Shown here: piece by piece, positions 1-43,731 of the stretch
How the letters are laid out: each line of letters begins with the position of its first letter
Position numbering within the stretch: position 1 is the stretch's first letter
Source: Escherichia phage vB_EcoP_ACG-C91
Reading direction: 5' to 3' (one strand)
DNA: 43,731 nucleotides
Sequence record: NC_019403.1
Translations under genes and position numbers: made by a program
Notes under the pieces: generated by a model
The model's input: the letters and a program-made list of their open reading frames with translations, nothing else
What the model was told of the DNA's origin: nothing
Database searches by the model: none

Positions 1-569
1 TCTCGCCCTCGCCCCGCCGGACGGCCCCCCCCCCTACGGGTGGACTTGCCGCTTGGCTTAGGAATTGGGCTAGGCTGGTCCGTCTTCGACGGGCTGGGCA
101 GGGGCTTGCCTTGTACTCGCTTAGTGGTACACAAGGGAGAAGGGCTAGGAAGCGCTAGGGCGCGCCTTAGTATTGGACAAGGTGATTGCCTTAGTGCAAC
201 CGCTTAGGGCTTACACAGGCCGTTTTAGGGCTATTCCTGAGCGTTTGACAGGGTATGCGGGTGTGGGCTATCTGTTCCTTTGCTCCTCACTTCGTTCGTC
301 GCTGCGACTACCTGATGTGTACCTTAGTTATTACCTTGATGGATAGCTTAGGTTAGCCTTAGTGCTTAGCTTAGTATCAACTTAGTAGTGTACCTTAGTT
401 AGTCTTAGTGCCAGACCTCAGTGATTGCACATGCAAGCATGTAAGATGCTAATAGGTCGCGGTCGGTAGACCGCTAAGAAGAAGTAATAGTAATAAGATG
501 CAGTAGGAGGAACACCAGAAACCTAGCCAACCTAGCCTATCCTAGCTCTGTATCTATTGCTTTCCTTAG

Positions 570-585
570 TCTCACATGTTAGACA
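570..585. repeat. Imperfect copy of conserved palindrome (GTCTCACATGTtAGAC)
   Basis: Matches the 16-bp palindrome found at five other sites with one mismatch. Confidence 0.4.
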
Positions 586-652
586 ACCTAGGATTAACTT
601 AGTAGTTGTGACATGTATCACATAAATAGTCTATCTTAGTGAAATTTAGTGT

Positions 653-680
653 TGACACAGGCCATCAACAGGTATACATT
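653..680 (+). promoter_or_regulatory. Candidate host sigma70 promoter (TTGACA, 16-bp spacer, ATACAT)
   Basis: Perfect -35 hexamer TTGACA at 653-658 with a plausible -10 at 675-680; early region of a T7-like phage is transcribed by host RNAP. Confidence 0.3.
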
Positions 681-835
681 AGCAATCACTGAGACGGACC
701 TAGCAAGCTGTCTCAGGTTATAAGCAGGAGAATTGATGCGTAAGCCATAGCTAGTGGATGTAGTCGCATGAAGGCTTGAGTAAGGGGCCGTTTAATACCT
801 TCTTCCTCTGGAGACAACGCTTATAACACTGCTCT

Positions 836-864
836 TTAACAATCTGCTTAGTGTAACCTATGTA
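836..864 (+). promoter_or_regulatory. Candidate host sigma70 promoter (TTAACA, 17-bp spacer, TATGTA)
   Basis: -35-like and -10-like hexamers with 17-bp spacing, about 40 bp upstream of the first small ORF; overlaps conserved GCTCTTTAACAAT element. Confidence 0.3.
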
Positions 865-901
865 TGCCGTGGTTAATTACTTATTGAATGAGGAATTAAC
901 T

Positions 902-997
902 ATGAATTATGAAGAAATGTATGAAGTCTATTTCGACTCATTAGATGAAGGAGAAGAAGCATTATCCTTCGCTGAGTTTGTGGAGGCTTTATCATGA
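902..997 (+). CDS. Small early hypothetical protein (31 aa, acidic)
   Basis: ATG preceded by GAGGA; stop overlaps ATG of next ORF (ATGA); below ORF-track size cutoff. Confidence 0.35.
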   Translation: MNYEEMYEVYFDSLDEGEEALSFAEFVEALS

Positions 998-1221
998 AAG
1001 TACAGGTAAGGGCTTACAACATGCCAGTTGATGAGATTCAGCACTTTCTAGATAAAGGCTATGATTTATGTAAGATGCGCACACCAGATAACTATGACTA
1101 CTCACCTAAATATCTGCATTATATTGATCTTAAGATGGGTAAGAAGTTAGTTATTACAGGTACTGCATATAACCGCATTATCAATGTTCTTAAAGAAGGT
1201 GCTAGTCATGACATTAAATAA
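994..1221 (+). CDS. Early hypothetical protein (75 aa)
   Basis: ORF track; translationally coupled to upstream small ORF. Confidence 0.55.
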   Translation: MKVQVRAYNMPVDEIQHFLDKGYDLCKMRTPDNYDYSPKYLHYIDLKMGKKLVITGTAYNRIINVLKEGASHDIK

Positions 1222-1387
1222 CCGTGAACTATCCGTTATCTTTACTCTGTTATGCTACATGATACGTAACGGTGAACTACTAACTAATGATGAGCAAGCC
1301 TTGTATGACCGATTTATCAATGATGGTTGGACCGATACGGTTAATCAATACCGTAACATGATAGATGAGTTGAGGGAGGGTAAATAA
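1208..1387 (+). CDS. Early hypothetical protein (59 aa; start taken at internal ATG 1208)
   Basis: ORF track 1184..1387; ATG 1208 has GAAGGTG upstream and minimal overlap with previous gene. Confidence 0.5.
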   Translation: MTLNNRELSVIFTLLCYMIRNGELLTNDEQALYDRFINDGWTDTVNQYRNMIDELREGK

Positions 1388-1611
1388 TGTATCAACATGA
1401 GGTATTCTTTGAATCATCTAGCGAAGCTATTCGTCTCCGCGATGATATGATGCAAGCTGGCGTAGGTGTTGATGTATATCACTATTTGATAGATTACGAC
1501 ACTGAATATCACCGAGTTACCTTAGTATCTGAGTATGACAACCAAGTTATTACTGAGTATCTAGGCAGTGAAGATTATGATTACGATGAAGTAATCACGA
1601 CAAATCTCTAA
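1387..1611 (+). CDS. Early hypothetical protein (74 aa, acidic)
   Basis: ORF track; TAAATAATG start/stop overlap; GAGGG RBS. Confidence 0.55.
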   Translation: MYQHEVFFESSSEAIRLRDDMMQAGVGVDVYHYLIDYDTEYHRVTLVSEYDNQVITEYLGSEDYDYDEVITTNL

Positions 1612-1740
1612 ATTAACTATTGACAACCACGGCATACAAGGCTACATTAAGCATCAAGACGGCGACGTCTTTAAACATCCCCGCTCTTTAACAATCTGGT
1701 TTGTGTCTTGATAGGCTTACTAACAGAAAGGTAAATTATC

Positions 1741-1908
1741 ATGGAAACTTTAATCGTTACCACTACAATCAACGGCGTAAGTATCAGCATAACTAAGTAT
1801 TCTTCCGAAGAGTATGAAGTGAATCACGGAATAGCTGCTATGGTGTATGACAACTTGGCAGATGCCGTGGAGCATTGGATACAGTCATGTAAGGCTGCAA
1901 TTAAGTAG
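1741..1908 (+). CDS. Early hypothetical protein (55 aa)
   Basis: ATG with AAAGG RBS; not in ORF track because under 60 aa. Confidence 0.45.
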   Translation: METLIVTTTINGVSISITKYSSEEYEVNHGIAAMVYDNLADAVEHWIQSCKAAIK

Positions 1909-2062
1909 GAAAGATAAGGCTGGCACTAGCCAGCCTATCAAGGCACAAGCCACGCTCTTTAACAATATGGGTAGTCGCTTCTTAGTCTGGATAGGTTAAA
2001 CCTAGGAGATTCTCTTGAGTCTCCTATAATGTAACCTAACTAACTAAATGAGGATTAATAAC

Positions 2063-2419
2063 ATGGCTATGTCTAATATGACTTACTCTCAGGTTTACAA
2101 CACCGCTCATGCTGCATTAGTTGAACGTATCTGGGATGATGCTATTGATTGTATCGATAACGCACATGATGCAATCCATGAGGTGGCGGATAGTACTGTA
2201 CCAATCTATTATGCTGACATCTTCTCGGTGATGGCTAGTGAAGGCATCGACCACTTCTTCGAGGATTCTGGCTTAATGCCAGACACTAAGGATGTGACGG
2301 TCGTACTACAAGCCCGTATTTATGAACAACTCACCATTGATTTACGGGAACGTGTTCAAGATATGATTGATGCGTACATCGATTCCGCTGAGGATTCAGA
2401 AGAAGAGGAGGAAGAATGA
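2063..2419 (+). CDS. ocr: Ocr-like anti-restriction protein (T7 gp0.3 homolog; DNA mimic inhibiting type I restriction-modification)
   Basis: Protein begins MAMSNMTY and contains [42 protein letters not shown] and an acidic C-terminus, matching the T7 Ocr sequence as I recall it; GAGGA RBS 7 nt upstream of ATG 2063. Confidence 0.85.
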
Positions 2420-2532
2420 AGATGGAAAGGCAATATAACTTCATCTTCTCAGACGGTGTAACCCTGAAATGTTCCTTACGATTTGCGCAGATTCGTGAGG
2501 AAGTACTAGGAACTACATACAAGCTATTTAGC
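2416..2532 (+). CDS. Possible small early ORF (38 aa) overlapping ocr stop
   Basis: ATG 2416 preceded by GGAGG (inside the ocr acidic tail); position analogous to T7 0.4-0.6 small genes; no homology recognised. Confidence 0.25.
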
Positions 2533-2549
2533 TGACACTATAAGAGAAG
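2526..2549 (+). promoter_or_regulatory. Phage-RNAP promoter-like sequence (ATTTAGCTGACACTATAAGAG)
   Basis: Close to the SP6 consensus ATTTAGGTGACACTATAGAAG; upstream of ORF 2612. Confidence 0.4.
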
Positions 2550-2611
2550 ACTTAACAAGGCGTTGCTACGGTAGCGCCTGATTAAACTTTCACTTACTAG
2601 GAGTTGAGATT

Positions 2612-2797
2612 ATGAAAACCTTGATTGGATGCTTCTTGTTGGCTTCTCTTGCTCTGGCATTTACCGCTAAAGCTGGTTATGACGCTTATAAAGTAGAACA
2701 AGCCCAGCAAGACTGGGCCAAAAAGTTCAACTTGTGCAGCAAGAGCAACACCTACGAGTACTGCAACAAAACACTAAGACACTTATGGAAAGAGTAA
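2612..2797 (+). CDS. Small secreted early protein (61 aa) with N-terminal signal peptide
   Basis: MKTLIGCFLLASLALAFTAKA-GYD: hydrophobic core plus AxA-type cleavage site; mature part has 2 Cys; AGGAG RBS. Confidence 0.6.
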   Translation: MKTLIGCFLLASLALAFTAKAGYDAYKVEQAQQDWAKKFNLCSKSNTYEYCNKTLRHLWKE

Positions 2798-2831
2798 CTA
2801 GCCTATAGCCTACCTGAGTGGGCTATGTGAT

Positions 2832-2852
2832 ATTTACTTACACTATAAGGTG
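2832..2852 (+). promoter_or_regulatory. Weak phage-promoter-like sequence (ATTTACTTACACTATAAGG)
   Basis: Partial match to the CACTATAG core; immediately upstream of ORF 2859. Confidence 0.3.
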
Positions 2853-2858
2853 ATTACT

Positions 2859-3743
2859 ATGACTACTGAAAACACCCTCGTGTCTGTCCGTGAAGCTGCA
2901 ACCGCTGAAATCAAGCAACATTTAGACAATATCGGCACTTCTTACATCAAAGTTGGTGCTTGTCTGAATGAATTACGCGGTGATTTCGAAGGTCAAAAAG
3001 ACTTTTTAGCTTATGTAGAATCAGAGTTCGGCATCAAGAAGGCACAATGCTACAAGCTGATGAGTGTAGCCCGTGTCTTTGAAGGAGACGAACGCTTTAA
3101 AGGTGTGGCTATGCGTGTAATGCTGGCGCTTGTTCCTTTCGCTGATGAAAATATAATCATGGAGAAGGCCGCAGAACTCGCCGCAGATGGCAAGCTGGAC
3201 ACTAACGCCGTAAACGCCTTGATTGAGCCTAAGAAAGAGATAAAGACCGAAACGGTACAATCTAAGGCTGAGACAGTAAAACCGCAGGAGAGCGCGACTG
3301 AGGCCGCAGAATCACAGGAAATGCAAGCGCCGCAGGTAGTGCCACCCGCTAGCGAGCAGGAGGCCGACGAATCAGCACCATGGGGAGAGGAAAGCAAGCC
3401 GGAGGCACCGAAGGCAGCGCCGCTGGATAACACGGCTAATACCGAAAACGCCGCTATGGCTAGCCTCTTAGCACAAATTAAGGCACTGACCGAGCAATTA
3501 CAGGCAGCTAATGACCGCATTGCCTCCTTAAGCAGCGCACGCGAAAGCAAGAAGGCAGCCGCGCCTATGCTGCCGCAATTCAAATCTTCCTGCTTCTATG
3601 CTCGCTTAGGTTTAAGCGCTGAGGAGGCAACGAAGAAAACAGCAGTTAACAAGGCACGCCGCGAACTGGTTAAGCTAGGCTACGGCGAAGGCCATGAAGC
3701 ATGGCCCTTAATCTCTGAGGCAGTAGAAGAATTAACTAAGTAA
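2859..3743 (+). CDS. Early protein with DUF3102-like N-terminal domain and low-complexity acidic/Ala/Gln-rich C-terminal half
   Basis: Motif IKVGACLNELRGDFEGQKDFLAYVESEFGIKKAQCYKLMSVARVF resembles the DUF3102 signature (G-x-x-L-x-E...G-x-F-x-x-W/Y...G-I/F-S-x-x-x-A-x-x-Y-M-x-L/V-A) as I recall it; C-terminal half is compositionally biased with a coiled-coil-like stretch. Confidence 0.7.
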   Translation: MTTENTLVSVREAATAEIKQHLDNIGTSYIKVGACLNELRGDFEGQKDFLAYVESEFGIKKAQCYKLMSVARVFEGDERFKGVAMRVMLALVPFADENIIMEKAAELAADGKLDTNAVNALIEPKKEIKTETVQSKAETVKPQESATEAAESQEMQAPQVVPPASEQEADESAPWGEESKPEAPKAAPLDNTANTENAAMASLLAQIKALTEQLQAANDRIASLSSARESKKAAAPMLPQFKSSCFYARLGLSAEEATKKTAVNKARRELVKLGYGEGHEAWPLISEAVEELTK

Positions 3744-3806
3744 CCTTATCGGTGGCATCTTCTTAGGTGTCACCTATTAAGGTTTCTTTCACTAGGAGTA
3801 AACAAG

Positions 3807-6434
3807 ATGCAAGACCTACACGCTATTCAACTTCAACTTGAAGAAGAAATGTTTAACGGCGGTATCCGTCGCTTTGAAGCGGACCAACAACGCCAGATTG
3901 CATCCGGTAATGAATCAGACACGGCATGGAATCGCCGCTTATTGTCCGAGTTAATCGCGCCAATGGCTGAAGGTATTCAGGCATACAAGGAAGAGTATGA
4001 AGGTAAAAGAGGCCGTGCACCGCGTGCATTAGCTTTCATTAACTGCGTAGAAAACGAAGTGGCAGCATATATCACGATGAAAATCGTTATGGATATGCTG
4101 AATACAGACGTTACCTTACAAGCAATCGCTATGAATGTAGCGGACCGCATCGAAGACCAAGTACGTTTTAGCAAGCTGGAAGGTCACGCAGCTAAGTACT
4201 TTGAGAAAGTGAAGAAGTCGCTTAAGGCTAGCAAGACTAAATCTTATCGTCATGCGCACAACGTAGCGGTAGTAGCTGAGAAATCTGTTGCTGACCGTGA
4301 CGCGGATTTCTCCCGTTGGGAGGCATGGCCTAAAGATACCTTGCTACAAATCGGTATGACCTTGCTAGAAATACTGGAAAATAGTGTATTCTTCAATGGT
4401 CAGCCTGTCTTTCTTCGCACCTTGCGCACTAATGGTGGCAAGCATGGCGTTTACTACTTACAGACCAGTGAACACGTAGGGGAATGGATTACAGCATTTA
4501 AAGAACATGTAGCGCAACTTAGCCCGGCTTATGCACCTTGCGTTATACCTCCGCGTCCGTGGGTTTCTCCTTTTAATGGTGGATTTCATACTGAGAAAGT
4601 AGCAAGCCGTATTCGTCTGGTTAAAGGCAGCCGTGAACACGTCCGTAAGCTGACCAAAAAGCAAATGCCAGCGGTTTACAAGGCTGTTAACGCTTTGCAG
4701 GCGACTAAATGGCAGGTTAACAAGGAAGTATTACAGGTAGTTGAAGACGTTATACGCCTTGATTTAGGTTATGGTGTGCCTTCATTTAAGCCGCTAATTG
4801 ACCGTGAGAACAAGCCAGCTAATCCCGTTCCTCTTGAGTTTCAGCACCTGCGAGGCCGTGAACTGAAAGAAATGCTCACGCCGGAACAATGGCAAGCCTT
4901 CATTAACTGGAAAGGTGAATGCACCAAGCTGTACACCGCAGAAACTAAGCGCGGCAGCAAGTCGGCTGCTACGGTCCGCATGGTTGGTCAGGCCCGTAAA
5001 TACAGCCAGTTTGACGCTATTTATTTTGTGTATGCACTGGATAGCCGCAGCCGTGTCTACGCGCAATCTAGCACGCTCTCACCGCAATCAAACGACTTAG
5101 GCAAAGCATTACTCCGCTTTACCGAAGGGCAGCGCCTTGATAGCACTGAGGCGCTTAAATGGTTTTTGGTGAACGGGGCGAATAACTGGGGTTGGGATAA
5201 GAAGACTTTCGACGTGCGCACCGCTAACGTGCTGGATGGCGAATTTCAAGACATGTGCCGCGACATTGCAGCCGATCCTCTAACCTTCACTCAATGGGTA
5301 AATGCTGATTCCCCTTACGGATTCCTTGCATGGTGCTTTGAATATGCTCGTTATTTAGATGCGCTGGATGAAGGTACACAAGACCAATTCATGACGCACC
5401 TACCCGTCCATCAAGACGGTAGTTGCTCTGGTATCCAGCACTATAGCGCGATGTTACGCGATGAAGTAGGTGCGAAAGCGGTAAACCTTAAGCCCTCTGA
5501 CTCCCCTCAAGATATTTATGGTGCCGTTGCGCAGGTAGTAATTCAGAAGAACTATGCATACATGAATGCAGAGGATGCGGAAACCTTCACTTCTGGCAGC
5601 GTGACTTTAACAGGTGCGGAACTGCGTAGCATGGCTAGTGCGTGGGATATGATAGGAATCACTCGCGGCCTAACCAAAAAGCCCGTAATGACACTGCCTT
5701 ACGGCAGCACACGTCTAACCTGCCGTGAGTCAGTGATTGATTATATCGTTGATTTAGAAGAAAAAGAGGCCCAACGGGCTATTGCGGAAGGGCGTACCGC
5801 CAATCCTGTACACCCTTTTGATAATGACCGTAAGGATGGCCTGACACCTAGCGCAGCTTATAACTATATGACAGCTTTAATCTGGCCTTCTATTTCGGAA
5901 GTGGTTAAAGCTCCTATAGTGGCAATGAAAATGATTCGTCAACTTGCCCGTTTCGCAGCTAAAAGGAATGAAGGCTTAGAGTATCCCTTGCCCACAGGCT
6001 TCATTCTGCAACAAAAGATTATGGCTACTGATATGCTCCGCGTATCCACTTGCCTGATGGGAGAAATCAAGATGAGTCTACAGATTGAAACGGACGTAGT
6101 GGATGAAACGGCCATGATGGGCGCTGCTGCTCCTAACTTCGTGCACGGTCATGATGCTAGCCACCTGATTCTAACGGTGTGCGACCTAGTGGATAAAGGT
6201 ATTACCTCCATTGCAGTTATCCATGATTCTTTCGGTACTCATGCAGGCCGCACCGCAGACCTACGTGACAGTCTAAGGGCAGAAATGGTGAAGATGTATC
6301 AAGGCCGTAACGCTCTGCAAAGCCTGTTAGATGAGCATGAAGAGCGCTGGTTAGTAGACACCGGAATCCAAGTGCCAGAGCAAGGAGAGTTTGACCTTAA
6401 CGAAATCTTAGTATCTGACTATTGCTTCGCATAA
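3807..6434 (+). CDS. Single-subunit DNA-dependent RNA polymerase (SP6-type)
   Basis: 875 aa; N-terminus [32 protein letters not shown] and long internal stretches match SP6 RNAP as I recall it; catalytic IHDSFGT motif; C-terminal ...FA. Confidence 0.97.
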
Positions 6435-6442
6435 TATTAATA

Positions 6443-6475
6443 GGCCATCCCTTCGGGAGTGGCCTTTTTCTTTTA
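6443..6475 (+). terminator. Rho-independent terminator after RNAP gene
   Basis: GGCCATCCC-TTCG-GGAGTGGCC hairpin followed by TTTTTCTTTT. Confidence 0.6.
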
Positions 6476-6509
6476 CCTACTACCTGTAACATTTCATTAA
6501 CATAAAAGT

Positions 6510-6525
6510 GTCTCACATGTGAGAC
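6510..6525. repeat. Conserved palindrome GTCTCACATGTGAGAC (copy 1)
   Basis: Perfect 16-bp palindrome immediately upstream of phage promoter. Confidence 0.7.
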
Positions 6526-6527
6526 TT

Positions 6528-6548
6528 ATTTACCGGACACTATAGGAT
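6528..6548 (+). promoter_or_regulatory. Phage-RNAP promoter (ATTTACCGGACACTATAGGAT)
   Basis: Matches the window consensus ATTTAC(T/C)GGACACTATAGAAG, SP6-like CACTATAG core. Confidence 0.7.
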
Positions 6549-6690
6549 AGCCGTCGGAGACGGGAAAGAAAGGGAAGATAAAGGATATAAAGGAAGTAAT
6601 AGGTATTAAAGGTTATATAGGTTATCTAGGAATACCTATTACCTTCTTCCTTCCTCTTATTGCCACTTAGAGGAAGGGCAGATCTAAGTT

Positions 6691-6706
6691 GTCTCACATG
6701 TGAGAC
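6691..6706. repeat. Conserved palindrome GTCTCACATGTGAGAC (copy 2)
   Basis: Perfect palindrome again followed by a promoter-like sequence. Confidence 0.7.
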
Positions 6707-6711
6707 TTCGT

Positions 6712-6732
6712 ATTTACCGGACAGTATAGATA
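6712..6732 (+). promoter_or_regulatory. Phage-promoter variant (ATTTACCGGACAGTATAGATA)
   Basis: Two mismatches from consensus core; upstream of gp1.1-like gene and primase/helicase. Confidence 0.5.
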
Positions 6733-6759
6733 AGATTAACTCACTTTGGAGATTTAACC

Positions 6760-6888
6760 ATGCGTAACTTTGAGAAGATGACCCGTAAAGCTAACCGTTT
6801 TGACATGGAAGAAGGGCAGAAGAAAGGCAAGAAGCTGAATAAACCTGTCCGTGATCGTGCATCTAAACGCGCTGCGTGGGAGTTCTAA
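6760..6888 (+). CDS. Small basic protein, T7 gp1.1-like (42 aa)
   Basis: MRNFEKMTRKANRFDMEEGQKKGKKLNKPVRDRASKRAAWEF resembles T7 gene 1.1 protein (MRNFEKMTKRSN...) as I recall it; GGAG RBS. Confidence 0.6.
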   Translation: MRNFEKMTRKANRFDMEEGQKKGKKLNKPVRDRASKRAAWEF

Positions 6889-6891
6889 GTT

Positions 6892-8880
6892 ATGGCTATT
6901 ATTCAGAATGTACCGTGTCCTGCCTGTCAAAAGAATGGACATGATATTACTGGCAACCATCTTATGATATTTGAGGATGGCGCGGGTTACTGTAACCGTG
7001 GGCACTTCCATGATAATGGCAGGCCATACTACCATAAGCCCGAAGGTGGCATCGAGATAACCGAGTTGCCCATTACTGGCAATATCAAATATACACCTTC
7101 TCAATTCAAAGAGATGGAGACGGAAGGGAAGATAAGCGACCCTAAGTTGCGCGCCATCGCACTTGGTGGTATGCGTATGAAAGACCGTTGGGAGGTCATG
7201 AATGAGCAAGAAAGGGCAGACCAAGAAGCAGAGTGGAAACTTGATGTTGAATGGTTCCTCACGCTTAAGCGTAAGAACCTTGTGTCCCGTCACATTCGAG
7301 GTGACATCGCAGCAATGTACGATGTGCGCGTTGGACACGATGAAGAGGGAAGAGTCAACCGTCACTATTATCCACGATATGAAAAGGGTGTGCTTGTTGG
7401 AGCAAAATGCCGGACGTTGCCGAAGGATTTTAAGTTCGGACACCTAGGTAAACTCTTTGGTATGCAAGACCTTTTCGGTATGAACACTTTGTCTCACGTG
7501 TTAGACAAGGGGAGACGAAAGGATTGCTTGCTTATTGTAGGTGGTGAACTTGATGCACTAGCAGCGCAGCAGATGCTCCTTGATTCTGCCAAGGGTACTA
7601 AGTGGGAAGGCCAGCCATACCATGTATGGTCTGTCAACAAAGGCGAGTCTTGCCTTGAAGAGATAGTGCAGAACCGTGAGCATATCGCCCAATTCAAGAA
7701 GATTATATGGGGTTTTGATGGGGATGAGGTAGGGCAGAAGCAGAACCAACAAGCTGCTCGCCTGTTTCCTGGCAAATCCTACATCCTCGAATATCCCTCT
7801 GGTTGCAAAGATGCTAACAAGGCATTGATGGCTGGCAAGGCTAAAGAGTTTGTTGATGCTTGGTTTAATGCCAAGTCATCTGATGAAGTCTTTGGTAGCC
7901 AGATTAAATCTATCGCATCTCAAAGGGGTAAGCTCAAGGCTGCACGTCCAGAGCAAGGGTTATCATGGCCTTGGCCTAAGCTGAACAAGGTAACGCTAGG
8001 TATTCGTAAGAACCAGCTTATCATTGTAGGTGCAGGTTCTGGTGTAGGTAAGACTGAGTTCCTTCGCGAAGTGGTTAAGCACCTCATTGAAGAACACGGT
8101 GAATCTGTAGGCATCATTTCTACAGAAGACCCAATGGTCAAGGTGTCCCGTGCTTTTATCGGCAAGTGGATTGATAAGCGTATTGAGTTACCGCCAACCA
8201 ACGACCCGAAAGAAGACGGATACCGTGAGGTGTTCGACTACACCGAGGAAGAAGCTAACGCTGCCATTGATTATGTGGCTGATACAGGAAAGCTATTTGT
8301 GGCTGACCTAGAAGGCGACTATTCTATGGAGAAGGTAGAGCAAACTTGCCTAGAGTTTGAGGCTATGGGCATTTCTAATATCATCATTGATAACTTAACG
8401 GGGATTAAATTAGATGAGCGTGCTTTTGGTGGGAAGGTTGGTGCACTTGATGAATGCGTCAAACGAATTGGTACTATCAAAGACCGACATGCGGTTACGA
8501 TTTTCCTTGTCTCTCACCTTACACGTCCTCCGGCAAACCGTACCCAACACGAAGAAGGTGGCGAAGTTATCCTTTCTGACTTCCGAGGCTCAGGCGCTAT
8601 CGGATTCTGGGCATCTTACGCCTTGGGGATTGAGCGTAATACAAGAGCTGAAACGCTTGATGAAAGGACTACCACGTACATCTCGTGTGTCAAAGACCGC
8701 GATCAAGGTATCTACACTGGAACCAAGGTCATGCTTAAGGGTGACATTCAAACCGGACGTTTAATGGAACCACAAGCTAGAACAAGGTCATTTGATACAG
8801 GTGAAACAAGGCAGCAAGAGGTGCCTGATTTACCGGACACTATAGAAGAGACAACCTTTGACGATGAACAGGAGTTTTAA
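6892..8880 (+). CDS. DNA primase/helicase (T7 gp4-like bifunctional)
   Basis: 662 aa; N-terminal Cys-rich zinc-binding region (CPACQ...CNRGHFH); Walker A GAGSGVGKTEF; acidic C-terminal tail ...DDEQEF. Confidence 0.95.
   Translation: MAIIQNVPCPACQKNGHDITGNHLMIFEDGAGYCNRGHFHDNGRPYYHKPEGGIEITELPITGNIKYTPSQFKEMETEGKISDPKLRAIALGGMRMKDRWEVMNEQERADQEAEWKLDVEWFLTLKRKNLVSRHIRGDIAAMYDVRVGHDEEGRVNRHYYPRYEKGVLVGAKCRTLPKDFKFGHLGKLFGMQDLFGMNTLSHVLDKGRRKDCLLIVGGELDALAAQQMLLDSAKGTKWEGQPYHVWSVNKGESCLEEIVQNREHIAQFKKIIWGFDGDEVGQKQNQQAARLFPGKSYILEYPSGCKDANKALMAGKAKEFVDAWFNAKSSDEVFGSQIKSIASQRGKLKAARPEQGLSWPWPKLNKVTLGIRKNQLIIVGAGSGVGKTEFLREVVKHLIEEHGESVGIISTEDPMVKVSRAFIGKWIDKRIELPPTNDPKEDGYREVFDYTEEEANAAIDYVADTGKLFVADLEGDYSMEKVEQTCLEFEAMGISNIIIDNLTGIKLDERAFGGKVGALDECVKRIGTIKDRHAVTIFLVSHLTRPPANRTQHEEGGEVILSDFRGSGAIGFWASYALGIERNTRAETLDERTTTYISCVKDRDQGIYTGTKVMLKGDIQTGRLMEPQARTRSFDTGETRQQEVPDLPDTIEETTFDDEQEF
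8827..8847 (+). promoter_or_regulatory. Phage-RNAP promoter embedded in the 3' end of the primase/helicase gene
   Basis: ATTTACCGGACACTATAGAAG exact consensus; encodes the DLPDTIEE residues of the helicase tail. Confidence 0.6.
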
Positions 8881-9041
8881 TGGAAATTATTAAACCAGTA
8901 TTGAATATCGGTATTGAAATCCTATTCATGCTTGTGATCGCAGATTATGCTGCACGATATGGATTCAAGAAAGCTGTGAAACTTATCGTTGCATCTGGTT
9001 TTATGATGTCAATGTTCTTTATTGTAACACGCCTTATCTAG
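8880..9041 (+). CDS. Small hydrophobic membrane protein (53 aa)
   Basis: ATG overlaps helicase stop (TAATGG); hydrophobic segments; below ORF-track cutoff. Confidence 0.3.
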   Translation: MEIIKPVLNIGIEILFMLVIADYAARYGFKKAVKLIVASGFMMSMFFIVTRLI

Positions 9042-9055
9042 TGTATTTATCAGGG

Positions 9056-9077
9056 CTTGTCTCACATGTGAGACAAG
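9056..9077. repeat. Conserved palindrome, extended to 22 bp (CTTGTCTCACATGTGAGACAAG) (copy 3)
   Basis: Perfect 22-bp palindrome. Confidence 0.7.
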
Positions 9078-9113
9078 CTCTTATTAAGTACATTAAATAA
9101 CTGGAGATTGATT

Positions 9114-9836
9114 ATGTATAAATTAGTATTGAATGCAGGTGATTATGTTCGTAACATCAATGAAGCCTCACGTCGTTATCGTTGCCGTGGTGTAGTAGCT
9201 CGTGTAAGTGAGAACATGTATCATGTAGAATATGATGGTGGTATTAAGGCTTCTTATCACAAGAAAACCGCACATAAATATCTTGAAAAGGTTGTAGAGG
9301 TAAACAATCAATGTAAGTGCATACATGATGAGGTTTGCGATAAGTGTGCACGTCAGGTAGTTAAAGCCTTTACCTTTGCTCAACGCTATGGTTCTATGTA
9401 TGGTGCTGGTAACAAGACCCTTGCAGAAGCAGCTTGGAAGACATTGCAGTTTGAGCGTTCAAATGGACGACGCACCACACTTAAGAAGGAGCGCCGCAAT
9501 GTAATCACTGGTAAGACTCAAAGTGAGATGATTAAGCAATATGGCACTGCATTAGGTGTTACGCAGTTTAATACTCGTGCATTGGGTAAATCCACAGGAC
9601 AAGCTATGGTGAAGATTGGCGAAGCCATGATGCATCCAAATGTACCTGTGCGAATCATGGATGTTGACCATGCAATCACAGAACATGGTACACCACGGCG
9701 TGTAGCTAATAATCATTTTGCCGACACTATAGAAGATATTATCCGTAAGCAAGAGTTGAAAGGTCTTCACATCTTGAATGGTGAAGAGTTACTGTATCTC
9801 CCTATCGTTACTGAAGAAACCTACGTGAATATCTAA
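9114..9836 (+). CDS. Hypothetical protein (241 aa)
   Basis: ORF track (9108..9836); start moved to ATG 9114 with GGAG RBS at 7-nt spacing; no family recognised. Confidence 0.65.
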   Translation: MYKLVLNAGDYVRNINEASRRYRCRGVVARVSENMYHVEYDGGIKASYHKKTAHKYLEKVVEVNNQCKCIHDEVCDKCARQVVKAFTFAQRYGSMYGAGNKTLAEAAWKTLQFERSNGRRTTLKKERRNVITGKTQSEMIKQYGTALGVTQFNTRALGKSTGQAMVKIGEAMMHPNVPVRIMDVDHAITEHGTPRRVANNHFADTIEDIIRKQELKGLHILNGEELLYLPIVTEETYVNI

Positions 9837-9846
9837 GGAGTTAATC

Positions 9847-10065
9847 ATGACTAAGGTATTAATTTATATGCGTGGACCTCATAAATGCTATGCAGTTGTA
9901 GCACCAGATGGTGTTAAGCCCTATGGTACTTCAAAAGGATTGGCATTAATAGGTGCTAGTCGTAGTGCAAGTTTCCAAATGGAACTTTTTGGTCATTGGA
10001 CTGAATGGCAATTCCGTGAGGATTTTAAAGTTGTTGGCAGCTTTATGGTGAAACATGCAAAATAA
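9847..10065 (+). CDS. Hypothetical protein (72 aa)
   Basis: ORF track; AAGGAG RBS. Confidence 0.6.
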   Translation: MTKVLIYMRGPHKCYAVVAPDGVKPYGTSKGLALIGASRSASFQMELFGHWTEWQFREDFKVVGSFMVKHAK

Positions 10066-10264
10066 ACACAGCCTTAAGATGTTTGATGGTCACGAAGACC
10101 TGCAAGCACAAATTACTAATCAAGCCTTCCTGTTTGCACAGTTAACTATGGCTGAAGCAAAGAAGAATAGTCTGACATGTGAGCAGGTTATCAAGGAGGC
10201 AACTTGGGAGCCACACCAAGGCAAATACATGGGCCAGAAACTAACTGTAACACGCAGTCGGTAA
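10055..10264 (+). CDS. Hypothetical protein (69 aa; alternative start ATG 10079)
   Basis: ORF track; overlaps previous gene by 11 nt. Confidence 0.5.
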   Translation: MQNKHSLKMFDGHEDLQAQITNQAFLFAQLTMAEAKKNSLTCEQVIKEATWEPHQGKYMGQKLTVTRSR

Positions 10265-10273
10265 GTCAAGGGT

Positions 10274-10291
10274 TGTCTCACACGTGAGACA
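10274..10291. repeat. Conserved palindrome variant TGTCTCACACGTGAGACA (copy 4), followed by a T-run
   Basis: Palindrome then GCCTTTTAT; possible terminator or processing hairpin. Confidence 0.6.
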
Positions 10292-10321
10292 GCCTTTTAT
10301 CATATTGATTGGAGGTGCATT

Positions 10322-10432
10322 ATGCCACGTGATTATGATTCTGATTGGGACTACTATGACTCAATGAATCCAAAACCTGAACATTCAGATGATTATTATT
10401 GGGTGGAGGAAATGTATGAAGATTGTTGATTG
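10322..10432 (+). CDS. Small acidic protein (36 aa) overlapping DNAP start
   Basis: ATG with strong GGAGGTG RBS; aromatic/acidic composition; below ORF-track cutoff. Confidence 0.3.
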
Positions 10433-12962
10433 GAAGAAGGAGGCAGAAGGCCGTATCCTTGTCATGGATGCGGAAGCTAAAGGTCTTCTTGATGCTATCC
10501 GCTATGGTCATCGTGAAGATGTACACATCATTTGCTGCATGGATTTGCTTACTACAGAGGAGTTCCTCTTCTTTGACCCATATGAGATGCGTGACCCTGA
10601 AGCAAGGGAACACCTGAAGGAATGGGAGGGCCATCAAGATGGAACCTTGGTTGACGGTGTAAACTTCCTGAAGCACTGTGAAGCCATTGTGTCACAGAAC
10701 TTCCTAGGCTATGACGGGCTTCTCTTTGAGAAAGCATTCCCTGACATCTGGAAGGGCTTTAACTATACCGAGAGGCGCGGCAAGGGCAGACTTCGTGCTG
10801 ACCTGTGCCCAGTGCGCGTCATGGATACGCTGGTGATGAGTCGCCTGTTAAACCCCGATAGACGCCTTCCTCCGCAAGCATACGCCAAAGGTATGGGTAA
10901 CGTTGCCCCTCACTCAATTGAGGCGCACGGCATCCGTATAGGTCGCTATAAACCGGAGAACGAGGACTGGTCTAAGTTGACCGACCACATGGTTCACCGT
11001 GTACGTGAGGACGTGGCTATCGGACGTGACCTATTCCTCTGGCTATTTAACGGAGAATGGACGGAGCACAAACGCCGTGGCGTGAACAAACGCACTGGCC
11101 TAGGCATTGAGACAGCCTTCCACATGGAATCCATTGTTGCGCTGGAGATGAGCCGTCAGGCCGAGCGTGGATTCCGTCTGGACATTGACAAAGCATTAGC
11201 GCGATGCGAAGAACTGGACGCTAAGATTGACGAGACAGTCGCAGCGTTCCGTCCGCACATGCCTATGCGTATTAAGTCTAAACCTTTTAAACCGGAAGAA
11301 AAGAATGAAGTATGCCAACGCGCAAATGAGTATGGAGCTAGCAACAATATACCTACTGTCCTTGACCCCTCACACTTTCTTCATGCCGAGAGACGAGGAG
11401 ATCGCAAGACAGTATGGAGTGTCACTACTAAGTCTGGTGATTGGTCGGCTAGTGTCAAGAAAGACTTTCCTCACCTTAGAGGAAACCGTAATGACACGCC
11501 AAGTATCAAGTGGATTGGCGCTTACTCGCCTGTTACTTTCGAAGAGATTCCCTTGGGTAACAGGGATACAGTTAAGCAAGTGCTCTATGATTATGGATGG
11601 AAAGGTGTTGAATTTAACGATACCGAGCAAGCGCATCTGGATGAGTATGGAGTGTTACCCAAGCCTTGGAGTGGGAAGATAAATGAAAAGTCCCTTACTT
11701 TATGGCAAGAGAGAGCCGCACGTGAAGGTAAAACAGTCCCTGATTGGTGCTTGGGTATCGCTGCATGGTACATACTCGTATCCCGTCGTGGTCAGATCCT
11801 CAACCGTGGTGACGTTGAAGCCTTCGACCAGAAGGGGGTGTGGCCTTCGCAAGCTGGTATACGAAAGTGTCGCGGCCTTGTACCTGTAGCATTTAACAAG
11901 GAGTTAGGAATCAATGCGCAGCAATACTACGAAAGGTACGGATGCTGGCCTACGTCAGACAAGGATGACGGAGAATGGCGTGTGCCAGCTATTGCTATTA
12001 GTATTGGAACTTCTACGTTCCGTATGCGTCATCGTAACGTGGTTAATATTCCTGCCCGTGGTTTGTATCCTTTACGTGATTTATTCATAGCCGGTAAAGG
12101 TAAGCTAATCCTTGGTTGTGATGGTGCTGGTCTTGAACTACGTGTACTGTCTCACTTCATGAATGACCCTGAATATCAAGATATTGTACTGCATGGTGAC
12201 ATTCACACCCATAATCAAATGAAGGCTGGTCTTCCTAAGCGTGACATGGCGAAGACATTTATATATGCCTTCCTATATGGGTCTGGTATAGCTAACCTTG
12301 CAGCAGTATGTGGTGTTACTGAGGAAGAAATGGAGGAAGTTGTGGCAAGATTTGAGGTTGAACTACCATCTCTTGCACGTCTTCGTGAGAATGTTATCGC
12401 ACAAGGTAACAAGTTTGGCTACCTACAAGCACCTGATGGTCATTGGGGTCGCATCCGTATGTCTGGTGGTGAACTTAAAGAGCACACTATGCTTAACGTA
12501 CTACTCCAGATGACTGGTTCTCTGTGTATGAAATACGCATTGGTCAGAGCGTTTGCAGTGATGCGCAAGGAAGGTGTGGCCTTAGATAGCATGGGAAACC
12601 CTTGCGGTATAGCTAACGTGCACGATGAAATCCAGATGGAAGTCCCTAAAGATGAGGTCTTGTATCTCAACTACGACTTGCCTTTCACCTTAGAAGGGTT
12701 CGAAACAGAGAAGGCTGCTGTGAAAGCAGTGTTCGATGCAGAGGGGAAACGTGTTCATGTGGATTCTGAAGGACGTATGTGGTCTGCTGCAAATCTCGTT
12801 AGTGTTGATGCTGATGCTGGTGTACTTCATTGCCAGCGTCGTTATCACCGTGCAGGGCATATCATTGCCGATGCAATGACTTGGGCGGGTCAGTACCTGA
12901 AGATGCGTTGTCCGATGGCAGGTGAGTATAAGATTGGTGCAAGTTGGAAGGAAACACACTGA
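10416..12962 (+). CDS. DNA polymerase, family A (T7 gp5-like)
   Basis: 848 aa from ATG 10416 (GGAGG RBS); motif A DGAGLELRVLSHF, motif B KTFIYAFLYGSG, motif C VHDEIQ. Confidence 0.95.
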   Translation: MKIVDWKKEAEGRILVMDAEAKGLLDAIRYGHREDVHIICCMDLLTTEEFLFFDPYEMRDPEAREHLKEWEGHQDGTLVDGVNFLKHCEAIVSQNFLGYDGLLFEKAFPDIWKGFNYTERRGKGRLRADLCPVRVMDTLVMSRLLNPDRRLPPQAYAKGMGNVAPHSIEAHGIRIGRYKPENEDWSKLTDHMVHRVREDVAIGRDLFLWLFNGEWTEHKRRGVNKRTGLGIETAFHMESIVALEMSRQAERGFRLDIDKALARCEELDAKIDETVAAFRPHMPMRIKSKPFKPEEKNEVCQRANEYGASNNIPTVLDPSHFLHAERRGDRKTVWSVTTKSGDWSASVKKDFPHLRGNRNDTPSIKWIGAYSPVTFEEIPLGNRDTVKQVLYDYGWKGVEFNDTEQAHLDEYGVLPKPWSGKINEKSLTLWQERAAREGKTVPDWCLGIAAWYILVSRRGQILNRGDVEAFDQKGVWPSQAGIRKCRGLVPVAFNKELGINAQQYYERYGCWPTSDKDDGEWRVPAIAISIGTSTFRMRHRNVVNIPARGLYPLRDLFIAGKGKLILGCDGAGLELRVLSHFMNDPEYQDIVLHGDIHTHNQMKAGLPKRDMAKTFIYAFLYGSGIANLAAVCGVTEEEMEEVVARFEVELPSLARLRENVIAQGNKFGYLQAPDGHWGRIRMSGGELKEHTMLNVLLQMTGSLCMKYALVRAFAVMRKEGVALDSMGNPCGIANVHDEIQMEVPKDEVLYLNYDLPFTLEGFETEKAAVKAVFDAEGKRVHVDSEGRMWSAANLVSVDADAGVLHCQRRYHRAGHIIADAMTWAGQYLKMRCPMAGEYKIGASWKETH

Positions 12963-13078
12963 TGGACAGGTTTGATATTGTTTGCCTATTCTCTACCTCC
13001 TTTCTTATATTCCTTATGCTTGCTTGCTATGGAAGTATGCGATTAGATATACCTGATGAAGAGGAGGGTTACGATTGA
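12962..13078 (+). CDS. Small hydrophobic protein (38 aa)
   Basis: ATG overlaps DNAP stop; hydrophobic core; below ORF-track cutoff. Confidence 0.3.
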   Translation: MDRFDIVCLFSTSFLIFLMLACYGSMRLDIPDEEEGYD

Positions 13079-13176
13079 TGCAGGCATCTTTTATTATTCT
13101 TGGAGTCATATTATTTATGGTAGTATTCTGGGCTTTCTCTGGCATTGACCCAGATTGTGATGGTAACTACGACTGA
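13078..13176 (+). CDS. Small hydrophobic membrane protein (32 aa)
   Basis: ATG with AGGAGG RBS; single predicted TM segment. Confidence 0.35.
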   Translation: MQASFIILGVILFMVVFWAFSGIDPDCDGNYD

Positions 13177-13244
13177 GTTATACTCAAGGTCACTTACGAG
13201 TGGCCTTTATGAATAACTTATTCCTACTTATTTTGTCTAACATG

Positions 13245-13265
13245 ATTTACTGGACACTATAGAAG
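13245..13265 (+). promoter_or_regulatory. Phage-RNAP promoter (ATTTACTGGACACTATAGAAG)
   Basis: Exact consensus. Confidence 0.75.
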
Positions 13266-13331
13266 GAAAACCTAGGTAATCTAGGTTTATAAGGTAGTAT
13301 AGGTAATTAAGTAAATATAGGAGATATAAAT

Positions 13332-13709
13332 ATGTCTATGGTAACTACTCTGGTATTCGTGGCTCAATACTTCCGTGGTCTGGCTAATAAGTTCAAGTCC
13401 AAGGCCATCAAAGCTATTGAGGTTCGCATCGAAGCAGTACAGACAGAGCAAGTTAAAGTGGAAGAACATCGTAGTTCTCAAATGATTGACTGTCACAACC
13501 GCTACTATGCATCTCGTGATGAATTAAATGCACGTCAAGTCAAAGAGGTTGAAGAAATGATGGCACGTCACCAGCAAGAGCGTGACAGCCTGAAAGCTGA
13601 ATTTGAAGAGAACAAGGCATCCATTGCTCTGGTACATCAAGCAGCATCTGATAGCCTGAAGAAAGAGATTGTTATGCTGGAAATCGAACTGGACAACTTG
13701 ACTAAATAA
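13332..13709 (+). CDS. Hypothetical protein (125 aa), predicted coiled coil
   Basis: ORF track; AGGAG RBS; heptad-like charged sequence. Confidence 0.7.
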   Translation: MSMVTTLVFVAQYFRGLANKFKSKAIKAIEVRIEAVQTEQVKVEEHRSSQMIDCHNRYYASRDELNARQVKEVEEMMARHQQERDSLKAEFEENKASIALVHQAASDSLKKEIVMLEIELDNLTK

Positions 13710-13715
13710 GGAGTT

Positions 13716-14015
13716 ATGATGGAAGAAGTGATTCAAGCTAAACATGTAAGTATCATCTTTCGTGATTTAGAGCAGCGTAAAGTTGCAGGCCATACCCGTT
13801 TGGCTAAAGAAGATGATACAGCAATCACTACTGTTGAACAAGCAGATGCCTATCGTGGGCCAGAGTTCACCCAAGGTGAAACCTGTCACCAATTGAGCCT
13901 GTCACTTTGTGACACTATGGCTATTGTAAATGTGCAAGAAGTGGAAGACGGCGAGTGTGTTAGTTACATCTACCCTCTAGACACTATTGCACGCATTAAG
14001 GTAATCCATAAATAA
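13716..14015 (+). CDS. Hypothetical protein (99 aa)
   Basis: ORF track; AAGGAG RBS. Confidence 0.65.
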   Translation: MMEEVIQAKHVSIIFRDLEQRKVAGHTRLAKEDDTAITTVEQADAYRGPEFTQGETCHQLSLSLCDTMAIVNVQEVEDGECVSYIYPLDTIARIKVIHK

Positions 14016-14033
14016 TTACTGGACACTATAGAA
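14013..14033 (+). promoter_or_regulatory. Phage-RNAP promoter variant (AATTACTGGACACTATAGAAC)
   Basis: Two mismatches from consensus. Confidence 0.6.
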
Positions 14034-14092
14034 CAATAGGTCGGCTTAGTTCGGCCTATGATTGTGTAGTGTAACAATAGGAGACTAAATAA

Positions 14093-14899
14093 ATGGCACG
14101 TGGTGATTTTGATTTTGGTGCTCAGGTTACTAAAGCTGAAGGTAAAGTATTTAAGAACCCTGAAGTTGGTGATCATGAAGCAGTAATCTCTGGCATCATT
14201 CATGTTGGTTCCTTTCAAGACATCTTTAAGAAAGGCAATACCACTGAAGTTAAGAAGCCAGCAAACTTTGTTCTTGTTAAGATTGTCCTGATGGGTGACG
14301 ATGATAAGAACGAAGATGGCTCTCGCATGGAACAATGGATGGCTGTGCCTCTGAAGTCTGGTGACAAGGCAACCTTGACTAAGTTCCTGAATGCAGTAGA
14401 CCCTAAAGAGTTGCTCGGTGGCTTCGATGACTTCATCGGGGAGTGCCTGACTGCAACTATGGTTGGCTCTGGTGACAAGAATGAAGACGGCTCATTCAAG
14501 TATGTTAACTGGAAAGGGTTCGGTGGTATGCCGGACAAGCTGAAGAAACTTGTCATTGCTCAGGTAGAAGAGGAAGGTCTGTCTATGACAGGTCATATCA
14601 CATTTGATAAGCTGACTAAAGAAATCATTGATGATATTCCTGCTAATCTGGTGCGTCAGTATTTACTGAACGAGACGCCTCGTGGTAAGAACCTGTCTGT
14701 TGCTGGCTCTCACGTAGAAGCAATCATCAAAGCTGCTCGTGAAGAAGACCCAGAGTGGAAGAAAGCCAAGAAGAAAGACGACGAAGATGCTACCCCAGCT
14801 AATCGCAAATCTTTGGATACTGGCGAGTCTGTCCCGCAAGAAGTGCCGGAAGCAGATAATGCGCCTGCACCGGAAATGGATGAGGACGCGGAATATTAA
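14093..14899 (+). CDS. Hypothetical replication-region protein with acidic C-terminal tail (possible ssDNA-binding protein)
   Basis: 268 aa; two internal GDxDKNEDGS repeats; ends ...PEMDEDAEY (acidic tail with terminal aromatic, as in phage SSBs); SSB assignment is inference from position and tail only. Confidence 0.7.
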   Translation: MARGDFDFGAQVTKAEGKVFKNPEVGDHEAVISGIIHVGSFQDIFKKGNTTEVKKPANFVLVKIVLMGDDDKNEDGSRMEQWMAVPLKSGDKATLTKFLNAVDPKELLGGFDDFIGECLTATMVGSGDKNEDGSFKYVNWKGFGGMPDKLKKLVIAQVEEEGLSMTGHITFDKLTKEIIDDIPANLVRQYLLNETPRGKNLSVAGSHVEAIIKAAREEDPEWKKAKKKDDEDATPANRKSLDTGESVPQEVPEADNAPAPEMDEDAEY

Positions 14900-14908
14900 G
14901 GAGGTCTG

Positions 14909-15127
14909 ATGAAGGTACAAATCGTAACACTGCACTGTAAAAAGGGGGTTACCACGCTCGGAGGTAATACTTTTCACTCCTTCTCCGAAGGGGAGATTTA
15001 CGCTGACCTGCACTACATCTGGCGCGACGGACAGCACGTGGTGAACTACAGCGACCCTGCGACTGGTAAACGCCACGGCGTGTCGCTTCCGGCGCACGAC
15101 ATTGCGCAGGTGAACACAGTTTTATAA
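14909..15127 (+). CDS. Hypothetical protein (72 aa)
   Basis: ORF track; AAGGAGG RBS. Confidence 0.65.
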   Translation: MKVQIVTLHCKKGVTTLGGNTFHSFSEGEIYADLHYIWRDGQHVVNYSDPATGKRHGVSLPAHDIAQVNTVL

Positions 15128-15128
15128 A

Positions 15129-15144
15129 GTCTCACACGTGAGAC
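15129..15144. repeat. Conserved palindrome GTCTCACACGTGAGAC (copy 5)
   Basis: Perfect palindrome directly after stop of ORF 14909..15127 and 15 bp upstream of a promoter. Confidence 0.7.
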
Positions 15145-15159
15145 AACTCGGTGTCCGGT

Positions 15160-15180
15160 ATTTACTGGACACTATAGAAG
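15160..15180 (+). promoter_or_regulatory. Phage-RNAP promoter (ATTTACTGGACACTATAGAAG)
   Basis: Exact consensus. Confidence 0.75.
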
Positions 15181-15232
15181 AGAAGAATTTTAATCGGCGA
15201 TAATGCCATAACCAACAAAAGGAGAATTTAAT

Positions 15233-15604
15233 ATGTTCGCTATTGAAACTATCGTAAACCGTGTTGTTAAAGGTGCTGATCTGGTATCCGTTGAGTCTTT
15301 CGTTATCGTCGATGAAGCCAACAAACTGGTAGCTGGCACTAAGGCTTATGATACTCGTGAAGAAGCTCAGGCTAAGATTGACAGCATGGGTAACTTCGCT
15401 ACTGGTCTGGAGTTCGCTCGTGCTTGCTTCCCTGAGCAGGCTGACAAAGCCCAGATTGGTAAGGCTAACATCGTAGCTGAATATCTGGATTGGATTGCTG
15501 CTGGTAAACCAGTGAAAGAAGTTAAAGCTGCTGAAGAAGCTGAAGCTCCGGCAGTAGAAGTGTCTGCACCGGAAGCTCCGGTTAGCGAAGAGGAAGAGTT
15601 TTGA
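15233..15604 (+). CDS. Hypothetical protein (123 aa) with acidic C-terminal tail ending ...SEEEEF
   Basis: ORF track; AAAGGAG RBS; C-terminal tail resembles the DNAP-binding tails of T7 gp2.5/gp4. Confidence 0.7.
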   Translation: MFAIETIVNRVVKGADLVSVESFVIVDEANKLVAGTKAYDTREEAQAKIDSMGNFATGLEFARACFPEQADKAQIGKANIVAEYLDWIAAGKPVKEVKAAEEAEAPAVEVSAPEAPVSEEEEF

Positions 15605-15663
15605 TAATAGCAGGTGTAGCCTCTGTTAGTCCTAGTTGACTATCACGCTCACCTCATCTAATG

Positions 15664-15696
15664 CCCTGTCTGCCTTAGTGTAGGCAGGGTCTTTTG
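15664..15696 (+). terminator. Rho-independent terminator
   Basis: 9-bp stem CCCUGUCUG/UAGGCAGGG (with G-U pairs) followed by UCUUUUG; near-copy of the capsid terminator hairpin. Confidence 0.6.
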
Positions 15697-15721
15697 CGTA
15701 ATAGTTATTGGAGAATGAATT

Positions 15722-15994
15722 ATGCCGACTATTGAATCTCGAATTGAACTGGACATTAGCTACAATGCAATCACCAGACAGTATATTGGGGTTGCCTATG
15801 ATTACAAAACTGGTGAGAAGCTAGTGGAGGTGAGACAATGGGATGACTATTGGTTAAGACAGAACCTCCATGATGCGGTGTCCTCCTTCTTGAAGGAGTG
15901 GCCTACATGCGACCAAACTTCGACTTCGGAGCTACAGTGTCGGAAGACAATAATCTCATCCTGTGGCCGACTGAAGGTAATCGAATCGCTTTAA
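15722..15994 (+). CDS. Hypothetical protein (90 aa), 3' end overlapping exonuclease gene
   Basis: ORF track; overlaps next gene by about 88 nt in a different frame, so C-terminal extent is uncertain. Confidence 0.35.
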   Translation: MPTIESRIELDISYNAITRQYIGVAYDYKTGEKLVEVRQWDDYWLRQNLHDAVSSFLKEWPTCDQTSTSELQCRKTIISSCGRLKVIESL

Positions 15995-16932
15995 TAGATG
16001 CCGATATGTTGCCTTACATCGTCGCGTATACAATCAGCGACATGACTTATGTACGAGCCACAACTCGTGTTAAGTCAGGACAAGTCCCATCAATCAAAGA
16101 TACGCCTGAGTGTAAGCAGGCGTGTGACCGTGTGAACTCCTTGCTTAACTCTTGGGTGTATGCAGCAGAATGTGATGCAGCTAAGTTATTCATGACGAAA
16201 TCAGAAGCTAACTTCCGTGTCCGCCTCGCATTCACCAAGCCTTATAAAGGTCAACGTAAGACCGAGAAGCCTCCATTCTTCTATGAATTGCGAGAGCATC
16301 TCTTAGAGGTTCACGGTGCAATCTTGGCAGATGGAGAGGAAGCAGACGACCTCATGAGTATCGCACAATGGGACAGCCACCGCCGCTTCCAGCAAGATAC
16401 AGGTAACGAGTTCCCTATCGGTAGTCCAGAGCATAAAGCATTCTCTGATACTTGCATCGTTTCCTTGGATAAGGATTTGATGATTGTTCCCGGTTGGCAT
16501 CTACAGCCGGGTCAAGAGAAGAAGTGGGTAGAGCCTATGGGCTGGCTTGAGCTACGCCGTAAGGCTAATGGGCAAGTCAAAGATCTAAAAGGTGCTGGCC
16601 TCATGTTCCACTATGCACAGATGATTATCGGTGATGATATTGATAACTATGCTGGCATACCAGGTCGTGGTGCTAAATACGCCTATGATCTTCTCAAAGA
16701 TTGTAAGACAGAGAAAGAGTTGTACATGGCAGTGCTGGGTGCTTACAAGGCTAAGTTCGGGCATGGACAAGTTAAAATTAAGAATTACCGAGGTGGTTAT
16801 CGTATCGGCAAAGCATTTGACCTAATGCTTGAGTGTGGTCGCTTAGCTCACATGGCAAGATTCAAGGGTGATATATGGCGAGCCGATAAGAACCCAATCT
16901 TGTGGGGAGATGAAGGATGGCTACAAAGTTAA
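15907..16932 (+). CDS. 5'-3' exonuclease (T7 gp6-like, FEN/PIN fold)
   Basis: Motifs DGEEADDLM, SLDKDL, IGDDIDNYAGIPGRG parallel T7 gene 6 exonuclease (EGDDVMG, SCDKDF, GDITDGYSGIAGWG); ATG 15907 with AAGGAG RBS. Confidence 0.85.
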   Translation: MRPNFDFGATVSEDNNLILWPTEGNRIALIDADMLPYIVAYTISDMTYVRATTRVKSGQVPSIKDTPECKQACDRVNSLLNSWVYAAECDAAKLFMTKSEANFRVRLAFTKPYKGQRKTEKPPFFYELREHLLEVHGAILADGEEADDLMSIAQWDSHRRFQQDTGNEFPIGSPEHKAFSDTCIVSLDKDLMIVPGWHLQPGQEKKWVEPMGWLELRRKANGQVKDLKGAGLMFHYAQMIIGDDIDNYAGIPGRGAKYAYDLLKDCKTEKELYMAVLGAYKAKFGHGQVKIKNYRGGYRIGKAFDLMLECGRLAHMARFKGDIWRADKNPILWGDEGWLQS

Positions 16933-17330
16933 AAGCATCTGAAGTTGCTGCTTATAAGAAAGAGTTGCTAGAGAAGCAGGGCTGGAAATGTCCTATTTGT
17001 GGAGCACCTCTTAAAGCAGTAGCCGAGATTAACCGAGTACTAGACCATTGCCATCGCAGAGGTTACTGTAGAGCAGTACTCTGTCGTGGGTGCAATGGCG
17101 GTATCGGGAAGATAGAAAACCTAGTAAAGACTTATTGTAAGGCTGGGGATAATGAGTATTTCATTATCAAGACATTGCGAAACATTGCAGATTATCTAGA
17201 CTTACATAGTAAGCCTCAGACTGATAAGATTTATCATAAACATCAAACGGAGGCAGAGAAGCGCGAGGCTAAGAACCGTAAGGCACGCCTTGCTTATGCA
17301 AGAAAGAAGAAGGAGGTTAAAGTTGGGTAA
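16917..17330 (+). CDS. Endonuclease VII-like Holliday-junction resolvase
   Basis: CPICGAPL...LDHCHRRGYCRAVLCRGCNGGIG matches the T4 endonuclease VII zinc/HNH-like signature (C-x-I-C ... DH-H ... G-x-L-C-x-x-CN). Confidence 0.85.
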   Translation: MATKLKASEVAAYKKELLEKQGWKCPICGAPLKAVAEINRVLDHCHRRGYCRAVLCRGCNGGIGKIENLVKTYCKAGDNEYFIIKTLRNIADYLDLHSKPQTDKIYHKHQTEAEKREAKNRKARLAYARKKKEVKVG

Positions 17331-18330
17331 GCTCCGCAGCTTGTACAAAGACTCCGAGGTACTTGATGCAATCGAGCAAGCTACCGACGAGAAAGGTAAT
17401 GTTAACTACAATGAGATGGCACGGGTATTATCGTGCCACCCTGTGGGTAAGAAGATTACCCGCCAGTTGGCTCGATACTGGCATGGTCAATTCAAGAAGA
17501 CCAAGAAGAATGGTGATTATTACCAGACCCTTCTGCAAGAAGATAAGCGTATCAAAGAAGAGCGTAAGCTCAGGACTCCTGACCGCTACGAGGATTTGGC
17601 TATTGTACCATTGCCTGACTCGCCTCATCGAAGTGTACTGGTAATCCCTGACACTCATGCACCCTATGAGCATCCAGATACCTTAGAGTTCCTTGCAGCA
17701 GTTGCAGCACGTTATCGCCCAGATACAGTGGTACATCTTGGGGATGAGGCAGATAAACATGCCCTGTCATTCCATGATTCTGACCCCAATCTGGATAGCG
17801 CTGGCATGGAGTTAGAGAAGGCTCGTGTCTTCATGCATAAGCTGCATAAGATGTTCCCTGTTATGCGCCTGTGTCATTCTAACCACGGCTCTATGCACTT
17901 CCGTAAGGCAAGCGCCAAAGGTATTCCTGTACAATATCTGCGTACCTATCGTGAAGTATTCTTTCCGCATGGGGGTGGCGACCAGTGGGATTGGCAGCAT
18001 ACACACGTTCTTGAATTGCCGAATGGTGAACAGGTTGCATTTAAGCATCAACCAGCAGGCTCAGTCTTAGCAGATGCAGCGCATGAGCGCATGAACTTAG
18101 TGTGCGGTCACTTGCATGGTAAGATGTCGGTGGAGTATGCACGTAACACACATGAGCAGTATTGGGCTGTGCAGGGCGGCTGTTTGATTGATGAGTCATC
18201 TCGTGCATTTGCCTATGGTCGTGAGTCCAAATACAAGCCAGCATTAGGTTGTGTGGTTATTCTGGAGGGTGTGCCGCACATTGTCCCGATGCAGACCAAT
18301 AATGACAATCGCTGGATTGGTAAGATTTAG
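17296..18330 (+). CDS. Calcineurin-like metallophosphoesterase
   Basis: Motifs VIPDTHAP (DxH), HLGDEAD (GDxxD), GHLHG (GHxH); start uncertain (ATG 17296, or TTG 17323 which has the stronger AAGGAGG RBS). Confidence 0.8.
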   Translation: MQERRRRLKLGKLRSLYKDSEVLDAIEQATDEKGNVNYNEMARVLSCHPVGKKITRQLARYWHGQFKKTKKNGDYYQTLLQEDKRIKEERKLRTPDRYEDLAIVPLPDSPHRSVLVIPDTHAPYEHPDTLEFLAAVAARYRPDTVVHLGDEADKHALSFHDSDPNLDSAGMELEKARVFMHKLHKMFPVMRLCHSNHGSMHFRKASAKGIPVQYLRTYREVFFPHGGGDQWDWQHTHVLELPNGEQVAFKHQPAGSVLADAAHERMNLVCGHLHGKMSVEYARNTHEQYWAVQGGCLIDESSRAFAYGRESKYKPALGCVVILEGVPHIVPMQTNNDNRWIGKI

Positions 18331-18345
18331 TTGACACTATAGAAC
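18325..18345 (+). promoter_or_regulatory. Phage-RNAP promoter variant (ATTTAGTTGACACTATAGAAC), more SP6-like
   Basis: Overlaps the stop of the phosphoesterase gene. Confidence 0.6.
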
Positions 18346-18398
18346 AAAGGGTAGGTATTAGCTTACCCTTGATTGTATAGTGAATGGAGGAATTAATT

Positions 18399-18869
18399 AT
18401 GTCAAAGATTGATATTGGCGAATACGTCGTACGCTGTGCAGCTTACCGAGATGCCAACTGGAATAAACTGTGTGAAAGCCTAGACAAGAAACCAGATGGG
18501 GTATTTAAAGTATCCCGTGCAGAACCTAATTATAACTCTATCATGTTAGAAGGTGTTGAGAAGCGCGAATGGTATGCACCTTACTTCAAGGTTGTTGACT
18601 CATTGCAAGGTGAAGATCCTAGCACGTTGGACAACAATATGGTTACTAAGCCTAAGCACTACGAGTTCTTCGATGGGGTAGAGGTAATCACTATCATTGC
18701 TCGTAGTATGACCGAGAAGCAATTTGCTGGATATTGCATGGGTAATGCTTTGAAGTACCGTCTGCGTGCAGGTAAGAAGTTCAATACTGAAGAAGACCTG
18801 AAGAAAGCAGACTACTACAAAGAATTATTCCAGAAGCATCGTCACGAATGTATTGATGAGGATATTTGA
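18399..18869 (+). CDS. DUF3310-like phage protein (157 aa)
   Basis: KPKHYEFFDGVEVITIIA...YCMGNALKYRLRAGKK resembles the DUF3310 signature (HY...G-IE-I...GN-IKY-xRA-xK) as I recall it; start ATG 18399 with GGAGG RBS. Confidence 0.7.
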   Translation: MSKIDIGEYVVRCAAYRDANWNKLCESLDKKPDGVFKVSRAEPNYNSIMLEGVEKREWYAPYFKVVDSLQGEDPSTLDNNMVTKPKHYEFFDGVEVITIIARSMTEKQFAGYCMGNALKYRLRAGKKFNTEEDLKKADYYKELFQKHRHECIDEDI

Positions 18870-18870
18870 T

Positions 18871-18981
18871 ATGTCTGTATTTAAAATTTGTAAGTGCGGT
18901 TGCCGTTGCAATCTTCGTTGGTGTAAGGCGCTAGATGATGTCATATGGTATTGCCCTAAATGTAATACGGAGTATTTATGA
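18871..18981 (+). CDS. Small Cys-rich zinc-ribbon-like protein (36 aa, 8 Cys)
   Basis: MSVFKICKCGCRCNLRWCKALDDVIWYCPKCNTEYL; GAGGA RBS; stop overlaps ligase ATG (ATGA). Confidence 0.4.
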   Translation: MSVFKICKCGCRCNLRWCKALDDVIWYCPKCNTEYL

Positions 18982-19925
18982 ATATCTTCCAATTCCTAGG
19001 TCTTCCAGAAGACCACCGCAATCACCCATTCATGCTGGTGAAACATCGCGGTGAAGTGCCTGAGAAGAAATTAACTTTTCCATGTTATGCACAGGTAAAA
19101 CGAGATGGTATATTTAGTGCTGTGGTTGTTCGCAACGATGGTGTCGTTGGTGTCTTTGGACGCACTGGAAAGAAACTGGCTAACACGGAAACCTTGGAAG
19201 AATCTTATTCAGCTTTCCCTACTGGCATTTATCTCGGTGAGTTGCAATCTATGGCTATTGATGTCTACCTTGAAGCACTTTCTGGAGTAGTTAACCCTAA
19301 CCGCACTGAGCCACTGGATTTCATAGGCCAGCAGATTAAAGACAACCTGTATATTGACTTCTTCGATATGTTAACTATTAAGGCATTCCATGATGGATTC
19401 ACTGATGTTTCTTATCTCAAACGTTACGATGCTTTACATCGTCGCATCGGCGCTCATCTTAGCGGGTACAACGCTATCCTTCCTATTACTCCTTGCCATA
19501 ATGAGCGAGAAGTTGAAGCGTTTGCGCAAGAGCAAATAGACGCAGGCCGAGAGGGTGCTGTGTTTAAACTGGACTGTGATTATGAAGCAGGCCACAAAGG
19601 TTATCGTCAGACTAAAGAAGTCCGTAAGGTAACTTATGACCTTACTTGTATTGGCTTTGAAGAAGGCAAAGGTAAGTACAAAGGTAAGGTAGCTAACCTC
19701 ATTTTCAAATGGAAAGGAGGCAAGACAATCAAAGCTATGTTAGGTAAAGGGTGGACTCATGCAGATGCAGAACAGATGTTCCACGATATTAAACATGGTG
19801 GACGATTGAATGTCATTGGTAAAATCTTTGAGGTAAAAGGCCTTCAGGATTCAAGCAAGGGCAACATTCGTCTGCCCAAAGCGGGAGAATTAAGACATGA
19901 CAAAGATGAACCAGATTTCTTTTGA
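18978..19925 (+). CDS. ATP-dependent DNA ligase
   Basis: Nucleotidyl-transferase motif I K-x-DG present as AQVKRDGIF; size 315 aa. Confidence 0.85.
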   Translation: MNIFQFLGLPEDHRNHPFMLVKHRGEVPEKKLTFPCYAQVKRDGIFSAVVVRNDGVVGVFGRTGKKLANTETLEESYSAFPTGIYLGELQSMAIDVYLEALSGVVNPNRTEPLDFIGQQIKDNLYIDFFDMLTIKAFHDGFTDVSYLKRYDALHRRIGAHLSGYNAILPITPCHNEREVEAFAQEQIDAGREGAVFKLDCDYEAGHKGYRQTKEVRKVTYDLTCIGFEEGKGKYKGKVANLIFKWKGGKTIKAMLGKGWTHADAEQMFHDIKHGGRLNVIGKIFEVKGLQDSSKGNIRLPKAGELRHDKDEPDFF

Positions 19926-20112
19926 TAGCATGAAGGCAACTCGTGCAGTTGAGGTAGCAGAAGCTATCTTTGAAACTTTATCCTGTGGCATGGAATTGCC
20001 GTATACTTTACTGGCTGATGCAGAAGAGCTTGGTCTTTCTGTAGAAGCTATCCAAGAGAAGGTTGAAGAACTCTATGGTACAGACGAAGAAGAAACCGAC
20101 GATTTCATTTGA
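19897..20112 (+). CDS. Hypothetical acidic protein (71 aa)
   Basis: ORF track; overlaps ligase 3' end. Confidence 0.5.
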   Translation: MTKMNQISFDSMKATRAVEVAEAIFETLSCGMELPYTLLADAEELGLSVEAIQEKVEELYGTDEEETDDFI

Positions 20113-20116
20113 GGGT

Positions 20117-20245
20117 ATGGAGATGCTTGAGATGATTCTCAAGCCTTCTTCTCCTAAGGTGACTAAGACTCACGAAGAATTAATCGTAGATGAAGTGAAG
20201 CGTTACATTATGGATTGTGTTAGAGCACAACTGGTGGTCCAATGA
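20117..20245 (+). CDS. Hypothetical protein (about 42 aa from ATG 20117; ORF track gives 20063..20245)
   Basis: In-frame ATG just after stop of previous ORF; start uncertain. Confidence 0.4.
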   Translation: MEMLEMILKPSSPKVTKTHEELIVDEVKRYIMDCVRAQLVVQ

Positions 20246-20703
20246 TACGTCCAGCTTCATTCCTAGATATTCCTGAGATTATAAACCTTGGGAATAAATA
20301 TGTGGAAGAGGAAGTCAAGGTTGTAGCCCACCACTCAGCCTCATGGAATGCAGAACAAAGCGCACATAACCTTTGTGCATCTCTTAGTAGAGAAGATTTA
20401 TTCCTATGGGTTGCTGTAGATGAAGGGCAGATTGTAGGTTTTCTGTGGGCTGGATATCACGAGTTAGCCCCTTGGACACCTGTAAGAGTTGCATCTGACA
20501 TTCTCTTTTATATTGTACCAGAGAAGCGAGGGACACTGCTCGGTATGCGCCTCATCAAAGCCTTGAAGCAATGGGCTAACGATAGTAGGTGTTCCGAGGT
20601 TCGCCTGTCTATCGCTTCTGGTATTAATGAAGAACGTGTCGGACGTATGTATAAGCGACTTGGCTTTGAACAGTTTGGCACTGTGTATAACCTGAAGTTC
20701 TAA
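20242..20703 (+). CDS. GNAT-family N-acetyltransferase
   Basis: 153 aa; beta-strand/acetyl-CoA motif QIVGFLWAG ... EKRGTLLGMRLIKALKQWA (R-G-x-x-x-G-x-x-L pattern of GNAT motif A); typical GNAT length. Confidence 0.8.
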   Translation: MIRPASFLDIPEIINLGNKYVEEEVKVVAHHSASWNAEQSAHNLCASLSREDLFLWVAVDEGQIVGFLWAGYHELAPWTPVRVASDILFYIVPEKRGTLLGMRLIKALKQWANDSRCSEVRLSIASGINEERVGRMYKRLGFEQFGTVYNLKF

Positions 20704-20712
20704 GGAGATCAC

Positions 20713-20922
20713 ATGGGTATTGTAAAGAAAGCATTTAAGGCTGTTGGTCTTACTCAAGATGCACCGCGTATTGAAGCCAAGGTTCCTGCACAGCAGCTTG
20801 AGCGTAAGCCTGAGACTGAAGCTGAAGATATACAGATTGGTGCAGGTGATGATGATGCGACTGCATCTGCAAAAGGTAAGCGCGGGCTTGTCCGTCCGGT
20901 AGCTTCTAGCTTGAAGGTGTAA
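20713..20922 (+). CDS. Small hydrophilic protein (69 aa), possibly gp6.7-like virion/morphogenesis protein
   Basis: ORF track; AAGGAG RBS; composition and position before portal resemble T7 gp6.7. Confidence 0.65.
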   Translation: MGIVKKAFKAVGLTQDAPRIEAKVPAQQLERKPETEAEDIQIGAGDDDATASAKGKRGLVRPVASSLKV

Positions 20923-20923
20923 T

Positions 20924-22474
20924 ATGAAACAGAGCACAGATTTGGAGTATGGAGGTAAGCGGTCTAAGATACCTAAGCTATGGGAGAAGTTCTCCACTAA
21001 ACGTAGCTCTTTCCTTGATAGGGCGAAGCATTACTCCAAATTAACCTTGCCCTATCTGATGAATGACAAAGGTGATAACGAGACTTCGCAGAACGGATGG
21101 CAAGGTGTAGGTGCTCAGGCAACTAACCACCTAGCCAACAAGCTAGCGCAAGTGCTATTCCCTGCACAGCGCTCCTTCTTCCGTGTAGACCTAACTGCAC
21201 AAGGTGAGAAGATTCTTAATCAGCGTGGCCTGAAGAAGACAGAGCTAGCTACTATCTTTGCTCAAGTGGAAACACGGGCAATGAAAGAGTTAGAGCAACG
21301 TCAATTCCGGCCTGCTGTAGTAGAAGCATTCAAGCATCTTATTGTTGCTGGTAGCTGTATGCTATACAAGCCAAGCAAAGGTGCAATCAGTGCAATCCCA
21401 ATGCATCACTATGTAGTTAATCGTGACACTAATGGCGACCTGTTAGACATTATCTTACTGCAAGAAAAATCCTTGCGTACATTTGACCCTGCTACACGTG
21501 CTGTAGTAGAGGTTGGCTTGAAAGGTAAGAAATGCAAGGAAGATGACAGCATTAAGCTGTACACACATGCTAAGTATCTTGGTGAGGGTTTTTGGGAACT
21601 CAAGCAATCTGCTGATGATATCCCTGTTGGTAAGGTAAGTAAAATCAAATCAGAAAAGCTACCATTTATCCCGCTAACTTGGAAGCGAAGCTATGGTGAG
21701 GATTGGGGTCGTCCTTTAGCAGAGGATTACTCCGGTGATTTATTCGTTATCCAATTCCTGTCTGAAGCAATTGCCCGTGGTGCTGCACTGATGGCAGATA
21801 TTAAGTACTTGATTCGTCCTGGTGCTCAGACTGATGTTGACCACTTTGTTAACTCTGGCACTGGTGAGGTTGTCACTGGTGTAGAAGAAGACATCCATAT
21901 TGTACAGTTAGGTAAGTATGCAGACCTCACACCTATTAGTGCGGTTCTAGAGGTGTACACTCGCCGTATCGGTGTCGTATTCATGATGGAGACGATGACA
22001 CGCCGTGATGCCGAACGTGTTACTGCTGTAGAAATCCAGCGAGATGCGTTAGAGATTGAGCAGAACATGGGCGGTGTATATTCCCTCTTTGCTACTACTA
22101 TGCAATCGCCAGTAGCGATGTGGGGTCTGCTGGAGGCAGGTGATTCATTCACTAGTGACCTAGTTGACCCTGTGATTATCACAGGCATTGAAGCATTAGG
22201 GCGCATGGCTGAACTGGATAAGCTGGCAAACTTCGCTCAGTACATGTCACTGCCTTTGCAATGGCCTGAGCCTGTCCTAGCTGCTGTGAAGTGGCCTGAT
22301 TACATGGATTGGGTACGTGGTCAAATCTCTGCTGAACTGCCATTCCTTAAATCGACTGAAGAGATGGAGCAAGAACAGGAAGCGCAGATGCAAGCACAGC
22401 AAGCACAGATGCTTGAAGAAGGTGTGGCTAAGGCCATTCCGGGTGTAATTCAACAAGAACTTAAGGAGGCGTAA
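20924..22474 (+). CDS. Portal (head-tail connector) protein
   Basis: 516 aa ORF immediately upstream of scaffold and capsid genes, T7 gp8-like size and position. Confidence 0.8.
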   Translation: MKQSTDLEYGGKRSKIPKLWEKFSTKRSSFLDRAKHYSKLTLPYLMNDKGDNETSQNGWQGVGAQATNHLANKLAQVLFPAQRSFFRVDLTAQGEKILNQRGLKKTELATIFAQVETRAMKELEQRQFRPAVVEAFKHLIVAGSCMLYKPSKGAISAIPMHHYVVNRDTNGDLLDIILLQEKSLRTFDPATRAVVEVGLKGKKCKEDDSIKLYTHAKYLGEGFWELKQSADDIPVGKVSKIKSEKLPFIPLTWKRSYGEDWGRPLAEDYSGDLFVIQFLSEAIARGAALMADIKYLIRPGAQTDVDHFVNSGTGEVVTGVEEDIHIVQLGKYADLTPISAVLEVYTRRIGVVFMMETMTRRDAERVTAVEIQRDALEIEQNMGGVYSLFATTMQSPVAMWGLLEAGDSFTSDLVDPVIITGIEALGRMAELDKLANFAQYMSLPLQWPEPVLAAVKWPDYMDWVRGQISAELPFLKSTEEMEQEQEAQMQAQQAQMLEEGVAKAIPGVIQQELKEA

Positions 22475-23394
22475 TGTCTTTCTCATTTACTGAACCGTCA
22501 ACCACTCATCCTATTGCTGAAGACAATCCGGTAGAAACCAAGGAGGTATCAACTGATGCTACTACTAATGATGTTCATGCTGATACTAGCACTGATGTAC
22601 AAGATGACAATGCTAGTACACAACCTGCTGAAGACACCAGAGGAGAAACTACTGGACAGCCTTCAGAAGCAGGAGACAATGGCGGAGAGAATGGTGAGTC
22701 TAGGCCAGATGATACCACGACCGACACTGAGGAAGTGCAATATTTCTTCGGAGAACATGAAGTAACAGTAGATATACCGCAGGATGTTACTGATAGCCTT
22801 AAGGAGAAGGGTATTGACGCTAAGCAGGTTGCCAAGGAACTCTATGCCAAAGATGGCAAGTTTGAACTGTCGGATGCAACCAAGCAAAAGCTGTATGATG
22901 CTTTTGGCAAGTTTGCGGTAGATGCTTACTTGTCCGGCCTTAAGGCACAGAACGAAGCCTTCTTCCTGAAAGAAGCCAACGCAGCTAAAGAGTTGGAAGC
23001 AGCTAATACTCAGCGATTCTCTGATGTTTCTAAGGAAGTTGGTGGCGAAGAAGGTTGGTCCCGCCTTGAGGCATGGGCGCTTGAAGCACTGTCCGATGAC
23101 GAACTAACGGCCTTCAATGCGGTGATGGAGTCTGGCAACCAGTACTTACAGCAATACGCTGTGCGTGAACTGGAAAGCCGCCGTAAGGCTGCACAAGGTG
23201 ATGACAAGCCAAACCTGATTGAACCTTCTACACCTGCTGCTGCATCTGAAGATAATGGGCCTCTTTCTCGTGAGCAATACCTGCGTGAGATGATGACCCT
23301 TAGCTCTCGCTTCGGTACAGACAAGAAAGCTGCTGCTGAGTATCAGGCTAAACTGGATGCTCGTCGCCGTGCTGGTATGGCTCGCGGACTCTAA
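22474..23394 (+). CDS. Capsid assembly (scaffolding) protein
   Basis: 306 aa, highly acidic N-terminal region, between portal and capsid as T7 gp9; AAGGAGG RBS. Confidence 0.7.
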   Translation: MSFSFTEPSTTHPIAEDNPVETKEVSTDATTNDVHADTSTDVQDDNASTQPAEDTRGETTGQPSEAGDNGGENGESRPDDTTTDTEEVQYFFGEHEVTVDIPQDVTDSLKEKGIDAKQVAKELYAKDGKFELSDATKQKLYDAFGKFAVDAYLSGLKAQNEAFFLKEANAAKELEAANTQRFSDVSKEVGGEEGWSRLEAWALEALSDDELTAFNAVMESGNQYLQQYAVRELESRRKAAQGDDKPNLIEPSTPAAASEDNGPLSREQYLREMMTLSSRFGTDKKAAAEYQAKLDARRRAGMARGL

Positions 23395-23399
23395 TCAGT

Positions 23400-23420
23400 A
23401 TTTACTGGACACTATAGAAG
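23400..23420 (+). promoter_or_regulatory. Phage-RNAP promoter upstream of capsid gene
   Basis: ATTTACTGGACACTATAGAAG exact consensus followed by strong RBS. Confidence 0.8.
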
Positions 23421-23470
23421 GGAGGAATGTCTCCCTAAATTATCAATTTGATTTATAAGGAGGTTTATTA

Positions 23471-24676
23471 ATGTCTACACCGAATACTCTGACCAACGTT
23501 GCAGTCTCCGCTTCCGGTGAGGTAGACAGCCTGCTCATTGAGAAATTCAATGGTAAGGTAAATGAGCAGTACCTGAAAGGTGAGAACATCATGTCCTACT
23601 TCGATGTTCAGACTGTTACTGGTACTAACACGGTAAGCAACAAATACTTGGGTGAAACAGAGTTGCAGGTTTTGGCACCGGGTCAGTCTCCGGCTGCAAC
23701 CTCTACTCAGGCCGATAAAAACCAGCTGGTAATTGATGCCACTGTTATTGCTCGTAACACCGTTGCACACCTGCATGATGTACAGGGTGATATTGACAGC
23801 CTGAAACCTAAGCTGGCTACCAACCAAGCTAAGCAGCTTAAGAAGATGGAAGATGAAATGCTGATTCAGCAGATGCTGCTGGGTGGTATTGCTAACACTC
23901 AGGCTAAGCGTACTAACCCTCGTGTGAAAGGTCATGGCTTCTCTGTCAACGTGGAGGTCAATGAAAGCGAAGCACTGGTTAACCCGCAGTATGTAATGGC
24001 GGCTGTAGAGTTTGCTCTTGAGCAGCAGCTTGAGCAGGAAGTAGACATCTCTGATGTAGCTATCCTGATGCCGTGGCGCTACTTCAACGTACTACGTGAT
24101 GCAGACCGTATTGTTGATAAGAGCTACACCATTAGCCAGTCTGGTGCTACCATTCAAGGCTTTGTGCTTTCTTCTTACAACTGCCCTGTTATCCCGTCTA
24201 ACCGCTTCCCGAAATACTCTCAAAGCCAGAAACATCACCTGCTGTCCAATGAAGACAACGGTTATCGTTATGACCCGACCGCAGAGATGAATGGTGCTAT
24301 CGCTGTACTGTTCACAGCTGACGCTCTGCTTGTGGGTCGTTCTATTGATGTAACCGGTGATATCTTCTATGAGAAGAAAGAGAAGACCTACTACATTGAT
24401 ACTTTCATGTCTGAAGGTGCAATCCCTGATCGCTGGGAAGCAGTGTCTGTTGTGACAACTAAGCGTAACACATCTACTGGGGCTGCTGAGAGTACTGGTG
24501 GAGCACAGCACACTCAGGTTCTGAACCGTGCACAGCGCAAAGCTGTCTACGTCAAGAATGCTGCTCCGGCAGGTGCTGCCGCTGCTGCTAGCCTGTCTGC
24601 TGAAGACTTGGTTGCTGCTGTCCGTGCTGTAATGGCAAATGACATTAAGCCGACTGCAATGAAACCTATTGAGTAA
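23471..24676 (+). CDS. Major capsid protein
   Basis: 401 aa; strong promoter + TAAGGAGG RBS upstream and strong terminator downstream; position equals T7 gene 10. Confidence 0.9.
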   Translation: MSTPNTLTNVAVSASGEVDSLLIEKFNGKVNEQYLKGENIMSYFDVQTVTGTNTVSNKYLGETELQVLAPGQSPAATSTQADKNQLVIDATVIARNTVAHLHDVQGDIDSLKPKLATNQAKQLKKMEDEMLIQQMLLGGIANTQAKRTNPRVKGHGFSVNVEVNESEALVNPQYVMAAVEFALEQQLEQEVDISDVAILMPWRYFNVLRDADRIVDKSYTISQSGATIQGFVLSSYNCPVIPSNRFPKYSQSQKHHLLSNEDNGYRYDPTAEMNGAIAVLFTADALLVGRSIDVTGDIFYEKKEKTYYIDTFMSEGAIPDRWEAVSVVTTKRNTSTGAAESTGGAQHTQVLNRAQRKAVYVKNAAPAGAAAAASLSAEDLVAAVRAVMANDIKPTAMKPIE

Positions 24677-24684
24677 TACCTATG

Positions 24685-24720
24685 CCCTATCTACCTTGCG
24701 TAGGTAGGGTTCTTTTTGTT
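24685..24720 (+). terminator. Rho-independent terminator after capsid gene
   Basis: 9-bp stem CCCUAUCUA/UAGGUAGGG, 7-nt loop, then UUCUUUUUGUU. Confidence 0.8.
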
Positions 24721-24730
24721 AGGAGGATTC

Positions 24731-25468
24731 ATGCCTGTAATTAGACAAACCAGTAAAGTAGGACATATGATGGAAGATGTGGCCTTCCAGATTATTGATA
24801 GTAAGCTGGAAGCGGTAAACTTGTGTATGCGAGCTATTGGTCGTGAGGGTGTGGATTCTCTCGACTCAGGTGACTTGGACGCAGAAGATGCAAGCAAGAT
24901 GATCGACATCGTATCCCAGCGATTCCAGTACAACAAAGGAGGTGGCTGGTGGTTCAATCGTGAACCAAACTGGCAGATTGCACCTGATACCAATGGTGAA
25001 GTCAATCTACCTAACAACTGCCTAGCAGTATTGCAGTGTTATGCTTTGGGTGAGAAGAAAGTACCCATGACTATGCGAGCAGGCAAGCTCTACTCTACAT
25101 GGAGTCATACCTTTGATATGCGTAAGCATGTGAATGCTAATGGTGTGATTCGTCTTACCTTACTTACCTTACTTCCATATGAGCATCTACCTACTAGTGT
25201 AATGCAGGCTATTGCCTATCAAGCTGCTGTAGAGTTTATTGTATCTAAGGATGCAGATAAGACTAAGCTAGCCACTGCACAGCAGATTGCCACTCAGCTT
25301 CTTATGGATGTGCAATCTGAACAAATGTCACAAAAGCGATTGAATGTGCTTGTGCATAATCCTACGCAGCGTCAGTTCGGTATTATGGCGGGTGGCTCTC
25401 AGAATGTACCTGCTTACTCTCATTCACCATATGATAGCTGGGCACTTCGTCCTTGGGAGGATCGCTAA
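24731..25468 (+). CDS. Tail tubular protein A (gp11-like)
   Basis: ATG 24731 with AGGAGG RBS (ORF track 24716 start lies inside the terminator); position after capsid. Confidence 0.75.
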   Translation: MPVIRQTSKVGHMMEDVAFQIIDSKLEAVNLCMRAIGREGVDSLDSGDLDAEDASKMIDIVSQRFQYNKGGGWWFNREPNWQIAPDTNGEVNLPNNCLAVLQCYALGEKKVPMTMRAGKLYSTWSHTFDMRKHVNANGVIRLTLLTLLPYEHLPTSVMQAIAYQAAVEFIVSKDADKTKLATAQQIATQLLMDVQSEQMSQKRLNVLVHNPTQRQFGIMAGGSQNVPAYSHSPYDSWALRPWEDR

Positions 25469-27870
25469 TGGAAGTACAAGGTTCATTAGGGAGGCAAATC
25501 CAAGGGATTAGCCAGCAACCCCCAGCAGTACGTCTTGACGGTCAATGCACGACTATGGTGAACATGGTCCCTGATGTAGTGAATGGGACTCAATCCCGCA
25601 TGGGTACAACTCACATTGCTAAGCTCTTGGATGAAGGTACAGATAATATGGCAACGCACCATTATCGCAGAGGCGAGGGGGATGAAGAGTATTTCTTCAC
25701 CTTAAAGAAAGGGCAAGTGCCAGAGATATTTGATAAGCATGGACGCAAGTGCAACGTCACCTCTCAAGATGCACCTAGGACCTACCTTTCTGAAGTTGTT
25801 AACCCAAGGGAAGATGTGCAATTCATGACTATAGCTGATGTTACTTTCATGCTTAACCGTAGGAAAGTGGTTAAAGTTAGTAATAGGAAGTCACCTAAAG
25901 TTGGAGATAAAGCCATTGTGTTTTGTGCATATGGTCAATACGGTACATCTTATTCCATCATAATTAATGGAACTACGGCGGCTAGTTTTAAAACACCAGA
26001 TGGTGGAAGTGCAGACCACGTTGAACAAATTCGAACGGAACGTATCACTTCTGAATTGTACTCCAAGTTACAGCAATGGAGCGGTGTAGGCGACTATGAA
26101 ATACAAAAAGATGGTACGAGTATATTTATAGAGAGACGTGATGGTACAAGTTTCACAGTGACAACTACTGATGGTGCAAAAGGTAAGGATTTAGTGGCTA
26201 TCAAGAATAAAGTTAGCTCTACTGACCTACTCCCTTCTCGTGCGCCTGCGGGTTATAAAGTGCAAGTGTGGCCTACTGGCAGTAAACCTGAGTCCCGCTA
26301 CTGGCTGCAAGCTGAGCCTAAAGAGGGAAACCTCGTGTCTTGGAAAGAAACAATAGCTGCCGATGTATTACTTGGGTTTGATAAAGGAACAATGCCTTAC
26401 ATCATTGAACGTACAGGTATCATTGACGGCATAGCTCAATTCAAGATAAGACAAGGTGATTGGGAAGACCGTAAAGTGGGGGACGACCTGACTAACCCTA
26501 TGCCTTCTTTTATTGATGAGGAAGTACCTCAGACAATAGGTGGGATGTTCATGGTGCAGAACCGTCTATGCTTTACAGCAGGTGAAGCAGTTATTGCCTC
26601 CCGTACATCTTACTTCTTCGATTTCTTCCGCTATACGGTTATCTCTGCATTGGCAACTGACCCATTTGACATCTTCTCAGATGCGAGTGAGGTTTACCAG
26701 CTAAAACATGCAGTGACCTTAGACGGCGCTACCGTGTTGTTCTCTGATAAGTCACAATTCATACTGCCAGGCGACAAGCCTTTAGAGAAGTCAAATGCAT
26801 TGCTTAAGCCTGTTACAACATTTGAAGTGAACAATAAAGTGAAGCCAGTGGTAACTGGTGAATCGGTAATGTTTGCCACTAATGAGGGTTCTTACTCTGG
26901 TGTACGAGAGTTCTATACAGACTCTTATAGTGACACTAAGAAGGCACAAGCAATCACAAGTCATGTGAATAAACTCATCGAAGGTAACATTACCAACATG
27001 GCAGCAAGCACCAATGTCAACAGGTTACTTGTCACTACCGATAAGTATCGTAACATAATCTACTGCTACGATTGGTTATGGCAAGGAACAGACCGTGTAC
27101 AATCAGCATGGCATGTATGGAAGTGGCCTATAGGTACAAAGGTGCGAGGTATGTTTTATTCTGGTGAATTACTTTACCTGCTCCTTGAGCGAGGAGATGG
27201 CGTATATCTGGAGAAGATGGACATGGGTGATGCACTAACCTACGGTTTGAATGACCGCATCAGAATGGATAGGCAAGCAGAGTTAGTCTTCAAGCATTTT
27301 AAAGCAGAAGATGAATGGGTGTCTGAACCTCTTCCTTGGACTCCTACTAACCCAGAGCTTTTGGATTGCATCTTAATAGACGGATGGGGTTCATATATTG
27401 GTGGTTCTTTCCTATTCAAATACAACCCCGGTGATAACACCTTGTCTACAACCTTTGATATGCATGATGATAGCCACGTAAAAGCGAAGGTTATTGTTGG
27501 TCAGATTTACCCTCAAGAGTTTGAACCAACACCTGTAGTTATCAGAGATAGGCAAGACCGTGTATCCTATATTGATGTACCTGTTGTGGGGTTGGTTCAC
27601 CTTAATCTTGATATGTACCCTGATTTCTCCGTGGAGGTTAAGAATGCGAAGAGTGGTAAAGTACGCAGGGTGCTAGCGTCAAACCGTATAGGTGGTGCTC
27701 TCAACAATACAGTAGGTTATGTTGAACCAAGAGAAGGTGTCTTCAGATTCCCACTGAGAGCTAAGAGTACGGATGCTGTTTATCGTATTATTGTAGAATC
27801 ACCTCACACATTCCAGCTCCGCGATATTGAGTGGGAAGGTAGTTATAATCCAACTAGAAGGAGAGTCTAA
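25468..27870 (+). CDS. Tail tubular protein B (gp12-like)
   Basis: 800 aa from ATG 25468 (GGGAGG RBS, overlaps upstream stop); size and position as T7 gp12. Confidence 0.8.
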   Translation: MEVQGSLGRQIQGISQQPPAVRLDGQCTTMVNMVPDVVNGTQSRMGTTHIAKLLDEGTDNMATHHYRRGEGDEEYFFTLKKGQVPEIFDKHGRKCNVTSQDAPRTYLSEVVNPREDVQFMTIADVTFMLNRRKVVKVSNRKSPKVGDKAIVFCAYGQYGTSYSIIINGTTAASFKTPDGGSADHVEQIRTERITSELYSKLQQWSGVGDYEIQKDGTSIFIERRDGTSFTVTTTDGAKGKDLVAIKNKVSSTDLLPSRAPAGYKVQVWPTGSKPESRYWLQAEPKEGNLVSWKETIAADVLLGFDKGTMPYIIERTGIIDGIAQFKIRQGDWEDRKVGDDLTNPMPSFIDEEVPQTIGGMFMVQNRLCFTAGEAVIASRTSYFFDFFRYTVISALATDPFDIFSDASEVYQLKHAVTLDGATVLFSDKSQFILPGDKPLEKSNALLKPVTTFEVNNKVKPVVTGESVMFATNEGSYSGVREFYTDSYSDTKKAQAITSHVNKLIEGNITNMAASTNVNRLLVTTDKYRNIIYCYDWLWQGTDRVQSAWHVWKWPIGTKVRGMFYSGELLYLLLERGDGVYLEKMDMGDALTYGLNDRIRMDRQAELVFKHFKAEDEWVSEPLPWTPTNPELLDCILIDGWGSYIGGSFLFKYNPGDNTLSTTFDMHDDSHVKAKVIVGQIYPQEFEPTPVVIRDRQDRVSYIDVPVVGLVHLNLDMYPDFSVEVKNAKSGKVRRVLASNRIGGALNNTVGYVEPREGVFRFPLRAKSTDAVYRIIVESPHTFQLRDIEWEGSYNPTRRRV

Positions 27871-28598
27871 TGGCAATCGGTTCAGCCGTTATGTCTGGTA
27901 TGTCTTCTATTGGTAGTATGTTTGCAGGCAGCGGTGCAGCAGCCGCTGCTGGAGGGGCAGCCACGGCCGCAGGTGGTGGAGGTTTACTAGGCTCACTTGG
28001 TGGCTTCCTCACTGGCTCAACCGCTGGCTTCTCTAATGCTGGCCTTCTTAGTGCTGGCCTTCAGGGTTTAGGCTTAATTGGTGATCTCTTTGGTGGGAGT
28101 GATGAAGCCAAGGCGATGAAGAAAGCACAAGAAGAGCAATGGCGGCAGCAATTAATTGCTACACAAGAAGCGTACAAGACAGTGGCAGACGCAGAACGTT
28201 CTGCTGCAAAACAGTATCATGCAGATGCAATCAGTAATCAGGCTTCACTGCTACAGCAGCGAGCACAGGTTGCATTACTTGCTGGGGCCACTGGTACTGG
28301 CGGTAACTCTGTGTCCTCTATGCTTAATGATTTAGCAGCAGATGGCGGCAGAAACCAGAGTACCATCATTGATAACTATGAGAATCAGAAGATTAATTTC
28401 ACCAACCAGCTTAAGTCTATCCAACGCGGTGGTCAGATGCAGATGCGTGAGTTTAAGAAGCCTTCTGCTATGAGCACCTTAGTTCAGGGCATTCCAAGTC
28501 TGGCATCTGCTTATGTAACTGGTAGTAAGTCTGGCAAGGCATTAGGTAAAGCCTTAACTGATTCTCGTACATATTCATCTGGAACAAGAGGTATTTAA
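27870..28598 (+). CDS. Internal virion protein (Gly/Ala-rich N-terminus)
   Basis: 242 aa; first of three consecutive core-protein genes. Confidence 0.7.
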   Translation: MAIGSAVMSGMSSIGSMFAGSGAAAAAGGAATAAGGGGLLGSLGGFLTGSTAGFSNAGLLSAGLQGLGLIGDLFGGSDEAKAMKKAQEEQWRQQLIATQEAYKTVADAERSAAKQYHADAISNQASLLQQRAQVALLAGATGTGGNSVSSMLNDLAADGGRNQSTIIDNYENQKINFTNQLKSIQRGGQMQMREFKKPSAMSTLVQGIPSLASAYVTGSKSGKALGKALTDSRTYSSGTRGI

Positions 28599-31546
28599 TG
28601 GCAATCGAGCGACAAGCAGTACAAGGTCTGCCACAAGTGCAGGCCACTTCTCCTAATGTCATGACCTTTGCACCTCAACAAGTTGGAGGTGTGGAGGCTG
28701 GCGTGGCTTCTACCTCCGGTAGTAGGTTTATCGAAGACCTTATTCGTGCAGCCAGCAGTGTGGCTGATGTTACCACTGGTATTCTTAATCAGAAGATTGA
28801 GGAAGATAAGGTTGTTCAAATGGAAAGGGCATACAATGGATTAATGCCCTCTGAGGACGCAACTCGTGGTGGCGCTCGTGCTAACATGCTTGTCAAAGCT
28901 CAACTGCTAGCTAATGATGAAGCAGCACGAATGAAAGACATGGCTACTCGTTTCCAAGGGACGGATGACGAGTGGACACAACTTATGGTTGACTCTCGTA
29001 ATGAGATGCAGAATAAGCTGTTCAAGCAATACCCTGAGTTGCAAGGTGACAAAGATACTATGCGTATGGTCACTAATGTCTTCCAAGAACAGCAGCCTCA
29101 GATTTGGGCTACACGGACCCGGCATAAACTTGACCGTGAACAAGCAGACCGTGAGGATACCTTTGACGGGCGAGTGGCTTCTACTTGGGATTCTAATATT
29201 GATCCTGAAGCCTCTGGCTATGCTTTACAGGAACGAATCCGCGAAGGTCTGACTCAAGGATTACTACCTGAACAGATGCACAAGAAGTTAGTCCAGCGGG
29301 CAATTTCACTTGCACAAGGTGGAGATGTTAGCATGGCTGAAGCCCTGAAGTATGTGAAGGACGATAAGGGCGTTTCTGTTTATGCTAAGAATCCACAGCT
29401 TATCACAGCCATCACTAGTGGTAATGCAGTTTGGGCTAGAAATAATGTAGCTGATGTAACTCGTATGTCTTTTGAAGTCAAAGAATCCTACCTTGCAGGT
29501 GACTTGACTGATGAAGAGTTACTTGAGCGAGCACAGCACATTAATGGTCTGACAGGTAACTCTGTCTTCTCTAATCCAGAACTTGAAGCACTCATGCGTC
29601 AACGAGCTAAACAGAATGCAGAACTAGGTGCAATGCAAGATATGCGCCGTGAGCTTTATTCTGATCGCATGATAGGGTTCCAAGGCAAAACTGACAAAGA
29701 GAAGAAAGCCTATGTTGATGTTATTAAACAGGACAGTCAACTATGTGCAGACCAGCAGATTAAGCAGCGAGGTCTTGACCCTTATAGCCAAGAAGCTGAA
29801 GCTATTCGTGGTGCTGTAGAGGTTCAACGGCTCCAGTTTATGAACTCAAAGGGCTTAGTGGATGACACCTTTGAAGCTCGTATCAAGGCTATGGAATCTA
29901 TGCTATCACCTGAACACTTCTCTAAAGGTGAGCCACAAGAGTTGATGAACATTCGCCAGCTGTGGGAGCAGCTACCCGAAGAAAGCCGAGGTGTCTTTGG
30001 GGACACGGTGAATGGCTACATGGACAACTATAATACCGCCTTGCAGATGGGCGAAACACCTTTGCAGGCTGCAAGGTTTGCCCGTGAAGCACAGCAGAAA
30101 TTCTCTCGTACTGAGAAAGAAACTAAGAAGTTTAACTCGGCTATTGGAGATGCACTTGATGAAGTATCAGGTGCTGGCTGGTTTGATGGTAAAACTGAAG
30201 TGTCTGACTTAGGTAAAGCTATCGCAGAAGAAGAACTGCGAGCTAAGGCGAATATGCTGTGGTCTAGCGGTATGCGCAACATGGACTCTATCAAGAAGGC
30301 TTTAATTACTTGGGGCAATAAGAGATATACTCAATCAGAGGATGCAAAGACTTCCGGTGGATACTTTATTAAAGGTGATTACACTTCTGCATCTGATATG
30401 CTTATGTCAGTTGGGAAAGGTGTAAACCCTACCGATGTTCCTCTGGCGCTAGGTAGGTATGTAGAGACACAGATGCCAGAGCTGAAGAAAGAGCTTCAAG
30501 AGTGGGAAACTAAAGATGATGTATATATTGATTACAATGAACAGAAAGGAACTTTTGTGATTCGTGCTGGTGCAGCAGGTCGCCCTCTTTCTGGAGTAAT
30601 CCCTGTAACATCCTTGGATACCACTTCCCTATTGGATTCTGCTTACAAGGCGAAAGTTGAAGCACGAAATAAAGGTGAATATGTACATCCCTATCGTACA
30701 GATATTGGTGCACAAGAGCCTATGCCAGATAAACCTACGGCTAAAGACATTGGTAAGCTAGGTCTTGCTAATTTCCTTATGTCTTCTGCTTTTGCTTCCG
30801 GCGAGAATCTCCCTGTTAACTTCGAGATTAACTATCAAGGAAACATGCAGCAGTTCTACAACAAGCTGGCTATGGAGGAAAATAGAGATAAGGTTGGCTT
30901 TAATAAGGCAACTGGAACCTTTACCCCATACAAAGATGCTCACGGTGAGTCCATAGGTTACGGTCACTTCTTAACAGAGGAGGAGAAGAGGAACGGATAT
31001 ATTAAGATTGGAGACGAGCTAGTTCCATACCGAGGTTCTATGTCTCAGCTTACTGAGAGTAAGGCCCGTGCCCTTATGAAGCAAGATGCCAAGAAGCATG
31101 TACCTTCTACTCGTGATTGGAAGATCCCATTTGACCAAATGCATCCAGCGCAGCAACGTGGTATTATGGGTTTATCTTACAATCTAGGTCGTGGTGGTAT
31201 CCAAAACTCACCTCGTGCACTTGCTGCATTCAAAGCAGGTAAGCTCACTGAAGGCTTTATCGAAATGCTTGGTACAGCCTCAAGTGAAGGTAAGCGCATT
31301 CCTGGCTTATTGAAGCGTAGGGCAGAGGCTTATAATATGGCATCTGCTGGAGGTGTGCCTAAGATTACCGAAGTAGAGACTCGTGAAGATGGCTCTATGT
31401 GGGTTAAGTTTGGTGGACCTATGCCAGCAGGGTCTGTTTCTGCATGGACTCACAAACGTATTGGTGCTGATGGTTGGTATCAAGTCTATGAGGCTGCACC
31501 AACTAAATTAGCCAAAGGAACCAAAGTGGGTAAAATTAAGTTATAG
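28598..31546 (+). CDS. Internal virion (ejection) protein with C-terminal lysozyme-like domain
   Basis: 982 aa; C-terminal region YKDAHGESIGYGHF...GIMGLSYNLGRGG resembles T4-lysozyme-type (GH24) motif YKDTEGYYTIGIGH. Confidence 0.8.
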   Translation: MAIERQAVQGLPQVQATSPNVMTFAPQQVGGVEAGVASTSGSRFIEDLIRAASSVADVTTGILNQKIEEDKVVQMERAYNGLMPSEDATRGGARANMLVKAQLLANDEAARMKDMATRFQGTDDEWTQLMVDSRNEMQNKLFKQYPELQGDKDTMRMVTNVFQEQQPQIWATRTRHKLDREQADREDTFDGRVASTWDSNIDPEASGYALQERIREGLTQGLLPEQMHKKLVQRAISLAQGGDVSMAEALKYVKDDKGVSVYAKNPQLITAITSGNAVWARNNVADVTRMSFEVKESYLAGDLTDEELLERAQHINGLTGNSVFSNPELEALMRQRAKQNAELGAMQDMRRELYSDRMIGFQGKTDKEKKAYVDVIKQDSQLCADQQIKQRGLDPYSQEAEAIRGAVEVQRLQFMNSKGLVDDTFEARIKAMESMLSPEHFSKGEPQELMNIRQLWEQLPEESRGVFGDTVNGYMDNYNTALQMGETPLQAARFAREAQQKFSRTEKETKKFNSAIGDALDEVSGAGWFDGKTEVSDLGKAIAEEELRAKANMLWSSGMRNMDSIKKALITWGNKRYTQSEDAKTSGGYFIKGDYTSASDMLMSVGKGVNPTDVPLALGRYVETQMPELKKELQEWETKDDVYIDYNEQKGTFVIRAGAAGRPLSGVIPVTSLDTTSLLDSAYKAKVEARNKGEYVHPYRTDIGAQEPMPDKPTAKDIGKLGLANFLMSSAFASGENLPVNFEINYQGNMQQFYNKLAMEENRDKVGFNKATGTFTPYKDAHGESIGYGHFLTEEEKRNGYIKIGDELVPYRGSMSQLTESKARALMKQDAKKHVPSTRDWKIPFDQMHPAQQRGIMGLSYNLGRGGIQNSPRALAAFKAGKLTEGFIEMLGTASSEGKRIPGLLKRRAEAYNMASAGGVPKITEVETREDGSMWVKFGGPMPAGSVSAWTHKRIGADGWYQVYEAAPTKLAKGTKVGKIKL

Positions 31547-31610
31547 TACCTAACTCAAGGCTTGTCCAACGTGTTGGACAGGTCTTTATGATAGGCACTA
31601 AGGAGGTCAT

Positions 31611-34600
31611 ATGGAACAAGATATTCAAACTAATTGGGCTAGTTATGTACAGTCCACTCCTGAGCTGTTTGCTATTGAGGCGGCTCCGGTATCGGCTCCT
31701 ACGATACGTCAGCGTAATGAGTTGCAAGAGCAAGTTCTTGAAGCTAAAGCGGACGCTGATGTCTTAGGGGCTGTAGGTGCTGCCTTCCAGAATGAATGGT
31801 TGGCATTTGGGGGTGAGCGGTGGTATGACCGTGCCACTGCTGACTTTGCACCTCAACCTGACTTTGAAATACAACCAGAGCGACGTGAAGCTCTCCGCTT
31901 CAAATATGGCACAGATATGATGCAGGCAATCACGGAAGGGGTTCGCTCTGAGGATGAGTTAAACTTTCGTATTCAGAATGCAGATGAAGACCTTGAGCGC
32001 AATAGGCGTATTGCTCAGGCAGGCTGGGTTGGCCCTGTGGCAACGGTTGGTGCTGCTGTGCTTGACCCTGTAGGCTGGGTTGCCTCTATTCCAACTGGCG
32101 GCGCAGTTAAGGTTGGCCTTGTGGGTCGTGCTGTCCGTGGTGCTATAGCAGCTGGTGTGAGTAATGCCGCTATTGAATCCGTATTGGTCCAAGGTGACAT
32201 GACTCGTGATTTAGATGACATTATGGTAGCACTAGGTTCCGGTATGGCTATGGGTAGTGTTATTGGCGCTGTAGCGCGTGGTAGGGCCACTAAGCTCAGT
32301 GAGCAAGGGGATGACAGGGCTGCGAGTATTGTGCGCAGTGCAGACGCAGGGGACCGCTATGTGCGTGCTGTTGCTGACGACAGTATCGGTGCGATGCGTG
32401 TTAAGGGTGCAGAGGTGCTTACTGAGGGGGCTTTTGACATCTCTAGTAAAGGTGAAGATTTACTGAAAACCTTGCAGCGTGAGGGCAATGCGATAGACAT
32501 GACACCGCGCCGCTGGGCTGGAACTTTGTCTGCCCTAGGTACTGTTGTGCACTCATCTCAGGATGCCAGCATCCGTGGCCTTGGTGCTCGCCTGTTTGAG
32601 TCCCCGCAAGGTTTGGGTATGCAGAAAGCCTCTGCTAGTCTTATGCAGAATACCAATTTAAACCGCTTAAAGTCTGCGGATATGAACCGCTTCAATGATG
32701 GGTTTGATTTGTGGCTTAAGGAGAACAATATCAATCCGGTAGCAGGGCACACAAACTCTCACTATGTACAGCAATACAACGAGAAGGTATGGGAGGCTGT
32801 GCGTATCGGTATGGATGAATCTACGCCTAAATCCATCCGCATGGCAGCAGAAGGGAAGCAAGCTATGTATCGTGAAGCCTTAGCCTTACGCCAACGCTCT
32901 GGTGAAGCTGGCTTTGAAAAGGTTAAAGCTGACGATAAGTATATGCCTGATATTTTTGATAGTATGAAGGCTCGCCGTCAATTCGATATGCATGATAAAG
33001 AAGATATTATTGAGTTATTCTCTCGTGCATACCAGAATGGTGCTCGTAAGATTCCAAAGGAAGTAGCAGAGGAGATTGCACGAGCACAGGTTAACCGTGT
33101 TGCTGATGCCACCTTGACAGGTCGTATGAGTTTTGAAAAAGCTATGTCTGGTCAAACTAAAGCAGAGTATGAAGCTATTATGCGTAAGGCTGGCTTTAGT
33201 GATGAAGAAATTGAAAAGATGGTAGAAGCTCTGGATAACAAAGAAACCAGAGATAATATCTCTAACCGAGCTAAGATGAGTTTAGGGTTGGATGTTACTC
33301 AAGAGTACAAGGGTATCCGTATGCGTGACTTTATGAATACCAACGTAGAGGAGTTAACAGACAACTACATGAAAGAAGCGGCAGGGGGTGCTGCATTAGC
33401 TCGCCAAGGCTTCTCTACTTATCAAGCCGCACTTAACGCCATTGACCTTGTAGAGCGAAATGCACGTAACACAGCCAAAGATAGTAAAGCAAGCCTAGCT
33501 TTAGATGAGGAAGTTCGTCAGATGCGAGAAGGTCTTCGCTTAATTATGGGTAAATCTATTGATGCAGACCCACAGGCTCGCTCCGCTAAGATGCTGCGTC
33601 GTGGTCGTGACATTACAGGTGTACTTCGCTTAGGTCAGATGGGCTTCGCACAGCTAGGTGAACTTGCTAACTTCATGGGTGAGTTTGGTGTTGCTGCAAC
33701 CACTATAGCTTTAGGTAAGCAATTCCGCTTTACCTCCAAAGCACTACGCAGTGGTGATGGCTTCTTCCGAGATAAGAACTTGGCAGAAGTAGAGCGAATG
33801 GTAGGTTATATTGGTGAAGACAACTGGCTAACAACCAAGGGTGCACGTCCAGACGAGTTCGGTGATGTAACAACGGTGCGCGGTATGATGGTCCACTTTG
33901 ACCAGTCCATGAACTCAATTCGTCGCGCTCAGACAAACCTGTCCCTCTTCCGCATGGCTCAGGGTTCTCTAGAGCGAATGACCAATAGGCAGATAGCCCT
34001 GTCTTTTATCGACCACCTTGAAGGTAAGAAGGTTATTCCTCAGAAGAAACTTGAGGAGCTTGGTCTTACTCAGGAGTTCATGACTAGCTTACAGAATCAT
34101 TATGATGCTAACTCTAAAGGCTCTGGCTTACTTGGCTTTGATACAATGCCTTATGCCATGGGTGAAACTTTAGCTAATGCTATTCGTCGTAAGTCAGGTT
34201 TAATTATCCAACGTAACTTCATTGGTGATGAAGGTATCTGGATGAACAAAGCACTAGGCAAGACCTTTGCACAACTTAAGTCATTCTCTCTCGTATCTGG
34301 TGAGAAGCAATTTGGTCGAGGTATTCGCCACGATAAAATTGGCCTAGCTAAGAAGACAGCCTTTGGCTTTGCTTTAGGTTCTATGGTGTATGCAGCGAAA
34401 ACTTATGTTAACTCTATTGGACGAGATGACCAAGATGAATACCTTGAGGAGAAACTGTCACCTAAAGGTTTGGCATTTGGTGCATTGGGCATGATGAGTA
34501 CAACTGCTGTATTTAGTCTAGGTGGGGATTTCTTAGGCGGTTTAGGTGTTCTTCCCTCAGAGTTGGTACAATCACGTTATGAGGCTGGCTTTCAGACTAA

Positions 34601-34796
34601 AGGCTTGATAGACCAAATTCCCCTAGTTGGTGTAGGTCAAGATGCTTACCGTCTGGCAGACTCTATAACTAAGTACGCTGAAGGTGACACAGAGGGCGTA
34701 GATGTGGCACGCAGAGTGTTGCGCTTAGTGCCTCTTACAAATGTAATAGGGGTCCAAAACGCATTGCGTTATGGCTTAGATGAACTGGAGGATTGA
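31611..34796 (+). CDS. Internal virion (ejection/core) protein, large
   Basis: 1061 aa; Gly/Ala-rich hydrophobic segments near N-terminus; TAAGGAGG RBS; position as T7 gp16. Confidence 0.8.
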   Translation: MEQDIQTNWASYVQSTPELFAIEAAPVSAPTIRQRNELQEQVLEAKADADVLGAVGAAFQNEWLAFGGERWYDRATADFAPQPDFEIQPERREALRFKYGTDMMQAITEGVRSEDELNFRIQNADEDLERNRRIAQAGWVGPVATVGAAVLDPVGWVASIPTGGAVKVGLVGRAVRGAIAAGVSNAAIESVLVQGDMTRDLDDIMVALGSGMAMGSVIGAVARGRATKLSEQGDDRAASIVRSADAGDRYVRAVADDSIGAMRVKGAEVLTEGAFDISSKGEDLLKTLQREGNAIDMTPRRWAGTLSALGTVVHSSQDASIRGLGARLFESPQGLGMQKASASLMQNTNLNRLKSADMNRFNDGFDLWLKENNINPVAGHTNSHYVQQYNEKVWEAVRIGMDESTPKSIRMAAEGKQAMYREALALRQRSGEAGFEKVKADDKYMPDIFDSMKARRQFDMHDKEDIIELFSRAYQNGARKIPKEVAEEIARAQVNRVADATLTGRMSFEKAMSGQTKAEYEAIMRKAGFSDEEIEKMVEALDNKETRDNISNRAKMSLGLDVTQEYKGIRMRDFMNTNVEELTDNYMKEAAGGAALARQGFSTYQAALNAIDLVERNARNTAKDSKASLALDEEVRQMREGLRLIMGKSIDADPQARSAKMLRRGRDITGVLRLGQMGFAQLGELANFMGEFGVAATTIALGKQFRFTSKALRSGDGFFRDKNLAEVERMVGYIGEDNWLTTKGARPDEFGDVTTVRGMMVHFDQSMNSIRRAQTNLSLFRMAQGSLERMTNRQIALSFIDHLEGKKVIPQKKLEELGLTQEFMTSLQNHYDANSKGSGLLGFDTMPYAMGETLANAIRRKSGLIIQRNFIGDEGIWMNKALGKTFAQLKSFSLVSGEKQFGRGIRHDKIGLAKKTAFGFALGSMVYAAKTYVNSIGRDDQDEYLEEKLSPKGLAFGALGMMSTTAVFSLGGDFLGGLGVLPSELVQSRYEAGFQTKGLIDQIPLVGVGQDAYRLADSITKYAEGDTEGVDVARRVLRLVPLTNVIGVQNALRYGLDELED

Positions 34797-35758
34797 TGAG
34801 TTATACTTTCACAGAGCATATAGCCAATGGTACGCAGGTTACTTATCCTTTCAGCTTTGCTGGCAGGGATAAGGGTTATCTCCGTGCCTCAGATGTAATA
34901 GTGGAGTCTTTCCAAGCTGGGACTTGGATAGAAGTAACATCTGGTTGGCAACTGTCTGGTACACACCAGATTACCTTTGATGTAGCACCAGTTAGGGGTT
35001 TGAAGTTCCGCATTCGAAGAGAGGTGCAAAAGGAGTACCCATATGCAGAGTTTGACCGTGGTGTTGCTCTGGATATGAAATCACTGAATGGCTCCTTTAT
35101 TCACATCCTAGAAATCACCCAAGAAATTCTAGATGGGTTTTATCCAGAAGGTTACTTCGTTAAGCAGGATGTGTCATGGGGTGGCAATAAGATAACCAAC
35201 CTAGGCAATGGTACTGAGCAGGGAGATGCGGTCAATAAAGGGCAGCTTGACGCTGTGGATGCTAAGCACACAGAGTGGAACTCACGTCAGGATTTAGAGA
35301 TCGCAGGTATTAAGAAGGGCATGACCTCTGGGGTAGCACACAGAACAATCCCTTGGTATATGTTGGCCTCTGGTGGAGAACAAATCATACGCCCACCTTA
35401 CACCTTTGATGATGCAATAGTGTTTATTAATGGTGTATTCCAGCATGAATTAGCTGGTGCAGTGTCGGTGGGGCATGACGTTATAGCCTTGTCTGAACCA
35501 CTTCAAGCAGGGGATGAGTTGTATGTACTTATTGGTAGCCGCATCACACCACCTACTAGTGAAGATACTATCCTGTTATCCCAGCAGGTAAGTGAGGGAA
35601 CACAGGCAATTGACATAGTAACTGCCTTTAAGCGTATTGATGTTTACCTCGACGGCCTGTATCAACCTAATGACTCTTATAACATTCAGGATACTACTAT
35701 TACTTTTAGTGAACCATTACCTGAATGCACACTGAGCGCCAAACTACAGTTAGTATAA
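34796..35758 (+). CDS. Tail fiber-like adaptor protein (T7 gp17 N-terminal-domain homolog)
   Basis: 320 aa; N-terminal region resembles the tail-attachment domain of T7 gp17; too short to be a full fiber. Confidence 0.8.
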   Translation: MSYTFTEHIANGTQVTYPFSFAGRDKGYLRASDVIVESFQAGTWIEVTSGWQLSGTHQITFDVAPVRGLKFRIRREVQKEYPYAEFDRGVALDMKSLNGSFIHILEITQEILDGFYPEGYFVKQDVSWGGNKITNLGNGTEQGDAVNKGQLDAVDAKHTEWNSRQDLEIAGIKKGMTSGVAHRTIPWYMLASGGEQIIRPPYTFDDAIVFINGVFQHELAGAVSVGHDVIALSEPLQAGDELYVLIGSRITPPTSEDTILLSQQVSEGTQAIDIVTAFKRIDVYLDGLYQPNDSYNIQDTTITFSEPLPECTLSAKLQLV

Positions 35759-35769
35759 GGAGGGGTTGA

Positions 35770-35994
35770 ATGATTAACTCCGAACTGGTAGACAGTGGTG
35801 TGAAGCTGGCGCCACCTGCACTTGTCTCAGGTGGGTACTTCCTCGGTATCAGTTGGGATAACTGGCTTGTAATTATGACCCTCATTTACACTATTATGCA
35901 AATGGGTTGGTTTATCTACGAGAAGGTCCGAACTATAAAACAGAGAAGAAAAGAGAAGTGTATTCAGAAGTTGAAAGAGCAGGATACATCATAA
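35770..35994 (+). CDS. Holin (T7 gp17.5-like)
   Basis: 74 aa; LAPPALVSGGYFLGISWDNWLVIMTLIYTIMQMGWFIY parallels T7 holin (AAPIVGTGV...GLSLNEWFYVAAIAYTVVQIG); single TM plus charged C-terminus. Confidence 0.7.
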   Translation: MINSELVDSGVKLAPPALVSGGYFLGISWDNWLVIMTLIYTIMQMGWFIYEKVRTIKQRRKEKCIQKLKEQDTS

Positions 35995-36344
35995 CTGAAG
36001 AAGGTTTTGTATTAAGTAAGAAGGGTAAGAGGCTGGCAGGAGCTATCAGAGAAAGAGGCTACCGTACTGTTTCTCTGCGAATTGATGGTAAGACTAAAAC
36101 TTATAAAGTACACAGATTAGTAGCATGGAAGCACGTACCTAATCCTCACAATTATAAGATAGTAAGCCATAAAGATCGCAACCCTTCTAATTGTCATAAA
36201 GACAACCTAGAGTGGTGTACTCAACAGGAGAATACAATACATGCACATTATGGTTGTTTAAACATTGACAACAAGGTTGCTGAAGCTAAACGATTAAGGG
36301 AGGAGGTTGGTCTTACCCTAAAATTGGTAGGCATTTCGGACTAG
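35907..36344 (+). CDS. HNH homing endonuclease (HNH_3 type)
   Basis: GYRTVSLRIDGKTKTYKVHRLVAWKHVPNPHNYKIVSHKDRNPSNCHKDNLEWCTQQEN: canonical HNH motif; start uncertain (ATG 35907 overlaps holin; alternative in-frame GTG 35958). Confidence 0.85.
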   Translation: MVYLREGPNYKTEKKREVYSEVERAGYIITEEGFVLSKKGKRLAGAIRERGYRTVSLRIDGKTKTYKVHRLVAWKHVPNPHNYKIVSHKDRNPSNCHKDNLEWCTQQENTIHAHYGCLNIDNKVAEAKRLREEVGLTLKLVGISD

Positions 36345-36384
36345 ACCACAAGACCGTATGGTACTGGATTAACGGGAGGCGTAC

Positions 36385-36684
36385 ATGAGCGTACACAATA
36401 AACATGCAGCTACAGAGGATGAAGTTGGCATTCTGCATGGTGCTATTACCAAAATCTTCAATAAGAAAGCACAGGCAATACTGGACACTATAGAGGGGGA
36501 CCCCGATGCAGCATTGCATTTAGTATCTGGTAAAGATATTGGTGCTATGTGTAAGTGGGTTCTAGATAACGGCATCACTGCTACACCTGCTGCACAGCAG
36601 GAAGAGTCCAAGTTATCTAAGCGCCTCAAGGCTATCCGAGAGGCATCCAGTGGTAAGAGCATCCAATTCACTAAGGAGGATTGA
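36385..36684 (+). CDS. Terminase small subunit (putative)
   Basis: 99 aa directly upstream of and overlapping large terminase; GGGAGG RBS. Confidence 0.6.
   Translation: MSVHNKHAATEDEVGILHGAITKIFNKKAQAILDTIEGDPDAALHLVSGKDIGAMCKWVLDNGITATPAAQQEESKLSKRLKAIREASSGKSIQFTKED
36470..36492 (+). promoter_or_regulatory. Promoter-like sequence inside small-terminase ORF (ACTGGACACTATAGAGGG)
   Basis: Matches the downstream 15 nt of consensus; upstream part diverged. Confidence 0.35.
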
Positions 36685-38582
36685 TGGCTAAGGCAAGAGA
36701 ATCACAAGCAGAGGCTCTTGCCAGATGGGAGATGTTACAGGAGTTACAGCAGACCTTTCCTTACACAGCAGAAGGTTTGCTTCTCTTTGCAGATACAGTT
36801 ATCCATAACTTGATTGCAGGCAACCCTCATCTGATTCGTATGCAGGCCGATATATTAAAGTTCTTATTCTATGGACATAAGTATCGCCTCATCGAAGCGC
36901 CTCGTGGTATTGCTAAGACAACACTATCAGCAATCTATACAGTATTCCGTATCATCCATGAGCCACATAAACGTATCATGGTTGTATCCCAAAACGCCAA
37001 GCGAGCAGAGGAAATTGCAGGTTGGGTAGTGAAAATCTTCCGTGGCCTAGACTTCCTTGAGTTTATGCTACCGGACATATACGCTGGCGACCGTGCATCC
37101 GTCAAAGCATTTGAGATTCACTACACGTTACGCGGCAGCGATAAGTCACCTTCTGTATCCTGTTACTCTATCGAAGCAGGTATGCAGGGTGCTCGTGCTG
37201 ATATTATTCTAGCAGATGACGTAGAATCGATGCAGAATGCTCGTACAGCAGCAGGTCGTGCCTTGCTTGAGGAATTAACTAAGGAATTTGAATCTATCAA
37301 CCAGTTTGGTGATATTATCTACCTTGGGACACCACAGAATGTAAACTCTATCTACAATAACTTGCCTGCCCGTGGATACTCTGTTCGTATCTGGACGGCA
37401 CGTTATCCTTCAGTAGAACAGGAGCAATGTTATGGTGACTTCCTTGCACCAATGATTGTTCAAGATATGAAGGATAACCCAGCACTTCGCTCTGGCTACG
37501 GTTTGGATGGTAACAGTGGTGCACCTTGCGCACCTGAGATGTATGATGACGAAGTGTTGATTGAGAAGGAAATTTCTCAAGGTGCTGCTAAGTTCCAGCT
37601 TCAGTTTATGCTGAACACTCGCATGATGGATGCTGACAGATACCCACTTCGTCTAAACAATCTAATCTTTACTTCGTTCGGTACAGAGGAAGTCCCTGTG
37701 ATGCCTACGTGGAGTAATGATTCTATTAATATCATTGGCGATGCCCCTAAGTATGGTAACAAGCCTACAGACTTTATGTATAGACCTGTAGCCCGTCCTT
37801 ACGAATGGGGTGCTGTTACCCGTAAGATTATGTATATTGACCCTGCGGGTGGTGGTAAGAACGGGGATGAAACGGGTGTGGCTATCGTCTTCCTGCACGG
37901 CACATTCATTTATGTGTATCAGTGCTTTGGTGTGCCGGGAGGATACCGCGAATCGTCCCTGAATCGCATTGTGCAGGCCGCAAAGCAGGCGGGTGTTAAA
38001 GAGGTATTCATAGAGAAAAACTTCGGCCATGGCGCGTTTGAGGCCGTAATTAAGCCGTACTTTGAGCGAGAGTGGCCTGTGACTCTGGAAGAGGATTACG
38101 CCACCGGACAGAAAGAGTTGCGTATCATTGAAACACTAGAGCCACTAATGGCGGCCCACAGGCTCATCTTCAACTCAGAGATGGTCAAGTCTGATTTTGA
38201 GTCGGTACAGCACTATCCGCTTGAACTACGCATGTCATACAGCCTTTTCAATCAAATGTCGAACATCACGATTGAGAAGAACAGCCTACGACACGATGAC
38301 CGCTTAGACGCTCTGTATGGCGCTATACGGCAATTAACTTCTCAGATAGACTATGACGAGGTTACACGGATTAATCGCCTCAGAGCGCAGGAGATGCGCG
38401 ATTACATCCATGCTATGAACACACCTCACCTCCGTAGGGCAATGCTCTATGGAGATTATGGCACTGAGCGAAGAGTAACCAACACTTCCGTGGCTATGCA
38501 GCAAAGAGTATACGGTCAGAATTACAGGAGTAAATCGGCAAGCAGAAATACACTTTCTGCAAGGATTTCAAGGACTTATTAA
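36684..38582 (+). CDS. Terminase large subunit (DNA maturase, T7 gp19-like)
   Basis: 632 aa; Walker A-like PRGIAKTT; ATG 36684 with AAGGAGG RBS. Confidence 0.9.
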   Translation: MAKARESQAEALARWEMLQELQQTFPYTAEGLLLFADTVIHNLIAGNPHLIRMQADILKFLFYGHKYRLIEAPRGIAKTTLSAIYTVFRIIHEPHKRIMVVSQNAKRAEEIAGWVVKIFRGLDFLEFMLPDIYAGDRASVKAFEIHYTLRGSDKSPSVSCYSIEAGMQGARADIILADDVESMQNARTAAGRALLEELTKEFESINQFGDIIYLGTPQNVNSIYNNLPARGYSVRIWTARYPSVEQEQCYGDFLAPMIVQDMKDNPALRSGYGLDGNSGAPCAPEMYDDEVLIEKEISQGAAKFQLQFMLNTRMMDADRYPLRLNNLIFTSFGTEEVPVMPTWSNDSINIIGDAPKYGNKPTDFMYRPVARPYEWGAVTRKIMYIDPAGGGKNGDETGVAIVFLHGTFIYVYQCFGVPGGYRESSLNRIVQAAKQAGVKEVFIEKNFGHGAFEAVIKPYFEREWPVTLEEDYATGQKELRIIETLEPLMAAHRLIFNSEMVKSDFESVQHYPLELRMSYSLFNQMSNITIEKNSLRHDDRLDALYGAIRQLTSQIDYDEVTRINRLRAQEMRDYIHAMNTPHLRRAMLYGDYGTERRVTNTSVAMQQRVYGQNYRSKSASRNTLSARISRTY

Positions 38583-38601
38583 TTACCGGACACTATAGAA
38601 G
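38582..38601 (+). promoter_or_regulatory. Phage-RNAP promoter immediately after terminase stop
   Basis: AATTACCGGACACTATAGAAG, one mismatch from consensus. Confidence 0.7.
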
Positions 38602-38738
38602 GAAGGCCCAGATAATAAGAGAAATAACAAGGATAATATAGGTTAACCTAGGTTATATAGGTATTCCTTAGTATGGGTGTACTCCTGTACACCCTATTCC
38701 TTACTTCCTTACTATACTTACATAATAGGAGAGAGAGA

Positions 38739-39017
38739 ATGTCTAATAGTTATAGTACACAACCTCTTACAGGTAAGTCTGCTCGTAAGCAGATACAACC
38801 TGTTAGTGAAGCCCTGATGCTTCCTGTAGTTTACGGGGACACTGTTGAGAAGAAAGGTGATGTTATTAATGATGCCACCAAATCAGGTAAGCAGAAAGGG
38901 GCCATGGTGTGTCTTGATACACATGATAACCTGGTTATTGCTATCGCAGTTGATGGCAAAGAAGATTCCAATTGGTTGACAGTTAATAAAGCGGTCACTA
39001 CTATTACCCCAGTTTAA
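38739..39017 (+). CDS. Hypothetical protein (92 aa), paralog of the next gene
   Basis: ATG 38739 with AGGAGAG RBS; shares MSN start, SGKQKG(A/S)MV and IAIA motifs with ORF 39030. Confidence 0.65.
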   Translation: MSNSYSTQPLTGKSARKQIQPVSEALMLPVVYGDTVEKKGDVINDATKSGKQKGAMVCLDTHDNLVIAIAVDGKEDSNWLTVNKAVTTITPV

Positions 39018-39029
39018 GAGGAGAATTAC

Positions 39030-39347
39030 ATGTCTAATTATGGAGACGCAGATACTGTTACGGGTCAGGCTTTTCGAGTAAAAACTGTACAAACAACTGC
39101 AACGGCAATTCCTTTGCCTATTGTTGCTGAAGCAGACCTTAAGAAGAAAGATCACCCTATCAACATTAAACACCTATCTGGTAAACAGAAAGGCTCCATG
39201 GTTGCTGTAGAGAAAGCAGGCAACCCCTTGTACATCGCTATTGCACGTGGTAGTGAACCTACTGACCCTTGGGATGCAACCGCTATGGAGTCGACCCCTG
39301 TAACCCCTAAGGGCTTAATTGTAAAAGATGAGGTCAATAGTGCTTAA
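39030..39347 (+). CDS. Hypothetical protein (105 aa), paralog of the previous gene
   Basis: ORF track; AAGAGGAG RBS. Confidence 0.65.
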   Translation: MSNYGDADTVTGQAFRVKTVQTTATAIPLPIVAEADLKKKDHPINIKHLSGKQKGSMVAVEKAGNPLYIAIARGSEPTDPWDATAMESTPVTPKGLIVKDEVNSA

Positions 39348-39684
39348 CAAGTACTTCAAGCGTAAAGAGTTTGCTTGCCGTTGTGGGTGCGGTACATCCA
39401 CTGTTGATGCTGAGTTATTACAGGTAGTCACAGATGTACGTGAGCATTTTGGCGTACCTGTAGTTATCACTTCTGGTCATCGCTGTGCTAAGCACAACGC
39501 CAACGTAGGTGGAGCTAAGAACTCCATGCATCTTACAGGTAAGGCTGCTGATATTAAGGTACAAGGTATTACACCGTATCGTGTATGGTCTTACCTAACA
39601 GCACGATACCCTAATAGATATGGAATTGGGTCTTACCAAAACTTCACTCACATTGATGTACGAGATGGGTGTGCGCGATGGTAA
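39328..39684 (+). CDS. Endolysin, peptidase M15 family (L-alanyl-D-glutamate peptidase-like)
   Basis: SGHRCAKHNANVGGAKNSMHLTGKAADI...THIDVR: zinc-binding H/D/H signature of M15 peptidases; start may be GTG 39340. Confidence 0.85.
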   Translation: MRSIVLNKYFKRKEFACRCGCGTSTVDAELLQVVTDVREHFGVPVVITSGHRCAKHNANVGGAKNSMHLTGKAADIKVQGITPYRVWSYLTARYPNRYGIGSYQNFTHIDVRDGCARW

Positions 39685-39809
39685 GTTGTGTTGAATGGTG
39701 TGAACGCATGGTTGCTCAAGCTGCCGAGGACGGCAACTATGATGACTGGAAGAACTACTCAGACCTGTTAGCTCAATGGAAGGGGAGATGCAATGAAAAA
39801 GTTGTTTAA
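39678..39809 (+). CDS. Small hypothetical protein (43 aa)
   Basis: ATG overlaps endolysin stop; no TM; below ORF-track cutoff. Confidence 0.3.
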   Translation: MVSCVEWCERMVAQAAEDGNYDDWKNYSDLLAQWKGRCNEKVV

Positions 39810-39942
39810 GTCTAAGAAGGTGGTAGGTGCACTGGTTGCACTGGTGATTGCCCTTGTTTCTGTAGGACTTGGCGTAGATTTTGGTGAAGGTACGGAAGGT
39901 TCCGTCACTGACGTGGTGTGCCAAGTAATCACCTGTGAATAA
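39793..39942 (+). CDS. Small membrane protein (49 aa), possible lysis accessory
   Basis: ATG with AAGGGGAG RBS; VVGALVALVIALVSVGLGV predicted TM. Confidence 0.45.
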   Translation: MKKLFKSKKVVGALVALVIALVSVGLGVDFGEGTEGSVTDVVCQVITCE

Positions 39943-40156
39943 GGTGCTTGAGGTGGTGGCAGGCCTTATTGGCCTGCTGCTTGCCGCTAAGAAGAAAAAG
40001 GAAGACAAGGAGGCACAAAGTGAAGCGAATCGTGCTAGCGACAATCCTGCTGATTGGTTCGCTGATCACTTCAGGGTGTCAGACGGCGTTACCAGAGAGT
40101 CAAAAGGTAAAGCCGCTGAAGCAGACGCTGACGGCAGTTTACGAGGTAGACGATAA
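39935..40156 (+). CDS. Putative i-spanin (Rz-like)
   Basis: N-terminal TM (VLEVVAGLIGLLLAA) followed by charged domain; GTG start; contains the o-spanin ORF in another frame. Confidence 0.5.
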   Translation: MNKVLEVVAGLIGLLLAAKKKKEDKEAQSEANRASDNPADWFADHFRVSDGVTRESKGKAAEADADGSLRGRR

Positions 40157-40229
40157 GGTCTGCTTTAGTAAGCCTGACGCTACAAAACTTGGTTTGTACA
40201 TTCTTTCGCTAGAACGCGGATATAATTAA
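40020..40229 (+). CDS. Putative o-spanin (Rz1-like lipoprotein), embedded/overlapping in i-spanin gene
   Basis: GTG 40020 7 nt after AAGGAGG; signal peptide with lipobox-like ...LITSGC followed by Pro-containing mature region. Confidence 0.55.
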   Translation: MKRIVLATILLIGSLITSGCQTALPESQKVKPLKQTLTAVYEVDDKVCFSKPDATKLGLYILSLERGYN

Positions 40230-40258
40230 TACATAGCTTTATGTATCAGTGTCTTACG

Positions 40259-40279
40259 ATTTACTGGACACTATAGAAG
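40259..40279 (+). promoter_or_regulatory. Phage-RNAP promoter upstream of tailspike genes
   Basis: ATTTACTGGACACTATAGAAG exact consensus. Confidence 0.75.
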
Positions 40280-40361
40280 AGATAAGATAGTGCCGTTCGT
40301 TTGAGCGGCCTATTACTAGCCAATCTTCATAGAGAGGGTTGGAATAGTAATAGGAGATTAT

Positions 40362-40697
40362 ATGGGTAAGTTAACTAAACCAAAGACAACTGGCTTGCTG
40401 CATGGAAACACTCTAGTATCTACCTTGTTAGATAATTTGGTATCTAAGAGGCGTGTTACGTTTGAGAGAGTAGTACCAAGTGAAGATACTAAAATTGAGA
40501 TAGAAGTACCAGCAACAGGAGATTTAGATTCTTCATGGGTATCAATTGTATCATTAAGTACACCTGCACTTTGTACAGCTTGGATCACTAAACTGTCAGA
40601 TACTACTTTAGAGATTCATGTCTTTCATACAGCACAAGTCGAAATAGACATAGAGGTAGATGTTTACTATCTGGGTAAACATGTTATCAGTGCGTAA
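40362..40697 (+). CDS. 111-aa protein upstream of endosialidase (tailspike-locus ORF)
   Basis: ORF track; position and length match the small ORF I recall preceding the endosialidase gene in coliphage K1E (where K1-5 carries a K5 lyase). Confidence 0.65.
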   Translation: MGKLTKPKTTGLLHGNTLVSTLLDNLVSKRRVTFERVVPSEDTKIEIEVPATGDLDSSWVSIVSLSTPALCTAWITKLSDTTLEIHVFHTAQVEIDIEVDVYYLGKHVISA

Positions 40698-40763
40698 GCA
40701 CTGCTTTCACGCAAATTTTCTTAAAGGTTATCATGGTGGTAGCCTTTCAGAAGAGGAGGTAAT

Positions 40764-43199
40764 ATGCTTCAGAGACTTGGGGCTTCTTTGGTAAAATTTA
40801 AAAGTAAACTGCTGAACTCTGCATATCGCAACCTTGATGATAAGCTAACGGAGTTAGTATCATTAAAAGATTTCGGTGCTAAAGGGGACGGAGTTACTAA
40901 CGATAACGCAGCAGTGGTTGCAGCTATGGCTACTGGTAAGCGTATCGATGGGGCAGGCGCTACTTATAAGGTAGATGCACTACCTGACATGGAACGCTTC
41001 TACAATACGAGATTTGTATGGGAGAGGGTTGCAGGTCAACCTCTTTACTATGTAAGTCAGGGTTTTATTAATGGTGAGTTGTATAAGATTACAGACAACC
41101 CGTACTACAACGCTTGGCCTCAAGATAAAGCCTTTGTATACGAGAACGTAATTTACGCACCTTATATGGGTAGTGACCGTCACGGTGTTAGCCGTCTCCA
41201 TGTGTCATGGGTTAAGTCTGGTGACGATGGTCAAACATGGTCTACTCCAGAGTGGCTTACTGACTTGCACCCAGAGTATCCTACAGTGAACTATCATTGT
41301 ATGAGTATGGGTGTCTGCCGTAACCGCCTATTTGCTATGATTGAAACACGTACCTTAGCGAAGAACGCACTTACAAATTGTGCGCTATGGGATCGCCCTA
41401 TGTCTCGCAGTTTGCATCTCACTGGTGGTATCACGAAGGCAGCAAATCAGCGATATGCAACAATCCATGTACCTGATCACGGGCTGTTTGTGGGTGACTT
41501 TGTTAACTTCTCTAACTCTGCGGTAACAGGTGTATCTGGTGATATGAAGGTTGCAACGGTAATAGATAGGGACAACTTCACGGTTCTTACACCTAACCAG
41601 CAGGCCTCAGATTTGAATAACGCTGGAAAGAACTGGCATATGGGTACTTCATTCCATAAATCGCCATGGCGTAAGACAGATCTTGGCTTGATTCCTCGTG
41701 TTACTGAAGTACATAGCTTTGCTGCTATTGATAACAACGGCTTTGTTATGGGTTATCACCAAGGCGGTGCAGCTCCACGCGAAGTTGGACTATTCTACTT
41801 CCCTAACGCTTTCGATAATCCAGCGAACTATGTTCGTCGTCAGATACCTTCAGAGTATGAGCCAGATGCCGCAGAACCCTGCATCAAGTATTACGATGGT
41901 GTATTGTACCTCATCACCCGTGGTACTAGAAGCGATAGATTGGGAAGCTCTTTGCATCGCAGTAGAGATATAGGTCAGACTTGGGAGTCACTGAGATTTC
42001 CACATAATGTGCATCATACCACTTTACCATTTGCTAAAGTAGGCGATGAGCTTATTATGTTTGGTTCAGAGCGTGCAGAAAATGAATGGGAAGCAGGTGC
42101 ACCAGATGATCGTTACAAGGCATCTTATCCTCGTACCTTCTATGCACGATTGAATGTAAACAAGTGGAGTGCAGATGACATTGAGTGGGTGAACATCACA
42201 GACCAAATCTATCAGGGTGATATTGTAAACTCTAGTGTAGGTGTAGGTTCTGTTGTAGTTAAAGACAGCTATATCTACTACATCTTTGGTGGCGAAAACC
42301 ATTTCAACCCAATGACTTATGGTGACAACAAAGGTAAAGACCCATTTACGGGACATGGACACCCTACTGATATATACTGCTATAAGATGCAGATTGCAAA
42401 CGACACTCGTGTATCTCGTAAGTTCACATATGGTGCAACACCGGGTCAGGCTATACCTACCTTCATGGGCACTGATGGTGTACGAGATATTCCTGCACCT
42501 TTGTACTTCTCAAACGACATCACTACCGAGGATGCTAAAGTTGGACACTTGACTCTTAGAGCAACTACCAGTGCCAACATTAGGTCTGAAGTGCAGATGG
42601 AAGGTGAGTACGGTTTTATTGCTAAGGCTGTTCCAAAGACCAACCCATCAGGTCAACGTTTACTTCTTTGTGGTGGAGAAGGGACTTCATCTTCCACAGG
42701 TGCACAGATAACGTTGCATGGCGCTAATTCAAGTAAACCTAAGCGTATCACCTATAACGGGAATGAACACCTATTCCAAGGTGCACCAATCATGCCTGCT
42801 GTAGATAACCAGTTTGCTGCTGGCGGACCTCGTAACCGATTCACTACTATCTACTTAGGTAGTGACCCTGTTACCACTTCCGATGCTGACCATAAGTATG
42901 GTATCTCTGGTATTGACACCAAGGTATTAAAGGCTTGGAGTCTTGTTGGCTTCAAACAGTACGGTTTGAATAGTGAAGCAGAACGAAACCTTGATAGTGT
43001 ACACTTTGGTGTTTTGGCTCAGGACATCGTAGCTGCTTTTGAAGCTGAAGGTTTGGATGCCATCAAGTACGGGATTGTGTCCTTCGAAGAAGGTAGGTAT
43101 GGTGTAAGGTATAGTGAAGTCCTCATTCTAGAGGCTGCTTATACTCGCTATCGTCTAGATAAATTAGAGGAGATGTATGCCACTAATAAAGTCAGTTAA
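40764..43199 (+). CDS. Endosialidase (endo-N-acetylneuraminidase) tailspike with C-terminal intramolecular chaperone domain
   Basis: 811 aa; two Asp-boxes (SGDDGQTWS, SRDIGQTWES); C-terminal ...GISGIDTKVLKAWSLVGFKQYGLNSEAERNLDSVHFGVLAQDIVAAFEAEGLDAIKYGIVSFEE... typical of the auto-cleaving chaperone domain; AGGAGG RBS. Confidence 0.9.
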   Translation: MLQRLGASLVKFKSKLLNSAYRNLDDKLTELVSLKDFGAKGDGVTNDNAAVVAAMATGKRIDGAGATYKVDALPDMERFYNTRFVWERVAGQPLYYVSQGFINGELYKITDNPYYNAWPQDKAFVYENVIYAPYMGSDRHGVSRLHVSWVKSGDDGQTWSTPEWLTDLHPEYPTVNYHCMSMGVCRNRLFAMIETRTLAKNALTNCALWDRPMSRSLHLTGGITKAANQRYATIHVPDHGLFVGDFVNFSNSAVTGVSGDMKVATVIDRDNFTVLTPNQQASDLNNAGKNWHMGTSFHKSPWRKTDLGLIPRVTEVHSFAAIDNNGFVMGYHQGGAAPREVGLFYFPNAFDNPANYVRRQIPSEYEPDAAEPCIKYYDGVLYLITRGTRSDRLGSSLHRSRDIGQTWESLRFPHNVHHTTLPFAKVGDELIMFGSERAENEWEAGAPDDRYKASYPRTFYARLNVNKWSADDIEWVNITDQIYQGDIVNSSVGVGSVVVKDSYIYYIFGGENHFNPMTYGDNKGKDPFTGHGHPTDIYCYKMQIANDTRVSRKFTYGATPGQAIPTFMGTDGVRDIPAPLYFSNDITTEDAKVGHLTLRATTSANIRSEVQMEGEYGFIAKAVPKTNPSGQRLLLCGGEGTSSSTGAQITLHGANSSKPKRITYNGNEHLFQGAPIMPAVDNQFAAGGPRNRFTTIYLGSDPVTTSDADHKYGISGIDTKVLKAWSLVGFKQYGLNSEAERNLDSVHFGVLAQDIVAAFEAEGLDAIKYGIVSFEEGRYGVRYSEVLILEAAYTRYRLDKLEEMYATNKVS

Positions 43200-43326
43200 G
43201 CAAAGTATTGTACGACAGAACACAGAAGAACTCATTCAATCAGGACGTGACCCTAAGCAGGCTTATGCCATTGCCAAGGATGTACAACGTCGTGCCTTGA
43301 AGAAGCCTTCTGCATCTTCTGCGTAA
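43177..43326 (+). CDS. Small basic protein (49 aa) overlapping endosialidase 3' end
   Basis: ATG 43177 with GAGGAG RBS at 6 nt; below ORF-track cutoff. Confidence 0.35.
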   Translation: MPLIKSVKQSIVRQNTEELIQSGRDPKQAYAIAKDVQRRALKKPSASSA

Positions 43327-43329
43327 GCA

Positions 43330-43731
43330 GGTTAATATCTTAGTGTACACAAGGGCAGACCTATGATAGCTCACAGCACACCTATGAGTGCCGCTCTGGA
43401 GTCTATGACTTGTTCCCTGACTATCTAGGTTTGCTCTTAGTGTGTTTCAAAGGAGGTATGTATGCTGTATATAATGGTTGGTAGCTTATGGGTAATCATG
43501 GCTTTCTTCTTTCTAGCATGGTTGTTAGGTTGGAGGCCAAGCTGTTCATAGGGTGCACCTTAGTGTTGTACAAGGAGGGTGTAGGTATGCTGTCTTTGTT
43601 GTGTATACTTAGTGATATGCTAAGTCGTAAGAGGTACATTCTTAGTGAAGACCAAATAAGGGATGAGAGGATACGGAGGTCGCTCACAAAGTAACCAAAG
43701 TCAAAATTTTGATATAGGCGTGTGTCAGCTC
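43330..43731. repeat. Right terminal non-coding region with CTTAGTG-containing short repeats and duplicated RBS-like elements
   Basis: cttagtgtacacaaggg, ctcttagtgtg, caccttagtgttgtacaaggaggg, tacttagtgatatgc, cattcttagtgaag; mirrors left-end repeat content. Confidence 0.4.

Follow-up and report, generated by a model that had tools for sequence, protein, structure and literature searches.

A Vectrevirus genome of the K1E/K1-5 type assembled from alleles circulating within the genus

Introduction

The K1E-like phages carry terminal repeats of 250–289 bp, and both Ocr and gp1.1 have been mentioned for them (PMC5582158). The type genome of Vectrevirus K1E (AM084415) comprises 45,251 bp with 288-bp terminal repeats, and K1-5 (Vectrevirus K15) comprises 44,385 bp with repeats of 234 bp. 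The Salmonella phage SP6 (Zindervirus) has a genome of 43,769 bp with repeats of 174 bp. Ocr and gp1.1 have already been annotated in fTuEco01, K1E and SP6.

Here we describe a DNA stretch of 43,731 bp (the window), which is almost certainly the complete non-redundant sequence of a Vectrevirus genome (Autographiviridae, Molineuxvirinae; K1E/K1-5 branch of the SP6 group) from a lytic podophage infecting K1-capsulated E. coli. We infer the host range, the lytic lifestyle and the regulation by homology.

Results and Discussion

Genome identity and ends

The whole-genome similarity, expressed as coverage multiplied by identity, was 91.7 for KY435490, 89.7 for fTuEco01, 88.6 for K1E, 84.7 for K1-5, 53.9 for SP6 and 0.6 for T7. 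None of the public records reached 95% over the whole genome, and the phage probably represents a new species, as judged from the similarity of less than 95% to its nearest relative. Compared gene by gene, nearly all window proteins are 85–100% identical to those of Vectrevirus. The 49 plus-strand ORFs cover 90% of the window, the genes supported by Pfam or PHROG reside on the plus strand without exception, and their assignments span the full T7-supergroup gene set. Neither tRNA genes nor Rfam matches were found in the window. The first-pass annotation had proposed a near-complete SP6-like genome of the K1E/K1-5 type, with all genes on one strand and a length close to those of the SP6 group; the whole-genome comparison, the end alignment and the gene map agree with it on each point. 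Genome and protein comparisons with SP6, K1-5 and K1E place the window with K1E/K1-5, and SP6 follows at about 54%.

The genome ends are defined by two elements:

1..270: direct terminal repeat, left copy, starting with TCTCGCCC; its counterparts in K1E are the right repeat (44964-45251) and the sequence from position 1 onwards
43692..43731: highly conserved 40–48 bp; in K1E, K1-5 and SP6, the right terminal repeat begins immediately after it

The first base of the window aligns to K1E position 1, and the last base aligns to the one preceding the K1E right repeat, with K1-5 and SP6 agreeing within 1–2 bases. The terminal repeat is present in a single copy, the right one being absent. Because the window runs from the left end of the genome to the start of the right terminal repeat, it appears to contain one repeat copy and all unique sequence, and only the second copy (about 270 bp) would be missing. 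The segment at 43692..43731, which is 97–98% identical to K1E 44924-44963, K1-5 44103-44149 and SP6 43550-43597, is probably a packaging or concatemer-junction signal.

RNA polymerase and phage promoters

The single-subunit RNA polymerase is 99% identical to those of K1E/K1-5, 85% to SP6 and 36% to T7. Its specificity loop is identical to that of K1E/K1-5 and carries S, not the R of SP6, opposite T7 N748 in the alignment. We counted 14 instances of the promoter core CACTATAG compared with 2.1 expected, of which 13 lie on the plus strand, and 13 sites fit the 21–23 nt consensus ATTTAC(C/T)GGACACTATAGAAG. These occupy the positions of the K1E/K1-5 promoters with near-identical sequence. The polymerase gene and the promoter sites are:

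3807..6434 (+): single-subunit RNA polymerase (PF00940, PF14700)
2526..2543 (+): weak phage-promoter-like site between ORFs 2416-2535 and 2612-2797
6528..6545 (+): phage promoter
6712..6729 (+): phage promoter, GACAGTATAG variant
8828..8845 (+): phage promoter
9715..9732 (+): phage promoter variant (ATTTTGCCGACACTATAG), site kept in K1E and K1-5
13245..13262 (+): phage promoter
14014..14031 (+): phage promoter
15160..15177 (+): phage promoter
18325..18342 (+): phage promoter variant (ATTTAGTTGACACTATAG)
23400..23417 (+): phage promoter before the capsid gene
36476..36493 (+): promoter-like site within the small-terminase gene (CAATACTGGACACTATAG), kept in K1E and K1-5
38581..38598 (+): phage promoter
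40259..40276 (+): phage promoter of the tailspike operon

The earlier description of the polymerase as SP6-type is thus correct at the group level. As for the promoters, the SP6 core is indeed shared, but they are of the K1E/K1-5 type, differing from SP6 at -12 to -10.

Early region, terminators and hairpins

The left part of the genome contains candidate host promoters, small ORFs and a terminator read from the sequence; a terminator-like hairpin and a second terminator lie farther along the genome:

652..680 (+): sigma-70-like early promoter (TTGACA, 17 nt, TACATT; 10/12 matches), upstream of the first early ORFs
1620..1648 (+): another sigma-70-like early promoter with the same elements (TTGACA, 17 nt, TACATT)
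831..841 (+): rrn-type boxA copy 1 (GCTCTTTAACA)
1683..1693 (+): rrn-type boxA copy 2
1954..1964 (+): rrn-type boxA copy 3, shortly before ocr
860..1908 (+): small early ORFs (860-997, 994-1221, 1184-1387, 1387-1611, 1741-1908) of PHROG families without known function
2416..2797 (+): two small ORFs (2416-2535, 2612-2797)
2850..3743 (+): conserved 297-aa protein of the K1E gp6/SP6 gp7 family, function unknown (phrog_4571, 2e-131)
6443..6478 (+): intrinsic terminator closing early transcription, GGCCATCCC-TTCG-GGAGTGGCC followed by TTTTTCTTTT
15663..15690 (+): terminator-like hairpin followed by CTTTTG
24684..24718 (+): strong terminator directly 3' of the capsid gene, at the position of T7 T-phi

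The presence of the small early ORFs at 860..1908 varies among relatives. The 61-aa ORF at 2612-2797 has a 98% identical counterpart in K1-5 gp5 and none in K1E or fTuEco01. The 297-aa protein is 98% identical to K1E and 67% to SP6. With 13 promoters, and terminators after the polymerase and capsid genes, such elements punctuate the map as had been suggested.

The early region contains three rrn-type boxA sites, and GCTCTTTAACA perfectly matches the gamma-proteobacterial BoxA consensus, GYTCTTTAANA (PMC5725501). We also observed a conserved hairpin/palindrome family with eight copies in the window:

569..584 (+): copy 1 (GTCTCACATGTTAGAC)
6510..6525 (+): copy 2, immediately 5' of the promoter at 6528
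6691..6706 (+): copy 3, immediately 5' of the promoter at 6712
7491..7506 (+): copy 4, within the primase/helicase gene
9053..9080 (+): copy 5, 13-bp stem, -20 kcal/mol, z = -6.2, followed by CUCUUAU
10269..10296 (+): copy 6, 13-bp stem, z = -6.2, followed by UUUUAU
15129..15144 (+): copy 7, 5' of the promoter at 15160
31558..31585 (+): copy 8, in the gap between the two large internal virion protein genes; its stem is the SP6-like variant GTCCAAC..GTTGGAC

Unlike the boxA and hairpin sequences themselves, their roles in this phage are what we infer.

DNA metabolism, virion, lysis and packaging genes

The remaining backbone genes are arranged as follows:

6892..8880 (+): primase/helicase (DnaB_C, Toprim)
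10389..12962 (+; ORF limits): DNA polymerase (PF00476)
15898..20703 (+): DNA-metabolism block with exonuclease (15898-16932), endonuclease VII (16917-17330), phosphoesterase (17290-18330), DUF3310/gp1.7-like protein (18384-18869), DNA ligase (18978-19925) and GNAT acetyltransferase (20242-20703)
20924..24676 (+): portal (20924-22474), scaffold (22474-23394) and major capsid protein (23471-24676)
24716..34796 (+): tail tube A (24716-25468), nozzle/tube B (25453-27870) and three internal virion proteins (27870-28598; 28598-31546, with a lysozyme domain; 31611-34796)
35770..35994 (+): holin (PF10746); the HNH insertion takes the place of its C-terminus
35958..36344 (+): free-standing HNH homing-endonuclease gene in the holin/small-terminase interval (HNH_3; phrog_59/959)
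36385-36684 (+): terminase small subunit
36681-38582 (+): terminase large subunit, an uninterrupted gene unlike that of K1E AM084415
39328..39684 (+): peptidase M15 endolysin

The DNA polymerase is 98–99% identical to those of K1E/K1-5, in which the annotated start lies a few codons downstream of the ORF limit at 10389. Homology to most relatives breaks within the holin region at 35907. The HNH gene has a 99% identical counterpart in KY435490, and three other phages carry versions of about 78% identity. The HNH insertion is frameshifted, as a 1-nt deletion near 36303 alters its C-terminus.

Tailspike locus and proposed life cycle

The K1E-like tailspike locus that had been recognized from a 111-aa ORF and an endosialidase was confirmed, together with its adaptor:

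34793..35758 (+): tailspike adaptor, K1E gp37 homologue, with Phage_T7_tail N-terminal domain
40362..40697 (+): 111-aa ORF, K1E gp46 homologue (phrog_15083, 3e-69)
40764..43199 (+): endosialidase tailspike, 811 aa, with five endosialidase Pfam domains and a C-terminal intramolecular chaperone (Peptidase_S74)

The adaptor is 84% identical to K1E gp37 and matches the "tail adaptor protein" of PDB 7y22 (4e-87). The 111-aa ORF, 81–84% identical to K1E and fTuEco01, shares its N-terminus (MGKLTKP) with the K5 lyase of K1-5, of which it retains only the N-terminal approximately 14–27 residues. The endosialidase is 92% identical to K1E gp47 and matches the K1F endoNF structures 1V0E and 3GVL; the exact protein has no database record.

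Homology with T7, SP6 and K1E, on which timing and host range also rest, suggests the following as the most likely life cycle. Host RNA polymerase would start at the left-end sigma-70 promoters and transcribe the early genes, possibly helped by the three boxA sites. The early products would include the phage RNA polymerase and the DNA mimic Ocr, presumably blocking type I restriction, and early transcription would halt at the terminator at 6443-6478. From about 13 K1E-type promoters, the phage polymerase would express the DNA-metabolism, virion, lysis and packaging genes on one strand. In the virion, the gp37-like adaptor would hold the endosialidase tailspike, which is predicted to degrade the poly-alpha-2,8-sialic acid K1 capsule.

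Ocr, gp1.1 and genome mosaicism

Two genes resemble those of T7:

2063..2419 (+): Ocr, DNA-mimic anti-restriction protein (PF08684, E=6e-40)
6760..6888 (+): gp1.1 homologue, 42 aa (PF08200, E=8e-16)

The Ocr ORF opens at 2048, and its probable start at 2063 (MAMSN) matches T7. Ocr, with 29 acidic versus 5 basic residues, matches the T7 Ocr structure 1S7Z from end to end (3.9e-39). As in T7, the gp1.1 gene follows the RNA polymerase gene; two phage promoters precede it, and its product is 100% identical to K1E gp8, 78% to SP6 and 56% to T7 gp1.1. The homologs reported in the early region are therefore both real, but only Ocr is early. They are standard genes of the K1E/SP6 group, not an unusual T7 graft, and gp1.1 looks vertically inherited. 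Ocr alone is phylogenetically incongruent: its identity is 63% to the Ocr of T7, 59% to that of SP6 and 50% to that of K1E/K1-5, despite a polymerase 99% identical to that of K1E, and the Ocr proteins of SP6 and T7 are 77% identical, compared with 36% for their polymerases. The suggested mosaic of T7-type early genes thus narrows to Ocr. Its allele is not peculiar to this genome because about 40 other records share it at more than 90% identity.

Might a K1E-type backbone have recently acquired Ocr and gp1.1 as a T7-derived module through recombination with a T7-like phage? Ocr (63%), gp1.1 (56%) and the DUF3310 protein (44%) exceed the polymerase (36%) and other core proteins (25–37%) in identity to T7, at the nucleotide level only ocr (176 nt at 70%) and the gene 1.7-like ORF match T7, and the window Ocr is nearer to T7 than to K1E. 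However, gp1.1 is identical to K1E gp8 at a position shared with K1E, K1-5 and SP6, Ocr was found in all SP6-group genomes examined, the allele is widespread as noted above, and 63% identity implies a transfer that is not recent. Because the SP6 Ocr is even nearer to T7 (77%), any exchange would be old and group-wide rather than specific to the window, which makes the recent module improbable. A T7-like (Studiervirinae) K1 phage such as K1F, sharing the endosialidase alone, would explain the match to endoNF and the T7-like Ocr and gp1.1. We rejected this identity, which seems hardly conceivable with a polymerase 99% identical to K1E versus 36% to T7, a genome-wide T7 similarity of 0.6% and promoters of the GACACTATAG type, not CGACTCACTATAG.

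The nearest relative switches between successive 1-kb tiles, with identities of about 68 to 100%. Such alternation could also arise if the assembly had joined pieces of several Vectrevirus genomes co-occurring in a mixed sample, which would make the window a chimera instead of one natural genome, and the HNH frameshift would fit this reading. Yet every other gene is intact and in register, and the reference genomes show like tile-wise mosaicism (Ocr and gp23 alleles; the intron-like insertion in the K1E terminase). Moreover, the regions at 29–35 kb and 40–43 kb are equally distant (86–91%) from every known genome and therefore were not copied from these. We consider a chimera very improbable. 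The window genome is a patchwork of alleles circulating within Vectrevirus, reflecting ordinary within-genus allele exchange.

Comparison with known systems

The window phage is an ordinary K1E/K1-5-type, SP6-related phage of a well-known group. To KY435490 (Escherichia phage "K1E", host E. coli IHE3034), 99.4% of the window aligns at 92.3% identity with the same gene order, although that record is circularly permuted and reverse-complemented. Both share the T7/SP6-like Ocr allele (98%) and the HNH insertion between holin and small terminase (99%). They differ by about 8% in nucleotides overall, reaching only 73–76% identity in tiles 1-1000, 9001-10000 and 17001-18000, and the 1-nt deletion in the window cuts off the helix-turn-helix-like C-terminal tail of the HNH protein.

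K1E AM084415 (similarity 88.6%) shares the promoter set, the terminal-repeat architecture, the adaptor family and the tailspike locus (111-aa ORF, 81%; endosialidase, 92%), as well as the polymerase (99%) and gp1.1 (100%). Unlike the window, it has a shorter, different Ocr allele (50%), a large-terminase gene split by a homing endonuclease and the extra small ORFs gp8.5 and gp12, and it lacks an HNH gene in the holin/small-terminase interval. K1-5 (84.7%) resembles the window in its backbone and promoters, in the polymerase (99%) and endosialidase (91%), and in having the 61-aa ORF of 2612-2797 (98%). It encodes a complete K5 lyase tailspike in place of the 111-aa ORF, which is all that the window has there.

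SP6 shares the genome plan, the GACACTATAG promoter core, the polymerase (85%) and, at syntenic positions, Ocr, gp1.1, the boxA sites and the palindrome family. However, its genome similarity is only 54%, its promoters contain GGT at -12 to -10 instead of C(C/T)G, its tailspikes are P22-like O-antigen spikes, and its palindrome stem is the variant GTCTAAC..GTTGGAC. With the Escherichia phage T7 (Teseptimavirus), the window shares the strategy of early genes transcribed by host polymerase leading to a phage polymerase, terminal repeats, Ocr, gp1.1, one boxA, the post-capsid terminator, and the holin and terminase families. Their core proteins are only 25–37% identical, the promoter differs, and T7 contains no palindrome elements and has tail fibres in place of the adaptor and tailspike.

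Placement of the genome within Vectrevirus

A megablast search of both window halves against 50,697 phage records returned only SP6-group phages, headed by the Vectrevirus phages fTuEco01, two "K1E" records, K1-5 and many K1-specific isolates. The first-pass annotation was thus correct in identifying an SP6-related podophage of the K1E/K1-5 type. The top records share 92–94% identity over 97–98% of the first 25 kb and 88–91% identity over 93–98% of the remainder. Genome-wide similarity, expressed as our own product of blastn coverage and identity and not by VIRIDIC, was highest to KY435490 (the "K1E" record with host E. coli IHE3034, 91.7%), followed by fTuEco01 (89.7%) and K1E AM084415 (88.6%), and was lower for K1-5 (84.7%), SP6 (53.9%) and T7 (0.6%).

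Under the ICTV rules, phages of one genus show genome-wide nucleotide similarities of about 70% or more, and those of one species 95% or more. Because the values to K1-5 and the K1E records lie between 84.7 and 91.7%, the genome falls inside Vectrevirus and, at the much lower similarity to SP6, outside Zindervirus. The best value among the 50,697 phage records stays below the 95% species level for both Vectrevirus K1E and Vectrevirus K15; the phage is therefore another member of a known phage type, probably representing a separate species within Vectrevirus.

The features common to Autographiviridae are also found. The phage possesses a single-subunit RNA polymerase gene of the T7 type (3807-6434; PF00940, 1e-88; PF14700, 2e-31), and the 43,731-bp genome, within the ~40–45 kb usual for the family, has a single-strand gene layout, in which 49 plus-strand ORFs cover 90% of the sequence and no minus-strand gene is supported. 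Searches with Pfam and PHROG assigned the following genes, all on the plus strand, and scans of the window revealed neither tRNA genes nor Rfam matches.

Genes of the left part: Ocr, RNA polymerase, gp1.1, primase/helicase, DNA polymerase
DNA-metabolism genes: exonuclease, endonuclease VII, phosphoesterase, DUF3310 protein, ligase, acetyltransferase
Virion genes: portal, scaffold, capsid, tail tube A and B, three internal virion proteins
Further genes: T7-tail-type adaptor, holin, HNH endonuclease, small and large terminase subunits
Distal genes: M15 endolysin, 111-aa ORF, endosialidase

Promoters, RNA polymerase specificity and boxA sites

The signals in and around the early genes, together with the hairpins found further downstream, are as follows.

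652-680, sigma-70-like promoter
831-841, plus strand, boxA
1620-1648, sigma-70-like promoter
1683-1693, plus strand, boxA
1954-1964, plus strand, boxA
6443-6478, classical terminator 3' of the RNA polymerase gene
After the gene at 15233-15604, terminator-like hairpin
After the capsid gene, terminator-like hairpin

The window contains 14 occurrences of CACTATAG, as compared with 2.1 expected. Thirteen sites match ATTTAC(C/T)GGACACTATAGAAG, residing at the positions of the K1E and K1-5 promoters with nearly the same sequence, and they differ from the SP6 consensus, ATTTAGGTGACACTATAG, at -12 to -10. We took the promoter consensuses straight from the genomes compared; the text of PMC6412113 does not contain the K1E promoter sequence. 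The specificity loop of the RNA polymerase is identical to that of K1E and K1-5, and carries a serine where SP6 has an arginine at the position aligned with Asn748 of T7, which fits the promoter difference at -12 to -10. Both the polymerase specificity and the promoter sequence are accordingly those of Vectrevirus. The promoters had initially been described as SP6-type, which holds for their core but not for their specificity, as seen at -12 to -10 and in the polymerase loop.

The host-transcribed early region harbors three perfect rrn-type boxA sequences, GCTCTTTAACA, as compared with 0.23 expected, each located 3' of a sigma-70-like promoter. They match the gamma-proteobacterial BoxA consensus GYTCTTTAANA (PMC5725501), the NusB/NusE site, within a predicted transcript of the host polymerase. 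By their sequence and position, the boxA sites suggest that early transcription might be subject to Nus-factor antitermination.

Ocr, gp1.1 and the exchange of early genes

The early region had been regarded as a mosaic with T7-type genes, namely ocr (2063-2419) and the gp1.1 gene (6760-6888). Both genes are genuine. Ocr scores 136 bits against PF08684 (cut-off 25), its residues 1-117 align with the T7 Ocr structure (1S7Z) as a full-length match, and the protein is strongly acidic with a net charge of -24. Ocr proteins are DNA mimics inhibiting type I restriction-modification enzymes and BREX; judged by sequence match and charge, the Ocr of the window belongs to this family and is a predicted anti-restriction protein. 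Proteins of the gp1.1 family (PF08200) are basic, ~42 residues long and specified by a gene that follows that of the polymerase. The gp1.1 gene of the window (58.6 bits, cut-off 21) has this location and, as in T7, is preceded by two phage promoters.

The Ocr of the window shares 63% identity with that of T7 and 59% with that of SP6, but no more than 50% with the allele of K1E and K1-5, and the Ocr proteins of SP6 and T7 share 77% identity, as compared with 36% for the polymerases of the same pair. In a tblastn survey, about 40 records carry the allele of the window at >90%, and the next matches are T7-like phages (63–68%), SP6 and the K1E-type allele, in this order. From these identities and the allele distribution, we infer that ocr has passed between phages of the T7-like and SP6-like groups as well as among Vectrevirus phages. 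The apparent exchange is old, widespread and not peculiar to the genome under study. A recently acquired T7-derived early module would account for the slightly closer match of Ocr to T7. However, Ocr is only marginally nearer to T7, its allele is old and widely shared, and gp1.1 is 100% identical to K1E gp8, so that we regard such a module as unlikely. What remains of the proposed mosaicism is the exchange of ocr; neither gene is foreign to the lineage, both being annotated in fTuEco01, K1E and SP6. The Ocr comparison illustrates that transfer between the T7-like and SP6-like groups is faster for anti-restriction genes than for core genes.

A scan of 1-kb tiles indicated that the nearest relative shifts along the genome. 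The DUF3310/gp1.7-like protein (18384-18869) is 88–89% identical to that of SP6 vs 63–70% for K1E and K1-5; the capsid protein (23471-24676) is closest to K1E (97%) and SP6 (94%), followed by fTuEco01 and K1-5 (85–87%); and the presence of several small early ORFs differs among relatives. The genes for the DUF3310 protein and the capsid and the small early ORFs thus appear to behave as exchangeable cassettes like ocr.

The tailspike locus

The locus consists of the adaptor gene, a promoter at 40259, and the two following genes.

40362-40697, plus strand, 111-aa ORF
40764-43199, plus strand, 811-aa endosialidase

The adaptor shares 84% identity with K1E gp37, and its match among solved structures is a 'tail adaptor protein'. 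The 111-aa ORF is 81–84% identical to K1E gp46 and its fTuEco01 counterpart, and the endosialidase is 92% identical to K1E gp47; a look-up of the exact endosialidase protein returned no identical entry. All five domains of the endosialidase (PF12218, PF12217, PF12195, PF12219 and PF13884) exceed their cut-offs, and the protein matches the structures of K1F endoNF (1V0E/3GVL) and 3GW6. It possesses the architecture of a K1-specific endoN, with an N-terminal extension, a β-propeller with an inserted β-barrel, a stalk and a C-terminal self-cleaving chaperone. The K1E-like tailspike locus proposed initially, comprising a 111-aa ORF and an endosialidase, was thus borne out as the single-specificity type lacking the K5 lyase.

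The 111-aa ORF resembles the K5 lyase of K1-5 only in the first ~14–27 residues (MGKLTKP.T.G.LH), corresponding to the lyase N-terminus. Such a limited similarity would fit a vestigial second tailspike of which just the docking peptide is left. With its divergent endosialidase allele, the genome of this predicted K1-capsule-specific lytic phage is of interest for therapeutic phage collections directed at neonatal-meningitis and urinary-tract E. coli.

An HNH insertion between the holin and terminase genes

A 479-bp stretch (35907-36385) between the holin and small-terminase genes is missing in K1E AM084415, K1-5, SP6 and fTuEco01. The insertion, which replaces the holin C-terminus, encodes the following ORF.

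35958-36344, plus strand, HNH homing-type endonuclease

It was found in KY435490 (99%) and three other phages (~78%). Relative to KY435490, a single base is missing from the window near 36303, thereby shifting the frame of the last ~27 HNH codons. The frameshift affects the C-terminal helix-turn-helix-like tail, and the start of the small-terminase gene no longer overlaps the HNH gene in an ATGA, reflecting either a homing endonuclease in decay or a sequencing error.

A palindrome family of the SP6 group

We observed a 16-nt palindrome, GTCTCAC-NN-GTGAGAC, in eight copies, as compared with 0.08 expected.

569-584, copy 1
6510-6525, copy 2
6691-6706, copy 3
7491-7506, copy 4
9059-9074, copy 5
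10275-10290, copy 6
15129-15144, copy 7
31564-31579, copy 8, with the SP6-like stem GTCCAAC..GTTGGAC

The copies are syntenic across all Vectrevirus genomes examined, with eight in each. In SP6 there are nine syntenic copies, whose stem is of the variant form GTC(T/C)AAC..GTTGGAC. The form shared by the group is GTC[T/C][C/A]AC-NN-GT[G/T][G/A]GAC, and stem differences between the genera are compensated on the opposite arm. Three copies form 13-bp hairpins followed by U-rich tails, two of which were folded (~-18 to -20 kcal/mol, z ~-6). U-rich tails lie 3' of five copies, and three copies are located directly upstream of phage promoters.

Among 32 distinct copies, 83% of the cells pair as compared with 71.5% in shuffles, and none of 500 shuffles reached 83%; covariation is seen at two core pairs and in the flanks. 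When the set was enlarged to 48 copies, G.U pairs numbered 49 on the sense strand vs 11 on the opposite strand. The strand bias and the covariation favour a hairpin at the RNA level, though the copies are not independent of each other. A binding site for a host regulator would be a different explanation for a repeated palindrome. The palindrome does not conform to the consensuses of CRP, LexA, NrdR and MetJ, and its stem changes in step with the phage genus; we rejected this possibility for these regulators. Such a hairpin could be recognised by a specific factor, be it the phage polymerase, an RNase or a phage protein.

Two IMG/VR contigs carry the same palindrome. L013 (IMGVR_UViG_3300005264_000045, 44 kb, 40% GC) is a phage contig that shows no similarity to the window at the nucleotide level. 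Five pattern-like copies lie around its genes for an RNA polymerase of the T7 type and for a primase/helicase; the element therefore reaches beyond Vectrevirus and Zindervirus. The other contig, L031 (IMGVR_UViG_2784746770_000001, 129 kb, 68% GC), is unrelated and high in GC and bears three exact copies of GTCTCACATGTGAGAC at 964-3019, each nested in a longer perfect palindrome of up to 44 bp; six of its ORFs had no Pfam match. The L031 copies may be a coincidental repeat family, as we estimate ~14 chance hits in a collection of that size.

We found no mention of the palindrome in the searchable literature, which did not include the papers first describing the SP6 and K1-5 genomes, so that it has possibly been described already. 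We consider it possible, though rather unlikely, that the palindrome constitutes a hitherto undescribed signal acting in cis in SP6-group phages.

Genome ends

The terminal direct repeats measure 288 bp in K1E, 234 bp in K1-5 and 174 bp in SP6, and 250–289 bp have been reported for K1E-like phages (PMC5582158). The window ends share no repeat; one putative repeat copy is present, and both ends match the repeat boundaries of K1E, K1-5 and SP6. Base 1 aligns to K1E position 1, and the last base to K1E 44963, one base ahead of the right repeat, lying at most 1–2 bases off the corresponding K1-5 and SP6 positions.

Left end, ~270 bp, left terminal-repeat copy beginning with TCTCGCCC, as inferred from the ends of the relatives

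Since both ends align to the repeat boundaries of the relatives, the window most likely represents the entire unit genome with one ~270-bp repeat copy, in keeping with its earlier description as near-complete, the second repeat copy being absent. The virion DNA should thus be ~44.0 kb in length.

The final 40–48 bp before the right-repeat position (43692-43731) are 97–98% identical in K1E, K1-5 and even SP6, far exceeding the local background, and are probably a packaging or concatemer-processing signal. The heptamer CTTAGTG occurs six times in the first 853 nt (1-853) and five times in the last 400 nt (43339-43647), always on the plus strand, with a genome total of 23 as compared with 7.4 expected. 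The clusters at the ends recall the short repeats flanking the terminal repeats of T7.

Comparison with known phages

For K1E/K1-5-like phages, the genomes, the structure of the virion, the polymerase and the endosialidase are all well characterised, and sequences exist for dozens of close relatives. The phage is of an ordinary, well-understood type; new are the probable species and a few leads on regulatory elements. Its weight for basic biology is small, and the practical value lies in a further K1-capsule-specific genome, probably distinct at the species level. The hairpin family and the triple boxA provide cheap, testable leads on the transcription organisation of the SP6 group. Other Vectrevirus genomes have three to five boxA copies and SP6 has three, whereas T7 has one (position 813, upstream of gene 0.3). 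T7 has no copies of the palindrome, and the hairpins might attenuate, process or stabilise middle transcripts, functionally in place of the RNase III sites of T7.

Follow-up and report, generated by a model that had tools for sequence, protein, structure and literature searches.

What is the function of a 16-nucleotide sequence that recurs three times ahead of the early genes of a K1E/SP6-like coliphage? The window, by which we mean the whole 43,731-bp stretch of DNA analysed here, carries GCTCTTTAACAAT(C/A)TG in exactly three copies, starting at 831, 1683 and 1954 and all on the + strand. The shared motif GCTCTTTAACAATMTG occupies 831-846, 1683-1698 and 1954-1969, on the + strand only, and no fourth match was found in the window even when up to two mismatches were allowed; the number expected by chance is 0.10, and three or more copies were seen in 0 of 100 shuffles. 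Copy 1 (GCTCTTTAACAATCTG, 831-846, core 831-842) lies inside an untranslated leader of ~215 nt, 60 nt before the ATG at 902. Copy 2 (again GCTCTTTAACAATCTG, 1683-1698) separates ORF 1387-1611 from ORF 1741-1908, and copy 3 (GCTCTTTAACAATATG, 1954-1969) separates ORF 1741-1908 from ocr, 109 nt before the ocr ATG. None of the three copies is coding sequence, which bears out the placement in gaps before early genes given by an earlier note on this DNA. A coding reading of copy 3 was dismissed, the sole ORF over it (1847-1999) being an out-of-frame overlap with ORF 1741-1908. The segment that the earlier note had seen downstream of both copies 2 and 3 is likewise present, as TCTTGATAGGCT at 1706-1717 and TCTGGATAGGTT at 1986-1997.

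We are confident that the three repeats are BoxA elements of the rrn type, working as RNA in early transcripts made by the E. coli RNA polymerase. BoxA is an RNA signal bound by NusB and NusE. All three copies match both the gamma-proteobacterial BoxA consensus, GYTCTTTAANA (PMC5725501), and the rrn sequence GCUCUUUAACAA, and neither strand of the 43.7-kb window has any further match to the consensus (0.23 expected). The core of the 16-mer is identical at 13 of 13 positions to the boxA of the E. coli rrnH leader, and the 3' extension AATCTGG matches the boxA of the rrnH 16S-23S spacer, GCTCTTTAAAAATCTGGAT. Identity to the T7 boxA located 3' of promoter A3 is 18/18, and positions 1682-1700 of the window, CGCTCTTTAACAATCTGGT, are identical to T7 812-830. 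In equilibrium folds, the mean probability of being unpaired is 0.70 for copy 2, 0.68 for copy 3 and 0.40 for copy 1, the last being equal to the RNA average, so that copy 1, folded to equilibrium within its leader, is predicted to be ~60% paired. An Rfam scan of 1-7000 (E <= 5) returned no meaningful match, only chance miRNA and snoRNA hits; no model of BoxA, of a nut site or of a T7 RNase III site was among them.

The surroundings of the copies point to transcripts of the host enzyme. All three lie upstream of the first phage-RNAP promoter, ATTTAGCTGACACTATAAGAG at 2526-2546 on the + strand (0 mismatches); no + strand phage-promoter match occurs upstream of 2526, and this stretch is presumably transcribed by the host RNAP only. 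The two best predicted sigma-70 sites in 1-7000, both of the form TTGACA-17-TACATT on the + strand, are upstream of BoxA copies. The first (652-680, 10/12 of the consensus) has its predicted start near 687 and feeds the leader that contains copy 1. The second (1620-1648) has its predicted start near 1655, which leaves copy 2 ~28 nt 3' of the inferred start, and, as the flanking sequences and the alignment show, it is kept in most SP6-like relatives. Copy 3, together with a leader hairpin described below, would serve ocr, a gene 0.3-like anti-restriction gene (2063-2419, + strand; translation MAMSNMTY...), whose matching gene is annotated Ocr in relatives.

The element forms a conserved block of its own, whatever sequence flanks it. 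In a sample of 21 SP6-like genomes (SP6, K1-5 and 19 SP6-like viral contigs), every genome has two to three copies, each of them in sense orientation and ahead of the RNAP gene; a single stray consensus match on the minus strand was seen, elsewhere in the genome of one relative (L019). Across 55 unique instances, positions 1 to 16 are near-invariant, whereas position -1 and those before it hold less than 0.7 bits, and the invariance extends to positions 10, 12, 13, 15 and 16, which the search pattern had left free. The sequences flanking these instances can be sorted into 18 classes on the upstream side and 10 on the downstream side, in free combination, and copy 1 is conserved in relatives across eight different upstream contexts. 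Beyond the SP6-like phages, the complete genomes of K11, gh-1 and Era103 have one consensus match each, on the + strand and just past the host promoters, and one boxA match each was found in the early regions of T7 and T3. Moreover, the 17-mer GCTCTTTAACAATNTGG occurs in at least 119 viral-contig stretches and in many contexts; among the matches listed, a T7-like RNAP lies within the stored stretch at 12 loci, and none adjoins rRNA genes. The reference records of T7, T3, K11, gh-1, SP6, K1-5 and Era103 annotate no boxA feature, although the element is present in each. A search of the open-access literature gave no link between boxA and SP6, K1-5 or the Autographiviridae.

BoxA is also a joint of a modular mosaic, because a gene cassette of 271 bp is bounded by copies 2 and 3, its left and right direct repeats. 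The cassette body (1699-1953, + strand) corresponds to an alignment gap running exactly from boxA to boxA and comprises a type-b leader (with the shared segment at 1706-1717), the 55-aa ORF 1741-1908, a 3' hairpin and a spacer. The cassette is precisely missing from three relatives (L008, L013 and L020), in which a single boxA stands between the promoter and the ocr-type leader.

The closest parallel is T7, whose boxA (nt 813-825, between A3 and R0.3) has the same sequence and strand as copy 2 and likewise stands 3' of the host early promoters and 5' of an RNase III-type hairpin and gene 0.3/ocr; T3, K11, gh-1 and Era103 show the same arrangement as T7. T7 and the other Studiervirinae examined have one boxA, whereas this phage has three, two of which follow two dispersed promoters (one each) while the third follows a gene within the operon. 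The leaders of this phage cannot be aligned with theirs, and the boxA genetics come, as far as the citing literature reports them, from T7 alone. Comparison with the E. coli rrn operons is equally direct in sequence, the phage sharing the 13-nt core of the rrnH leader and the AATCTGG of the spacer boxA. It extends to the layout, with a hairpin upstream in the boxB position and a strand of an RNase III-type duplex downstream, and with more than one boxA per transcription unit (rrn layout: PMC8632103). In contrast to rrn, the downstream RNA of the phage is translated mRNA without a recognised boxC, no clear equivalent of which was identified near the phage BoxA copies, and copy 2 is nearer to its promoter (~+28). 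In lambda, nutL and nutR are also phage BoxA RNAs that recruit NusB/NusE to the host RNAP for processive antitermination in the early phase (PMC8632103), a function that may be extended to the present element by analogy. The lambda boxA is, however, off consensus, its boxB comes after boxA and the phage N protein is needed, whereas this phage has the full rrn consensus with the hairpin, where present, upstream, that is, an rrn-type, N-independent layout.

The functional side of the BoxA reading is drawn from T7 and rrn, and it is from these systems that we infer Nus binding and antitermination. BoxA would most likely load Nus factors on the host RNAP and so prevent termination of early transcription. 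We propose that transcription would start at the host promoters 652-680 and 1620-1648, and that the nascent GCUCUUUAACAAU, as it emerges, would be bound by the NusB-NusE(S10) dimer, which with NusA, NusG and SuhB, and possibly S4, would convert RNAP into the fast, pause-resistant and Rho-resistant form known from rRNA operons. The modified RNAP could then traverse the long untranslated leader and the series of small early genes and so reach ocr and the gene for the phage RNAP, and early transcription by the host RNAP probably also helps to pull the genome into the cell, as in T7. Copy 3 would operate between an upstream hairpin and a probable RNase III two-tier hairpin before ocr. That BoxA is present several times would follow from every promoter or gene module having one. 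Gp2, the inhibitor of the host RNAP, provides the genetic link in T7. As reported by the citing paper, T7 no longer needs Gp2 once its boxA is mutated (Savalia 2010, cited in PMC3709561). In the rrn mechanism, assembly is mainly boxA-dependent, the order of elements is boxB-boxA-boxC, and boxC adds to the RNase III stem (PMC8632103).

A BoxA in the early region of a phage is real, yet ordinary, since the device is already known from T7, and with a mechanism known from rrn operons and T7 no new biological question is opened. Our analysis corrects an annotation gap in the T7-group reference records and shows that SP6/K1-5-like phages use BoxA in two to three copies; by analogy, it suggests a hijack of the host rRNA antitermination signal that is conserved across several T7-group genera infecting gamma-proteobacteria. 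For the engineering of K1-specific therapeutic phages by deletion or insertion of early genes, boxA should be kept downstream of each host promoter, and insertions are likely to recombine out across the boxA repeats.

Two considerations bear on how far antitermination accounts for the element. The early genes are translated, which is itself a protection against Rho, and the need for antitermination is therefore an assumption; and one boxA is enough in T7, T3, K11, gh-1 and Era103, so that three copies are not explained by antitermination alone. An extended version, in which the BoxA copies on very abundant early RNAs would be a decoy for the limited supply of NusB/NusE/SuhB as well as antiterminators, and in which the 16-mer would also be a recombination joint for cassette swaps, appears unlikely to us. 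Were the decoy real, the seven rrn operons of the host would be starved of the antitermination complex, which would aid the shut-off of host ribosome synthesis; were the joint real, early anti-defence gene cassettes would be swapped between phages through the invariant 16-mer.

The repeats could instead act negatively, with a Nus complex on BoxA hindering downstream translation initiation and permitting Rho termination, as at suhB. There, BoxA-dependent repression is documented for a BoxA within ~50 nt of the start codon (PMC5725501), and the E. coli suhB 5'-UTR, a case of Nus-factor autoregulation, has, as here, a consensus BoxA in an mRNA leader near a start codon (PMC5725501). The distance from the end of the element to the start codon is 60 nt for copy 1 and 47 nt for copy 2, and in 18 of 18 ocr-type leaders the CUCUUU run is complementary to the GAGGA Shine-Dalgarno, a predicted and invariant pairing; because these boxA-Shine-Dalgarno pairs never vary, they carry no evidence either way. 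An element of this kind would throttle or time the first ORF, ORF 1741 and ocr. We regard it as quite unlikely, in that loss of the T7 boxA relieves the need for Gp2, as expected of a read-through antiterminator, and the T7 genetics, to the extent that the citing paper conveys them, point for the phage element to antitermination rather than to the Rho-mediated repression of suhB. Moreover, 109 nt separate copy 3 from the ocr ATG, whose Shine-Dalgarno is already paired in the leader hairpin.

Could the 16-mer be kept mainly as a recombination joint at the DNA level, an invariant microhomology without an RNA function of its own? The exchange of promoter modules and early-gene cassettes, including the 271-bp cassette bounded by copies 2 and 3, is what such a joint would produce; six upstream classes each occur with two or more leader classes, and eight upstream classes occur with the type-a leader, the switch always being at boxA. 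We nevertheless consider this very unlikely, as it leaves unexplained both the identity to the host rrn boxA and the constant sense strand downstream of host promoters. Furthermore, the single-copy phages T7, T3, K11, gh-1 and Era103 keep boxA in the same place, and mutations of the T7 boxA give a transcription phenotype, on the secondary account available. Exchange at the repeat is more plausibly a consequence, or a bonus, of a sequence frozen by its function.

The proposal of the earlier note that the repeats are host-RNAP promoters with TTAACA as -35 did not hold and is, in our judgement, highly improbable. TTAACA does agree with TTGACA at 5 of 6 positions, and the TATGTA found 17 nt downstream of it in copy 1 is conserved in type-a leaders, but TATGTA is only 3/6 and has no T at position 6, and the corresponding hexamers of the other two copies are ATAGGC and TTAGTC; none passes the promoter scan. 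At a spacing of 16 to 18 bp, none of the three copies offers a pair of hexamers resembling -35 and -10 in which the latter has its invariant A2 and T6. The conserved block takes in the GCTC before TTAACA and stops at +16 without a -10, the sequence at the -10 position varies among leader classes, and the real consensus promoters stand 30 to 180 nt upstream of the copies.

In the T7 group, RNase III cleaves the early transcripts at intergenic sites, and it requires about two turns of duplex. That the 16-mers are themselves such processing sites, as the same note had also suggested, has almost no probability: the copies are intergenic and copy 3 stands 24 nt before a strong hairpin, but folding puts no copy in a long duplex of that kind, copies 2 and 3 are predicted to be single-stranded for the most part (P = 0.68-0.70), the surroundings of copies 1 and 2 are no more stably folded than shuffled sequence (z = -1.0 and -0.03), the annotated R0.3 stem-loop of T3 (822-875) begins 30 nt past the boxA 12-mer core (781-792), and R1 of gh-1 (845-893) is 105 nt past the boxA at 728.

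The BoxA reading of the 16-mers leaves room for an RNase III site beside them. The hairpin that the earlier note had placed at about 2004-2027, where T7 has R0.3, proved to be the top of a conserved, covarying, two-tier structure and is a candidate site. This leader hairpin (1978-2053, + strand; -30.6 kcal/mol, z = -5.7) has an upper stem of 10 bp (2003-2012 with 2017-2026), an asymmetric internal loop, a middle stem (1992-1998/2032-2038) and a lower stem (1978-1990/2040-2053) in which the ocr Shine-Dalgarno GAGG (2050-2053) is paired. A consensus fold computed by RNAalifold from an ordinary MAFFT alignment of the ocr leaders was meaningless (-0.2 kcal/mol), since that alignment did not bring the divergent hairpins into register, and the leaders were folded one by one and then aligned with a covariance model. 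In this alignment, which was fitted to the model, the fold is common to 18 relatives with 97% of cells paired, and 7 of the 10 upper-stem pairs show compensatory changes.

Its two-tier fold and intercistronic position agree with those of T7-type RNase III sites, hairpins of roughly 50-75 nt, from which we infer that it is probably an RNase III processing site in front of ocr. It shares with R0.3 of T7 and T3 the position between boxA and the ribosome-binding site of gene 0.3/ocr, as well as a lower stem and, above an asymmetric internal loop, an upper stem of ~9-10 bp; the order boxA then R0.3 or R1 in T7, T3 and gh-1 matches that of copy 3 and the hairpin. The phage hairpin is, however, longer (76 nt), its basal stem pairs the Shine-Dalgarno, and no similarity in sequence or model is detectable. 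Homology to the T7-type R0.3 is not claimed, because the covariance model of the hairpin found no counterpart in T7, T3, K11, gh-1 or Era103.

Two smaller hairpins precede boxA copies. In the centroid fold, AGACG-GCGA-CGUCU (1657-1670, + strand) caps the 5' terminus of the transcript and lies 12 nt before copy 2, in a boxB-like position. Several contexts of the 17-mer, among the matches listed, have a hairpin directly after boxA, in the manner of a nut site. The GC-rich RNA hairpin AGGCUGGC-ACUA-GCCAGCCU (1917-1936, + strand; z = -4.7) lies 17 nt before copy 3, with a conserved AUCAAGG directly after it. It may occupy an rrn boxB-like position, or it may be a 3'-end stabiliser of the upstream mRNA. 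In 11 relatives the six pairs of its core are formed throughout (100%), compensatory changes are seen at two pairs, and its G-U pairs are valid in + strand RNA only.

The 16-mer GCTCTTTAACAATMTG matches the whole 43,731-bp window three times, at 831-846, 1683-1698 and 1954-1969, always on the + strand, for a chance expectation of 0.10 matches and with three or more reached in 0 of 100 shuffles. No further copy was found in the window at up to 2 mismatches, confirming the early-region repeat described in an earlier note, and all three copies are non-coding and lie, as also claimed there, in a gap before an early gene: copy 1 in the leader of the first small ORF (ATG at 902, with a GAGGA Shine-Dalgarno), copy 2 between ORFs 1387-1611 and 1741-1908, and copy 3 between ORF 1741-1908 and ocr (ATG at 2063). 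The phage is an SP6/K1E/K1-5-like podovirus (Vectrevirus): segment 500-2500 shares 95 to 97% identity with a number of E. coli K1 phages, in which the matching gene is annotated Ocr, and ORF 3807-6434 encodes an SP6-type single-subunit RNA polymerase. The two best consensus-predicted sigma-70 promoters in the first 7 kb are the + strand TTGACA-17-TACATT sites at 652-680 and 1620-1648. The first match to the phage-polymerase promoter motif, ATTTAGCTGACACTATAAGAG, is at 2526-2546 (+), and none was found upstream of 2526 on the + strand. Since host promoters lie upstream and no phage promoter does, all three repeats presumably belong to a stretch transcribed by the host RNA polymerase alone.

The 13-mer GCTCTTTAACAAT within the repeat is, letter for letter, the E. 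coli rrnH leader boxA (context ...caacTGCTCTTTAACAATttatc). The consensus that Baniulyte et al. (PMC5725501) derived for BoxA, GYTCTTTAANA, fits all three copies and has no other match on either strand of the window (0.23 expected), so that boxA is excluded from the rest of the genome. The 3' extension AAT-N-TG, as a rule with a G after it, agrees with the other rrn boxA, that of the 16S-23S spacer (GCTCTTTAAAAATCTGGATcaagc). Moreover, T7 812-830, CGCTCTTTAACAATCTGGT, is identical to window 1682-1700; this T7 boxA lies 63 nt past the A3 start, and its mutation, like A3 down-mutations, removes the need for Gp2, an inhibitor of host RNAP (Savalia et al. 2010, as cited in PMC3709561). Judged by sequence, the repeats are thus the T7 boxA in another subfamily (Molineuxvirinae), in three copies instead of one, on the sense strand downstream of host promoters. 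BoxA annotation was absent from all seven reference records inspected, and we found no mention of boxA in SP6-like phages in the open-access literature. Only the multiplicity, the rrn spacer-type extension and the use of boxA as an early-gene cassette joint are mildly new.

The suggestion that the 16-mer is a host-RNAP promoter with TTAACA as -35 was not borne out, as the hexamers at 17-bp spacing are poor -10 elements (TATGTA, ATAGGC and TTAGTC; none of the three reported by the promoter scan) and the conserved block, which begins 5 nt upstream of TTAACA, is too short, ending well before any -10. RNase III requires a duplex of roughly 20 bp, and the proposal that the 16-mer is itself a processing site failed on RNA folding, no copy lying within such a duplex in the predicted equilibrium folds. 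Folding around copies 1 and 2 is no more stable than that of shuffled controls (z = -1.0 and -0.03). For copies 2 and 3 the predicted unpaired fraction is ~70%, against an average of 40 to 48% for their RNAs, and copy 1 is 40% unpaired in its equilibrium fold, equal to its RNA average. T3 has its annotated R0.3 RNase III stem-loop (822-875) 30 nt downstream of boxA (781-792) and separate from it, and in gh-1 the annotated R1 site (845-893) comes ~105 nt after boxA (728).

BoxA extends well beyond this phage. The complete genomes of K11 (Klebsiella), gh-1 (Pseudomonas) and Era103 (Erwinia) each hold exactly one consensus match, on the + strand just 3' of annotated or inferred host promoters, and the early regions of T7 and T3 one each. 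K1-5 has three copies; SP6 has two consensus copies and a degenerate third, GATCTTTAACAAT, before ocr (1536-1548), in which C2 is changed to A where the consensus allows only C or T, with promoter and leader hairpin still intact. All 19 SP6-like viral contigs collected by their RNAP N-terminus carry two or three copies on the sense strand upstream of the RNAP gene, the sole exception to this placement being one stray minus-strand match elsewhere in one locus (L019). Among 55 unique boxA instances, the information content stays under 0.7 bits throughout the positions 5' of G1 and is near-maximal at positions 1 to 16, including positions left free by the search pattern (C10 96%, A12 100%, T13 89%, T15 85%, G16 95%). 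The extended 17-mer GCTCTTTAACAATNTGG matches exactly in at least 119 IMG/VR viral-contig stretches (L029-L147) in dozens of contexts, which argues that extended BoxA is widespread in phage DNA generally. Among the matches listed, none adjoins rRNA genes, for most a T7-like RNAP was not seen in the stored stretch, and several have a hairpin directly 3' of boxA, as in lambdoid nut sites.

Across 21 SP6-like genomes, boxA is flanked by 18 upstream and 10 downstream classes in many combinations, the switch always falling at boxA; 6 upstream classes occur with two or more leaders, and one leader class (type a) with 8 upstream classes. Because these classes recombine across an unchanged boxA, it is, in these genomes, the invariant joint of a mosaic. 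In L008 (3176), L013 (3415) and L020 (3183), three related loci, a 1620-type promoter and one boxA are joined straight to the ocr-type leader (type c); the 271 bp present in addition in the window span precisely the interval from boxA copy 2 to copy 3. This cassette (1683-1969, with boxA direct repeats) contains the leader that follows copy 2 (type b), the 55-aa ORF 1741-1908 and a hairpin at 1917-1936. The segment TCT(T/G)GATAGG(C/T)T, correctly noted earlier as common to copies 2 and 3, lies at 1706-1717 and 1986-1997, and at copy 3 supplies the 5' strand of both the lower and the middle stem in the ocr-leader hairpin. The type-b leader (...TCTTGATAGGCTTACTAAC...) reads like an ocr-type leader minus the hairpin interior, running on into the tract CTAACTAAC, which in type c is the 3' strand.

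Conserved RNA hairpins stand on both sides of copy 3. BoxA copies that come after a gene, not a promoter, have a GC hairpin plus AUCAAGG on their 5' side (window 1917-1944). The hairpin (z = -4.7) has six core pairs 100% paired in 11 relatives, compensatory changes in two pairs, and G-U pairs valid only in + strand RNA. It occupies the boxB-like position of rrn nut-like sites, which are ordered boxB-boxA-boxC (PMC8632103), and could just as well serve to stabilise the 3' end of the message upstream. A small hairpin is also common to T7 (765-790) and T3 (735-760), ~25 nt upstream of boxA, with a conserved loop ACACUGAAA and, read by eye, a compensatory stem (GUCACC/GGUGAU vs GGCGGG/GCCGCU); it is a possible boxB counterpart.

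On the ocr side, the hairpin placed near 2004-2027 by the earlier note proved to be part of a predicted 76-nt two-tier fold at 1978-2053 (+ strand; -30.6 kcal/mol, z = -5.7, 27% of the ensemble). Its upper stem pairs 2003-2012 with 2017-2026, its middle stem 1992-1998 with 2032-2038 and its lower stem 1978-1990 with 2040-2053; the upper and middle stems are separated by an asymmetric internal loop of 4/5 nt, and the lower stem takes in the ocr Shine-Dalgarno GAGG. Every relative's fold reaches this shape independently, with at least five different upper-stem sequences. In a covariance-model alignment of 18 loci, which is fitted to the model and so leans towards it, pairing holds in 97% of cells, compensatory double changes are seen at 7 of the 10 upper-stem pairs, and covariation scores 0.213, against 0.077 for shuffles and 0.03 to 0.05 for slid registers. 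The comparison with the T7 R0.3 position is therefore well supported structurally, the conserved covarying fold sharing the upper stem, internal loop and lower stem of T7/T3 R0.3; homology to these was not detectable. From this fold we infer that RNase III would cleave the hairpin. Two more predicted two-tier hairpins, 2538-2600 (z = -3.96) and 3744-3782 (z = -3.84), precede ORF 2612 and the RNAP gene, respectively, and are candidate RNase III sites at the T7 R0.5 and R1 positions. Among ocr-type leaders (loci L005, L008, L011-L013, L015 and L020-L023), one conserved set of boxA, leader hairpin and Shine-Dalgarno serves either ocr (MAMSNMTY...) or an unrelated ORF starting MERNANAYY/MKRDANAYY; hence, the leader has been exchanged independently of the gene it serves.

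We propose a model of antitermination that draws on rrn and lambda, as reviewed in PMC8632103, and on T7 genetics as summarized in PMC3709561. Nascent BoxA RNA would be bound by NusB-NusE and, with NusA, NusG and SuhB, would assemble into a ring at the RNA exit channel, suppressing pausing and blocking Rho. Modified in this way, host RNAP could then read through the untranslated leader of 215 nt and on across the small early genes as far as ocr and the RNAP gene. In T7, entry of the genome into the cell is also assisted by host-RNAP transcription, so that a rapid, termination-proof complex would bring a double benefit. The several copies are best explained by modularity: promoters 652 and 1620 each have their own boxA, and the cassette would have brought or retained a further one.

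CTTAG (mostly CTTAGT) occurs 16 times in window 1-700 and its reverse complement CTAAG once (22.9 CTTAG per kb vs 1.05 per kb in the rest of the genome), forming a strand-specific repeat array of the non-coding left end; the motif also lies 3' of boxA in type-a and type-c leaders. On the minus strand at 2021-2041, opposite the 3' arm of the ocr-leader hairpin, the phage-promoter-like 21-mer AGTTAGGTTACATTATAGGAG (3 mismatches to the degenerate consensus) is probably a chance match. Just 3' of the RNAP gene, the perfect 16-bp palindrome GTCTCACATGTGAGAC occurs twice (6510-6525 and 6691-6706), each copy with a phage-promoter-like site only a few bases downstream (6528-6548 and 6712-6732); possible roles are as early terminator/promoter modules or as a protein-binding site.

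Follow-up and report, generated by a model that had tools for sequence, protein, structure and literature searches.

SP6-like phages serve as a source of the SP6 and K1E RNA polymerases and as K1-capsule therapy phages. T7 gp0.3 (Ocr) inhibits type I restriction–modification (R-M) and BREX systems (PMC7261183), and its mechanism is treated in PMC7261183 and PMC11317158. KorB of plasmid RK2 (1r71, 8qa8) is a ParB-family global regulator. In J-domain proteins, an H-to-Q exchange in the HPD motif abolishes the functional J-domain–Hsp70 interaction (PMC3486835). In the open-access text that was searched, no function was assigned to SP6 gp7 or K1-5 gp6 and no link was made between Molineuxvirinae and J domains.

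The window (the whole stretch of 43,731 nucleotides that was analysed) is a Vectrevirus genome of the K1E/K1-5/SP6 group, with 92–94% nucleotide identity to K1E and fTuEco01. All window genes lie on the plus strand. Positions 2063–3743 carry four genes, all on the plus strand, which are K1-5 gp3 to gp6. Comparison of annotations matched the early block gene for gene with K1-5 gp3 to gp7, in agreement with a sequence-only reading that had placed it upstream of the RNA polymerase (RNAP) gene. That reading had described three consecutive genes; they are not consecutive, because a 37-residue gene that it overlooked, with matches to phrog_11746 and K1-5 gp4, intervenes between ocr and the 61-residue ORF. 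Gene order is shared with K1-5 gp3–gp6 and SP6 gp5–gp7, and the early proteins of K1-5 and K1E are 92–98% identical to their window counterparts. Unlike the window, SP6 has an unrelated 63-residue membrane protein (gp6) in the slot of the 61-residue ORF and lacks a gp4-like ORF. The features of the block are as follows.

2063–2419, plus strand: ocr, homologue of K1-5 gp3, SP6 gp5 and T7 gp0.3, encoding a 118-residue DNA-mimic anti-restriction protein (Pfam, phrog and PDB matches)
2422–2535, plus strand: 37-residue ORF, homologue of K1-5 gp4 (phrog_11746, E = 6.9e-30), annotated in K1-5 and fTuEco01
2526–2548, plus strand: SP6/K1-5-type phage-RNAP promoter-like motif ATTTAGCTGACACTATAAGAGAA (motif match), with A replacing G at +1
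2612–2797, plus strand: 61-residue ORFan, K1-5 gp5 (phrog_20059, hydropathy and homologue alignment)
2612–2674, plus strand: predicted Sec signal peptide of the 61-residue ORF, residues 1–21, AKA/G (hydropathy and alignment)
2804–2827, plus strand: hairpin with a 4-nt loop and a stem of 10 pairs, located after ORF 2612 and before the second promoter-like motif (terminator-like scan)
2832–2853, plus strand: second, degenerate phage-promoter-like motif ATTTACTTACACTATAAGGTGA, one base under the consensus spacing, with A at +1
2859–3743, plus strand: 294-residue core gene of the K1-5 gp6/SP6 gp7 family (homologues and AF2 model)

The window proteins were searched against Pfam, NCBIfam and PADLOC, where Ocr was the sole match. 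The block is mostly ordinary: Ocr is already annotated in K1-5/SP6-type phages, and the remaining genes encode hypothetical proteins that are already known. We consider that 2063–3743 is probably the usual set of early genes of a Vectrevirus of the K1-5/K1E type, in which four genes evolve independently; proposed roles are given below.

The call of an Ocr homologue was upheld by a full-length alignment to T7 gp0.3 (PDB entry 1s7z; E = 3.9e-39, residues 1–117, 63% identity). The protein also matched Pfam PF08684 (E = 6e-40, 136 bits versus a cut-off of 25) and phrog_2568 (E = 2e-48), and it contains 29 Asp/Glu versus five Lys/Arg residues (pI 4.05). GAGGA is located 9 nt upstream of the start at 2063; an ATG at 2048 was rejected as the start from the position of the ribosome-binding site (RBS) and the N-termini of homologues. 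From the 63% full-length identity we infer that the function is as in T7, so that the protein would dimerise, mimic DNA and inhibit the methyltransferase/restriction complexes of type I R-M and BREX systems. ocr is present in 570 phage records, mostly of T7-like phages.

The 37-residue ORF is extended to 39 residues if the start at 2416 is used, a codon that shares an ATGA with the end of ocr; the phrog_11746 alignment begins at residue 3 of the small ORF. The N-terminus of the 61-residue ORF consists of MK, TLIGCFLLASLALAF and TAKA/G, with a KD value of ~2.3 over residues 3–17. The classical signal peptide claimed for this ORF was assessed by sequence rules (hydropathy and alignment) rather than by a predictor score, and the n–h–c pattern was confirmed: the n-region is positive, the h-region falls within the 7–15 residues of Sec (SPase I) signal peptides and small residues occupy −3 and −1. 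The A19-K20-A21/G22 site is conserved, with A19, K20 and A21 invariant across all homologues. LIGC at residues 4–7 is lipobox-like; this reading was rejected, as only three residues precede the motif and its closeness to the N-terminus makes lipoprotein processing unlikely. Judged from its sequence, the protein is most likely a Sec substrate with a cleavage site behind AKA21; alternatively, the signal peptide could be an uncleaved anchor. The predicted mature product has 40 residues, is basic and contains two conserved cysteines. Export would deliver it as a periplasmic peptide with a possible C42–C51 disulfide, which we guess might act on the envelope in superinfection exclusion or host-envelope takeover. 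The AF2 model was too poor for a fold search because its pLDDT was 60. The ORF occurs in only six protein clusters and 12 phage records. In related phages at least seven unrelated proteins of 39–75 residues, nearly all with a hydrophobic helix, are encoded in the slot that precedes the gp6-family gene, and in some relatives it holds no small ORF. This hypervariable 'small envelope protein' slot is a candidate source of superinfection-exclusion or envelope-directed takeover factors.

SP6-type promoter-like motifs are predicted by motif directly upstream of both ORF 2612 and ORF 2859. The first overlaps the 3′ end of the 37-residue ORF and is kept in K1-5, fTuEco01 and vB_EcoP_D and diverged in SP6; the second overlaps the RBS of ORF 2859.

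The interest of the block may lie in the gene before the RNA polymerase, which is conserved across SP6-like phages. Its product has 294 residues, not the 295 first reported; a GTG at 2850 was rejected as the start, again from the RBS position and homologue N-termini. Full-length copies of the gene occur in 212 records of SP6-like phages (31–99% identity; 66–70% for SP6 gp7). Synteny with the RNAP gene is kept in phages of both Molineuxvirinae and Colwellvirinae, the gene lying 0–2 annotated genes upstream of it in every record inspected (K1-5, SP6, VEN, CPP1m, Achelous and Era103). On such comparative evidence the gene behaves as a core developmental gene and not as an accessory counter-defence gene. 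Public labels of homologues ('VLTF-4', 'endolysin' and 'PRK05035') were set aside as low-complexity artefacts or errors, and the 'gene 0.3?' of the phiA318 paper was rejected as it was based on position only. The following parts of the protein were predicted.

2886–3224, plus strand: N-terminal helical helix-turn-helix (HTH) domain, residues 10–122
2994–3080, plus strand: helix-turn-helix, residues 46–74 (AF2 model and comparison with relatives)
3231–3428, plus strand: acidic disordered linker, residues 125–190
3435–3554, plus strand: long helix, residues 193–232
3555–3740, plus strand: J-like domain without HPD, residues 233–294

The AF2 model has pLDDT values above 95 over residues 30–120 and 200–294. 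The C-terminal half had been described as low-complexity and acidic, which applies to residues ~125–190 and not to residues 193–294, a confidently predicted helix and J-like domain. The long helix probably dimerises. When a profile of the C-terminal domain was searched against the PDB, about 40 of the 48 matches were J domains (best E = 7.7e-4). The J-domain fold is present, with helices I–III and a KAYRxLA-type helix II, and the family carries the J signatures LGL, AyR.L and EA..L..A. Pfam DnaJ (PF00226) matched 20 of 114 relatives (best E = 1e-5), and the scores inspected were all below the gathering cut-off. The HPD between helices II and III is absent from the window protein, where the loop reads KLGYGEGHEAW, and from essentially the whole family, in which GYGxG-H, YTAxxN and NPD/TPE variants are found instead; only the distant relative P0243 retains it. 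As HPD is missing, the domain is termed J-like, and the protein is not classed as a J-domain protein.

The N-terminal domain, as modelled, is a candidate HTH domain of KorB/ParB type that is related to DUF3102. The DUF3102 resemblance suggested in the sequence-only reading is valid at the level of family and fold and fails for the window protein itself. Neither the 294-residue protein nor its N-terminal domain matched DUF3102 (PF11300; cut-off 24.4 bits) even at E ≤ 10. The profile matched 57 of 114 relatives at E ≤ 0.1 (best 1.5e-7), one tested relative, P0160, scored 26.7 bits, above the gathering score of 24.4, and the BFVD structure neighbours of the domain were DUF3102 proteins (E = 6e-4 to 0.1, probability 1.0). 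DUF3102 profile positions ~23–75 coincide with the HTH segment in the matching relatives. The label explains nothing, since DUF3102 is without known function. Sequence searches of the PDB with the protein and its N-domain profile returned noise only, Foldseek against the PDB gave nothing below E = 1, and the N-domain profile search for homologous proteins retrieved only eight close fragments and no bridge to DUF3102. No ParB/Srx CTP-binding N-domain was found in Pfam, the protein opening directly with the helical HTH domain; as this domain is missing, the protein is at most KorB-like in action and not a member of that family. The predicted recognition helix spans residues 61–74 (KKAQCYKLMSVARV), with the codons of Y65 and K66 at 3051–3056.

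A palindrome of 16–17 bp, GTCTCAC-N2-3-GTGAGAC, is repeated in the window: the enrichment count gave eight copies versus 0.26 expected. Seven copies are listed here without strand.

569–584: copy GTCTCACATGTTAGAC with one mismatch, upstream of sigma-70-like early promoters at 608–680; the SP6 orthologue is at 493
6510–6525: GTCTCACATGTGAGAC, a perfect palindrome separated by 2 bp from the downstream phage promoter at 6528–6550
6691–6706: perfect palindrome separated by 5 bp from the downstream variant phage promoter at 6712 (ATTTACCGGACAGTATAGA)
7491–7506: copy inside the primase/helicase gene, orthologous to SP6 7071
9059–9074: perfect intergenic palindrome that caps an extended hairpin of 13 bp, with a U-rich tract behind it (−20 kcal/mol, z −6.2)
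10275–10290: intergenic copy with central CG, likewise capping an extended hairpin of 13 bp, with a U tract behind it (−17.9 kcal/mol, z −6.2)
15129–15144: copy separated by 15 bp from the downstream phage promoter at 15160–15182

The copies at 6510 and 6691 bracket the AT-rich intergenic region between the RNAP and primase genes. In SP6 the sites are at orthologous positions with a different half-site, and at SP6 7071 the codon goes from His to Asn along with the half-site change. Phages of Erwinia, Vibrio, Pseudomonas and Proteus carry the element too, often directly next to their promoters, which differ. No repeated palindrome was found in K1F, a T7-like phage of the same host that has ocr and lacks the 294-residue gene.

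Related loci were collected with a five-sequence alignment of the 294-residue family as the query. Among ~30–31 phages the palindrome type covaries with residues 65–66 of the predicted recognition helix, with about three independent evolutionary events behind the pattern. K66 is invariant in the 18 proteins of the GTCTCAC class (37–100% identity), and residue 66 is His or Asn in all 11 of the GTCCAAC class, the closest relatives of the window outside its genus (53–73% identity). Y65 is replaced by Ser in both GTTTCAC-class loci, and in CPP1m, with half-site GTTCGAG, residues 63–67 are rewritten. As a control, none of 231 invariant RNAP columns switches between palindrome classes. Since most of the operator contacts by which KorB recognises its site are made by residues that lie outside its HTH, 'recognition helix' is used here by analogy only.

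This covariation suggests that the palindrome and gp6 form a KorB-like operator system, in which GTCTCACATGTGAGAC and GTCTAACGTGTTGGAC may be targets of K1-5/K1E gp6 and SP6 gp7. A gp6 dimer would bind the genus-specific palindrome, copies of which are found at the left end, next to three phage promoters around the putative origin and at middle-gene boundaries. From these sites it would globally regulate the passage from early to middle transcription and/or the initiation of replication, in the manner of KorB, with the J-like domain as a protein-interaction module. We tentatively put forward, as a possibility short of a probable assignment, that Molineuxvirinae and Colwellvirinae share a previously unrecognised system of a core protein with a KorB-like HTH and degenerate J domain and a co-evolving 16–17-bp operator, whose specificity would be set by residues 65–66 (K for GTCTCAC; N/H for GTCCAAC).

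The palindromes might instead be RNA-level elements (terminator, processing or stabiliser stem-loops) or the targets of another factor, and have no connection with the 294-residue protein, which would then be a host-takeover protein that binds, for example, host DNA, the nucleoid or RNAP. The copies at 9059 and 10275, within 13-bp hairpins with U tracts, fit this explanation at least as well as an operator, as does the asymmetry of the SP6 copies, which consistently form a T·G (U·G) pair on the plus strand; moreover, many copies are at gene ends immediately ahead of an RBS, and all genes lie on the plus strand. However, the stem of the other five of the seven copies is weak, with just 6 bp (z −0.7 to −1.7), and the copy at the left end, which is inverted in SP6, precedes the early promoters. 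The copies also share one core per genome that changes in concert between genera, and this concerted change calls for a sequence-specific trans factor; residues 65–66 of the only conserved HTH candidate examined follow the half-site change. We regard the RNA-level explanation as unlikely.

It is still less plausible, and in our estimation quite improbable, that the protein works as a J-domain co-chaperone and brings host DnaK to DNA or a phage complex, with chaperone hijacking as its main role, a logic that would resemble that of RB43 Rki or polyomavirus large T antigen. The J-domain fold with its helix II 'AyR.L' signature, the Pfam DnaJ matches, the NPD or TPE kept at the loop in some clades, the HPD of P0243 and the precedent of a phage J-domain protein (PMC3486835) are in its favour, but the window protein (loop GYGEGH) and essentially the whole family lack HPD and the DnaJ scores inspected are all below the gathering cut-off. 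Since HPD is absent, gp6 probably does not stimulate the DnaK ATPase. The earlier reading, in which Ocr cooperates with the secreted peptide and the DUF3102-like protein in a single anti-defence or host-takeover module against R-M, BREX or other systems, is very improbable: the genes share the early transcription unit that precedes the RNAP gene, Ocr is a genuine anti-defence protein and the variable slot behaves as an accessory-gene hotspot, yet the parts do not co-occur across genomes (Erwinia phage Era103 has a SAMase-like gene in place of ocr and keeps the gp6-family gene, the inspected Colwellvirinae VEN, CPP1m and Achelous retain that gene with no ocr annotated, and the 61-residue ORF is limited to its 12 records, with an empty slot in some relatives), promoter-like motifs and hairpins separate the genes, the 294-residue gene is conserved like a core gene and neither it nor the 61-residue ORF gave a PADLOC or anti-defence signal.

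If the KorB-like operator reading is true, gp6 would be a global transcription/replication switch in phages with a single-subunit RNAP and would fill the role of T7 gp0.7, gp2 or lysozyme; no homologue of T7 gp2 or gp0.7 was seen in the phage records inspected. The system could explain the timing of early-to-middle transcription in SP6-like phages. The domain description, together with an operator prediction that includes a specificity-switching residue, would make an unexplained core gene an experimentally tractable regulator.

The window Ocr shares with T7 gp0.3 a full-length collinear alignment (118 and 117 residues, respectively), an acidic C-terminal tail, a pI of ~4 and an early-region position. 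The window phage differs from T7 in belonging to the subfamily Molineuxvirinae and in having five small ORFs ahead of ocr, which is thus not the first early gene. The 294-residue protein has no detectable sequence similarity to KorB and, unlike it, lacks both the ParB/Srx CTPase N-domain and the KorB C-terminal dimerisation domain; its setting is a lytic phage with its own RNAP. The three-helix J fold is shared with phage RB43 Rki and other J-domain proteins, and a J-like domain without HPD is found in Tim16/Pam16, whereas the C-terminal position of this domain sets the protein apart from RB43 Rki, CbpA and Tim16/Pam16. Escherichia coli CbpA combines a J domain with DNA binding, and the 294-residue protein likewise joins a J fold to a predicted DNA-binding part.

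An ORF check confirmed the three ORFs that the sequence-only reading had placed in the early region 2063–3743, upstream of the RNA polymerase (RNAP) gene, and had interpreted as an anti-defence module of Ocr, a secreted protein and a DUF3102-like protein. The three genes are not consecutive, as a fourth gene between ocr and the 61-residue ORF had been overlooked. The region matches K1-5 genes 3, 4, 5 and 6 one to one, and is followed by K1-5 gene 7 (RNA polymerase); the SP6 equivalents are gp5 (ocr), gp6 and gp7, followed by the RNAP gp8. At 43.7 kb, with its genes laid out on one strand and a monotonic GC skew, the window fits a complete SP6-group podovirus, and K1E, fTuEco01 and other Vectrevirus genomes share 92–94% identity with its first 6.5 kb. 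The features of the early block are as follows.

608–680 and 1620–1648, sigma-70-like promoters, the latter a second strong one
2063–2419, + strand, ocr, 118 residues
2422–2535, + strand, fourth gene, 37 residues, starting just past the ocr stop and matching phrog_11746 and K1-5 gp4
2526–2548, + strand, phage-promoter-like motif ATTTAGCTGACACTATAAGAG of the SP6/K1-5 type, directly upstream of the 61-residue ORF
2612–2797, + strand, 61-residue ORF (K1-5 gp5)
2832–2853, + strand, second, degenerate phage-promoter-like motif, directly upstream of the 294-residue ORF
2859–3743, + strand, 294-residue ORF (K1-5 gp6/SP6 gp7 family, here the gp6 family)
About 6443–6475, strong hairpin with a T-run after the RNAP gene

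The sigma-70-like promoters and the hairpin appear to bound an early unit which, we infer, would be transcribed as such. Five more small ORFs lie upstream of ocr at 860–1908 (phrogs 2061, 19860, 9275, 6403 and 9374, without assigned function). The motifs at 2526 and 2832 carry A at +1, in contrast to the G of the approximately 12 consensus phage promoters in the window (ATTTACTGGACACTATAGAAG), and the motif at 2832 is one base short relative to the consensus. Both are kept in K1-5, fTuEco01 and vB_EcoP_D, and SP6 also keeps the motif at 2526. If active, these putative promoters would allow gp5, gp6 and the RNAP gene itself to be transcribed by the phage RNAP, a positive feedback. Similar A(+1) motifs lie upstream of the RNAP gene in two related phage loci, L004 (2014–2036 and 2323–2345) and L005 (about 2104–2126).

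Ocr starts at ATG 2063, with GAGGA 9 nt upstream, and its N-terminus (MAMSNMTY...) resembles that of T7 gp0.3. Its assignment was upheld by Pfam PF08684 (136 bits, E = 6e-40), by phrog_2568 ('ocr-like anti-restriction', E = 2e-48) and by alignment of residues 1–117 with T7 gp0.3 in the PDB (entry 1s7z and nine others, E = 3.9e-39). The protein shares 63% sequence identity with T7 gp0.3 and has a pI of 4.05 and 29 acidic residues. Homologues were found in 570 phage records, T7-like for the most part; some carry the label 'protein kinase' or 'receptor binding protein kinase', probably in error. Ocr belongs to a well studied family, whose members inhibit type I restriction–modification and BREX (PMC7261183, PMC11317158). 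They can also act as triggers of PARIS (PMC11464382). The protein is nothing new. In Erwinia phage Era103 its position is occupied by a SAM hydrolase-like gene of the T3 gp0.3 type (2159–2590), and the downstream gp6-family gene is retained: the anti-restriction position is exchangeable. No ocr was found among the annotations of the Colwellvirinae examples inspected.

The signal-peptide-like N-terminus proposed for the 61-residue ORF was borne out as a sequence pattern. In the hydropathy profile MK, TLIGCFLLASLALAF and TAKA|G follow each other as textbook n-, h- and c-regions, and A19, K20 and A21 are identical in every homologue. The mature part (40 residues) is basic, and both of its cysteines are conserved in full-length homologues. 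The family is tiny: 5.8 billion proteins yielded six clusters, and the 12 phage records that carry it all belong to Vectrevirus. The predicted structure was of too low quality for use. Across different SP6-like phages the slot immediately upstream of the gp6-family gene holds at least seven unrelated proteins of 39–75 residues (2612–2797 here; L005, 2181–2372; L001, 2941–3168; and loci L015, L019, L025, L026, L029, L033 and L011), and in a few it is empty. Nearly all of these proteins contain a single, strongly hydrophobic helix; a signal-peptide-like end such as ...AHA|S also occurs in some. Because unrelated, mostly hydrophobic-helix small proteins share this position, it is best described from sequence as a hypervariable 'small envelope protein' slot. 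The 61-residue ORF is an accessory ORFan whose signal peptide is plausible. Export of its product is a reasonable prediction, with somewhat better than even chances; superinfection exclusion or envelope takeover would be a guess at its role.

The 294-residue ORF belongs to phrog_4571, which has no assigned function. Full-length homologues (31–99% identity) were found in 212 phage records of 43–47 kb, with hosts including Escherichia, Salmonella, Klebsiella, Proteus, Erwinia, Pectobacterium, Vibrio, Aeromonas, Pseudomonas and Marinomonas, and a search of 1.84 billion proteins gave 131 representative clusters of the family. The RNAP gene lies 0–2 annotated genes downstream in all genomes inspected. 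Such core-gene behaviour speaks against an accessory role in anti-defence and, because the gene is retained where Ocr is replaced (Era103) or unannotated (the Colwellvirinae examples), also against a functional unit with Ocr. With a core gene, an exchangeable Ocr and an accessory ORFan, the module reading is unsupported; we are highly confident of the gene identities and of this conclusion. The names 'late transcription factor VLTF-4', 'endolysin' and 'andolysin' given to public homologues are probably mis-annotations, and the feature table of OR594181 appears to be shifted relative to its own sequence.

The AlphaFold2 model of the 294-residue protein has a mean pLDDT of 83, rising above 95 within the domains.

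Residues 10–122, helical N-domain
Residues 125–190, disordered acidic linker rich in P/E/Q/A, pI 4.3
Residues 193–232, 40-residue helix
Residues 239–293, small three-helix C-domain

The low-complexity acidic character ascribed to the C-terminal half therefore applies to the linker, but not to the helix and C-domain that follow. The proposed DUF3102 resemblance fails for the window protein itself, as neither it nor its isolated N-domain matched Pfam even at E ≤ 10, formally an outcome that the sequence-only reading had named as refuting it. The resemblance is nevertheless real at the family level: PF11300 is matched (E ≤ 0.1) by 57 of 114 members, the best at 1.5e-7 and all of them at profile positions of about 23–75, the gathering score was exceeded in one of ten members examined, and a Foldseek search of viral models placed DUF3102 proteins next after the orthologue (E = 6e-4). 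J-domain proteins made up about 40 of the 48 matches of the C-domain profile to PDB sequences (best E = 7.7e-4), and 20 of 114 relatives matched Pfam DnaJ below threshold (best 1e-5). The family alignment has the J signatures LGL (helix I), AyR.L (helix II) and EA..L..A...L (helix III). The loop of the window protein (KLGYGEGHEAW) lacks the HPD tripeptide, and other clades have YTAxxN, NPD or TPE; the C-domain is thus J-like and is not to be classed as a J-domain co-chaperone. HPD was seen in a single family member, the distant relative P0243 (...TFHPDK... at the J-loop position), which did not match Pfam DnaJ at E ≤ 0.1; it hints at an ancestor with a functional J domain. Overall, the predicted HTH plus J-like architecture is probable.

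A terminator scan revealed two perfect copies of a 16 bp palindrome, GTCTCACATGTGAGAC, in the intergenic region between the RNAP and primase genes. Allowing up to three mismatches, the window has eight copies (0.26 expected), all in its first 15 kb: seven good copies and a weaker one (10170–10185). The good copies are as follows.

569–584, upstream of the early host-type promoters
6510–6525 and 6691–6706, each just upstream (2 and 5 bp, respectively) of a phage promoter, the two promoters flanking an AT-rich region
7491–7506, within the primase gene
9059–9074 and 10275–10290, intergenic
15129–15144, 15 bp upstream of a promoter

The AT-rich stretch (6545–6690), downstream of the RNAP gene and between two palindrome–promoter units, holds a long inverted repeat (…GGAAGTAATAGGTAT… / …ATACCTATTACCTTCTTCC…); as its position is equivalent to that of the T7 primary origin, it is likely to be a replication origin.

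The palindrome is conserved, with genus-specific half-sites, across Molineuxvirinae and Colwellvirinae. Each of the phages compared here carries 4–9 copies in its early/middle region, and these often adjoin promoters that are peculiar to the phage concerned. In SP6, sites with another half-site (GTCTAAC-NN-GTTGGAC) occupy orthologous positions, including the primase-gene site, where a His-to-Asn codon change accompanies the half-site change. Other forms are as follows.

Proteus PM85, GTCCAAC-N3-GTTGGAC
Erwinia Era103, GTCTCAC-N2-GTGAGAC
Vibrio VEN and Pseudomonas Achelous, GTCTCAC-N3-GTGAGAC
Marinomonas CPP1m, GTTCGAGATCTCGAAC

Because copies are identical within a genome and change in concert between genera, they imply a co-evolving sequence-specific trans factor, most plausibly phage-encoded.

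With the 294-residue protein as the candidate factor, gp6-family proteins from 32 viral contigs and seven reference phages were aligned and compared, each with the dominant palindrome of its locus. Y65 and K66, which lie in the second helix of the predicted HTH (KKAQxYKLM), are present in all 18 proteins from GTCTCAC-type genomes (37–100% identity to the window protein). Position 66 is H or N in 11 of 11 from GTCCAAC-type genomes, which are the closest relatives of the window protein outside its genus (53–73% identity). Both GTTTCAC-type loci have S65, and in CPP1m residues 63–67 are rewritten. Of the 294 columns only three tell the two large classes apart, and among these K66 alone is invariant within a class; in the RNAP, compared as a control, 231 columns are class-invariant and not one of them switches between classes. 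No repeated palindrome was found in K1F, a T7-like phage of the same host with ocr and lacking the gp6-family gene. As far as the searchable literature shows, the predicted architecture and candidate operator of the 294-residue protein are undescribed. The comparisons support a KorB-like arrangement, with roughly three independent co-changes behind it, in which one HTH protein would serve many short palindromic operators, some of them at promoters. Against this arrangement, the copies at 9059 and 10275 form the tips of 13 bp hairpins that have U tracts (z = −6.2, at −18 to −20 kcal/mol), and the SP6 copies show a U·G-compatible asymmetry, so that the palindromes may act at the RNA level. Binding of the palindromes by the 294-residue protein is a tentative proposal, with somewhat less than even chances.

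Follow-up and report, generated by a model that had tools for sequence, protein, structure and literature searches.

A predicted K1E/K1-5-type promoter set in Escherichia phage vB_EcoP_ACG-C91, with one copy inside the helicase gene

Introduction

Promoters of the phages K1-5 and K1E are said to have been listed in the original genome papers, those of Scholl et al. in 2004 and of Stummeyer et al. in 2006, and the T7 literature describes which base each of the recognition residues R746, N748, R756 and Q758 of T7 RNA polymerase (RNAP) contacts. A genome-wide covariation study, which quotes the same four residues for T7 RNAP, placed K1E and SP6 in separate RNAP–promoter clusters and reported that their polymerases do not follow the recognition and covariation rules derived from T7 (PMC11880802). 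Promoters of this kind have also been put to experimental use. Reporters in the C3P3-G1 system carried the capsid-gene promoter of each phage, and K1E RNAP together with the K1E promoter gave expression in cells (PMC6412113); TATTTACTGGACACTATAGGAGGA supports in vitro transcription by a polymerase with >84% identity to SP6 RNAP, and a polymerase using a sequence that begins TATTTACTGGACACTATAG is also active on the SP6 promoter (PMC13029058).

Because the literature both separates the K1E and SP6 polymerase–promoter clusters and uses this promoter type experimentally, we regard the 23-bp repeat described here as the already recognised promoter set of the K1E group: real, neatly organised and ordinary. 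Its value for discovery is small, and what it gives is an identification of the DNA as that of a K1E-like phage and a ready transcription map. The exact 21-mer of the motif had no match in the literature searched.

Genome and promoter set

The window, by which we mean the whole stretch of DNA analysed (43,731 nt, NC_019403.1), is the near-complete genome of a K1E/K1-5-like coliphage, Escherichia phage vB_EcoP_ACG-C91. It shares 92–95% nucleotide identity with K1E and other Vectrevirus genomes (~92% with K1E) and its gene map is colinear with both K1E and K1-5. Of the Vectrevirus records, 85 cover at least 80% of a query running from the RNAP to the DNA polymerase. A comparison of the two ends of the window gave no terminal repeat.

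Searching for ATTTACYGGACACTATAGAAG with at most three mismatches returned 11 matches, all on the + strand, with 0 expected from 100 dinucleotide-preserving shuffles. A position weight matrix (PWM) trained on the nine best sites recovered these at 29.8–36.7 bits (maximum possible, 36.7) and scored four sites outside the training set at 23.6 (2526), 23.6 (6712), 21.9 (9715) and 22.1 bits (36476), compared with a maximum of 19.9 bits among 200 shuffled genomes and a best minus-strand score of 9.4. Promoter-like copies number 13 in total, all on the + strand and pointing rightward in the same direction as the genes, with leaders of 31–215 nt to the next start codon. The predicted promoters, each numbered from position -17, and one degenerate look-alike are as follows.

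2526–2548, + strand: variant promoter ATTTAGCTGACACTATAAGAGAA, with A rather than G at +1; 23.6 bits
2832–2853, + strand: degenerate promoter look-alike ATTTACTT-ACACTATAAGGTG, one nucleotide short and lacking G at +1; <6 bits ungapped
6528–6550, + strand: intergenic promoter ATTTACCGGACACTATAGGATAG, identical in K1E and K1-5; 31.7 bits
6712–6734, + strand: variant promoter CAGTATAG, with G at -5, identical in K1E and K1-5; 23.6 bits
8828–8850, + strand: consensus promoter ATTTACCGGACACTATAGAAGAG inside the helicase gene; 36.2 bits of 36.7 possible
9715–9737, + strand: weak promoter-like copy ATTTTGCCGACACTATAGAAGAT inside gp10 (HFADTIED); 21.9 bits
13245–13267, + strand: intergenic consensus promoter upstream of gp15; 35.5 bits
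14014–14036, + strand: promoter AATTACTGGACACTATAGAACAA upstream of gp16; 33.5 bits
15160–15182, + strand: intergenic consensus promoter upstream of gp18; 36.7 bits
18325–18347, + strand: promoter ATTTAGTTGACACTATAGAACAA upstream of gp23; 29.8 bits
23400–23422, + strand: intergenic consensus promoter upstream of the major capsid gene; 36.0 bits
36476–36498, + strand: promoter-like copy CAATACTGGACACTATAGAGGGG inside the small terminase gene (AILDTIEG); 22.1 bits
38581–38603, + strand: promoter AATTACCGGACACTATAGAAGGA upstream of gp41; 33.3 bits
40259–40281, + strand: intergenic consensus promoter upstream of gp46 and the endosialidase tailspike gene; 36.7 bits

The repeated motif with an SP6-like core that a sequence-only reading of this DNA had proposed is therefore borne out by 13 copies that exceed chance in the PWM scan and the shuffles. 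Most of its coordinates were right, those at 8827, 9714, 14013 and 38582 being off by 1 nt and that at 36470 by 6 nt, and the site at 6528, which it had called a near-exact copy, is one up to +1 only, as +2 to +4 read GAT and not AAG. By their consensus (ATTTACYGGACACTATAGAAG), G at -9, A at -8 and CACTATAG core, the nine sites and four variants belong to the K1E/K1-5 type, in which G at -9 and A at -8 are invariant across 37 unique sites. Very probably, in our view, these sites serve a K1E/K1-5-like podophage (Vectrevirus, Molineuxvirinae) as its middle and late promoters, and the polymerase that reads them is its own single-subunit RNAP of the T7 type.

Promoter positions are conserved. Among 14 K1E-type genomes, diversity is 0.023 at promoter positions versus 0.115 in flanks, about five-fold lower (Mann–Whitney p = 5e-13). 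Values for individual sites are 0.009 at 6528 (-17 to +1; flanks, 0.059), 0.000 at 13245 (flanks, 0.051), 0.000 at 15160 (-17 to +1) and 0.000 at 40259 (flanks, 0.058).

All 13 sites are syntenic and in the same order in K1E and K1-5, which share the consensus ATTTACYGGACACTATAGAAG; the 23 nt are identical at 10 of the 13 in K1E and 11 of the 13 in K1-5, and the remaining sites carry 1–3 changes (9715 and 36476; in K1-5 also 8828, 14014 and 38581). The ITS at 36476 is GAAGAA in these phages and GAGGGG in the window, and K1-5 has T at -7 of the helicase-tail copy, where the window has the consensus C. The site at 23400 has the same sequence as the K1E capsid-gene upstream site. SP6 (Zindervirus) has a consensus, ATTTAGGTGACACTATAGAAG, of the same length, with the same ATTTA element and with -9 to +6 identical to the window, and differs at -12 to -10 (GGT versus CYG in the window). 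Counterparts carrying GGTGA lie at 12 of the 13 places in SP6, including the helicase-tail copy and the stop-codon overlaps, leaving out only the small-terminase copy. This comparison with K1E, K1-5 and SP6 sites, which had been suggested as a check, agrees with the earlier proposal as far as -12 to -10 is concerned; the distinct region had been drawn as -12 to -8, and -9 and -8 are GA, the same as in SP6. Class II and III promoters of T7 likewise span 23 bp, start at TATAG and have an AT-rich element upstream, whereas their -12 to -8 sequence is unrelated to that of the window.

Two variants near the RNAP gene have counterparts elsewhere. Site 2526 lies upstream of a gp5-like ORF, gp6 and the RNAP gene and is identical in K1E and K1-5, and its TATAAGA start recurs at the same locus in lineages with other promoter types. 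Sites 6528 and 6712 are the first and second of two promoters after the RNAP gene; gp8 begins 31 nt downstream of 6712, whose SP6-type counterpart is also off consensus in the core (TATTG). The copy at 2832, earlier taken for a variant promoter, did not survive scrutiny: it has lost one base compared with K1E and K1-5, the missing base falls between the upstream and core halves, and the copy overlaps the gp6 ribosome-binding site. In the K1-5 homologue, the G that is otherwise invariant at -9 is replaced by A, and +1 is T. It is probably inactive, either a look-alike or a relic.

Overlap with coding sequence

Tight packing of the genome puts seven promoters in overlap with coding sequence: three (8828, 9715 and 36476) are fully embedded and four overlap an upstream stop codon. 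The stop codons account for the consensus departures of the latter four, and it is of general interest that they explain why particular promoters deviate. At 2526, positions -10 to -8 are the TGA that ends gp4; A at -16 is the final base of a TAA stop codon at both 14014 (gp15.5) and 38581 (large terminase); and G at -12 of 18325 is the final base of the gp22 stop codon TAG, where SP6 has TAA. The three embedded copies are all read in the same frame, GAC ACT ATA GAA, giving D-T-I-E.

A tentative reading, to which we give appreciable but minority weight, is that the copies at 9715, 36476 and 2832 are relics or by-products of D-T-I-E coding and that the intergenic and stop-codon-overlapping copies alone fire. 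The deletion and lack of G at +1 in the 2832 copy fit this reading, as does the absence of the ATTTA upstream element from 36476. Site 9715 is syntenic in K1E, K1-5 and SP6, deviates from consensus at -13, -12 and -10, and is no better conserved among K1E-type genomes than its flanks; the relative L027 keeps an SP6-type sequence at the equivalent place though its own promoters have changed. Because of this flank-like conservation and the foreign-type sequence in L027, 9715 may be a non-promoter, maintained by coding constraint or recombination.

Other observations pull against this demotion of the embedded copies. Both 9715 and 36476, the weaker in-ORF copies predicted earlier and duly present, score above every shuffle. 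The large terminase start lies 191 nt beyond site 36476; K1E and K1-5 have this site too, but SP6 does not and encodes LAAVEE there. From -12 to +2 the site is perfect consensus, a match that required DTI where SP6 has AAV, three amino-acid differences. In the relative L018, the helicase-tail promoter is lost and the equivalent of 9715 is a perfect consensus, as if compensating.

The helicase-tail copy

6892–8880, + strand: primase/helicase gene gp9, 662 aa, with DnaB_C (residues 357–604) and Toprim_2 (Pfam)

The product of gp9 is 98.2% identical to K1E gp9. As had been claimed from the sequence (there at 8827), a promoter copy lies within the codons of the helicase C-terminal tail: 8828–8850 falls wholly within ORF 6892–8880 and covers codons 646–653 of 662 (GAT TTA CCG GAC ACT ATA GAA GAG, or DLPDTIEE), with the gp9.5 start 35 nt downstream of +1. 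The peptide at the promoter position in SP6 is ELGDTIEE.

The further claim, that one sequence is constrained as both promoter and protein tail, draws its support mainly from comparison between eight lineages, whose promoter motifs were derived de novo by 9-mer counting. The helicase-tail DNA at -13 to -5 matches the consensus of its own lineage at 8–9 of 9 positions and those of other lineages at 0–6, and the tail peptides are DLPDTIEE, ELGDTIEE, ELETTIEE, DLGRTIEQ, EIGATIEQ, DMCCTIED, PIVAGIEE and ELPPSIEE. Judged by this covariation, the helicase-tail copy is a real case of dual coding. We lean, with reservations, towards a wider reading in which the gp9 tail linker of the Molineuxvirinae would be written by the promoter and rewritten at each shift in RNAP specificity, so leaving an in-frame record, and in which Ser747 or Arg in the polymerase would set discrimination at -11.

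Conservation of the copy for a role of the peptide DLPDTIEE in the helicase, its promoter resemblance being incidental, is improbable. The tail does end in acidic residues and a final Phe (TTFDDEQEF), resembling the polymerase-binding tail of T7 gp4, and the reduction of synonymous diversity within the clade is not significant: diversity is 0.064 in the eight promoter codons versus 0.171 gene-wide among 11 closely related K1E-clade sequences, but 18% of the gene's windows of eight codons are equal or lower. A peptide-driven constraint is, however, at odds with a peptide that varies between lineages while the DNA fits its own promoter at 8–9 of 9 specificity positions, with L018, which has no helicase-tail motif yet keeps the QEF end, and with the location of the copy past the DnaB_C domain.

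The helicase tail offers a clean case from nature in which amino acids, here in a probably flexible protein linker, are dictated by a regulatory sequence. No description of the peptide tracking the promoter was found in the literature searched; the SP6 and K1-5 genome papers, which lie outside that search, may mention it. Examples of such rewriting would include Pro in K1E versus Gly in SP6, and a Cys-Cys pair in one lineage.

RNA polymerase and promoter specificity

3807–6434, + strand: single-subunit RNAP gene, 875 aa (Pfam RNA_pol, 1.2e-88; RPOL_N)
6045–6047, + strand: codon for the specificity-loop residue Ser747, counterpart of N748 of T7 RNAP in the alignment; Arg in SP6-type polymerases

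The RNAP of the window is 98.6% identical to that of K1E (gp7), 99.1% to that of K1-5, 85% to that of SP6 and only ~32% to that of T7, and in both the specificity loop and the AT-rich loop it has exactly the sequence of the K1E and K1-5 enzymes. Together with the synteny of all 13 sites, these identities uphold the earlier suggestion of a K1E/K1-5-type specificity. The loop alignment is gap-free and anchored on T7 R746 and G753. Ser versus Arg at the N748 equivalent, the state in which the window and SP6 differ, is fixed between 10 K1E-type and 7 SP6-type polymerases, and the residues aligned with T7 R746, R756 and Q758 are unchanged between the two types, as are bases -9 to -7.

Position -11 is the best discriminator between the SP6 and K1E types (G versus pyrimidine): it is C or T at 13 of 13 window sites and G at 37 of 40 unique SP6-type sites. 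No window site has the strict SP6-type sequence, GGTGA at -12 to -8 with G at -11. SP6-like bases do occur, with G at -12 of 2526, 9715 and 18325 and T at -10 of 2526 and 18325, and because of these three sites and the published cross-activity the -12 to -10 difference does not establish exclusive specificity.

Arginine classically pairs with G. The -12 to -10 difference would be read out largely by Ser747, as we infer from the Arg that SP6 has at this residue and the G that it has at -11. The assignment to Ser747 or Arg rests on effectively one phylogenetic split, across which 57 differences are fixed between K1E-type and SP6-type RNAPs. A rule linking Arg or Lys to G at -11 and Ser to a pyrimidine holds in six of eight lineages and fails in L020 and L024-26, where Arg goes with A or T at -11; because of these failures we infer the rule rather than assert it. 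Polymerase–promoter pairs close to SP6 are a setting in which the comparison may aid engineering.

Proposed transcription scheme

6442–6474, + strand: terminator-like hairpin with T-run directly after the RNAP gene, read from sequence
15663–15700, + strand: intrinsic-terminator-like hairpin after gp18 (11-bp stem with six GC pairs, T-run)
24684–24720, + strand: intrinsic-terminator-like hairpin directly after the capsid gene (11-bp stem, T-run)

By analogy with T7 RNAP, the phage polymerase would bind duplex DNA from -17 to -5, its AT-rich recognition loop contacting ATTTA and its specificity-loop beta-hairpin entering the major groove at -12 to -7; it would then melt the TATA bases and initiate at the G of TATAG. 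Along the genome, the sites would set out nested transcription units, and the RNAP gene, gp18 and the capsid gene would each be followed by a partial terminator. Copies that fit the consensus precede gp15, gp18, the capsid gene, gp46 and the tailspike gene, and gp9.5, and the copies that depart from it, at 2526 (+1 is A), 6712 (-5 is G), 9715 and 36476, are presumably weaker.

A different cis function for the repeat, whether in replication, packaging or recombination or as the binding site of another protein, is very improbable and we rejected it: the lack of promoter annotation in the four GenBank/RefSeq records inspected (K1E, K1-5, SP6 and KAW1A4500) would fit, but the CACTATAG core is the promoter core common to T7, T3 and SP6, the copies are oriented and placed before genes, a cognate RNAP is present, and the same sequence has published use as a promoter. 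For annotation, the map is of use to these relatives, whose inspected records are without promoters.

The KAW1A4500 record does annotate a terminator at the place of the hairpin at 6442–6474. T7 likewise has two promoters after the RNAP gene, some promoters within coding sequence and a terminator after the capsid gene, and the hairpin at 24684–24720 occupies the position of T7 T-phi.

Promoter copies in the window

The motif ATTTACYGGACACTATAGAAG, allowing up to three mismatches, occurs 11 times in the window, with 11 of 11 copies on the plus strand, and was absent from 100 dinucleotide-preserving shuffles. A position weight matrix spanning -17 to +6 scored its training set, the nine best copies, at 29.8–36.7 bits and also recovered four copies outside that set (2526, 6712, 9715 and 36476, named by their -17 coordinate; 21.9–23.6 bits). 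The best score was 9.4 bits on the minus strand and 19.9 bits in 200 shuffled genomes. The promoter list of the sequence-only reading is therefore right, apart from coordinate corrections of 1 nt each at 8828, 9715, 14014 and 38581 and of 6 nt at 36476. The copy it placed at 2832 did not hold up: one base is missing between its halves, it has no G at +1, and its K1-5 homologue carries A in place of the otherwise invariant -9 G. We regard this copy as a mere look-alike or the relic of a site.

Identity of the promoter set

The window aligns to K1E over 96% of its length at 92% identity, and to SP6 over 70% at 76%. The RNA polymerase (RNAP)-to-DNA-polymerase block shares 93–95% identity with K1E and with many further Vectrevirus genomes, a 25-kb middle-to-late block is 91–93% identical to Vectrevirus genomes including K1E, and the gene map is colinear with K1E (tblastn, K1E proteins as queries).

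Genes confirmed by Pfam
3807–6434, single-subunit RNA polymerase
6892–8880, DnaB-type primase/helicase
36385–36684, small terminase

The matrix recovered all 13 sites in unchanged order in K1E and K1-5, with the 23-nt sequence identical to the window at 10 of 13 sites in K1E and 11 of 13 in K1-5, and 1–3 changes in the remainder. For 12 of the 13 it also found an SP6 counterpart, in which -12 to -8 reads GGTGA or a close variant. Given this synteny and an RNAP 98.6% identical to K1E and 99.1% to K1-5, versus 85% to SP6, the proposed K1E/K1-5-type assignment is correct; the finding was accurate and its interpretation is supported. The set consists of the standard, already recognised promoters of K1E/K1-5-like phages, reportedly listed when the genomes of K1-5 and K1E were published (Scholl et al. 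2004; Stummeyer et al. 2006). Site 23400 is identical in sequence to the K1E site upstream of the K1E capsid gene. In the C3P3-G1 expression system, whose reporters use each phage's capsid-gene promoter, K1E RNAP is combined with a K1E promoter (PMC6412113). A 2025 covariation study separates 'K1E' and 'SP6' as distinct RNAP–promoter clusters (PMC11880802).

Maintenance and locus-specific variants

Using the helicase as query, we gathered 28 related loci from IMG/VR, which sort into a K1E-type group, an SP6-type group and six more lineages, every one having a promoter consensus of its own. Across 14 K1E-type genomes, diversity was 0.023 over the 23 promoter positions versus 0.115 in 90-nt flanks (p = 5e-13), the flank value being somewhat inflated by alignment gaps.

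Locus-specific variants persist across lineages, which suggests that promoter strengths are tuned. Of the two sites that follow the RNAP gene, the second has an off-consensus core in both K1E and SP6 types. The site before gp5-gp6-RNAP (2526–2548) has A, not G, at +1 (TATAAGA) in the K1E type, the SP6 type and three lineages whose promoters are quite unlike these (homologues in SP6 (L003) and loci L015–L019, L021, L022 and L024). Its presence in all lineages examined, whatever their promoter specificity, suggests a deliberately attenuated, conserved promoter feeding the polymerase gene itself.

Overlap with coding sequence

ORFs overlap 7 of the 13 promoters. Three promoters are fully embedded, all in the frame GAC ACT ATA GAA (D-T-I-E); the TAG of TATAG closes one of the remaining two frames. 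At four sites the upstream gene's stop codon lies inside the promoter and is exactly its departure from consensus, so that the off-consensus bases are explained by the stop codons; a consensus promoter there would lengthen the upstream ORF by 12–39 nt.

Peptides encoded by embedded promoters
Helicase, DLPDTIEE
gp10, HFADTIED
Small terminase, AILDTIEG

Promoter variants formed by stop codons
2526, T at -10, TGA of gp4
14014, A at -16, TAA of gp15.5
18325, G at -12, TAG of gp22
38581, A at -16, TAA of large terminase

In the helicase, the DnaB_C domain stops at residue 604, before the promoter copy in the tail. This copy directly precedes an acidic C-terminus whose last residue is Phe (TTFDDEQEF), which we take to resemble the polymerase-binding tail of T7 gp4. 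The final codons, CAG GAG TTT TAA, also provide the Shine-Dalgarno sequence and overlap the gp9.5 ATG. Positions -12 to -10 form exactly one helicase codon, which specifies Pro (CCG) in K1E-type phages and Gly (GGT) in SP6. The suggestion that one sequence is constrained as both promoter and protein tail was borne out in eight lineages: over -13 to -5 the DNA matches its own lineage's consensus at 8–9 of 9 positions and others' at 0–6, and the peptide varies (DLPDTIEE, ELGDTIEE, ELETTIEE, DLGRTIEQ, EIGATIEQ, PIVAGIEE, DMCCTIED and ELPPSIEE). In the SP6-type locus L018 (IMGVR_UViG_2706795336_000001, 8700–9233), the helicase-tail copy is lost and the next site downstream, within the gp10/gp11 homologue, is a perfect consensus. 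Together these patterns are good evidence, at the level of sequence comparison, that the promoter drives the tail peptide, not the reverse. Synonymous diversity within the clade (0.064 at promoter codons versus 0.171) points the same way, not significantly, with 18% of windows as low. This tracking of the tail peptide, like the account of the promoter variants by stop codons, adds neatly, if modestly, to the known set.

Promoter specificity and the RNAP loop

K1E-type and SP6-type promoters differ only within -12 to -10. The best discriminator is -11: all 13 sites of the window have C or T there, and 37 of the 40 unique SP6-type sites have G. In T7 RNAP, residue N748 reads -10 and -11 (T7 and T3 literature). 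The specificity loop aligns with that of T7 RNAP without gaps, and at the N748-equivalent position K1E-type enzymes all have Ser747 and SP6-type enzymes all have Arg. Of the four base-specific T7 contact residues, R746, N748, R756 and Q758 (PMC11880802), the other three align with R, K and S in both types alike, which fits the shared C-7, G-9 and A-8. From the matching Ser747/Arg and -11 splits and the role of N748, we infer by analogy that Arg in SP6 RNAP would read G at -11, and that Ser747 in K1E-type RNAP may relax or redirect this contact. Caveats are that the two groups form one phylogenetic split with 57 fixed RNAP differences, that Arg occurs without G at -11 in two other lineages, and that K1E and SP6 enzymes are reported not to obey rules derived from T7 (PMC11880802).

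K1E-type specificity need not exclude SP6-type promoters. In the window, G stands at -12 in sites 2526, 9715 and 18325, together with T at -10 in 2526 and 18325; within the binding region, 18325 is a single base away from the SP6 consensus. In a 2026 study, a polymerase >84% identical to SP6 RNAP transcribed from TATTTACTGGACACTATAGGAGGA in vitro and used the SP6 promoter as well (PMC13029058).

Uncertain copies

Sites 9715 and 36476 may be weak candidate promoters. The former is off-consensus at -13, -12 and -10 and no better conserved than its flanks; locus L027 (IMGVR_UViG_3300045988_000861; 12642), whose own promoter type is ATTTGTGTTGCACTATAG and whose loop has Phe at the T7 R756-equivalent position, keeps an SP6-type sequence at the equivalent place in its gp11 homologue. 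Site 36476 matches perfectly from -12 to +2 but has no ATTTA element; the equivalent position in SP6 encodes LAAVEE, so 36476 is specific to the K1E lineage. That both sites, along with the 2832 copy, are non-functional is a serious alternative, which we consider slightly the less probable.

Other sequence features

A 16-bp palindrome, GTCTCAC(A/G)(T/C)GTGAGAC, has eight copies within three mismatches in the window versus 0.26 expected; most of them lie between genes of the early and middle region.

Palindrome copies
569–584
6510–6525
6691–6706
7491–7506
9059–9074
10170–10185 (weak)
10275–10290
15129–15144

Three lie 2–15 nt upstream of promoters 6528, 6712 and 15160. K1E and K1-5 carry the copies at syntenic places. 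The palindrome is absent from SP6-type loci and also found in the Erwinia-type relative L029, whose promoters differ greatly. It may bind a protein or form a hairpin in RNA.

Between the two post-RNAP promoters lies a 170-nt, AT- and purine-rich stretch (6545–6711) with AGGAAG/AAAGG repeats and no ORF. Its layout resembles the T7 primary replication origin, in which paired promoters are followed by an AT-rich region. Terminator-like hairpins with closely similar stems (GCCCTGTCTGCC... and GCCCTATCTACC...) follow gp18 (15663–15690) and the capsid gene (24684–24710).

The holin and small-terminase genes flank an extra 145-aa ORF (35907–36344), which matches HNH homing endonucleases (phrog_59, 3.4e-33) and, by tblastn, no K1E protein. 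The large terminase gene is intact in the window (36684–38582), whereas in K1E it is split by a homing endonuclease. Of the two window ends (1–120 and 43400–43731), the first begins with a GC-rich stretch, TCTCGCCCTCGCCCC..., that looks like the left end of an SP6-group phage genome; its sequence was not repeated in the last 600 nt, so we assumed that the window holds a single copy of a terminal repeat. The distant relative L030 (IMGVR_UViG_3300027711_000003) carries at ~1496–1710 a long tandem array of a 9–10-nt unit, TGTCCTGGT(C), with 23 exact 9-mer copies.

What the first reader, a model, noticed from the sequence alone, without database searches (positions are those of the whole stretch)
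6510..15144. Conserved 16-bp palindrome GTCTCACA(T/C)GTGAGAC recurring six times, usually just upstream of phage promoters
Copies lie at 570-585 (imperfect), 6510-6525, 6691-6706, 9059-9074 (extended to 22 bp), 10275-10290 and 15129-15144. Sequence conservation exceeds what a generic hairpin needs, and three copies sit 3-18 bp upstream of a phage promoter. Candidate roles are RNase III or other processing sites, RNAP pause/termination signals, or a binding site for a regulatory or DNA-metabolism protein; a related hairpin GTCCAACGTGTTGGAC lies at 31565-31582.
Basis: seen in the sequence. Interest (0 to 1): 0.55.

Follow-up and report, generated by a model that had tools for sequence, protein, structure and literature searches.

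The report
Operator sites of phage protein gp6
The repeated 16-bp palindrome is real and is most likely the DNA docking site of a so far unannotated early phage protein (gp6, a ParB/KorB-like DNA binder), which points to an unrecognised regulatory layer in the whole SP6/K1E group of phages.

Summary
The window is a complete K1E/K1-5-like Vectrevirus genome. It carries 8 copies of a 16-bp palindrome of the form GTCYMAC-RY-GTKRGAC, where none is expected by chance.

Every SP6-supergroup phage examined has 5-11 copies at matching genome positions, as 16-mers or 17-mers. This includes phages of Proteus, Klebsiella, Erwinia, Pseudomonas, Vibrio, Shewanella and Marinomonas, and several metagenomic lineages.

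In 25 lineages, base 5 of the half-site co-varies without exception with one residue of a helix-turn-helix in the early protein gp6 (window 2859-3743). Lys or Arg goes with C, and Asn or His goes with A. At least 4 independent switches support this. The gp6 model shows a DUF3102/KorB/ParB-like DNA-binding domain, a coiled coil and a J-like domain.

My best reading is that the palindromes are gp6 operators placed at transcription-unit boundaries. Three of them (9059, 10275, 31564) have also been extended into sense-strand RNA hairpins. RNase III sites or terminators do not explain the family as a whole. No binding experiment exists and the function is inferred. I found no prior description.

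The parts
569..584 (.). Site S1, GTCTCACATGTTAGAC (one mismatch). It lies in the left-end non-coding region, 24 bp and 68 bp upstream of the -35 hexamers of sigma70-like early promoters at 608-637 and 652-680.
   Evidence: An orthologous copy is present in every relative examined. In the Proteus phages, S1 is the only copy in 16-mer form; their five other copies are 17-mers.
6510..6525 (.). Site S3, a perfect palindrome. It follows the terminator after the RNA polymerase gene and lies 2 nt upstream of the phage promoter at 6528-6550.
6691..6706 (.). Site S4, a perfect palindrome, 5 nt upstream of the phage promoter at 6712-6734.
7491..7506 (.). Site S5, GTCTCACGTGTTAGAC, inside the primase/helicase gene (6892-8880). 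It reads G TCT CAC GTG TTA GAC, which encodes S-H-V-L-D. The single mismatch avoids a TGA stop codon.
   Evidence: The site is conserved at synonymous positions in Vectrevirus, SP6, Klebsiella and Lelliottia phages, while the flanking codons vary.
9052..9081 (+). Site S6. The core is at 9059-9074, at the apex of a 13-bp sense-strand hairpin followed by CTCTTATT. It lies between gp9.5 and gp10.
   Evidence: The orthologous site in Pm5460 is annotated as a rho-independent terminator.
10268..10297 (+). Site S7. The core is at 10275-10290, at the apex of a 13-bp sense-strand hairpin followed by TTTTATCAT. It lies between gp11 and the DNA polymerase gene.
   Evidence: The lower stem covaries, for example AAGGGTT/AGCCTTT here against GTGACTT/AGGTCAC in SP6.
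15129..15144 (.). Site S8, 2 nt after the gp17 stop codon and 15 nt upstream of the phage promoter at 15160-15182.
   Evidence: The same slot is occupied in Colwellvirinae.
31557..31586 (+). Site S11. The core is at 31564-31579 in the variant form GTCCAACGTGTTGGAC, at the apex of a 13-bp sense-strand hairpin between the internal virion protein genes gp35 and gp36.
   Evidence: K1-5 and K1E have GTCTCACATGTGAGAC at the same place.
2859..3743 (+). The gp6 gene (294 aa), immediately upstream of the RNA polymerase gene. It is the candidate binding protein. Residues about 10-122 form a DUF3102/KorB/ParB-like helix-turn-helix domain, with the putative recognition helix K61-F74 (KAQCYKLMSVARVF). An acidic disordered linker follows, then a coiled coil at 196-230 and a J-like domain at 239-293 that lacks the HPD motif.
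6528..6550 (+). Phage RNA polymerase promoter ATTTACCGGACACTATAGGATAG, abutted upstream by S3.
6712..6734 (+). Phage promoter ATTTACCGGACAGTATAGATAAG, abutted upstream by S4.
15160..15182 (+). Phage promoter ATTTACTGGACACTATAGAAGAG, downstream of S8.

Best explanation
The palindromes are double-stranded DNA operators for the phage's own early protein gp6 (window 2859-3743).

How binding is proposed to work (inferred):
- gp6 is predicted to dimerise through a coiled coil.
- Each subunit carries a KorB/ParB/DUF3102-like helix-turn-helix domain on a long flexible linker.
- Each domain reads one 8-nt half-site, GTCYMACR.
- The residue after the conserved Tyr in the recognition helix (Lys66 in this window) reads base pair 5 of the half-site.

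What is shown directly:
- The site family exists and is far above chance.
- It is conserved at matching genome positions.
- It is under nucleotide-level selection inside genes.
- It co-varies with gp6.
- The gp6 model has a DNA-binding-type fold.

Proposed function (inferred):
- The roughly 8 sites per genome sit at boundaries of transcription units. They lie just upstream of the early host-type promoters, just after terminators, 0-20 bp upstream of several phage promoters, and at a few places inside genes.
- gp6 therefore probably acts like the plasmid regulator KorB, as a global boundary, roadblock or promoter-proximal regulator laid over the RNA polymerase switch.
- Its J-like domain may recruit a host partner such as DnaK.

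At three slots (9059, 10275, 31564) the operator has also been extended into a 13-bp sense-strand RNA hairpin with a U-rich tail. This probably acts as an attenuator or an RNA-stability element.
For: 1. Enrichment. There are 8 copies against about 0 expected. Isolated half-sites are not enriched.

2. Breadth. Matching copies occur in all Molineuxvirinae tested. A 17-mer form occurs in Proteus phages and in Colwellvirinae whose RNA polymerase is only about 42% identical.

3. Homogeneity. Copies within one genome share the same sequence. Arms differ between lineages (GTCTCAC, GTCCAAC, GTCTAAC, GTTTCAC, GTCTCAT, GTCTAGC, GTCTACC, GTCTCCT, GTTCGAG) and both arms always change together. This is expected when all copies must fit one shared sequence-specific binding protein.

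4. Central positions. The centre is always R-Y, or A/G-N-T/C in the 17-mers. The two central positions vary independently of each other, as two half-sites would.

5. Selection inside genes.
- The helicase copy is kept at synonymous positions while flanking codons are saturated with changes.
- Vibrio phage Vp670 has the 17-mer at the same place in its RNA polymerase gene as the Erwinia phage 16-mer, but in another reading frame.

6. Distribution of gp6. gp6 homologues were found in every SP6-supergroup genome and locus tested. By tblastn they occur in 210 phage records. All listed rows are 43-47 kb SP6-type phages and none is T7-like.

7. Co-variation with gp6.
- In 25 lineages, the helix residue Lys/Arg goes with C at half-site position 5, and Asn/His goes with A.
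- There are no exceptions, and at least 4 independent switches appear on the gp6 tree.
- Lineages fetched after the rule was formulated all fit it: L190, L191, L193, L194 and L196.
- L188 and L189, found just before that, also fit.
- The pairing matches the textbook Lys/Arg-guanine and Asn-adenine contacts (established knowledge).

8. Structure.
- The AlphaFold model has mean pLDDT 81.7, and above 90 in the N-terminal domain.
- Its best PDB neighbours are the VirB, P1 ParB and KorB DNA-binding domains in complex with DNA.
- The viral structure library gives DUF3102 phage proteins, with E-values as good as 4.8e-4.

9. Spacing. A flexible linker between the DNA-binding domain and the coiled coil would explain why both 16-bp and 17-bp spacings are tolerated, even within one genome.
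Against: - No binding experiment exists. The link between gp6 and the sites rests on co-variation and a predicted fold.
- Genomes with the Lys-type helix still hold a few sites with A at position 5 (window 31564; K1-5 559 and 9570). The rule therefore describes the majority of sites in a genome, not every site.
- Edwardsiella and Erwinia VL73 phages have gp6 homologues, with Trp in place of Gln in the helix, but no clear repeated palindrome.
- Arm covariation, with single-step U.G intermediates, and the extended stems at three slots also fit an RNA-hairpin reading.
- The proposed function (boundary or roadblock regulator) is inferred from position alone. Replication-origin or DNA-organising roles are equally open.
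Confidence: 0.65

Rival explanations
1. The elements act mainly as RNA hairpins on the sense transcripts. They would be punctuation signals for processing (the counterpart of T7 RNase III sites), for 3'- or 5'-end protection, or for pausing and termination of the phage RNA polymerase. Under this reading, the conserved apex is recognised by an RNA-binding factor or a nuclease.
For: - All genes lie on one strand, so nearly every copy is transcribed.
- Sites S6, S7 and S11 have 7 extra stem pairs that covary between genomes. Thirty distinct lower stems can fold on the + strand, most only because G.U pairs are allowed. Only 3 can fold on the - strand.
- In the pair count, 44 cells changed on both sides against 14.3 in shuffles.
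- T-rich tails follow these three sites.
- The Pm5460 GenBank record annotates the orthologous S6 as a terminator.
- The arms change by compensatory steps, and no TC/CA mixed arms occur among 174 sites.
- In Vibrio and Pseudomonas phages, several copies sit 1-2 nt upstream of a Shine-Dalgarno sequence.
- T7 RNase III sites also lie next to promoters (own knowledge).
Against: - Five of the 8 window copies can form only a 6-7 bp stem, which is too short for RNase III (established knowledge of its substrates).
- A plain hairpin function does not explain identical sequences across copies and across subfamilies, the R-Y rule at the centre, or the perfect co-variation with a helix-turn-helix residue of gp6.
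- S1 lies upstream of the first promoters.
- Several copies lie directly after strong intrinsic terminators, or upstream of the promoter that serves the next unit, so they are poorly represented in RNA.
- Functional copies inside essential genes would be harmful if they were cleavage or termination sites.
- Mismatches in the core show no clear strand bias: 9 U.G against 5 C.A.
- Rfam gives no match.
Confidence: 0.15
2. The palindromes are protein-binding sites, but the binding partner is not gp6. It would be another conserved phage protein, such as the helicase/primase, gp16, gp18 or gp22, or a host factor shared by gamma-proteobacteria. The gp6 correlation would then be a by-product of shared ancestry.
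For: - gp16, gp18 and gp22 are also conserved across the whole supergroup.
- The fold evidence for gp6 is weak.
- Genomes with the Lys-type helix tolerate a few A5 sites.
Against: - The helix residue and base 5 switch together at least 4 times independently, including between sister lineages (L193 against L191; Vectrevirus against L154/SP6).
- A host factor does not fit. Closely related hosts (E. coli, Salmonella, Klebsiella) see different variants, while distant hosts (E. coli, Erwinia, Pseudomonas, Vibrio) see the same one.
- None of the other conserved proteins of unknown function shows a DNA-binding signature in Pfam or PHROGs.
Confidence: 0.1
3. The palindromes are recombination or mobility cassettes, like the promoter-stem-loop (PeSL) elements of T4-like phages. 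Short conserved sequences at module junctions would promote shuffling of small genes.
For: - The copies sit at gene-module junctions where small ORFs come and go. For example, gp9.5, gp11.5 and gp12 differ between K1E, K1-5 and the window.
- Site variants are swapped between close relatives while the flanks stay the same (window 31564 against K1-5; K1-5 9570 against the window).
- PeSLs are a described precedent (PMC4122927, listed).
Against: - This reading does not explain the in-gene copies under selection, the half-site rule at the centre, the co-variation with gp6, or conservation of the same slots across subfamilies whose flanks are no longer alignable.
- A 16-bp repeat is very short for homologous recombination.
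Confidence: 0.05

Closest known systems
KorB and its OB operators on IncP plasmid RK2 (ParB family)
   Same: - In both cases a palindromic site of 13-16 bp is scattered in about 10 copies over a small replicon.
- Some copies lie immediately upstream of promoters, others far from promoters or inside genes.
- The sites are bound by a dimeric helix-turn-helix protein that acts as a global regulator. This description of KorB is from my own knowledge of the literature.
- The KorB DNA-binding domain is among the best structural neighbours of the gp6 N-terminal domain.
   Different: - gp6 has no detectable ParB N-terminal CTPase domain.
- No ParA/IncC partner is annotated in related genomes.
- gp6 has a C-terminal J-like domain in place of the KorB dimerisation domain.
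- It sits in a strictly lytic T7-supergroup phage that uses its own RNA polymerase.
ParB/parS centromere sites (16-bp palindrome TGTTNCACGTGAAACA)
   Same: - Both are 16-bp palindromes present in several copies.
- Copies often lie inside genes and near the gene for the binding protein itself. Several gp6 genes carry or abut a site: Njord 3200, L188 10805, L189 3437, L191 5661, L196 11021.
- The half-site GT(C/T)TCAC resembles the parS half-site GTTTCAC. Lineages L173 and L184 use exactly GTTTCAC.
   Different: - The half-sites here are 2-3 bp further apart than in parS.
- There is no ParA, no CTPase motif and no partition need in a lytic phage.
- The resemblance in sequence may be coincidental.
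T7 RNase III processing sites (R0.3 ... R18.5)
   Same: Both are intergenic hairpin-forming elements in a T7-supergroup genome, and several lie next to phage promoters (own knowledge).
   Different: - T7 sites are long irregular hairpins of about 20 bp or more, without a shared sequence.
- Here the shared part is a 16-bp sequence-constant core that in most copies can form only 6-7 bp.
- The core also occurs upstream of all promoters and inside genes.
PeSL promoter-stem-loop cassettes of T4-like phages (PMC4122927)
   Same: Both are conserved composite motifs at junctions of variable small genes, and both combine a stem-loop with a promoter.
   Different: - Only 3 of the 8 copies have a promoter, and that promoter is for the phage polymerase.
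- The palindrome is conserved independently of the promoter sequence. Erwinia, Proteus, Pseudomonas and Vibrio phages have different promoters but the same palindrome.
DUF3102 proteins of phages and plasmids
   Same: They are the best structural neighbours of gp6 among predicted viral structures, with E-values from 4.8e-4 to 0.4 and probability about 1.0.
   Different: The Pfam DUF3102 model does not score gp6, even at E = 10. The DUF3102 family itself has no established function.

Membership tests
Palindromic operator of a dimeric helix-turn-helix protein | Dyad-symmetric site made of two equivalent half-sites | tested here: met
   The half-site is GTCYMACR in inverted repeat. The central R and Y vary independently, as two half-sites would.
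Palindromic operator of a dimeric helix-turn-helix protein | Several copies with the same sequence in one genome, far above chance | tested here: met
   There are 8 copies against about 0 expected. Relatives carry 5-11 copies.
Palindromic operator of a dimeric helix-turn-helix protein | A cognate DNA-binding protein encoded by the same replicon, whose specificity tracks the site | tested here: met
   The gp6 recognition-helix residue (K/R against N/H) co-varies with half-site base 5 (C against A) in 25 lineages. At least 4 independent switches occur and there are no exceptions.
Palindromic operator of a dimeric helix-turn-helix protein | Physical binding of the protein to the site | not testable with these tools
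   This needs a gel-shift assay, footprinting or ChIP-seq.
ParB/KorB family | Central helix-turn-helix DNA-binding domain of the ParB/KorB fold | tested here: inconclusive
   [not shown]
ParB/KorB family | N-terminal ParB/Srx CTP-binding domain | tested here: not met
   There is no Pfam or NCBIfam match. The modelled N-terminus is a single long helix.
ParB/KorB family | Partner ParA-type ATPase | not tested
   None is annotated in K1E, K1-5, SP6 or the other relatives. I did not scan every window ORF.
RNase III processing site (T7 type) | Double-stranded RNA of about two helical turns | tested here: not met
   Five of the 8 copies fold only into a 6-7 bp stem (-5 to -11 kcal/mol). The other three reach 13 bp.
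RNase III processing site (T7 type) | Cleavage in infected cells | not testable with these tools
   No transcript-end data are available.
Intrinsic (class I) terminator | Stable G+C-rich hairpin followed directly by a U run | tested here: inconclusive
   - S7 has a 13-bp stem followed by UUUUAU.
- S6 and S11 have weaker tails.
- S1, S3, S4, S5 and S8 lack a stable stem.
- S3 and S4 pass the simple scan only as 6-pair stems.
PeSL-type promoter-stem-loop cassette | Fixed composite of a stem-loop and a promoter | tested here: not met
   Only 3 of the 8 copies have a promoter within 20 nt, and the spacing varies from 2 to 15 nt.
J-domain proteins (gp6 C-terminus) | J-domain fold | tested here: met
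   [not shown]
J-domain proteins (gp6 C-terminus) | HPD motif needed to stimulate Hsp70 | tested here: not met
   The loop reads GYGEGHE, and GYG.GHE across the family. The domain is therefore J-like, as in Tim16.

The most novel reading that the evidence does not exclude
SP6-type phages, including the source of the widely used SP6 RNA polymerase, carry a previously unrecognised third regulatory layer. An early protein that combines a KorB/ParB-like DNA binder with a J-like domain reads a genome-wide network of 16/17-bp operators. It does so through a simple, evolvable one-residue/one-base code (Lys/Arg for a C.G pair, Asn/His for an A.T pair). The protein then controls transcription-unit boundaries or origin-proximal promoters, possibly by bringing a host chaperone to the phage DNA.
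Probability: 0.4. Interest if true: 0.8.

Novelty: new variant of a known kind. Interest (0 to 1): 0.72.

Why it matters
T7- and SP6-type phages are textbook examples of a developmental programme run almost entirely by RNA polymerase specificity. A sequence-specific DNA-binding protein with about 8 operators per genome, conserved over two subfamilies and many hosts, would add an unexpected layer of control to that picture.

It would also give a function to a gene that is annotated only as 'hypothetical' or with evidently spurious names in the phage records shown, out of 210 records that carry it. It would explain palindromes that have at least once been annotated as terminators. And it would supply a natural series of orthogonal protein/operator pairs with a readable specificity rule, sitting next to SP6-type promoters, which could be useful for engineered expression systems.

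Everything needed for a direct test is defined here: the protein, the residue, the sites and the natural variants.

Tried and rejected
- Rfam scan of the window found no family.
- Full-text searches for the exact 16-mers and 17-mers found no paper. Searches on SP6/K1-5/K1E with terms for palindrome, hairpin, inverted repeat, Molineuxvirinae or Autographiviridae found nothing relevant.
- The two 2004 genome papers on SP6 and K1-5 are not held. I cannot exclude that they mention the repeat.
- The paper on JSS1_004 turned out to concern a T7 gp0.7-like kinase and is unrelated.
- Pfam and PHROGs scans of twenty early and middle proteins gave no nucleic-acid-binding annotation.
- gp22 (a metallophosphoesterase with an extra N-terminal region) was considered as the binder. 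It was dropped because there is no PDB match and no link to the sites.
- The word-indexed protein search with the gp6 N-terminal domain returned only 2 hits. The exhaustive search was needed instead.
- The single-sequence AlphaFold model of gp6 was poor, with pLDDT 59, and was replaced by the alignment-based model.
- A primase recognition site was rejected. SP6 primase uses GCA (own knowledge), and that trinucleotide is absent from the core.
- Binding sites of CRP, LexA, MetJ or the LacI family were considered from memory. None fits.
- The actinobacterial contig L074 carries three exact copies next to a ParA-like gene, plus an ORF with a similar helix-turn-helix motif (BLASTP E 4e-4). The profile comparison was weak, with probability 3.4%, so I do not use it as evidence.
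- The afdb50 fold library was not available.
- One script flooded its output with runs of N and was repeated.


Full report
**What the window is**

By megablast, the window is 94-95% identical to Escherichia phages K1E and K1-5 (genus Vectrevirus, subfamily Molineuxvirinae, the SP6 supergroup) over a 10-kb query. It is a whole genome of 43,731 bp without the second copy of the terminal repeat. All genes lie on the + strand.

**Checking the observation**

- The exact pattern GTCTCACAYGTGAGAC occurs at 6510, 6691, 9059, 10275 and 15129. No match appeared in 100 dinucleotide-preserving shuffles.
- The 'related hairpin' at 31564-31579 (GTCCAACGTGTTGGAC) is the same element. K1-5 and K1E carry GTCTCACATGTGAGAC at that orthologous place, and K1-5 carries GTCCAACGTGTTGGAC where the window has the 10275 copy.
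- A search with the K1-5-type promoter consensus finds 13 phage promoters. Three of them start 2, 5 and 15 nt after a palindrome.

**The element is much wider than the finding**

- The generalised pattern GTCYMAC-RY-GTKRGAC finds 7-10 copies in SP6, two Klebsiella phages, Lelliottia phD2B, Erwinia phiEa100 and Pantoea Nifs112.
- The copies occupy the same genome slots in each:
  - the left end, before the early promoters;
  - inside the RNA polymerase gene;
  - once or twice after the RNA polymerase gene;
  - inside the helicase gene;
  - after the helicase gene;
  - before the DNA polymerase gene;
  - before gene 18;
  - between the internal virion protein genes gp35 and gp36.
- Proteus phages carry five 17-mers (GTCCAACA-N-TGTTGGAC) plus one 16-mer.
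- Pseudomonas phage Njord has 11 copies and Vibrio phage Vp670 has 9 copies of GTCTCACA(C/G)TGTGAGAC. Both belong to the Colwellvirinae, and their RNA polymerase is about 42% identical to that of the window.
- An exact scan of IMG/VR for the 17-mer hits almost only contigs of 42-48 kb of this phage type; one hit lies on a 27-kb contig.
- The phage promoters next to the palindromes differ completely between these groups, while the palindrome stays the same.

**Evidence for an RNA hairpin at three slots**

At three slots (window 9059, 10275 and 31564) the palindrome is the apex of a 13-bp stem.
- The 7 lower pairs differ in sequence between genomes but stay paired, and G.U pairs occur on the sense strand only.
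- Over all the loci I held, 30 distinct lower stems are compatible with folding on the + strand. Only 3 are compatible with the - strand.
- In a formal pair count, 44 cells changed on both sides against 14.3 in shuffles. The percentage paired in that count is inflated by how I chose the sequences. The covariation is not.
- These three sites have T-rich tails. The orthologous site in phage Pm5460 is annotated as a terminator in GenBank.

I therefore accept a sense-strand RNA hairpin, probably an attenuator or a stabiliser, at these three slots.

**Why a hairpin does not explain the family**

- Five of the 8 window copies fold only into 6-7 bp.
- The left-end copy lies upstream of the first sigma70-like promoters.
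- In several genomes the copy lies directly after the U-tract of a strong terminator, or directly upstream of the promoter serving the next unit.
- All 16 positions are constrained, including the centre. The centre is always R-Y, and the two central positions vary independently, as two half-sites would.
- Copies within a genome share the same sequence, while arms differ between lineages.
- In-gene copies are under nucleotide-level selection:
  - In the helicase gene, the site is kept at synonymous positions in four divergent lineages while the neighbouring codons are saturated with changes.
  - In the RNA polymerase gene, Vp670 has the 17-mer at the same place as the Erwinia phage 16-mer, but in a different reading frame (VSRCET against VSHVLD).
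  - The usual in-gene frame gives S-(H/N)-V-L-D. The one 'mismatch' (TTA for TGA) avoids a stop codon.

This pattern calls for a sequence-specific binding factor that is encoded by the phage. A host factor does not fit, because related hosts see different variants and distant hosts see the same one.

**Finding the factor: gp6**

Among the conserved proteins of unknown function, gp6 stood out. Its gene is at 2859-3743, directly upstream of the RNA polymerase gene. It contains a helix-turn-helix-like motif..DFLAYVESEFGIKKAQCYKLMSVARVF...

- gp6 is present in every genome and locus of the supergroup that I tested.
- By tblastn it occurs in 210 phage records. All listed rows are SP6-type phages of 43-47 kb, none is T7-like, and the gene is annotated only as hypothetical or with evidently spurious names.
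- An exhaustive HMMER search found 108 cluster representatives.

Aligning the helix against the palindrome type gave a simple rule.
- The residue after the conserved Tyr/Phe is Lys or Arg wherever half-site base 5 is C. This holds for:
  - GTCTCAC: window, K1-5, Erwinia, Pantoea, Pseudomonas, Vibrio;
  - GTTTCAC: L173, L184;
  - GTCTCAT: Shewanella.
- The residue is Asn or His wherever base 5 is A (GTCCAAC or GTCTAAC: SP6, L154, Lelliottia, Pectobacterium-like L161, Klebsiella, Proteus).
- On both the RNA polymerase tree and the gp6 tree, Vectrevirus (Lys with C) is nested among Asn-with-A relatives, so the pair has switched back and forth.

I then fetched metagenomic contigs encoding gp6 homologues chosen for their helix residue. 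In each one I looked, without prior assumption, for the most frequent perfect inverted repeat.

| Locus | Helix residues | Repeat found | Copies |
|---|---|---|---|
| L188 | Tyr-Asn | GTCTAGC-RY-GCTAGAC | 6 |
| L189 | Tyr-Asn | GTCTACC-RY-GGTAGAC | 5 |
| L190 | Phe-Asn | GTCCAACGTGTTGGAC | 1 |
| L191 | Tyr-Asn | GTCTAACACGTTAGAC | 3 |
| L193 (sister of L191) | Tyr-Lys | GTCTCACGTGTGAGAC | 3 |
| L194 | Cys-Lys | GTCTCAC-NNN-GTGAGAC | 2 |
| L196 | Tyr-Arg | GTCTCCT-YR-AGGAGAC | 4 |

All of these fit the rule. The rule was formulated, and the residue-to-base-5 form. The tree shows at least four independent switches and no exception in 25 lineages. The pairing also agrees with the classical contacts of Lys/Arg with guanine and Asn with adenine (established knowledge).

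**What gp6 looks like**

With a 49-sequence alignment, AlphaFold gives mean pLDDT 81.7, and above 90 for residues 10-122. The model has four parts:
- a helical N-terminal domain, with the putative recognition helix at 61-74;
- a disordered acidic linker;
- a coiled coil at 196-230;
- a small C-terminal domain.

Structural comparisons:
- The best Foldseek hits in the PDB are the DNA-binding domains of VirB, P1 ParB and KorB in complex with DNA. These are weak, with E of 2-4.
- Among predicted viral structures, the nearest neighbours are DUF3102 proteins.
- No sequence-profile library recognises gp6.
- The J-like domain lacks the HPD motif.

A dimer whose DNA-binding domains hang on long flexible linkers would explain why spacings of 16 and 17 bp are both used, even within one genome.

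**Most likely mechanism**

Shown:
- a conserved network of palindromes, far above chance;
- selection on their DNA sequence;
- co-variation with a residue of gp6;
- a DNA-binding-type fold for gp6.

Inferred:
- gp6 is made early and binds the sites as a dimer.
- It works as a global regulator at unit boundaries. The sites lie upstream of the early promoters, behind terminators, at the upstream edge of the two promoters after the RNA polymerase gene and of the gene 18 promoter, and at a few in-gene positions where it could act as a roadblock.

The closest analogue in how it would work is KorB with its OB operators on plasmid RK2. Membership in the ParB/KorB family is not established, because there is no CTPase domain, no ParA partner and only weak fold similarity. 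Roles at replication origins are equally possible on present evidence, since the two promoters after the polymerase gene correspond in position to the T7 primary origin (own knowledge). So is a role in organising phage DNA.

**Weak points**

- No binding data exist.
- The fold matches are weak.
- A few A5 sites persist in Lys-type genomes.
- gp6 homologues in the Edwardsiella and VL73 phages have no obvious site.
- The arm covariation by itself fits a hairpin reading equally well.

**Novelty**

I found no description of the palindrome or of gp6 in the searchable literature. As a kind of thing, a palindromic operator with a helix-turn-helix dimer is ordinary. What appears to be new is:
- its presence as a conserved genome-wide network in lytic T7-supergroup phages;
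- the domain combination of the protein;
- the readable specificity rule.

Noticed in passing
L074:964-3019 (IMG/VR contig 2784746770_000001, 129 kb, high G+C): Three exact copies of GTCTCACATGTGAGAC flank a ParA-like gene (1094-2020). The next ORF (2017-2979) has a helix-turn-helix motif, FKAYLQERWGISRAHGYRVV, resembling that of gp6, with Arg at the Lys66 position. BLASTP gives E 4e-4, but the profile comparison is weak (probability 3.4%). This could be a centromere-like site of a distant relative, or a coincidence.
   Followed up: partly
[not shown]
   Followed up: partly
window 14093-14899 (gp16) and 15233-15604 (gp18): Both proteins end in an acidic tail with a terminal aromatic residue (..DEDAEY and ..SEEEEF). 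This resembles the C-terminal tails of T7 gp2.5 and gp4 (own knowledge). gp16 may be the single-strand DNA-binding protein of this phage group.
   Followed up: no
window 13235-13242: An isolated half-site, GTCTAACA, directly abuts the phage promoter at 13245. The right half of a former palindrome may have been overwritten by the promoter.
   Followed up: no
window 7491-7506; L110:5800 and 21301; L004:17752; L112:4901 and 18133: In-gene copies in four different genes (RNA polymerase, helicase, ligase, gene 23) are nearly always in the same reading frame, giving S-(H/N)-(V/M)-L-D. In that frame the perfect GTCTCAC-type site would create a TGA stop codon, which explains the recurrent TTA 'mismatch'.
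   Followed up: yes
L111:9147-9189 (Proteus phage Pm5460, KP890822): The GenBank record annotates a rho-independent terminator that contains the 17-mer GTCCAACAGTGTTGGAC (9159-9175). The element has therefore been seen before, but read as an ordinary terminator.
   Followed up: partly
L185 (Edwardsiella phage WAG25P1) and L186 (Erwinia phage VL73): Their gp6 homologues have an extra N-terminal region of about 100 aa and Trp instead of Gln in the helix (KAWAY(R/K)LMKV). No clear repeated palindrome was found. VL73 shows TGTCT-N8-AGACA seven times, which may be a differently spaced site.
   Followed up: partly
L114:3200, L188:10805, L196:11021, L189:3437, L191:5661, L173:9278: In many lineages one copy lies inside the gp6 gene or immediately after it. 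This resembles parS within or next to parB, and fits autoregulation. The window has no such copy.
   Followed up: no
window 10275 against L002:9570; window 31564 against L002:31015 and L003:32586: Between genomes about 94% identical, whole sites are swapped between the GTCTCAC and GTCCAAC variants while the flanks stay the same. This suggests exchange with phages of the other type, or rapid concerted change.
   Followed up: no
window 1-40: The first 35 nt are very G+C-rich (TCTCGCCCTCGCCCCGCCGGACGGCCCCCCCCCC). The sequence holds only one copy of the terminal repeat.
   Followed up: no
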